Shown: positions 1 to 36,759 of the stretch, piece after piece
Layout: every line of letters starts with the position of its first letter
How positions within the stretch are numbered: the first letter of the stretch is position 1
Assembly: GCF_001194135.2 (NCBI RefSeq)
Contig: NC_068986.1
Span: 34,898,978-34,935,736 of the forward strand
Length of the DNA stretch: 36,759 nucleotides
From: Octopus bimaculoides
Taxonomy: Eukaryota
Direction: 5' to 3'
The notes under the pieces: model-generated
The model's database searches: none
What the model was told of the DNA's origin: nothing
What the model saw: the letters and a program-made list of their open reading frames with translations, nothing else
Translations under genes and position numbers: made by a program

Positions 1-360
1 TATATATATATATATTTGTGCATGTGTATCATCTTCATCATCATATGTCCATTTTTTTTTTTACCATACTGGTATGGGCTAGCTTGGTTTCACTGCATTT
101 CTTTTCCATCATTTCACACATACACACACACAAAGCAACAGCATGAACTTGTCCTACCCTGTTGCTATGAATAACATGTTATTTTTTTGCCTGGTTCTTA
201 TGACTGGATGTCCTTTTAATCACCAGCCGCTTTCCAATATCAACTTGGTACACGTTATTGTACCATCAGCACTAGAAAGGTTGTCCGCCAAAAGACTAAA
301 GAATTTTCACTATTCTACATTATTGCCATTCCTTTCTTCCATCCTGGTATATCAAATCCG

Positions 361-760
361 ATAATGCAGTCGAGTGGTTAATAATATTGTTGAATGTTTA
401 ATAATATAGTTTGAATGCTTACTAATATAACTGGCTGTTCATGCAGCTGAATGTTAAATGATATTGCTGACAATGTTTAATAATATTGCTGACTGCTTAA
501 TAATGCAGCTGGCTGCTTAATATCGAGTTGAATGTTTAATAATGCAGTTGACTGCTTAATAACGAGTTGAATGTTTTATAATACAGATGACTACTTAATA
601 ATGCAGCTCAATTGTTAATAACATAGCTAAATATTCAGTAATACAATTGATTGCTTAATAATTCTGCTGAATGCTTTATAATGCAGTTTAATGCTATATA
701 ATACAACTGAATGTGTAATAATTAGAGTTGATTGTATTTAATAATACAACTTACATGTTT
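361..760. repeat. Degenerate minisatellite, about 20-bp unit, about 20 copies
   Basis: Recurring units such as ataatgcagttgactgctta, ataatattgttgaatgttta and ataatacaactgaatgtgta. Approximate consensus ATAATRYAGYTGAMTGYTTA. Confidence 0.85.
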
Positions 761-1090
761 AAATCCAAATTTTAGGTAACAATATCTTATCTCCTTTCGT
801 GTCATCTTCACATTGATATGTTGTGCTGTAATTTCCATTAAGCAAAGTTTTAGTCTCACCTTCTCTCCCTTCGATACTTACTGTTTCTTTATTTTCTCAA
901 CAAAATTATATTCACTCATATATCTATAGGTAGATAGATGCTTGTGTGTTGAGGATGGTGTTGTTCTTCATCTCCAAATGCAGAGTTCAGTGTCTTGTCA
1001 GTCTGTGAATAGCTCTGAAAATGATATATATATATATATTTAAAATAGGTTTTGTGAGGTAACATCATTCCCATGACAAGATCTTTTGTT

Positions 1091-1091
1091 C

Positions 1092-1161
<70 letters not shown>

Positions 1162-1200
1162 CCCCCCTCTCTCTCTCTCTCCCTCTCTCTCTCTCTCTCC
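1091..1200. repeat. (CTGT)n/(CT)n microsatellite
   Basis: Direct reading of the sequence. It explains the ERERER and SLSLSL ORFs. Confidence 0.97.
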
Positions 1201-1799
1201 ATATATATCATCATGCATCATTTCTTTTCTATGGTGATATTGGTCGGACAGTTCTCACAGACTTTCATTTTTTCATAACACACAGCATTAGAAAACCTGT
1301 CCATCCATGTTACTAGTTTCTTCAGCTCTTTGTGTATGTTTATGTGTGTGCACATGGAAGTGTGTGCATGTGTGTATTGTCTTTATACATAATTGTATAT
1401 ACACAGAATTTTTCTTATCATCCCAACTTACTTGGGAATTATTGCATGCATAGATTTCAGCAACTGCAAGTTTCTCCCTATATCTGTTGAATTCCATCCA
1501 TTCGAGCTTCTATTTAGTTTGAAAGGTTAATTAACTTTCATAAAGAAAAGTTAATTAAAATTTACATCCTTATTTCAATCAATTCCTGCTTTCTTAGATA
1601 CACATGTATATACATTCATACACAAATATTCATTGTATATTTTTGTGATTTAAAAAAAAAATGAATGAATATAAAAAAAAAGGGAAAATAAAAACTGTGT
1701 AAATGTGAAGGTTATTGAATGTAAACAATCGATCTTCTGAGAAAGGTAAGACGCTCAAGTGTTGTTTCTAGCTTAAAACTTCTGCTTGTTATAGTCTAT

Positions 1800-2030
1800 T
1801 CAGCCCTAAATCATCCCTGATTTAACAGGCCTATTTGATCAAAGGCATTCCGGCCATGACCATCCAGTCTTTTTTCTTCTCCAAGCATATAGGACTGCAT
1901 TATCCAATGTGTGCATTCTTTTTTTTTTTTCTATGATTTAGGTGAAGGTGTAATGGGAAGGGGGGAGGGCAATATCTTGCTGTCTATTTCTAGCAGATCA
2001 AGCAACCACATAGGTGCACTCTTCTTTGGC
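1800..2030 (+). mobile_element. Interspersed repeat fragment, related to 13390-13600
   Basis: Shared segments ttccggccatgaccatcc versus ttccagccatgaccttcc, and gtgtaat...gagg...gcagat in both places. Confidence 0.5.
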
Positions 2031-5000
2031 TCAACAACTTGTGTTAGATGTGATAACTGTTCAATGTCGACGTGGACTTCAAGAGTGGATGGTGTGTGTT
2101 TCATTGACAGCCATATGTTTTATATATATATATCTATATATATATGTTCAGTGTTGGGTTGTCCAATAAAGATAATTCTTGACCAATTTCACACTAAACA
2201 AACTCTATAGTCTCTTTTCTGTAGCAGTGTTTCCTCTCCAGGACCAATATGTAGACTGCAACTGCCAATATTTTTTTTCAAGATTTTTTTTTTATATATA
2301 TATATACTGATTTCAAAGAAAAAAATTTTACCTTTGTTTTTTTTTTTTGTTTTTTTTTTTATACCTTTTTTGATTTTCAGTAAAGCATTTCAAATCTGCT
2401 GCTACTACCACCATGTGTAAATCTTTTGAACTTAAAAAAAAAAAAAAGAAAAAAAAATCAAAATATATATTTTCATTTTTCAGTAATTTTTAAATCCTCA
2501 ACTGCTGTTTGTTTTTCCACTTGTGTATGTACTTATACTCTGTGGCCAGTATTCATTCTTTCTGGAAGNNNNNNNNNNNNNNNNNNNNNNNNNNNNNNNN
2601 NNNNNNNNNNNNNNNNNNNNNNNNNNNNNNNNNNNNNNNNNNNNNNNNNNNNNNNNNNNNNNNNNNNNNNNNNNNNNNNNNNNNNNNNNNNNNNNNNNNN
2701 NNNNNNNNNNNNNNNNNNNNNNNNNNNNNNNNNNNNNNNNNNNNNNNNNNNNNNNNNNNNNNNNNNNNNNNNNNNNNNNNNNNNNNNNNNNNNNNNNNNN
2801 NNNNNNNNNNNNNNNNNNNNNNNNNNNNNNNNNNNNNNNNNNNNNNNNAAAAAAGACCCTGCCATGAAAAATGTTTATCAAAATATTGTCATCCCTTGTA
2901 GAATTTTTCTGGAAGGAGAAAAAAAAAAACAAAAAAAAAGTACAAAACAAAAACGATTAAGTGCCTTTTTTTACCTTTATTCTTGTATTTGACTGTTTTC
3001 ATGTCTGCTGCTCTTGCTTTTTTTTTTTCTAAATGGTTACATTTGTTATGTTATCAATCTGCCCTCTTTTGTGCCTGTAACAAGTCTTTATTCTGCAAAA
3101 TATTATCAGCTTGTCTCTGGAAGATCATTCTTCAGAGGCATCAATCTTAGAAGCAAGTTTCTCAACCGTCCGGTTACAAGTATCCCTCTTGTGTTAATGA
3201 TACGTGGCAGGTATGACAAACAACTACTATTATTACTGTTATTATTTTTGTTATTTATATATATATAATTTTTTTAACAAATGATTCCTCCACATTTCCA
3301 TATTATATTAAAACACCTACAGAACTTGGGGTACATCTATAGATTTTAGGAAAATATTTATAGAGCTAAGGAAATGCTAACAGAACCAACTTATTTGATA
3401 TGTTCTTTGTGGTCAAATATATATTAATGGATTTGATTATTAGTGTTGTAATTAAATTCCATAGTGCCACTATTAAATTTTACAGATTATGTGGTATCAT
3501 CTGAAGAAAATGGCCTGTTTTATAAGAGCATTTCTACTGAGAACTCTTTCGATTAAAATTTTTTTTATAATATTCAAGCTGCCCCCACTCTTGCTGAGTG
3601 ACTGATAGCACCCAACTAGCTCCTCCATATAAACTCCCTGTCTTTAAAATCTTTCTTTTTTTTTTTAAGTTGGAGACTCAAAATATTATCATAATTTATT
3701 TTCAAAATGTAAAATGTGTTACTGTTTTTGTCAGTAAATTATATTATTTTATAAGTAAAGTAGAGATGACACCAAATTTTAAAAAGTTGATACTAGCTTT
3801 TCCTTATTAAGCTGTAAGAATTCCAATTTCATCGATAAACAGAAGCAGTATGGGAACAAATGTTAAGTTGAATGTTAGCAATTAGCGTCTGACCCAATTA
3901 ATCTTACCTTTAATTATTAACCATTTATTAATACAATGGAGAAAAATGCTTTCATAATATTTTGTGTTGTTAATAATGTGGTTCAAAGCTATTTTAGACT
4001 TTTATCCTTCCTATATCTTAACCATTTATTGTTAACAACTTAAATAAAGAAACTGAATGTTCGATTTTAGTAACCCTACAGACTTTTTGTGTGGTCTATA
4101 GTTCGTACATTATAAAGTTTTTGTTTATATATAAACTGTTTTGGAAGTTGGTTCTAATTCCTTAGTTTGCTGGGCTTTTCCTTTTTCTGGTTCTTCTTTC
4201 TCTCTCTAGTCTGAAGTATGGCCTGTAATATTTTTATACTCTTTTAGACTAGAATGGCCATTTACTAAACTTATAGATTAGTTATTAGCTTACGAAACAT
4301 TATCTATTAGAAAATAGACTATCAGGAGCTAGATTTAGGAATGTTGTATGCGAGATATATATATATATATATATATGCATGCTTTTCACTCTCATATATT
4401 ATTATTATTAGAGAAAGAGACAGAGTGAGAGAGAGAGAAGCAGACTGTTAGTTGGTTGGCAGAAATAGTTCTGCATGACATCAGATGCAGCAACATTGAT
4501 CAGTTTTAATATTGAGACATTTGTATGAGTGTCTGAAATAGTGTTTTATTGCTAAAAGCTGTTTCAAATAGCAATTATTATATATATATTTATATATATT
4601 CTCATAATTTAGATTAAAGCTGAGTGAGGAAAGAAAAAAAAACTTGTCTGTGAAAAACTTGGATAATGTTTTTATAATAGGGTTTTGAAACATCACTAAT
4701 ATGTTGTTAGTTTAATATCTTATTTACCTATAGACCATAGAATATTGTAATAATATTATAATAATTTCATAAAATAAAATATAAATGTTATAAAACAGAG
4801 AATTAGCTTTACTGAATAGAAGTTAAAAAATGCTATATTTTCTGTGAGAGAATAGGGAAATAGAAACAATATTGTTACTGGAGAATTGTTCAGATTCTTG
4901 CCATTTCACTTTTGTTTTCATTTCATTTAGCCCTTTCGTTTCTATATTTCTAACCAAAATACACTCCTTCTGTGTTTCAAGTTAAATTCTAAAATAAATT

Positions 5001-5404
5001 CTCTTACCCATACATATATTTTTGAAGGGACACAATCCTATAAATAAGAAGGCAGACTAGACAATTATTGCTTATAGTTTTCCCGTAACTAATCTGTATT
5101 GCCTAGTCTTTGGTCTGAAGGATTGGAGTGAGTAGAATAGTTAAAAAAAACTAGGAGTTAACAGGTCAGTGACTGTTGGATGGAAGTACGTATTGTTACT
5201 CTTTTATACAATATTGCTTCTCAGCCTTTTGTAGCTTATAACCCTATTTTCACCAAATGGTGTTTTACAGACACCCTTTAATTTTGTGCTGTAGTTTGTT
5301 ACCCTTATTTCCTTATACAGTACTAGTTTATCCAGCAATTTGCATGAGGTACTGTCGTGCCTGTTTAATTCTTTATAGAAATTACTAAAGGTGAGGACAT
5401 ATAT

Positions 5405-5780
5405 GTTGTTGTTGGCACTCTGTCACTTACGACGTCGAGGGTTCCAGTTGATTCCGATCAACGGAACAGCCTGCTCATGGAATTAATGTGCAAGTGGCTG
5501 AGCACTCCACAGACACGTGTACCCTTAACGTAGTTCCCAAGGATATTCAGCGTGATACAGAGTGTGACAAGTCTGACCTTTGAATTACTGGCACAACAGA
5601 AACAGGAAGAAAGAGTGAGAGAAAGTTGTGGTGAAAGAGTACAGCACGGTTCACCACCATCCCCTGCCGGAGCCTTGTGGAGCTTTAGGTATTTTCGCTC
5701 AATAAACACTCACAACGCCCGGTCTGGGAATCGAAACCGCGAGTCCGCTGCTCTAACCACTGGGCCATTGCGCCTCCACT
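5405..5780 (-). mobile_element. Near full-length tRNA-derived SINE (family A) with (AAC)n tail and 10-bp target-site duplication
   Basis: Minus-strand A box TGGCCCAGTGG (5757-5767) and B box GGTTTCGATTCCC (5726-5738), tail gagtgccaacaacaac, and GGACATATAT at both 5395-5404 and 5781-5790. Further copies lie at 11980, 13083 and 24461. Confidence 0.92.
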
Positions 5781-8339
5781 GGACATATATAATGAAAATA
5801 TATTTGGACCTTGGCACATAGTCAGTCATGTTTCTGCTCACTAACAACATGATGTCCTGTTCATATTTTAATTCTGACAAGAGATTTGGGTGGGGTGGGG
5901 AGATTCTTTTTTTGAAGATGTGTCTAAAATGTTAGTATTATATGTGGTTTAAATATTTTATTTCTTAGAAAAATCATGACCTCTTTAAACACCCAAAAGC
6001 TTTTAGTGTTCTACTGATATTTGCTGCTGCCCTGTAAGCTCACAGTCCCTACCACCAACATGCAGCAATATTGCACTACCCTGGGGTTTTTAAGAACCAC
6101 TGCTTTTGACTGGTGATTTAAAATCTTTTGCAAGCTAAAAATTTCTTTTTTCTTAAGTTATAGGGAAGTGTGTTGAAGTCATTGAGTCTTCACCATTTTG
6201 GCTTATAACTGTTAGAGATTTATGCATAGAAGGGAGTATTATTGCATAAGCTAGTTGTTTAAAAAAAGAAAAATTATAAGTGTAGGTCACATCTGCTGGG
6301 CAGTGAATTATGTGTTATTAAGTTGACCAGTGTTCTATCTCTTGCCAATTGCAAATATTTGGTTTAAAAACATTAAAGCAATAATAATGAAACAAATTGC
6401 TGATGTATAATTATGAAAGCAATTTTGTTATTAAATGAAGCTAACATGAATTTAAATCAATTTTTTTTTTCATCATGACATCTTTTTCCCACACATGCTA
6501 TTCTACTTCTTAATTTTTTTCTTTTTTATTTAGTCAGAAATCATTTTTTATATTTTATTTAGTCATTCGATAACCTCACTTGGTTCTAGCGAAATACTTG
6601 AAAGTAGCTCTCACATTCAACATGTTTAGTTGGTAGAGTCCATTACTTGACAACATCAGAACCCATAAATGATAAAAGACTAGGTCAGTTTTAACCAGAT
6701 TAGTTGTGATCTGTCAAACCGTACATTGCTTTTCATGAATTATCATTAGTAGTAGTTATTGCTTTTAGTAAACATTTTTTTGCGAGCTGCTATTAGTTGA
6801 AAAGATCTTCAATACAAGAATTTTTTTTGTCAAGAATCTTAGTCTTGTTTCAACTAGAATTTGATTTAACTAACCTGTCCTAAGTCTTCTTCTCTTGTCT
6901 ACTTCTACCGAATGTATCCTTTACTGCTATTTTGCAGCACTTTCTCATTATAAGCAAGATTTACTGTCCTGTTGAACTTCCATACTAACTCAGTTGACTA
7001 TCCAGCTAATAATGACTACATTCTACTGATTAATTAGCAGTTCTAACATAATTAAACTTGATATTGGTAATTAAATAGTTACTATTAATAATTCCACCAA
7101 GGTACCATGCAATGGGAATGAACCCAAAATGATGCAGTTTGGAAGTGAAATTCTAAAACACACACAGCCATGCCTGCTCTTTATATTACATTTAGCTATT
7201 GACTTTTGATATGAATCATAGTTGGGTGATCTATGATAATTGACCTCACCCTCCTGAAAGTACCAGCATCTACTTTATTTTCACACTGCACAAAACATAT
7301 ATACACACACCACTTCCATGTTTATTCCCAATCTGATTCATGATAATGCAGACCAAGTTTTAATGACCTTCTAAATAAACTGCTTTTTGTCTCTGATGCC
7401 TATCTCCCACCTAACACACAACATTCATCTCTTATGCTATTGAATATTTAACCCCAACTACAACAGATCTGGAATCTTTAATTTTTTAATATAATTTTAC
7501 TTAAAAGGTTTCGTAATAAAACAGAAATTGTTCATAGATTATGACTAAATTCAATAAAGATTTGATTTGGAAACAATTGTCTTTTCCTACTAACTTGTTT
7601 TAGAATTCAACAAGTGCCAGACTGGATGTTTTAATGTATCTAGTTCAATGCCTGAGTGATTCTGCAGGAAACCTTGTGGAGTTGATAGAATAAGTACTTG
7701 AAATATATTAGCTTTATTTAATCACTCCACCTCACTCTTATTAAATTGGTCTTTAAAATAAATCTATATTTTTATCTTTAATTACTGACTAAATATTGCC
7801 ATATATTTAATATATGGTAACCCTCCCACACACATACACACACACGCACACTTAAACAAATTTAGCGTCTATTTACCAAAATAAAATTAATCAGGATATT
7901 GAGTTAAGTAGAATCATTTATGAAACTGTTTCATTCCCCAAAAGACTAAACTAGATGTCGGAAAAAAAAAACCCTAAAAAAAAAAACAAGTATTTTTCTA
8001 ATTAGAAGTAGTTTTGTGCAGCTGAACTATTTTTAGTAATATGAAACCAATTTTGGTATAAAATTTAATATTTTGATACATTATATTTTCTCTTGTGTCC
8101 TTTTTATTAGATATTCTATTGGTTGATGGAAGGTGGGGTGGGGTGGAGGACATTTATTATCCATTCAGTAAACTTCCCTGTAGTTTAGTAAACCCACATT
8201 TAAAATTTGGGTCTAAAAACTGAATATTCCTCTTCTTTTTTTTTTTATTATATTCTAAATATTGTTTAAAATATAAGCGTGTTATGTTGAAGTTGTGTTG
8301 TTGGGGGGTCTGCTTAAACCAGTGTTTATTTCTCTCCAG

Positions 8340-8502
8340 TGGCACGCATTAGATCGAGCTGAACAGGCCAAATACTATGAAATGGCTCGCAAGGAAAAAG
8401 AGTTACACATGCAACTATACCCTGGTTGGAGTGCACGAGACAACTATGCCTCACATACAAAAAAAAAGAAGAGGAAAAGAGAAACAACAGGTGAGGATGA
8501 AG
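8340..8502 (+). CDS. TCF: TCF/LEF (pangolin/TCF7L2-like) exon: C-terminal half of HMG box and basic tail/NLS
   Basis: Acceptor tttctctccag at 8339, then phase-0 [54 protein letters not shown]. This matches the TCF/LEF HMG signature WHALxRxEQAKYYELARKE...[11 protein letters not shown] followed by the basic tail. Donor AAG|gtaaaa after 8502, phase 1; an alternative donor lies after 8490. Confidence 0.96.
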
Positions 8503-9537
8503 GTAAAAACTCGACACTTAATTTCTTTTTCATCCTTCCAGAAAAAGACTTTAAGTGTTTATTTATTCCATCTTTTCCTTCTTTCACACCAATTAATTCT
8601 AACTTTCATCTTGTAGGTTTGGATGTAGCCATAGAAGTATGAGGAGAAGGCAAGAGAATGGATTTAAGCCTACAAACTTATATTGCTGCTGTTGTTGTTG
8701 TTTTTGTTTAATTAGCGAAAGTACAAACATTCACAAATTATAGCATGTTGTGTTTGCCTAAAGAACAAAATCATTGCAAGTCAGTTATCAATTGCTCCAA
8801 AGCAAATGTTTAATGTCTAAGACTACACCTTAAAGTCACTGAAAATTAATATTTTTCTACACATGTATCTATTATTGGGTAATCAGTTCGTGTATTGATT
8901 ACACAAAACGATACATTGGTAATCAGTCACAAAATCAATGCAGTGAAGCAACTGATAGTGATGGACCTGAAACAGATTTGTAGATAAATTTCTGTTGACT
9001 TGATGGCATCATTGGTGCTAGAGGTGAAGCTAGGGTTAGCTCTGTAGCTAAGGGATGCAAGAAGATTTAAGAATTGACATCTATTTTTCTCTTGTCAGTA
9101 ACAGAGTTCCATTCTCTGTAAGAAATAAAACAGATTTTTATACAGTCAAACACAACATAAGACAAGAATTAGCCAAATCAAATTGGGGGGAAAGAACAGG
9201 CAGTGAATGGAAAGGAATAAGCTGAGCGTGGTTTACTGGGTGAGCCAAATCAAACACTGAGACACTGCCTATGACTCTTCACAGGGCCTCCAAAATTGGT
9301 GGAAGGGAGACCGGGGAGAAAGGCATCCTCAGATTAGAGACCTGTCCCCAATGCTTGAAACACAGCAGTCTCTGCTAAAAGACATCCGAGGTACCAGGTG
9401 ATGGTGCCAAATTGAGTGACAAACTTAAGCCTACCACCCATGTAGGCCACAGTAGAATTTGTACTTGAAATGCAAGGAGTTGGAACAAATACCACAAGAT
9501 ATCTGATCTGTGTTCTTACAGTTTGCCAATCCCCTCC

Positions 9538-9625
9538 GCCCTGATTGGTACTTTTTTATCAACCCTGAAAGGACGAAAAGCAAAGCTGACCCTGACTGGA
9601 ATTGAGCTCAGAGTATTGAGTGTCA
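9538..9625 (-). mobile_element. Fragment of SINE family C (same family as 12349-13040)
   Basis: The reverse complement gtcagctttgcttttcgtcctttcagggttgataaaaaagtaccaatc matches ggtcaactttgcttttcatccttttggggtcaataaattaagtaccag at about 12671-12718. Confidence 0.7.
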
Positions 9626-9729
9626 GAACAAATACCACACAGCACTATCTCTGCTACTCTAACAGCTGCCAAGTCACAAGGGTGTTGACAGAATGACTGG
9701 TTCACAGTAGTATTGGCTGACGTGTACAA

Positions 9730-9962
9730 GAGAGATAGCCGTTGCCAGTACCGCCTGACTGGCCTTTGTGCCAGTGGCACGTAGAAGCACCCACTACACT
9801 CTCAGAGTGGTTGGCATTAGGAAGGGCATCCAGCTGTAGAAACTCTGCCAAATCAGATTGGAGCCTGGTGTAGCCATCTGGTCCACCAGTCTTCAGTCAA
9901 ATCGTCCAACCTATGCTAGTATGGAAAACGGACGTTAAACGACGATGATGATGACGGTGATG
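9730..9962 (+). mobile_element. 3' end of a retroposon with (GAT)n tail (RTE-like LINE tail or tail-sharing SINE, family B)
   Basis: gagtggttggcattaggaagggcatccagctgtagaaactctgcc...ggacgttaaacgacgatgatgatg is shared with 15775-15932. The RTE assignment is an inference from the short tandem-repeat tail. Confidence 0.8.
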
Positions 9963-11151
9963 TTTCAACATATAATATACATGGAGGATATATACTTGAT
10001 TTAAAGTTGTCATGAATTAATGGAGGCTGGTAACTGAAACAGAAGGAGAGTAATGAAAGTTTAAGATGAACTGGTTACTTCAGATCTGGAAAAGTGTTAA
10101 TCTTCATCAATAAGGTGACACAGCATTGTAAACTTCACTCAATCTTTCAGATAATAAAACAGATATCAAATATTATTGCTGTTCGTATAAATGATGTTGG
10201 GAAAACATTGCTTTTCAAGCATATAGGAATAAATAGTGGAGAAAAATCCAGTGAAGGTCCTTTGCCAACATAGGTTTTATATCAAATGAAGAATTTGTCA
10301 CCAAAATATAGAATTAATAAGCTTTGACTTATTAACCATGTCTTGATAACTTGGTTTCTACAGTAATTATTACACCAATTAAATATTGATTCTCAAGGCT
10401 TTCGAATAACACCCCCTGTTACCTTTGTATTCTGTTTTTGTCATTCCAATAATCATAGAATTAGAGAATTAACAAAATCATGGTATCTACATAAATCTAG
10501 TTTAGATCTTTCACAGCAAGCTTAGTTAAAGAAATGGAATTACTTGAAAAATTCAATTGGTAACAAGATCTAATTCTTGTTCCCTTTGATCTAGACACAA
10601 CCTGTTAACATCAATGCTGTCATCTCTTGAATTTACCAATTAAAGCAGTTCTTCAAAATTGGGATATTCTCAACAGTTTATTCTTGCTTCAAAATAGCCT
10701 TCCCAATAGACGAGTTCCCACAAATAGCGGTATTTTCGCTGTCAACTTGGCTACCAAAATTTAACATGTTTCTGCAGCATCAGAAACTTTATCATTTTAT
10801 TTTGTGTTTTAATTTTTTTTTTTTTTTTTAATTTCAATTTCAATTTTTTTAAAAATCTAATTTAAAATTCATTTAATTTTTGTTTTAGTTCAAATTAACC
10901 ACTTAACCATTCTTTATATGTTCTACAGTTGTCTGTGATGTCAAAGACCATTTTATCAGTCTTAGATTTGTGTTTTAATTTCTGTGTATATACATAAATG
11001 TTTTCTTGGTGCTGTCTATGCATGTATATTTGCATTTTTTTGTTTCTAAATCACATGCATACACATAGCATAAAGAGTCATTCTTTTCTTGTGTTTTGTA
11101 TGTGATTTTTTTTCTTTCTTGCTTGTTTATAATTTTTGTTTTGGTCTGGAG

Positions 11152-11193
11152 GAAGGGCTTATATCAATGGCCTTTGCACACTCTCCAAGACTA
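11152..11193 (+). CDS. Candidate 42-nt symmetric phase-1 cassette exon of TCF (GRAYINGLCTLSKT)
   Basis: U-rich AG-free zone at 11078-11149, GAG acceptor (uncommon), open phase-1 frame, donor CTA|gtaaga. Splice signals only, no homology recognised. Confidence 0.3.
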
Positions 11194-11550
11194 GTAAGAT
11201 TGACTCTTGGAATAGTTTAGATGTATGTGTTAATTACTACCAAAGGAAAAGGCAAAAAGGTTTCTACCAATTTCTTTAAAATAATTATTCTACTTTTCTA
11301 AGCTTAACATACTTTCCAGGGTTCCATAATAACTTCTTTTTTTTTTTATTTTAAAACTCGTTTCCCCTAATCTATATATTTACACATATATGTTTCCTCC
11401 TCCATGATGTTTTAAAGTTGTACAAATTTGTTTCATTTTTCACAGATTTATTTAATGTTGATAACCACTTTTATAAATGCAGTGTGCATTAACAATTTTT
11501 TTGTTTTTGTTTTGCTGACCATGGTATGTAATAAGTTTTGGTGGGGTGGG

Positions 11551-11720
11551 GAGAGACAACTCTGACTCTGATTGGCTGATGTATGGAGAAAGAAAGATTG
11601 ACAATTCTGACTTCTTGTTGGTTGATATATGTGGAAAGTGGGACAGCTAACTCTGTGATTGGTTGTTTGATATAAGGAGAAAGAGAGAGTGACAATCCTG
11701 GCTCTGGTTGGTTGATATTA
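11551..11720. repeat. Four degenerate tandem units of about 45 bp
   Basis: Units begin acaactctgac, acaattctgac, acagctaactc and acaatcctggc, each followed by (a/g)ttgg(c/t)tg...gatat...gaaag. Confidence 0.7.
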
Positions 11721-11979
11721 ATGTTTTATAAATATTGTCTGGACCAACACATTTCTTCTGATTTGTGTTTGATAGGGATTACTTTCTTAAAGCAGCAATG
11801 CAAATAAAGGGACAATATCATAGGTCTGGAAGTAAATATAAATTAAAGGAGACTAAGTTGTAAAAACAGGGAAATTACATAGCGACCTATCTCAATTTGT
11901 GGATGGATATATGGCAGTAACAACAATTTCATTCTAGACATGTATTTCATGACTAATGGTTAAGTGTTGGTTGTTGTTT

Positions 11980-12170
11980 AACCCCACCACAACTTTCTCT
12001 CACTCTTACTTCCTGTTTCTGCTGTGCCTGTAATCTCCCCGAGAACTACGTTAAGGGTACACGTGTCTGTGGAGTGCTCAGCCACTTGCACGTTAATTTC
12101 ACGAGCAGGCTGTTCCGTTGATCGGATCAACTGGAACCCTCGATGGAGTGCCAACAACAACAACAACAAC
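11980..12170 (+). mobile_element. 3' part of SINE family A with internal deletion and (AAC)n tail
   Basis: 12043-12091 is the exact 49-nt reverse complement of 5488-5536. It ends in gagtgccaacaacaacaacaacaac. Confidence 0.92.
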
Positions 12171-12348
12171 GTAAGATAAACAGTTGTTACTTACAAACAA
12201 GTGATTAAGGATGTGTAACAATCTGCTTTCACGATTGGAAAACTACTTCTGTTTTCTTATTGAAGACTTCTGAGTGGTCTGAAACACATTGTCACAGAAG
12301 AACTAATGTATAGCAGTGAGATATTTTTTTGTTATTGTTATATTATTA

Positions 12349-13040
12349 AGGTGATGAGCCGGTAGGATCATTAGTGTGTCAGACAAAATGCTAAGTGGTG
12401 TTTCTTTTGGATCTTTATATTTTGAATTCACATTCCACTGTGAGGAACTTTGTCTTTCATTCTTTTGGGATTGATAAATTAAGTACCAGCGAAACACTGG
12501 GGTTGATATAATTAACTGGTTCCCACCCTCACAAATCTGAGGCCTTGTGCCTCCAGTAGAAAGGATTATTATTATTATAAGGAGCCAAACTAGCAAAATC
12601 GTTAGCATGCTGGGAAAAATGCTTAGCAGCATTTCATCCATCTTTATGCTCTGAGTTCAAATTTCGCCAAGGTCAACTTTGCTTTTCATCCTTTTGGGGT
12701 CAATAAATTAAGTACCAGTGTAACACTGGGGTCGATTTAGTCAACTAGTCCCCTCTCCCCCAAAATTTCCGGCTTTGTGCTTATATTAGAAAGGATTATT
12801 AGTATTATTATTAAAGCGGTGAGCTGGCAGAATTGTTAGTGCACTGGATGAAATGCTTAGCGGAATATCGCCTCTGACTGTTCTGAATTCAAATTCTGCC
12901 AAGGTTGGCTTTGCATTTCATCCATTCGGGTTCACTAAATTAAGTACCAGTGAAATACTGGCGTTCTTGTAATTGACTAGCCCCCTCCCCCAGAATTTCA
13001 GGCCTTGTGCCTAAAGTAGAAAGGATTATTATTATTATTA
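12349..13040 (+). mobile_element. Three head-to-tail copies of an about 230-bp tRNA-derived SINE (family C), each ending gaaaggatt(att)n
   Basis: Units start near 12349, 12580 and 12814. All share gttag...aaatgct.ag, B-box-like g(a/g)ttcaaatt, the core aaattaagtaccag, ttgtgc...tagaaaggattatt and an ATT tail. Confidence 0.9.
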
Positions 13041-13082
13041 CACCCACCCACATATATATATTTATATTTATGTGGATTTAGG

Positions 13083-13378
13083 TGTAGGCACGTGAATTAT
13101 TTGGCTTATGATCATAAGGGTCATGAGTTCAATTCCCAGCAACATGTGCCTTTATTTCATGTTGCTCCAGTCCACTCAGCTGACAAAAATGAGTGCTACC
13201 TGTATTTCAAAGGGCTAGCCTTGTCACACTCTGTGTCACATTGAATCTCCTTGAGAACTATGTTAAGGGTAGGCATGCCTGTGTAGTACTCAGCCACTTG
13301 CACGGTAATTTCATGAACAGGCTGTTCCATTGATTGGTTTAACTGGAACCCTCATCGTTGTAACCAATAGAATGCCAG
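13083..13378 (+). mobile_element. Diverged SINE with a different head but the family A 3' region
   Basis: B-box-like gagttcaattcc near 13125, followed by gagaactatgttaagggt...cagccacttgcac...aactggaaccctc matching family A. Confidence 0.8.
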
Positions 13379-13389
13379 TATATGGAGTT

Positions 13390-13600
13390 AGTTGTATGTT
13401 AAAGCTTTAACAACACAGGTTATATGCTGTCAGTTGTGGTTGAGGTGATCTGTGGCCAGGAGTGTTCCAGCCATGACCTTCCCACCTTTCTCTCACGTTA
13501 CATGCCTAGGGCTACATTTTCTAATCTGCCCTTCTACATTAGAGATGGTAATGTGTAATTTGAGGGAGATTAGACTACTGTTTATTGCAGATTGATCCTG
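13390..13600 (+). mobile_element. Interspersed repeat fragment, related to 1800-2030
   Basis: Shares ttccagccatgacc and gtgtaatttgagggag with the copy at 1800-2030. Confidence 0.5.
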
Positions 13601-14989
13601 GTTTTTTAGAATAAGCACATCATATTCCTTGGATGTTGGAAAAGACATCTAAAGGGGTGGGCACTTGTCTACAAAGCACTGTCTCAAAAAATATTCCGTC
13701 TAACCCATGCCAGCATGGAAAAGCATATATATATAAAACAACTATTATTATTATTATTTTGATGATGATGATGAGTGATAGTTTAACAATGTTGCTAAAT
13801 AATGACATAAATATTATCTTTGTTACTCTTGAATGATTTTTTAAAAAAATGAAACCAAACTTTGGAAATATATTCTTCAGAATGAATTTTAATAGTCATT
13901 TTATATATTCCTCTAAGGAAAGTGAAGAAAAAAAACCCCCCAAAAAATCTGTTTTAGAAAATCTATTTCTTTATATCAATTTATAATACCCCTTAAGCAA
14001 GTATTTCGTATTTCTTCATTTTTGAGTTATTCATTCATTTTATCCTTTCTGAAACATAGGGAGGCAAAGAATGGAATTTTTATATATTTTTCCTAAAAAA
14101 AAAAAACATTCCAAAAAGGAAATATTCCCCTATTTTGAATGTTCAGTGAAAATGTATTATATTCTGCAAGATATTGTGTTCCTACTCACTTTCTACAATA
14201 TTGGCAATCTTATTATTCTTTTTTTACCTCTCTCTCTCTGTCTCTTTCTTTCTCTTTCCATTATCCCATCCTCTAAATCATCTATATCTTCAATATTTCA
14301 GTACAACCATTCCTTTATTATAGTAAATTAGTCAAGATTTATTTTAGTTCCTTCTCTTTCAGAAAGTGGTTGTCATTTTTCTTCTTCCCAATCCCACTAA
14401 AAATATATATATTTTCTCATATAGGTGACTAATATTGCTTTTTTTATATTATTATTATTATTATTATTATTATTATGTGCTCAAAACCATTCTCAATCAA
14501 TAATAATCAATACACCATTCAATTGTACTGAAATCACAAGATTAGTGTAAAAACATTTTTATTTTGTGGCTTACAGGTTGGGTTCATAACTCATAACATC
14601 TTCAACGGAATCCTCTTCCTGCTTTTTTGTTGTTACATTGAAAGCATTAATATATGTTTTATCTAATCATTCAAAACATGTACACTCACATGCATTCTCT
14701 CTCCAATTTTATTTGCAAATATCTGCTCCCTAAAACATGCTGCTTGCTTTAAAATGTTGATTGAATTACTTTGTTTATTTTATATCATCACAATATTTTA
14801 ACATTAGCGTTATTGATTACAAATTTCCCATGAGCCAATTACTAATTCATTCCACTTTCGATGGCAAAAATAACAGAAGATTGTTGCTTACTTGGTGCAA
14901 GAGGACTTCCGTTGAAGAACACTTGTTTTCTGCCAGTGTATACATCCTCTAGTGATATACATTGGCAAAAGTTGTAATGGTACATGGAT

Positions 14990-15146
14990 GCACGGGCTTC
15001 TTCACACACTTTCCATGTACTGGATTCCACTCACAAAGTATTTGTCAATCTGATGACATTTGTCCCAGGTGCTATGTCGTGAGATCAAACCAGAACCACA
15101 ATGGTTCTGAAGTGAACTTCTTAACCAAACAGCTATGCCTGCATTT
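14990..15146 (-). mobile_element. Diverged SINE head and central domain (family D)
   Basis: The reverse complement gcaggcatagctgtttggttaagaagttcac...cacctgggacaaatgtc...ttgtgagtgga...gaagaagccc resembles the segments at 16667, 26360 and 33846. It accounts for two spurious minus-strand ORFs. Confidence 0.6.
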
Positions 15147-15774
15147 CAGGTGTTTATTTAATTGTCTGCTGTGTTGGAAAGAAATTCACCATTATAAAGA
15201 TCCAGTGACTATGCATGTGCCAATGAAGAAGCATTTATGTTGTCATTTGACAATTTGATTCTCAAATTACACCCAACTCACTTAACCAAAAAAGAAAAAC
15301 AAAAAGGACATGTTGGATATGATCTGGCAGGGTGGTGAGTCAAAATGGTTATGGTTGGAATGCCTTCAATTATAGGTTTGTCAATCAAGGCTGGCCTCAC
15401 ACTAAACAACAACAACAACAACAACTAGATTCTACTGATTCTAGTGGGGCTGTGTTTTCTGAATGGAATGTAAAATGCTTTAATAACAAACTTATCTTGA
15501 AACGGTCTTCACATCAAAGCTGTCTCCTTTGAAACTTCCAGTATCAAATCAACTTAATCAATACCACCATTTCAACTACTCAAATATGTAACATTGGCCT
15601 TTTATTGGAACTACAGTTAAGTCATACCACATCCGTCACTGGTCTTATTTATTTAAAAGAAGCTTTAATCTTATGTCCCCTCTCTATGTTAGATCAAATC
15701 CCATCACTCTTCCTTCCACTATGGTAGCATAGGTAGAGTGGTGGCCTTCTTTCAAAAATTACATTTAATTTACA

Positions 15775-15932
15775 TCTCGGAGTGGTTGGCGTTAGGAAGG
15801 GCATCCACCTGTAGAAACTCTGCCAAATCAGGTTGGAGCCTGGTGTAGCCATTTGGTCCACCAGTCCTCAGTCAAATCATCCAACCCATGCTAGCATGGA
15901 AAGCGGACGTTAAACGATGATGATGATGATGA
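15775..15932 (+). mobile_element. 5'-truncated family B retroposon tail with (GAT)n
   Basis: Aligns nearly end to end with 9800-9957: ggagtggttggcgttaggaagggcatcc...gctagcatggaaagcggacgttaaacgatgatgat. Confidence 0.88.
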
Positions 15933-16666
15933 TTGTCAAAGTTGGGGATGTTTGAGATATATGTGTAATTTCACTATTAATTAATGAACTGTGAAGTGAA
16001 AAATAAATGCATTAAATGTTTAGAAGTATTCAGCTCATGATTATTTGGTTGTTTATTCAATTTTCCATGCTGGATAGTTCATTGTGTCCTTCAGCAAGAC
16101 ACTTTGTTTTTTGTTGCTACTCAACTATAAATAAGTACTCAGCTGGGTGCTGATGCAACTCCTCCTGCATCCGGCTGTCATACCATGGATATACCACTGA
16201 GTCATGGGTCAGGGAATCCAGGTGATTTTTATGTCGGCTTGTGACTGCAGAGTTACTTAAAACAATTAGCAAAACCATAATAGATGTTAGCATAGAATAT
16301 TCACTCACAAGTGATGGATGGCTGTACAAGTCTACTGAAAAATTCCAATTGGGAACAGAATAGATGTGACAATAGTTAGATCTCACAACTTCTGTATTAT
16401 ATGTAGGAACCATTTCAAGTGGAATATGTTAGTGATCTTATCAAAAGGTGAGACCATATGTAACATAATTGTTGACAAGCATATATAACACATTTCTTAT
16501 GAGATTAAACATTGTTGTAGTTATGTTATTGTTTCATTGTACTTCAATAAGTCAAGGCATATTTTTAATTACTCCAGTTTTGGGACTGGAAAGACTGTCT
16601 TTCCAACTCCATATTTGGATTGATAAATAAATGTCTTCATATACGTGAGCGAAAAATTATATAAGA

Positions 16667-17010
16667 TGCAGGCATGGCTTGGTATTATTAAGAATTCACT
16701 TTACTATGACATAGTTTTAAGGTTTGTTTCCACTGCGGGCAAGTGTTTTTAATTTATGCCTTGGACTCACCAAGGTTGAAGCTGTACAGAAGCATGTTGT
16801 GTATGTTTGTGGCTTGATATTGTTTACATGTTTTAAAACATAAAACAATGTCAACTTGTCTGTGCCTGCCATGAAAACATGTCCAGCCGTTGTGCTAAAG
16901 ACCAGGAGAACAAATAAAGAGTTGGTGACATGAAAGACATATGACTATAGAATACTATGTATCATCCAATCTATACCTGGTTGTAAATAAGCAAATGTAA
17001 GAACTACAAT
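16667..17010 (+). mobile_element. Old SINE family D copy with a decayed family B-like tail
   Basis: gatgcaggcatggct...ttaagaa...cgggcaagtgttt...caccaagg...gaagc, then gagttggtgacatgaaagacat...catccaatc. Confidence 0.5.
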
Positions 17011-20000
17011 GATATATGTCTGTTTGTAAAGAAATTATATTTACACCATTTAATTAGAACACAAATTAAATAAAGTAGTTCTTATTTGCTTGAGATTCAG
17101 ATGCAGGGGTATGAGTTCAGATTTTGCTCACATTGTAGAATATTACTCCATCAGTCAAGCAGATAGGTAACAGAGGCATGCAACAACCTATATTCCTTGT
17201 CCAGAGGGTCAATGTAAGAGCTGAAATGGTGAGGTTTGTACACAGTACCGTGTGATCTGTAGTTTAACTTCTCGACCATAGCTGCAATTACTCAAATTCG
17301 CCAAAAAAATATTTCATCCATATTGGTATGGTAAACTGTGGCCATAATTCCACCTAAGGTATGGAGAGAAAATTAGGGCACCAGCCCACTTTCTACTCTG
17401 GCTATCTTATAAAAGGAAATAATTAACGAACTTTTATATGCATTGTCCAATTGGAGACTGAATTAAACAAATGATCACTTTTGTCATTTTTTATAAATAC
17501 ATACTTAACTCTTAACATCCTGTACAACAATGAATTCACCCAGTAGTGTACGCGTCTCTCAATCCAGTACCACCTGGAACCCAAATCACAACACTCTTAT
17601 TTATATTTGTTTTAAAGGAAGTTATTAACTCCCTAATCAAAGAGAGAAAACTTTAATCTCTCCCTATGTCATTTATTGACATTCTGTGACGTTTGCTATT
17701 AAAATTGACACAAATATTGCCGAACCTTTTTTTTTTCTGTTTTGTTTTTACCCTGCCAAAGTTTTATCAAAACTTTCATAAATATGTGGGTATGTTGTTC
17801 CTGGAGGAATTAACTCAACTTATCTATAAATTTCATAATAGAAATGGTCAAAGAGAAAAATTCTTTTTCTGATGTTTGCATGTTCACATTTGTTACTAAT
17901 TGCATTTAATTTATTACTAACATCTTTCTTTCATTGACTTTTTTTTTATTATCTTTATTATTGTATCTGTTTCTTAATTTTTATTTTGTAATAAATTAGA
18001 ACACACATTATTTTTAGCACAAATGGTTATGTACATTTAAAAAAAAAAACTAAGTGTTCTGCAATACTGCCAATTTTCACAATAACCTGACCACCAATAA
18101 ATACACTATAAGCATTTAAATAAACAAGACTATTTTTAAGTATTTTCTTCTCAGTCCATTACAGGACTGAGCTTTTGACTTTGAAAAATTTCAACAGGAT
18201 GTTAAGAGTTAGATACTAAAACACACACATACAATCAACTAATCATAAATTTCACATACATTTTCCCATTTAACATAACACCTTGAATGTTTCTTGGTCT
18301 TGTAATGCGAGTAACTTCTACTATTAATTCATGCTACTTATTCGCCCTTTGTATTCCTCATCTATTTTCATTGCACATTCATACTAGTGTTGTCAACTTA
18401 TATTTGCTAATACTTTTCATGTCGACTTTTGTCAGTCAACTCATTCTGTGTCTAGTCATTCTTCTAAATAGACATTGTCTATCTAACTCATTCCTCTCCA
18501 ATAGGTATAAATGAATACTGTGCATTTTACTATTCATATTTCACTACCAATGATATCTCACATTCTGCATGACTACCTTTAAGAGCCCGCTATTTGGTTG
18601 TAATAACGTGTGTATGTGTTAAGTGTGAAAAGCAGTTGTTTTTGGTGATGTGAAATAAATTCAGTATTTTATAGATGAAGCTAAAACCTAACCATGTAGG
18701 GTAATAATAAACCCACATGTAACATAATTCTTTGCCAAGAAAACAATAACGGCTATTTCACTCACAATTTTTGTTTTTAATGGAAATCCTAGAATTATAC
18801 AGATTTCTTGTATTTTCTTTTTACAGGTGTATCTTCCTCTATGTTGCTCTCCCCATTATCCACATTCCTTCCACTTTTACTTCTCTTACTCTTTCTCATT
18901 CTTGCTCTCTCTCTCTGTCTTTTCCCTTCTCAATTCATTTTTTCCCCTACTTTCTTTCCCCCCTTCCTGTTTATTATATTCCATATATTCATTCCCTATT
19001 ATTCCCGGTGTGTGGTGGCTGCTGTTCAATGGTACATGGTTTGGTGGGAAGGGAAGTGATAGTAAATATTTTTGCATAAACTCCTGTGTTTTCATGTACC
19101 TTTGTTAGCTCTTACACCTTAAGATCTTTCTAATGCCCTAATTCAATTCTTTGTCTTATTTCAGCTAAAGCCAGATTACCATGGTATTTCAATGATGTTA
19201 CCACAGGTTAGTACCATTTCTTATTTTTGCACACTAAGGATTTTAATGACTGAGTACTTATTTATACATATATATATATATATATANNNNNNNNNNNNNN
19301 NNNNNNNNNNNNNNNNNNNNNNNNNNNNNNNNNNNNNNNNNNNNNNNNNNNNNNNNNNNNNNNNNNNNNNNNNNNNNNNNNNTATATATATGCCTACCTA
19401 GCTTTCTTTCTGTCTTTGGTTTATGAATTCTATATAATTTTTAGTTAAAGATGTTTGTTTTTTTATTTAAGTATTACAGTTAGTTTCGGCTATTATTTTT
19501 ATTATTATTATTTTTTTTTCATTGTAGATGTTTTTAAAGCTTGCTCCACGTCACATTAAGGAAGACTTGTCTTAGATACTGGAGTTATTCTAATAAAATA
19601 TCTTTACTTAAAGTTAGTACCATAAGAACTTTCCATGTGTCTGACTGAAATGGAAAAAAATAGCGAAATTTAAAAAACGAGAAAACATGAATCACAATAG
19701 AATTGTAGATGTAAAACAACCATTTTTTCCTTAAAATTCTCTACAGACTTTCCTGTCATTTTTTCTAAAAGGATAACATATTTATTTACTTCTTGGCAGA
19801 CATAGTTTTTGCTTTAAATCCATACGGTTTGATAACCTAATACTATGCCTGGGTATTTTTTTAAATATATCTTTTATTTGAGAAGTAGTCATTATTCCAT
19901 TGCTTAATTCTAATACAGAAACTGTTATCTGTTGATTATCATGTTTTTTGTATTGGTTTAGTGAGCTTGTCTTCAAATGTGTTTCTTTCCATGACTCAAT

Positions 20001-20037
20001 CCTCATGAGAAATAGATATGATACACTTTATAACGAA

Positions 20038-20083
20038 TCATAGTTGTATCAGAAACTTGCATAAAGTCATAGTTGTATCAGAA
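20038..20083. repeat. 17-bp exact direct repeat TCATAGTTGTATCAGAA, period 29 bp
   Basis: Copies at 20038-20054 and 20067-20083. Confidence 0.9.
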
Positions 20084-20330
20084 GACATGAATCGGTGATT
20101 GTTCCATCGCAGCACCATTTATTATTTTACAATAAAACGTCCTCATTTGCTATGTGTGTTAATGAATACACTTATTGTGTTTTATGCTAAACATGCATAT
20201 ATGTTTGATCAATTGATTATATATATATTTGTATATATAAAGTATTATAGTAATAATATTAGGGAATAAAAGCTTATTCCAACCTTACAGGCAAATATCG
20301 GTATAATATTACACCGGGTTTCGTAATATA

Positions 20331-20419
20331 TATGTATATAACTAATTTAGAGATGAACCACCACACGGGTTCTTAGTTGACTAGAGTGGTGGTTCGTCTC
20401 TAAATTAGTTATATATATA
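20331..20419. repeat. Long inverted repeat (about 34-bp arms, 21-nt spacer)
   Basis: tatataactaatttagagatgaaccaccac (20335-20364) pairs with gtggtggttcgtctctaaattagttatata (20386-20415) with a single U-G wobble. The stem extends four more pairs outward. Confidence 0.93.
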
Positions 20420-21972
20420 ATCAAACCTTTGCTAATAACTAGGAACTTCTGATGGTTCCCAATATCCATTTCTGTGCCGAGGCCTTACGTTGCTTACATC
20501 AGTCAATCCCGTGAGAAAAATTTCCCCAAAATCATACCCCGAATAAAAAAAAAAGATTAACAGAAAGGAAAGGGACAGTTGATAATGCATTCATAGATAA
20601 ACTCTAAAAAATAACGGCCATGAATACTGACGCGCCTTTAATCTTAGATCTACCCATTCAGGGTTGATCTGGATCTAAACAACAACCTGTTTAAGCTCAT
20701 ATATATTGCTTTTCTCAATTTCCCCAATTCCTCTTTGTCATAACCGATAGTGGTTGCTATTAAACCAGGTATTTAGCTTTTTAATGCCATCTCTGGAAAT
20801 TCATTTGTTGATCTATTTTATTGTTCCTAACATAGAATAATAACCAGAAAGAGATTACATTAAAGCAAGAAAATAGTTTCTTGAGGAAATATTCTGGAAG
20901 TTTTCAAAATCTTTTCCATGTAATACTTTTTCATAGGTTTGATTTCATTGAGGGCAATTTATTCTTTAATCATCTTGTAATTTTTTTAATAATAGGCTTT
21001 GGTCCTGACATCTTGTGGACCCAAATTTTAGGGTACTATATCTAAGTCACTATATGAAGTTAGACATCATGCACCCTAAAATTAAACATATTGTTGCGCT
21101 CTTTTTTGGATCACTCTAACGTTGTTATTTTACATTTATTTAAAGAAAGTCTACATAGACATTTCCCATGCAATTAGTAGATCATCTGACAAATGTCTTG
21201 TTGTATTCAGTCATCTCCCTTCATGATCTGTGTTCAATTCCTGCAAAGGTCAATTTAGAGTTTTGTTTTATTTTAATTTTAATTTTTTTGGAGGTTGCTA
21301 AAATAAACTTACCAGTCAAATACTGGAGTCAACCATATCACCCTCACCCCCACCCTTGCTTTCTACCATCAGAGAAATTTCAGAAGTTTTTTTTTTTTTT
21401 TCACCTTTTACTGGTGTCAGAGATCGTTATTTGTTGAAATAGACAGGCAGAAGGAAATTGATGAACAGATGTAAGAACGTTGTTCTGGGAGAGAAATAAA
21501 TTAGCATGTGATGTAAATTAATAGAGTAAATACGTCAAGATTGAAGCAAGCAATGTTGATGTGTTAATTAATGTTTCTCTCTTATGATGATAAGATTTAT
21601 TTATTAATTTTATTTATTTTTTACATGTTAAAACTGTTCCTTAACTAAATTCATTTCTAAAGTTTGCTTTCTATTACATTTGTATAAATAAAATCTTTAT
21701 ATATATAAAAAAGAATTTTTGCCATAAAATCTTAAGATAAAGGTGTAAATCAAAGTGAGGTTATACAGCAGCTTGTCACTGACTGCTACACATTGTGTGT
21801 AAATATATATGTATACGCATATATATATATTGTATGTGTTAGGTAGCAAAACATATATATACCTAGTTATTTGTTCCTTTAATGTTGTAATTATTTCCTT
21901 TGGAGGTTCACTGAAACCTTGTGCCGTTTCAAACTGTATCGCTCAAAACCGCCATTTTCTTATGTGCTTCAG

Positions 21973-22044
21973 ATTCTATAACTGCTGAAGGAAGCTCTGG
22001 CGGGGATTCATATCAGTGGGAAAGGACGAGGCCATCTATTATTG
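21973..22044 (+). CDS. Candidate 72-nt symmetric phase-1 cassette exon of TCF (DSITAEGSSGGDSYQWERTRPSII)
   Basis: Acceptor ttttcttatgtgcttcag and donor TTG|gtatat. Only the phase-1 frame is open (the other two frames hit TAA or TGA within five codons). It is a locally GC-richer, non-repetitive island in an AT-rich intron. Confidence 0.45.
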
Positions 22045-22226
22045 GTATATGCTCTTTCTACACTCGCCCATTCCACTCTAAATCAATCACTTTCTGTCTA
22101 TAACTCAGTTTGTTTTTTTTTGTTTGTATTTTTGTGTGATTATTATATCATCATTACTTTTTTTTTTTTTTATTATTATCCACATGCCAAAAACAAAAAA
22201 ATAGTAAGCTGCATAGAAAATATTTA

Positions 22227-22288
22227 TGATGATGATGAGGATGATGATGATGATGATGAGGATGATGATGATGAGGATGATGATGATA
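22227..22288. repeat. (GAT)n microsatellite interrupted by GAG
   Basis: Direct reading of the sequence. It explains the poly-D and poly-I ORFs. Confidence 0.95.
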
Positions 22289-22894
22289 CTAACAGTGTTT
22301 GACAAATGATTATAACCTCACCATATCTTGACACATACTTTTGTATTCACAATATATTCTTTTTGCATAGCATCTGTCTCTCCTTTCTAAGTTTACATTT
22401 CTAAGTCTCTACTAGAGTTCTTGATTATACACCGAGCTGTAGGGCTGGGGTCTTGTTAAACACATATAGATGGATATATATATCCTCTCACTATCCTCTT
22501 CTTATAGCTTCTCTCAACACCCTTTCGTCTCTCCCTCTTTGGATGCTCATCACTTTCACTTTCACCTGTTCCTTTTCCTTCAAACCTTTCACCCTTACCC
22601 TTTTAATGTGGAGTAATCCTGGATCTTTCCTGCACAACCTATCTCATCATCCTTACCAATCTGTTCTACCCTTTCTCACAAACCCCTGCTGCTAAATCCC
22701 TTCCATACTCTCTTCCCAGTAGTGTCTTCTCTGTTACTCTCTCCATTGCCACCCTCTCACAACCATAAACCTCCTCTCTTTATATTTAAAACCCTCTCTC
22801 TTTCACCTCAACTAAAATCATCACACTCTTCCCCTTATTCTTCTTTAGGCACTTTAGTCATGCATGTCACATGACAATCTCTCTCAAGCTGGTG

Positions 22895-23100
22895 CCATGT
22901 AAAGAAACAGCAAAAAAAAAAAAAGGCAGTACACTCTGTAAGATGGATAACATTAGGAAGGGCATCCAGCTATAGAAACCCCTGCCAAAACAGACATTAG
23001 GGCATGCCGCATTCCTCAAATTTATCAGGTCTTCTCAAACCATCAAACTCCTGTCAGCATGGCAATCAGACATTAAATAATAATAATAATAATAATGATA
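22895..23100 (+). mobile_element. Diverged family B retroposon tail with (AAT)n
   Basis: cattaggaagggcatccagctatagaaacc...cagcatggcaatcagacattaaataataataat. Confidence 0.75.
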
Positions 23101-24460
23101 TATAGACTTGTTACTTGAATTATATAGTTGATATTCTGAAGTATAGAAATGATTGGAGGATCACATCAATAAAGTTGCCTAGCTTATTAATTCTGTACAA
23201 CCTAATGAAGAATAGTATTACTGATTCCTTTGAACAAAGTGACAGGGTTCATTTGATGTGGATAGTTTTCATCTTATACTACAACTAGTTATACTACTGT
23301 ATTAATGTCTATATCAACGATTGTTTCTGACACATAAGCTCAATCAGTTTTATGTACAGCTTTTAAGACCAGATTAATTGACTCTTCAAGATGTTTTTAC
23401 AGCATTTTCAGTGTTTAGTGCGCAAGACGATTGGAAACTAAACTGTAGTAGAGAGCATGATCTTTTTATTTGTAAAAGACTGTTTTCTGCTCAGTAATCA
23501 TACTTAGCATTGAGGTTTTTGGGGTCTTTTTTATTTTTTTTATAGAATAGGGTTAAAGAAATTATGTGTCCTAAAATTATAAATATATAAATGGTGGTGT
23601 GGTAAAAGTTTGTAAGAATAATAGTTAGTAAGGAAGTTGATGAGATTTCTAGAGCAGGAAGGTTATTAGTTAAAGAGTAAAAATTTATCTGGTAAGTATT
23701 CTTGGACTTCGGTTGTCATTGGCTTAATAGATGACTTGACAAAGTTGTTTTTTCCTTCAGAAGTATGTTGATTCCATTTTTTTCTTCTTATAACTGATTG
23801 ATCATGGTTTCAACATCTTAAGAAATTGTGGAGATCTCCAAATAGGGGGGGGGGGTTCAAAAAAGGAAAAGAAAAAGCTAGAAGCCATGTAGTTTAATGT
23901 CCACAACAAAACTACCAGTGGTTTCTCATGAATCTATTTGTCCAGCTCATTGGATCAAAGTCAGAGAATGTTGTTTAATTTATTATTTTTTTCCGGACAA
24001 TATTATTTTGAGTGTTATGAGCTGGTGACTAATGATTTCATAAATGAAAATCTATACAAGATTTTTAAGAAAAGAATATACTGAAGTTGTTATTTATCTT
24101 CTCCAAAAGGCACAAAGCTTATGAGTANNNNNNNNNNNNNNNNNNNNNNNNNNNNNNNNNNNNNNNNNNNNNNNNNNNNNNNNNNNNNNNNNNNNNNNNN
24201 NNNNNNNNNNNNNNNNNNNNNNNNNNNNNNNNNNNNNNNNNNNNNNNNNNNNNNNNNNNNNNNNNNNNNNNNNNNNNNNNNNNNNNNNNNNNNNNNNNNN
24301 NNNNNNNNNNNNNNNNNNNNNNNNNNNNNNNNNNNNNNNNNNNNNNNNNNNNNNNNNNNNNNNNNNNNNNNNNNNNNNNNNNNNNNNNNNNNNNNNNNNN
24401 NNNNNNNNNNNNNNNNNNNNNNNNNNNNNNNNNNNNNNNNNNNNNNNNNNNNNNNNNNNN

Positions 24461-24820
24461 ACAAGGGTTCCAGTTGATCCGATCAACGGAACAGCCTGCT
24501 CATGAAATTAACGTGCAATTGGCTGAGCACTCCACAGACACGTGTACCCTTAACGTAGTCCTCGGGGTGATTCAGCGTGACACAGAGTGTGACAAGGCTG
24601 GCCCTTTGAAACACAGGTGCAACAGAAACAGGAAGAAAGAGTGAGAGAAGGTTGTGGTGGAAGAGTACAGCAGGGTTCGCCACCATCCCCTGCCGGAGCC
24701 TCATGGAGCTTTAGGTGTTTTCGCTCAATAAACACTCACAACACTCGGTCTAGGAATCGAAACCGCGATCTTACGACCACAAGTTCACTGCCCTAACCAC
24801 TGGGCCATTGCACCTCCACA
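24461..24820 (-). mobile_element. SINE family A copy; its 3' tail runs into an assembly gap
   Basis: Colinear with 5435-5779. The minus-strand A box (plus-strand ccactgggcca) and B box (plus-strand ggaatcgaaacc) are present. Confidence 0.92.
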
Positions 24821-24899
24821 AACAATTTTTTTATACAACTCCTAATAATATTTAATCATAAAAATATAATAGGGAGTTTTTAGATTTCGAATGACTATG

Positions 24900-24966
24900 G
24901 GGGTCACATCCCTTGAGTAAATAGGAATCAAAGGGTCTATAGGCAAGAAATGGTTGAGAACCACTG
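24900..24966. mobile_element. Possible right terminus of a hAT-like non-autonomous DNA element
   Basis: Ends in ggttgagaaccactg, whose reverse complement cagtggttctcaacc resembles hAT/Charlie-type terminal repeats. No matching TSD was found. Confidence 0.35.
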
Positions 24967-26041
24967 ATTCATGTTTTACCTCTTTTGTTACAAATGTTTC
25001 TGCTACAAACAAATGTTTGCAAATGGAGCCAATAGTTCAGTAACTTTATCAACATTGTTTATCATTTTGTCTCTAATAAATTTCCTTGGTAATAAGATTA
25101 AATAACAGTAATTCCTTTTATGATATTGTTTGTAGAGCATTTTATACTGACGGATAGAAGGGTAAAGTCTAATTGGTTAATCCAACAACCCTTTGTCAAC
25201 TTGTACACACGGGGACTGAAACAGCTTGATAACTCCGAAGGGTTTCACTGTCACTTATGTTGTTGACTTACATATCAAGTTATTGATTATGCTGCTTCCA
25301 GCTTCGTTATTCAATCAACAAACAATAGGGGAATTATTGTCTGGCATTGATTAGATATTGGCAGCATGTAACACCTTACTTAACCAACTTTCCTGGTAGA
25401 TCATATTCATAAAAACCTCCAATAATCTTTCACACACTAGCTTATATTTATTACATTTATACCCAATGACACGTATAGTTTCTTCATTGTTTCAATGTCT
25501 GTTATTTGAACAATAACATTAAATGCAAGTTGTATAGGTTTAACTCTTAAGATGGGTTGCTGTAACTACATACAGTGAGAAACCTTTCATTAGATAAATG
25601 GTGGCTTTTTATTTATGATAGTATTGATGCTAAAGATGATTTGCGCACACACACATGCATATATATAATATTAAAATGTAGGTTGAGTTATATGGTTATA
25701 ACAGTTGTAGTTGTGATGAAATTGTATATTTTATTATTAACAGTATATTAACTAATCTCACACTACTCCTTGCACACATGCACATACACATGCGGAGGCA
25801 AAACAAAAGAGAAAAAAAACAATTACTCCAACCCATTAAGGTGCTGTCCTAACACAATGAACTCTGTGAATCAATTTGAGTGTGTTCAATTCACTGGCGT
25901 TCCACTTAACTCACAATAAACTAATTGCAACTCCATCAATAACTCCTTTTTACCATATTTAACTTAACTCACTCCTTATCTATTCACTTAAATCTCTTTT
26001 CTTTTTTTCCATTTTTAGTCTTTGTTTTGTTTTTTTCTTGA

Positions 26042-26042
<1 letters not shown>

Positions 26043-26085
<43 letters not shown>
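26043..26085. repeat. (ATT)n microsatellite
   Basis: Direct reading of the sequence. Confidence 0.95.
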
Positions 26086-26088
<3 letters not shown>

Positions 26089-26359
26089 CCTTCCTGCTGA
26101 AGTATTGCTACTAACCCAATTCCTATTTTCATTTTAATATTATTTCTAATATAACACTTTCTTTCAAGCTTTTGACCTTTGCACACTCCCCCACCCCCAA
26201 CACTTTTGTTAACATTTCCTTATATTTTGCCTTAGTTTTTGCCTTTTTTTTGTGTATTTTGTATTTCTTTTTTCTTCTTTCGCAGTCTTTAGTGTCATTA
26301 CCATTAATATTATAATTTCATTTTGCTATTAGTTTCATCTCATGTCAGCCCCAACAGTC

Positions 26360-26455
26360 AACATCTTGGGCAAGTTCTTTCTCCTATAGTCTTTGGCCAA
26401 CCAATACTTTGCGAGGCAATTTTGTAGGCAGAAACTGAAAGAAGCTCATGTGTGC
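26360..26455 (+). mobile_element. SINE family D central fragment
   Basis: catcttgggcaagttctttctcctatag...ggcagaaactgaaagaagctc. Confidence 0.6.
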
Positions 26456-26629
26456 TTGTCTGTTTGTATGAATGTTTACAACTTACACAGAGCTGAGCTT
26501 CTACTGTAGCCAGTAATGTCACCATTTGCGGTCGGACTGCAACTGCTGACGTTTGTTGGCATTTCATATCAAATCATCCATTAGTTTCGTGCTTTCAAAT
26601 TTCTTTGGAATAAAACTATCAACTTACTT

Positions 26630-26740
26630 GAAAAACAGGTAAGGGTTGGCAACAGGAAGAGCATCCACCCATAAAAGTCCTGCCTCAATTACCTCTCCCA
26701 TGCTAACATAGAGAAAGTGATATTAGATGAACTAAGAAGT
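26630..26740 (+). mobile_element. Decayed family B-like tail
   Basis: gggttggcaacaggaagagcatccaccc...cccatgctaacatagagaaagtg. Confidence 0.55.
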
Positions 26741-27274
26741 GTTGGTGAAATATCAGCTGAGTTCATTTGTCTGGCGATGTAGAAAATCTAACGGTTTGTA
26801 CTCTTGCTTTTCAATGAAGAGAAGAAAACTAATGAGCGAAAGCCCAAATTGGATTTTGGCATTTTGCAAACTTTCCTTTTGATTTGCTGGTGCCTAGGAA
26901 GATCCTTTCCAATGTCTTTAAATTCCAGACTACCTCTGTGTGTGTGTGTGTGTATTGTACAATTNNNNNNNNNNNNNNNNNNNNNNNNNNNNNNNNNNNN
27001 NNNNNNNNNNNNNNNNNNNNNNNNNNNNNNNNNNNNNNNNNNNNNNNNNNNNNNNNNNNNNNNNNNNNNNNNNNNNNNNNNNNNNNNNNNNNNNNNNNNN
27101 NNNNNNNNNNNNNNNNNNNNNNNNNNNNNNNNNNNNNNNNNNNNNNNNNNNNNNNNNNNNNNNNNNNNNNNNNNNNNNNNNNNNNNNNNNNNNNNNNNNN
27201 NNNNNNNNNNNNNNNNNNNNNNNNNNNNNNNNNNNNNNNNNNNNNNNNNNNNNNNNNNNNNNNNNNNNNNNNNN

Positions 27275-27475
27275 CCACCACTTGACAGCCAGTGTTGGGG
27301 GTGTTTACATGCCTGTGGTTTAGCAGTTTTGGCAAAAAAAAGGACTGATATAATAAGTACCAGGCTTTTAAAAGAATAATAAGTGGTGGGGTTGATTTGT
27401 TTGGCTAAAATTCTTTGAGGTAGTGCCCCGGCATGTCTACAGGCTAATGACTGACATAAGTAAAAGATAAGATAT
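27275..27475 (+). mobile_element. 3' half of a SINE about 150 nt upstream of the C-clamp exon
   Basis: ccaccacttgacagccagtgttg...ataagtaccagg...ggggttgatttg...aatgactga...agtaaaagataaga. The aagtaccag...ggggttgat core is shared with family C. Confidence 0.6.
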
Positions 27476-27621
27476 ATATACATATATATTAAATCCTAAA
27501 TTCTTTTTTAAACATACATACTCTTTATCTCTCTATGTCTCTCATTTACTCTTTTCACACCTCTCTCTATTCTCTCTCTTGTCTGCATGCTTTTCCTTAT
27601 TCTGACTCATTCTGATTCCAG

Positions 27622-27694
27622 AATGCTCAAACCCAAAGAAATGCAGAGCTAGATTTGGTCTTGACCAACAGAATCAGTGGTGTAAACCGTGCAG
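27622..27694 (+). CDS. TCF: TCF exon encoding first half of C-clamp (CRARF exon), 73 nt, phase 1 to phase 2
   Basis: Branch-like ctgac at 27602-27606, acceptor attccag, translation (E)[23 protein letters not shown](R), donor CAG|gtaggg. It has the same motif and 73-nt length as I recall for vertebrate TCF7L2 CRARF/CRALF exons. It is too short to appear in the ORF track. Confidence 0.97.
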
Positions 27695-28573
27695 GTAGGG
27701 AATATTAAAAAAAAAAGAAAAGAAAAAAGAAAAAATGTTTAAATAAATATATATATATATATATATAAATATATATGTGTATTTGCATACATGTATGTTA
27801 ATATATATATATATATATATACATATATATATTGTGTGTGTGTGTGNNNNNNNNNNNNNNNNNNNNNNNNNNNNNNNNNNNNNNNNNNNNNNNNNNNNNN
27901 NNNNNNNNNNNNNNNNNNNNNNNNNNNNNNNNNNNNNNNNNNNNNNNNNNNNNNNNNNNNNNNNNNNNNNNNNNNNNNNNNNNNNNNNNNNNNNNNNNNN
28001 NNNNNNNNNNNNNNNNNNNNNNNNNNNNNNNNNNNNNNNNNNNNNNNNNNNNNNNNNNNNNNNNNNNNNNNNNNNNNNNNNNNNNNNNNNNNNNNNNNNN
28101 NNNNNNNNNNNNNNNNNNNCTCCCCTACCTCTTTCTTTGCTGAGACTATTAATAGCAGTAGTTACATACATATGTATGTATATATATATATATATATATA
28201 TAGTCACACACACACATATATATGTATGTATATATTATGGTGATTACTGTTAATTCTTATACTTTTCCTTTTCTTTCTTTTTGTACATTATTGAGATATT
28301 TTAAGATAATCAAAAATTTCCTTATTTGAATTTAAAAAAAAAAAAAAAGCAATATATTTCTTTATATATATATATATATATATATCTACATATATATCTC
28401 CGCATATCTATTGGCCACAGAAAAGAGATCCTGTCTTGCAAATTAAACGGATAAATTATTCCAGTATTGCGATTTGAAGTAGGTTTTCATGACATGTTTG
28501 TCTGCTTCTGTTTATTTCATTGTCTTACCAAGTCGTTCAACTTTTCTGCAATGGCCATCTTGTCTCGTTTCAG

Positions 28574-28637
28574 ATCAATGCATGAAAAGTGTGATCAAAC
28601 TGCTGATTTAGAAACGAAAATCTCCACGGAGGTATAA
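28574..28637 (+). CDS. Candidate alternative exon after the CRARF exon giving a truncated C-clamp (R-SMHEKCDQTADLETKISTEV-stop)
   Basis: Acceptor tcttgtctcgtttcag. The phase-2 frame is open for 20 codons to TAA at 28635-28637. Donor candidates GAG|gtataa (after 28631) and AAG|gtatcc (after 28644). Confidence 0.4.
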
Positions 28638-30163
28638 CATTAAGGTATCCTCGTTGACCTCTCCGCAGCATGCTCCTTGGCCAATGTAATGCTTAAATCT
28701 TCTACATCCTCGAAAAAGTCATACATTAAGGTGTCAGCTTTGCATGTTACGATATCTCATAGGGGTCTGGGGATATATAAGCTGGTATACCCACCGATAT
28801 TTTTTCCACCCTGTCTTTTTTTACCACCCCATCCCACTCCCCCGAAAACTCTGTGTCCCTTCCCCCCTACTTTCAATTTTTCTGCCACTTCCCACGAAAC
28901 CCCCCATCCAAATGTGGTCATGCTTGTTACGTTGATTTGGTTGGTTGTCCTTTTGCTGCCTGCCAGGGGCACCTTGCTTTGTTGTGTTGTATCTTCGAAC
29001 TGCTTGTCGTTGTAGCCAATCAAAATGCTTGTTTCAGTGTTCCCAAGCATGAAACTCTTTGGCCTGCTGCCTTCGTGGTTTTTATAGGTGTATGTCTTTA
29101 TGCGCAAGCCAATGGTATCATACCTAACTGTCTGTAACCTGTGTTTATTTTTTTGGTTTGTTTGTACAAAATTATATCTTTTATTGTTTTTTGTCTTTTT
29201 TTTTGTATTGTTCTACCCTTACCCCACCCTTTTTTTTTTATACATTTCCTATTTTTCCATATTTCCCACGCCATTCTTCTTATAACATCAATATCTTAAT
29301 ATTTTAAACAATCTTTATTGATTCTATTCCATTTGCTGTCTACTTCTTGGAATTTTGGAATCTGTTAGGGTTTTTTATTTTATGTTTTGTTACAATTTTT
29401 AAAAAAAAGAAACTTTTTTTTTGTCATGGTTTTTTTGCCGTTGCAAGTAAAATGAATAATTCCCTGTGATTCATCTCTAAAGGCTGGTAACAAGATAACT
29501 TTCGCTGTTGAGTTAAACACTCCTTGTAGCTTGCTGCCCATCTATACTTATGCATTCTTGTATATTCGCACACACACACACACAATTACAGCTCCTTTAC
29601 ATAACATTGTTATTGATATATTTCTCCTTTTTTAAGATTCAAACACTAAACCCCAAGCAAGATATCACCAAACTCGGCTGTTATGATATCCTGCAAATTC
29701 CAATCATTATACCTCCTCTTCCATTACTACTACTATTAGTGACTTCTTTTTACTATGTTGATATTAGTATTTCTAGTTCATGAAGTTTTCTTTCGTTCGT
29801 AAGACATTTGTAGAAGTCATTCACCGTTTCTGTTTTAATATGGGAGTGACATTCTTCTAGTAATCAAATGATGCCGAACCAAGGAGAGACAATTCAAAAT
29901 TTTTGTCTAAGTCGATATGAGACATTATACTGAAAGTCTGTTGCAGTTTATTGCCGTTATTATTATTATTATCATCATCATCATTATCATAACCATTATT
30001 TTTTTTTAAACGAACCATTGATTTCTAATTAATATTCATTTGGAAGTAGGAAGGAAAAGTAGCAGGGATGGGGTGGATGGATAAAAAAAAAAAATATCGA
30101 AGTCTGCCTTGTCTAACAAAGCTGACATGTTGTTAATTCTGTTGCTCCTGAAATGTGTCTTAG

Positions 30164-30179
30164 GTCTCACAAGAGACAA
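30164..30179 (+). CDS. Candidate 16-nt microexon (phase 2 to phase 0, R-SHKRQ)
   Basis: gctgac at 30121, acceptor tgtgtcttag, exon GTCTCACAAGAGACAA, donor CAA|gtatgc. Signals this short can occur by chance. Confidence 0.2.
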
Positions 30180-30974
30180 GTATGCCTCACTGTCCAATAT
30201 TTCACTCATCCTTTTCCTAGCAACCTACCCTAGCAGAAAAGCTGTGCCTGTCTCGTTCAGCCATTCTATCCAATTCATCCACCGGATATATCCATATATA
30301 TATTTATTTTTCTCTCATTGTTTCATTTCACAATTATGCTTCACTGGTCCTCCTCCTTCTTTTCTTCTTCTTCCTCCTCCTCCTCCTCCTCCTTCTCTTC
30401 TTGTGTTTTCAGTTTTAAAAGAAAGAATATAACAAAAAAATACAAAACAAACAGACGGGGGTGGGGGAACACGGTTTTTCCTCCAGTTTTTCTCAGTTGT
30501 GTGTGTTTCCTTCATTCCCACTTTTTCTTTCCCTACCCCCCACGTCTTATCTGGTTTTGTTCCTTTCTGTGCATGACAAATAAATAAATAAACCCTTAAA
30601 AAAAAAATTAAATTTGACAAACTAATCTTCTCCTCATCTCCCATCTCCTCACTTCCTTTCTTACTGTGATGTTTTGATCATTTTTAAGCACCATTTTTTT
30701 TTTTTTTTTACCATTTTTTTTTCTGGATGGTTTATATTACGATTGGTTCATTTATTTATTTATTTATTTCTAGTCACCTTTAGTATGTATGTATGTCCAT
30801 ATGTATGTACGTACATAACATTTTTGTATGTATGTACATATATATATATCTGTGTATGTATGTCTCTGTGAGTGAGTGCCTATCTGTCTGCGTGTGCGGC
30901 ATGCACATTTTTAATAGAAAGAGGCTTGGATATTTTTAACAGCTAACATCGTTGTCCTGTCTTTGTTTATATCC

Positions 30975-31021
<47 letters not shown>

Positions 31022-31040
31022 ATCATCATCATCATCATCA
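30975..31040. repeat. (ATT)n(ATC)n compound microsatellite
   Basis: Direct reading of the sequence. Confidence 0.95.
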
Positions 31041-31302
31041 TTCCCTCACTCCCCTTTTCCTTATTTTCCTCTCTATATATTTTTGGTTCTAAGACTATTC
31101 TGCCTGTTTCTCATTGATATTTTCTCTTCTTCTTTTTTTTTTTCTTCCAAGTTTCCTCGCCATTTTCCACCCTATGGTAATGCCAAGAAATTCTTCAGCT
31201 CTCTTTTTGATTGACCACATCCCCAATTCTCAAATGGAAACAAGAAATAAATAAAAAATCTTTTAAATAACAAAAAAAATACAACAAAAAAAACATTCCT
31301 TT

Positions 31303-32293
31303 NNNNNNNNNNNNNNNNNNNNNNNNNNNNNNNNNNNNNNNNNNNNNNNNNNNNNNNNNNNNNNNNNNNNNNNNNNNNNNNNNNNNNNNNNNNNNNNNNN
31401 NNNNNNNNNNNNNNNNNNNNNNNNNNNNNNNNNNNNNNNNNNNNNNNNNNNNNNNNNNNNNNNNNNNNNNNNNNNNNNNNNNNNNNNNNNNNNNNNNNNN
31501 NNNNNNNNNNNNNNNNNNNNNNNNNNNNNNNNNNNNNNNNNNNNNNNNNNNNNNNNNNNNNNNNNNNNNNNNNNNNNNNNNNNNNNNNNNNNNNNNNNNN
31601 NNNNNNNNNNNNNNNNNNNNNNNNNNNNNNNNNNNNNNNNNNNNNNNNNNNNNNNNNNNNNNNNNNNNNNNNNNNNNNNNNNNNNNNNNNNNNNNNNNNN
31701 NNNNNNNNNNNNNNNNNNNNNNNNNNNNNNNNNNNNNNNNNNNNNNNNNNNNNNNNNNNNNNNNNNNNNNNNNNNNNNNNNNNNNNNNNNNNNNNNNNNN
31801 NNNNNNNNNNNNNNNNNNNNNNNNNNNNNNNNNNNNNNNNNNNNNNNNNNNNNNNNNNNNNNNNNNNNNNNNNNNNNNNNNNNNNNNNNNNNNNNNNNNN
31901 NNNNNNNNNNNNNNNNNNNNNNNNNNNNNNNNNNNNNNNNNNNNNNNNNNNNNNNNNNNNNNNNNNNNNNNNNNNNNNNNNNNNNNNNNNNNNNNNNNNN
32001 NNNNNNNNNNNNNNNNNNNNNNNNNNNNNNNNNNNNNNNNNNNNNNNNNNNNNNNNNNNNNNNNNNNNNNNNNNNNNNNNNNNNNNNNNNNNNNNNNNNN
32101 NNNNNNNNNNNNNNNNNNNNNNNNNNNNNNNNNNNNNNNNNNNNNNNNNNNNNNNNNNNNNNNNNNNNNNNNNNNNNNNNNNNNNNNNNNNNNNNNNNNN
32201 NNNNNNNNNNNNNNNNNNNNNNNNNNNNNNNNNNNNNNNNNNNNNNNNNNNNNNNNNNNNNNNNNNNNNNNNNNNNNNNNNNNNNNNNNNNNN
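31303..32293. other. Largest assembly gap; other gaps at 2569-2848, 19287-19382, 24128-24460, 26965-27274, 27847-28119 and 33392-33414
   Basis: Runs of N, mostly flanked by microsatellites or SINEs. Confidence 0.99.
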
Positions 32294-32410
32294 TATACAC
32301 ACACACATATATACATGTGTATGTATACACACCCATTTTACACATATACATACCTCTTACACAAAATATCCCTGATTTTTAAAAATTTTAAACGTTTAAC
32401 TTCACTACTT

Positions 32411-32455
<45 letters not shown>

Positions 32456-33414
32456 TTATTTTCCACTTAACTGAGGCATTTCTACCATGGCCAGCTGTTG
32501 TGTGAGAGTGAAAACAGGATTTCACCCTTTCAGGGGACAAGTTTATACTTACTAGCTAATTTTGAACCATCTCAGAGAAATGTCTAATTCTGACCTTTGA
32601 CTGAGAGTCGTTTGTAAAATAAGCAAACTAGAAATAACTTTTATATCAGACTATGGTCACACTTCTCTAGCAGTGTTCATCTATGTAAAAGCTTATGTAA
32701 GCACCTTGTTTCACTCATTTTCACACATAGCAAAATTTTCTGTTAACCTTTTTTTTTTATATTATTGTTATTATTATTATTATTGTTGTTGTTGTTGTTG
32801 TTGTTATTAATCAAAATTTTCTACATGTTATCTTATTGAATGCCTCCACTTTTAAACCAAATAGGCAAGTGTGAGTGTTGTTAATAAACAGACACACTCT
32901 TCAATTTCAATACATAGAACCCTAATACAATTTGCCCAGTTTTAGCACATGCACAACATACTCTACAATATATGTATGTATATATATATACCATTATAAA
33001 TAGAATACACATTACAGTTATAATTATTTTACACTGCACTTCTCTAAACACTTGACAAATATTCATTACAGTCGATATGAACACCACTAGAAAACAACAC
33101 AGGTCCATTATGAAGACAGACAAAATTTTAACTGATGTAATGATATTAATGATAATCATAACATTAATAGTGTCATACAAAATAATTTACATGATCAATA
33201 AGTTACAAAATAGGAAATTAAGTATAATTATTCTTTTAAAAAATTATGCATTTGTAGATTTGTTTTATTATAATGAATGATTTTGATGTTATTTTGATTT
33301 TGATTTTAGTCTTGTTTTTGGTAAATTTTGTCTTCAGCTTTTGACACTGAGAAAAACTACAACTTGTGTGTCTGTATATGTATATGTGTGTNNNNNNNNN
33401 NNNNNNNNNNNNNN

Positions 33415-33454
<40 letters not shown>

Positions 33455-33845
33455 CAGTATTTTGTTCAAGGAAGCTCTCTTTAAAGACATTATGTTAAAA
33501 GACACAGTATACTTCAAAACTAGGCAAAATGAAATCACCAGAGAAGTGAACAAGCACAACAGATATTAATGTTTCACAGCTTTTGCTGCTCATCTGTATT
33601 ATGTGCACAACCCATTTCTGAAACAAAATTGAAATAACAAACCAGAAGCATATGCAAGTAGTGTAAAAAAATCTCTTTGCCAATATGCAATAAGTCTGTA
33701 CAAGGAGAACAAAATCCAAATTTTGGTTAGATGCAGCTCAATGAAGGATACCAGTTGTATGACAGTAACACTCACTTGCTTACAACTATTATGTGAGGTC
33801 AAGGCAAGGAAACAATAACACCCACATACACATATATATATATAC

Positions 33846-33998
33846 AATGGGCTTCTTTCAGTTTCTATCTACTAAAATACATTCACAAGACTTCAGTCAG
33901 TCCAGGGCTCTAGTAGAAGACATTTGCCCAAGATGTCATGCAGTGGGGCTGAACCAAAAGCTATGTATTTAAGAAGCAAACTTCTTAACACATAGCTA
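33846..33998 (-). mobile_element. SINE family D head and central fragment
   Basis: Plus-strand gggcttctttcagtttct...gaagacatttgcccaagatgtc...gctgaacc...aaacttcttaacacatagc is the reverse complement of the family D pattern. Confidence 0.7.
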
Positions 33999-35793
33999 GT
34001 GTTTATCATTATTATGCTGGTGTTTGCAGAATAAATTAACATGAAATTCTGATGAAAGATTTCAACTTGGACCATTTTATAATAGAAAATTTGTGCCTGA
34101 GGACCAAGGTTAGTCTTAGGTAGTTTGGTATCAAAATGTTAATTTGAAGCTGCAGAACTACTGCATGCATAGGACATAATATTTATATTTTCCCCCAAAA
34201 AGTTCCTTTGTTATATTAACTCATGTACATGACATCAAGCTAAAGGCAGTAAAACAGAAATTTTTGAGTTTGTAAAATAACTAGAGTAATTCCATTTTAT
34301 AATACATAGCAAACTTGGCAAAAACAGATATTTGAAAGAAAATGATATTGAATAAATAATTAAGAATTGAGAAATTTTGCCGGAGGTTATATGAAAATAG
34401 AATTTCGAAATAAACATTTGAATAAAGCAAAACAACAGCGTGTGTCAGTTTAACTCAAGGGGCATAACTCCTGCTTCTAATGGTGTTTTCTGTAAATATT
34501 TAAAAAAATTAATTGTGTGTGTGTGTGTTTGTTTGTACTGCATATTATGTTTAATACTAATAATATTTGCTGAAACAAGAACAGAAATTCTGACAGTGAG
34601 TCTGTTAGCTCTGATAATAGTAGCTTCTAAGTTCGGCAGAAAGGAAAATAGTCTTACATTTTATTCAGAATTACCTCCCATGTTTTCTAGCTGCAATTAT
34701 GGATATTCCGAATATTTTCCCTACCGTTGGATATGTATTAGAGCATTCGTTGCACGTGCGCACACACACACACACACACACAAAACTGAAGATGTTTTTT
34801 CCTTTTTTTTTTCTTTTTCAGATTCATTTGCAAATCTTTTTTTTTTTAGTGACTATTGTTATTATTATTACTTTGACACATCAATAAACAATTGCGGCAG
34901 TTTTTTTTTTTTTTTTTTTTTTCATACATAGAAACATTTATTTGGAGTTTTTTTTCCATTAAAAAAAAAAAAAACTCTTCATTGATGTTGACGTCATCAT
35001 CATCAACATTAACCAATATAATTAACAAATGCTCATTTAGAAAGTGAGGTCTTTTTTTTGGTGGGGGGGGGGAAATAAGTTATATCTTATTTTATGGCCA
35101 TAGTTTAACTTTTTAGTTATTATATTCCTAATTAAATACACAGCCTATTTGTTTTTAATTTATTTGTAAAGTAAAGATTTTGAGGGATTTAGTAAAATAC
35201 CAAATTTTTTCTTTAATAAGCTGGTGTTTTGAACTCTCACACACATTATTCAGTCATACACACACACACACACACAGAGGAAATATTTCTTTAATTAACT
35301 AGTTACTGTACTATCATTTATGGTGACTATCAGATCATAGTACATAGATACATATTAAACTGCTTTTCTGTACACACACAAACACACAGGTAAACACATA
35401 GGTGCAAAACAAGGTGGTAAAAATAGTACTAGAATACCAAAGGTAGAGCAATATAGTTTTATTAAAGCTGAAAAAAATCACAACTCTATATATATATACC
35501 TCATACATTTATAATTCACTATCAACATCATTCTAACAGCTGTCATTGTGCAACCTTAAGGATTCTTCAAGCCAAAATCAAGACTTGCATTTCATTTCCT
35601 GTTGGAACTTATTCCATTCAAAAGAACACAAATACCTTGGAACTGGAACTTTTCATTTTACTTTTCTTATCAATGTGAAACTTTTACTCAATGCTGTTAT
35701 TTTAATATTTCTTGAGTTCAGTGTCAATTAAATCAATTGTGCAAGTCTATATCTGATAATGTTTCCTGATATCTTTATCAGTCTTACACACAC

Positions 35794-35832
<39 letters not shown>

Positions 35833-35863
35833 ATTTACATTTTTGTTTCTGTCTTCGTTACAG

Positions 35864-36158
35864 ACGAAAGAAGAAGTGTATTAGATTCCTGACTGGTGAA
35901 GATGGAACAGCCAGCAACACTGATGGGGAGGATGGCAATGATGATGTTATGAGTGATGGCATCACCACAATGACAACAACTGCAGATTCTATGAATGAAA
36001 GTGACTGTAATTTAGAGAGCCCTAACCTGTCACCTCACAGCGAACACATAAAAGATCAGCAGCAACAGAAATTCATTCAAAATATTAAGGTTGAATCCAC
36101 AGACTCTGCTTATTCTCCACCACCAGTGCCTCGTTCCTGCTCTTCACCAAACACCTAG
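35864..36158 (+). CDS. TCF: TCF last coding exon: second half of C-clamp (RRKKKCIRF) and acidic/Ser-Pro C-terminal tail
   Basis: Pyrimidine tract ttttgtttctgtcttcgttacag, then (R)RKKKCIRFLTGEDGTASNTDGEDGNDDVMSDG...SPPPVPRSCSSPNT and TAG at 36156-36158. This completes the four-cysteine C-clamp. Confidence 0.94.
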
Positions 36159-36324
36159 GGAAAGCCACATTTCCAATTCCAAAAACCATCGATTACAGGT
36201 AGCATAATATTTCACTATAACCCCTGCCAAGCTGCTGGCAGGGGAATATGAAATAGATAAGGACATTAAAAGGATTTACCAAACATAACCAGACAAAGAA
36301 AATAGAGATGGCATGTATTATATA

Positions 36325-36336
36325 TACACACATATA

Positions 36337-36393
<57 letters not shown>

Positions 36394-36692
36394 GTATGTA
36401 TGTATGTATGTATATATGTGTGTGTGTGTGTGGTACATGTCTGTGTAAATGGATGCATGCACTAAGGTACATATATGCAGAGTCACATTATGTGTACATG
36501 TCTCCTTGGGTTGATATGTTTGTGTGTTATGGATGGGTGGGTCTATGGCTGTGTGTGTATGCATGAGAATATATGTGAAGCCATACATATTTGCACATAC
36601 AATTATGTACATGCTTGTTTCAAGTCTGGTGGGGTACATGTGTGTATAGTTGAAGGAAGGGTGCGTGTTTGCATGTAGATTGTATGTTTGAT

Positions 36693-36759
<67 letters not shown>
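36325..36759. repeat. (AT)n, (ATGT)n, (GT)n and (AC)n microsatellite-rich tract
   Basis: Direct reading of the sequence. It explains the YIYIYI and HTHT ORFs. Confidence 0.95.

Follow-up and report, generated by a model that had tools for sequence, protein, structure and literature searches.

The window analysed here, a stretch of 36,759 nucleotides of Octopus bimaculoides (contig NC_068986.1, positions 34,898,978 to 34,935,736 of the forward strand), contains the last six coding exons of a TCF gene of the Wnt pathway (Table 1). The upstream N-terminal exons are located outside the window; in O. sinensis the TCF gene spans around 385 kb. We consider it very probable that this is the 3' part of the single octopus TCF/pangolin gene and that splicing choices downstream of the HMG box lead to proteins of the E, S and M types. 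The window has seven runs of N (2569-2848, 19287-19382, 24128-24460, 26965-27274, 27847-28119, 31303-32293 and 33392-33414), six of them intronic in this part of the gene and the other one 5' of the first exon in the window. All of them fall outside the coding exons, therefore no reading frame is broken by the gaps. Furthermore, the exon order and all the frames across the gaps agree with the proteins annotated on the O. sinensis and O. vulgaris records (120 and 135 Mb).

Table 1. TCF gene features in the window (slashes mark splice sites)
Feature	Coordinates	Strand	Remarks
HMG/NLS exon	8340..8502	+	Second half of HMG box and basic tail/NLS; starts WHALDRAEQ; phase 0 in, phase 1 out
12-nt extension between alternative donors	8491..8502	+	CAG/GTGAGGATGAAG/GTAAAA; GEDE added to linker
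Intronic hairpin	8513..8559	+	10 nt 3' of distal donor; 8+8 bp arms, 9-nt loop
42-nt exon	19165..19206	+	Phase 1 to 1; AKARLPWYFNDVTT; (A)KARLPWYFNDVTT
72-nt symmetric cassette	21973..22044	+	Phase 1 to 1; DSITAEGSSGGDSYQWERTRPSII; lengthens HMG-to-C-clamp linker
CRARF exon	27622..27694	+	73 nt, phase 1 to 2; ccag/AATGCT...GTGCAG/gtaggg; first three C-clamp cysteines
S exon, frame-shifting cassette	28574..28631	+	58 nt; encodes SMHEKCDQTADLETKISTE; puts last exon into phase 0
Last exon, coding part	35864..36158	+	Read in three frames; all three stops in this exon

Roughly 25 annotated cephalopod isoforms were compared with the window, and the annotated sets included those of O. sinensis (RefSeq XP_036359958-69), O. 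bimaculoides (XP_052824414.1 and XP_014780407.1) and O. vulgaris (CAI9724126-33, ENA). The exons and junctions of the window are those of the RefSeq/ENA cephalopod TCF models, and the spliced products are identical save for one D/E residue in the E tail. These models are named only 'transcription factor 7-like 2 / pangolin isoform Xn' and do not mention the C-clamp, and a literature search did not find a paper describing these cephalopod TCF isoforms. The octopus C-clamp switch is already in the public annotations, hence it is not new to databases.

The exon at 8340 is variant B of a mutually exclusive pair of HMG/NLS exons, and it is 100% identical in isoforms X2, X4, X6, X8, X10 and X11 of O. 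sinensis and in O. vulgaris proteins. This mutually exclusive pair is an addition to the initial annotation, as is the terminal use of the S exon in some models. The gene has the HMG box of a TCF/LEF protein, of which only the second half is encoded in the window: this fragment matched profile positions 39-69 of PF00505 with 22 bits, below the cut-off, and the full-length orthologue P0271, which has an identical HMG exon, scored 78.7 bits. The basic tail/NLS, KKKKRKRE, follows straight after the HMG box and closes the exon. A GT donor follows position 8490 and a second one follows 8502, each of them in phase 1. Both are used in the annotated pairs X8/X6, X4/X2 and X11/X10 and in Sepia P0268/P0273, as well as in the Sepia RNA contigs P0277/P0276, and both GTs are conserved in contigs L001 and L006. 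Regarding the hairpin downstream of the distal donor, its minimum free energy is -17.2 kcal/mol (z = -7.06), and positions 8513-8560 are identical to the Sepia-like contig L006 at 43 of 48 nt, versus 42-48% in the flanking intron and 85% in the exon. No covariation was found in this hairpin, which we propose as a candidate splicing regulator, a function that we infer.

The 42-nt exon, matched by tblastn at 19164-19205, is bounded by the splice sites tttcag/CTAAAG and ACCACAG/gttagt. It is present in every annotated cephalopod isoform, in agreement with our in-silico splicing, therefore a direct junction from 8502 to 27622 is not an annotated one. The initial annotation had taken that junction as the default and had overlooked this constitutive exon, which intervenes in all the annotated isoforms. 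It had also proposed two symmetric cassettes. The one at 21973 is translated identically in annotated Octopus proteins; X1-X5 and X9-X11 of O. sinensis contain it, and X6-X8, O. vulgaris P0162 and the Sepia RNA contigs lack it. The one at 11152, which has a GAG acceptor, does not appear in any of the roughly 25 annotated isoforms and is at chance level; 52 open phase-1 symmetric pseudo-exons were counted in 8503-27621. Neither the 42-nt nor the 72-nt linker exon was observed outside the cephalopod proteins, so both are convergent with the cassette that vertebrates have at this point. The linker length would be set by the 12-nt alternative donor (8490 or 8502) together with the 72-nt cassette, with a gain of 0, 4, 24 or 28 residues.

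The C-clamp is defined as a module of about 30 residues with four conserved cysteines, made up of CRARF and RKKKCIR(F/Y) (PMC3896468). In the window a four-cysteine module of this kind, predicted to bind zinc and Helper sites, is assembled from 27622-27694 and from 35864 onwards. A phase-2 intron splits it after ...PC(R), so that the CRARF half is on its own small exon, which corresponds to exon XII of Torres-Aguila et al. (exon XII/XIV in PMC9303524) and also has 73 nt in Candidula. No second CRARF-like exon (CRALF duplicate) was found by tblastn in the sequenced part of the window or in the annotated cephalopod isoforms. The split between a 73-nt phase 1-to-2 exon and the last exon is located exactly where the initial annotation had placed it, and the two tails it had predicted from including or skipping the 73-nt exon, E-like and M-like, are both found among the annotated isoforms. 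When the exon is included, the last exon reads RRKKKCIRF...SSPNT up to a TAG at 36156-36158 and the C-clamp is complete. This E-like form corresponds to X1-X8 of O. sinensis, and the in-silico spliced ends match X2, X4, X6 and X8 apart from a single residue, D versus E, at which the E tail differs from those of O. sinensis and O. vulgaris. When the exon is skipped, the last exon reads (D)ERRSVLDS up to a TGA at 35890-35892; the isoforms X10 and X11, gene models like the other octopus isoforms, skip the CRARF exon and end in ...PSIIDERRSVLDS, identical to the in-silico product. Furthermore, in cuttlefish RNA-seq three Logan contigs from 3 runs (L013-L015) join the 42-nt exon (...FNDVNT) to the last exon and end in GERKSALDS-stop, and one of them (L015) covers the last exon in full, with a sequence identical to Sepia pharaonis TCF7L2. 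Among the molluscs sampled, the M type was present only in the O. sinensis models and the Sepia contigs. The position of its stop is conserved because of the coding constraint on RRKKKCIRF, and as the constraint explains it, the M type could be low-level skipping.

The S frame of the last exon encodes TKEEVY up to a TAG at 35882-35884. The corresponding S-like end, ...WCKPCR/SMHEKCDQTADLETKISTE/TKEEVY-stop, was found in X9 and in the O. bimaculoides and O. vulgaris models, and the cassette gave a 100% match in X9, in O. bimaculoides XP_052824414.1 and in the O. vulgaris models. Two S-like exons had been suggested at the outset: the one at 28574 is maintained, as it is translated identically in annotated Octopus proteins, and the one at 30164, a 16-nt microexon, is without support, as it is in none of the roughly 25 annotated isoforms and is at chance level. 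Among the 172 phase-correct AG-anchored ORFs of its intron, the 28574 cassette had the highest score (34 vs 23 for the next one); 21 open pseudo-exons whose length is 1 mod 3 were counted in 27695-35863. When the S donor is read through, the product ends in ...STEV with a TAA at 28635-28637. The in-silico S ends match O. vulgaris P0266/P0269, and the read-through product matches P0150/P0265.

The S cassette is annotated in oysters, mussels, scallops, clams, abalone, Littorina, Babylonia, Aplysia, Elysia and Octopus, and similar cassettes were found in the brachiopod Lingula and the nemertean Lineus. Homologous cassettes have 67 nt in the Candidula genome, where the cassette lies between the 73-nt CRARF exon and the last exon, and around 64 nt in RNA contig L008, so wherever the length was measurable (58, 64 and 67 nt) it was 1 mod 3. 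Four bivalve-like RNA contigs from 4 runs (L008-L011) carry the cassette and, downstream of it, an uninterrupted E-frame ORF of 205-206 aa, and the oyster S isoform P0280 is also present in Logan assemblies. The peptide itself is conserved between octopus (SMHEKCDQTADLETKISTE), scallop (SMHEQSCDHDQTADIKPTISTE), Batillaria (SLHEKCDQSAAELETQ...) and oyster. An S type that retains three cysteines is thus seen in X9, in the O. bimaculoides and O. vulgaris models, in L008-L011 and in the Candidula genome. Its presence in molluscs, together with the similar cassettes of a brachiopod and a nemertean, indicates that the E/S toggle is ancient in Lophotrochozoa and that the S cassette is ancestral there. 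The initial annotation had left the origin as either ancestral or convergent; the ancestral option holds within Lophotrochozoa, which answers half of the question, but no sequence similarity of the S cassette to the vertebrate exon was seen, and the octopus cassette did not evidently resemble the vertebrate S-type tails among the hits.

Could the short isoforms be splicing noise or annotation artefacts, with E alone functional and with no role for the 28574 exon or for CRARF skipping? The octopus evidence consists of predicted models, splice-like pseudo-exons are abundant by chance (the 52 and 21 counted above), the M-frame stop is forced by the C-clamp codons and M is annotated in cephalopods only. 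Nevertheless, we regard this explanation as improbable: the cassette peptide is kept from octopus to scallop, Batillaria and oyster, with similar ones in Lingula and Lineus, such similarity across mollusc classes with all lengths 1 mod 3 is unexpected for a neutral intron, and the S junctions and the M junction appear in independent RNA assemblies. An unproductive-splicing device, where the 58-nt cassette lowers the amount of E-type TCF instead of making a functional S protein, would fit the frame shift and early stop that the cassette brings and the mere six residues that the last exon contributes to the S tail. However, translation stops within the last exon (35882-35884) or within a terminal read-through, so by the exon-junction rule no target of nonsense-mediated decay is expected. 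Moreover, octopus, Candidula and L008 differ in synonymous codons (TCA/TCT Ser, GAT/GAC Asp, CAA/CAG Gln), and amino acid conservation through such differences points to selection on the cassette peptide, therefore this device also seems unlikely.

It is somewhat less doubtful, although still not the reading that we favour, that the S exon serves chiefly as an alternative terminal exon, polyadenylated within the intron, rather than as an internal cassette. Actually, 5 of the 8 O. vulgaris models end in ...STEV-stop, the Haliotis and Mytilus models end in ...STDV-stop and ...SPEVQ-stop, the scallop models read through, and in the window there is a stop at most 2 codons past the donor (GAG/GTA TAA). 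On the other hand, the first AATAAA or ATTAAA after the cassette comes at about 30579, 1.9 kb further on, and the models ending in ...STEV could accordingly be artefacts of intron retention. The exon is an internal cassette in O. sinensis X9, in the O. bimaculoides models and in two O. vulgaris models, and RNA contigs L008 and L011 continue from it into the last exon. Both modes may coexist, giving nearly the same protein.

We return to the reading in which one gene makes the three types of tail. That one invertebrate TCF gene produces E-, M- and S-like tails had been proposed initially and is borne out by the annotated octopus isoforms and by the cuttlefish and bivalve-like RNA contigs. Downstream of the HMG box there would be four independent splicing choices, namely the 12-nt donor, the 72-nt cassette, the inclusion of the CRARF exon and the two frame-changing events. 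Joining the CRARF exon directly to the last exon would give the complete four-cysteine C-clamp of the E type. Adding the 58-nt cassette would put the last exon into phase 0 and end the protein six codons later, with only three cysteines left and the RKKKC motif lost (S type), or alternatively the S type would terminate inside the read-through cassette, as in the ...STEV models. Skipping the CRARF exon would bring the last exon into the third frame, DERRSVLDS-stop, with no C-clamp (M type). Since the last exon contains the frame-shift stops and the ...STEV stop is in a terminal exon, we expect the short mRNAs to evade nonsense-mediated decay and to yield protein. The four C-clamp cysteines bind one Zn2+, which is needed for binding to Helper sites (PMC3896468), and the M and S isoforms of TCF4 fail to activate the Cdx1 and Axin2 promoters (PMC2847248). 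By analogy with fly and vertebrate TCFs, we infer that binding to zinc and to GC-rich Helper sites is restricted to the E type; thus S and M would recognise HMG sites only and would control another, or a weaker, set of Wnt targets.

This arrangement resembles that of vertebrate TCF7L2 (TCF4), where the C-clamp is also split between a CRARF exon (around 25 residues) and a last exon starting with RKKKCIR (Weise et al. 2010, PMC2847248; Torres-Aguila et al. 2022, PMC9303524). There, E has CRARF and the last exon in frame, M lacks the CRARF exon and has a frame-shifted last exon, S has three cysteines and a frame shifted by extra exon sequence, all the stops are in the last exon, and alternative exons are found between the NLS exon and the CRARF exon. 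However, the octopus has a single CRARF exon, whereas the duplicated CRARF/CRALF exons are specific to TCF7L2, and a single gene instead of four paralogues; no CtBP-type motif was noticed in the octopus E tail, read by eye. In the B/C/D/E isoforms of vertebrate TCF7 (TCF1), skipping the CRARF exon (XII) likewise changes the last-exon frame and removes the C-clamp, and isoform C keeps only the CRARF half (PMC9303524), although the frame changes come from alternative acceptors of the last exon and not, as in octopus and other molluscs, from a separate cassette of 58-67 nt. The annelid Platynereis dumerilii also has a single spiralian gene, whose isoforms Pdu-Tcf X1-X8 have, lack or shorten the C-clamp by C-terminal splicing and which uses alternative HMG exons too (Zidek et al. 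2018, PMC5996498). Nevertheless, Platynereis loses the C-clamp by retaining the intron after the basic tail and varies its length through alternative sites in the CRARF exon (PMC5996498), whereas the octopus makes its short forms by skipping an exon and through a dedicated cassette; in octopus the read-through frame after 8502 is not conserved.

Isoforms with and without the C-clamp were thus already published for an annelid in 2018, and the mollusc switch contradicts the view that isoforms lacking the C-clamp are a vertebrate innovation. We only tentatively suggest that a toggle between the complete and the three-cysteine C-clamp, through alternative exon sequence at the conserved phase-2 intron, predates vertebrates and is ancestral to bilaterians or at least to protostomes. 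If this were true, the lophotrochozoan cassette, the arthropod ...WCKPC/S...PTYVNL tail and the vertebrate S/C tails would either go back to one splice node by descent or have made use of it repeatedly, and the alternatively spliced C-clamp would be an ancient way to diversify Wnt target selection from a single TCF gene.

Taking together the window, the public gene models and the RNA assemblies, we found that one cephalopod TCF gene yields three types of C-terminus: an E type with the full four-cysteine C-clamp, an S type with three cysteines and a frame-shifted end, and an M type without C-clamp. The initial annotation had proposed such an invertebrate counterpart of the E/M/S switch of vertebrate TCF7L2; its observation was largely right and its interpretation is supported. 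Its exon positions and frame arithmetic were confirmed, and reading the sequence also confirmed that one part of the C-clamp is encoded by the 73-nt CRARF exon and the rest by the first codons of the last exon, a split that corresponds to the conserved exon XII/XIV arrangement (PMC9303524). The initial annotation missed a 42-nt exon.

Coordinates of the TCF exons found in the window
Feature	Position	Strand	Sequence features	Basis or annotated use
HMG/NLS exon	starts at 8340	+	acceptor ctccag/TGGCAC	sequence read at these coordinates
42-nt exon	19165-19206		encodes AKARLPWYFNDVTT	in all annotated cephalopod isoforms listed
72-nt cassette	starts at 21973			included or skipped among annotated isoforms
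CRARF exon	27622-27694		73 nt, ends ...(R)	
S cassette	28574		58 nt, in-phase translation SMHEKCDQTADLETKISTE	
Last exon	35864 onward		E frame RRKKKCIRFLTGEDG...SSPNT, TAG at 36156-36158	

A protein search with the 176-aa E-like C-terminus returned short proteins only and no full-length octopus TCF. The matches of this search appear to be confined to about 0.55-1.8 times the query length, and short exon-level queries miss full-length eukaryotic proteins; a 424-aa chimera, built from a gastropod N-terminus, the C-terminus encoded in the window and both the S and the M tail, was needed to reach the full-length annotated isoforms. Cluster look-ups then gave the O. sinensis RefSeq isoforms X1-X11, eight O. 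vulgaris models, and members from O. bimaculoides, Sepia pharaonis, Doryteuthis pealeii and Argonauta hians. When the window exons were spliced in silico they gave the annotated C-termini exactly, apart from D for E in HIKDQQQQ; this D is also present in P0263, an E-type sequence of the same cluster which shares the SEDA residue with the O. bimaculoides RefSeq proteins, and this makes O. bimaculoides the probable source of the window. The S type, ...WCKPCR/SMHEKCDQTADLETKISTE/TKEEVY-stop, was found in X9, in both O. bimaculoides RefSeq proteins and in two O. vulgaris models, and five O. vulgaris models end in ...STEV-stop through read-through of the cassette donor.

Regarding the M type, joining a phase-1 exon straight to 35864 gives DERRSVLDS and a TGA at 35890-35892. 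This tail, which had been predicted from skipping of the 73-nt exon, is the one that ends X10 and X11 (...PSII/DERRSVLDS-stop), and the equivalent junction is present in cuttlefish RNA contigs. Two Logan contigs (L013 and L014) end in ...GATGTTAACACGG/GCGAAAGAAAAAGTGCATTAGATTCCTGA, and a third (L015) shows the same junction and runs on through all of the last exon, which in its E frame matches Sepia pharaonis TCF7L2 without any difference. A cuttlefish therefore produces a transcript in which the 42-nt exon is spliced straight to the last one.

The short proteins from the first search included spliced invertebrate TCF fragments (P0031 and P0034) whose CRARF exon continues into S[FL]NEQSCDQ[IM]SDIK...EEEKMH-stop and not into RRKKKC. 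Their RNA contigs from four sequencing runs (L008-L011) have a cassette of about 64 nt inserted after the CRARF exon. The last exon, which comes next, is then read in another frame, with a 205-206-aa ORF in the E frame still open downstream. In the octopus intron, the ORF at 28574 ranked first among 172 ORFs that were phase-correct and AG-anchored (score 34, the next one 23) and also the top one of 996 on the entire + strand. When a bivalve-like S tail was simply aligned locally to the window translated in six frames, the match was not significant (31 versus a background of 35); it is only the phase- and acceptor-anchored test that sets 28574 apart. A profile search with the CRARF exon plus the S cassette returned just short genomic ORFs around CRARF exons. 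Gene models of two gastropods, Batillaria (...WCKPCR/SLHEKCDQSAAELETQ...) and Candidula (.../SLHERSDQPVVETDQNHFVLVK/AKEEVHPL-stop), have such tails. The Candidula genome has, in this order, a 73-nt CRARF exon, a 67-nt cassette (tttcag/ATCTTTACATGAACG...AAG/gtactg) and the last exon. All three measured cassette lengths (58, 64 and 67 nt) are 1 mod 3.

Of the two truncating S-like exons put forward initially, 28574 stood, with identical annotated S tails, whereas 30164, of 16 nt, is in no isoform. Similarly, of the two symmetric linker cassettes, 21973 is used and 11152, which has a GAG acceptor, is in no isoform. We rejected both 11152 and 30164, as they have no homologue and no annotated use and pseudo-exons of their sort are frequent by chance. 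Actually, simple splice-site criteria gave 52 open phase-1 symmetric pseudo-exons at 8503-27621 and, at 27695-35863, 21 open ones with a length of 1 mod 3; splice motifs alone do not discriminate real exons. Coding read-through after 8502, as in Platynereis, was also rejected: in contig L001, from a congener, a 1-nt deletion shifts the frame just past the donor. Genomic contigs L001-L005, from another octopod (runs SRR11869384-94), align to window positions 7067-9135 with 86-89% identity across the intron and carry this deletion, which shows that read-through of the intron is not coding there.

The 72-nt exon is a true cassette, included in X1-X5 and X9-X11 and left out of X6-X8 and P0162. The exon at 8340 has two donors, CAG/gtgagg after 8490 and AAG/gtaaaa after 8502, both leaving phase 1 and both used in annotation (RETT/A and RETTGEDE/A), and Sepia shows the same 12-nt choice (REVA/A and REVAGENK/A). 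Furthermore, there is a second, mutually exclusive version of the HMG/NLS exon, WHALTKAEQAKYYDMACKEKDLHMQ...KKKIKRGKQQSED[TA](GMNN) (WHALTKAEQ...SEDT(GMNN)), with its own 12-nt alternative donor, which is used by X1, X3, X5, X7, X9 and both O. bimaculoides RefSeq proteins. A search of the window for it matched only the 8340 exon; it would lie upstream of window position 1 or in the gap at 2569-2848. The window also lacks the first half of the HMG box, and the O. sinensis TCF gene spans 385 kb. A weak HMG-like tblastn match at 12009-12077 on the minus strand (LHRHVYP, an internal stop, then RSSRGDYRHSRNRK; E about 0.4-0.8) is most likely due to chance.

The window contains seven runs of N, none of which touches an exon; the order is 8340, 19165, gap, 21973, two gaps, 27622, gap, 28574, two gaps, 35864. 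The frames that cross gaps all reproduce proteins annotated on the O. sinensis and O. vulgaris records (120 and 135 Mb) and therefore the gaps alter intron lengths only, although they could hide an unannotated exon. The C-clamp family PF27556, listed in precomputed annotations, was not reported by the Pfam scan; therefore, C-clamp membership rests on the motif. Neither Rfam nor a tRNA scan gave any match in the window.

In order to see how widespread the tails are, we classified 390 retrieved proteins. S tails with a recognisably homologous cassette were found in oysters and mussels, in scallops (SMHEQSCDHDQTADIKPTISTE/KKKEMY-stop), in venerid, mactrid and dreissenid clams, and in abalone, Littorina, Babylonia, Nucella, Batillaria, Aplysia, Elysia, Candidula and Octopus. 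The brachiopod Lingula (DVHDKESEQC.../PKEEVHPL...) and the nemertean Lineus (SYVHENSSEH...) have similar cassettes. The S cassette is thus conserved across molluscs, and probably in brachiopods and nemerteans too. M-type proteins were found only in cephalopods among the 390. Arthropod TCFs (proteins P0002, P0021, P0035, P0255, P0006 and P0018) have a different three-cysteine tail, WCKPC/S...(Q/P)(E/P)PTYVNL-stop, which a louse, one Drosophila species and a JGI source share, and an amphipod TCF starts its tail alike (WCKPC/SP...). The JGI source (P0021), whose tail resembles those of louse and Drosophila, also has an E form that shares its N-terminus. The louse protein P0002 and the model P0185 concatenate two versions of the exon for the second half of the HMG box, which suggests mutually exclusive HMG exons there too.

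Through their phases, both the CRARF exon and the cassette of 58 nt determine in which frame the last exon is read. All three stops reached by a frame shift fall within that last exon, and the read-through product stops inside the cassette; the short mRNAs should escape nonsense-mediated decay. The four cysteines of the C-clamp bind one zinc ion and are required for Helper-site binding (PMC3896468), and by analogy only the E form of octopus would be able to bind these sites. TCF4S and TCF4M bind HMG sites and fail at Helper-dependent promoters (PMC2847248), and the same would be expected of the octopus S and M forms. Depending on the 12-nt and 72-nt choices, the linker between HMG box and C-clamp changes by 4, 24 or 28 residues, which might, speculatively, tune the tolerated spacing of HMG and Helper sites.

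A near-perfect 47-nt hairpin on the + strand (8513-8559) lies 10 nt past the distal 8502 donor, with arms ACACTTAA TT TCTTTTTC and GAAAAAGA CT TTAAGTGT around the loop ATCCTTCCA (MFE -17.2 kcal/mol, z = -7.06). Octopus and a Sepia-like genomic contig share 43 of 48 nt (90%) at 8513-8560, compared with 85% in the exon and 42-48% in the flanking intron. No covariation was found at the hairpin. As a candidate regulator, it may act on the choice between the two donors or on the mutually exclusive exons.

In reviews and comparative papers, the C-clamp is treated as constitutive in invertebrate TCFs and isoforms lacking it are listed as a potential vertebrate innovation (PMC9303524; PMC4267635); the sampling in PMC9303524 is of deuterostomes. 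Platynereis Tcf makes C-clamp(+) and C-clamp(-) forms, by means of intron retention and of alternative sites that lie within the CRARF exon (PMC5996498, 2018). Our literature searches turned up no publication on TCF isoforms of molluscs or cephalopods. The octopus isoforms are thus a rediscovery, annotated in RefSeq and apparently undescribed, and the novelty is modest because they are already public and the principle has been published for this annelid; the S cassette, probably lophotrochozoan-wide, is the added comparative result. Nevertheless, some interest remains because the finding contradicts the common view of C-clamp splicing as a vertebrate feature. It qualifies the inference on the evolution of TCF diversity and offers a single-gene system, without paralogue redundancy, for asking how C-clamp toggling affects Wnt target choice.
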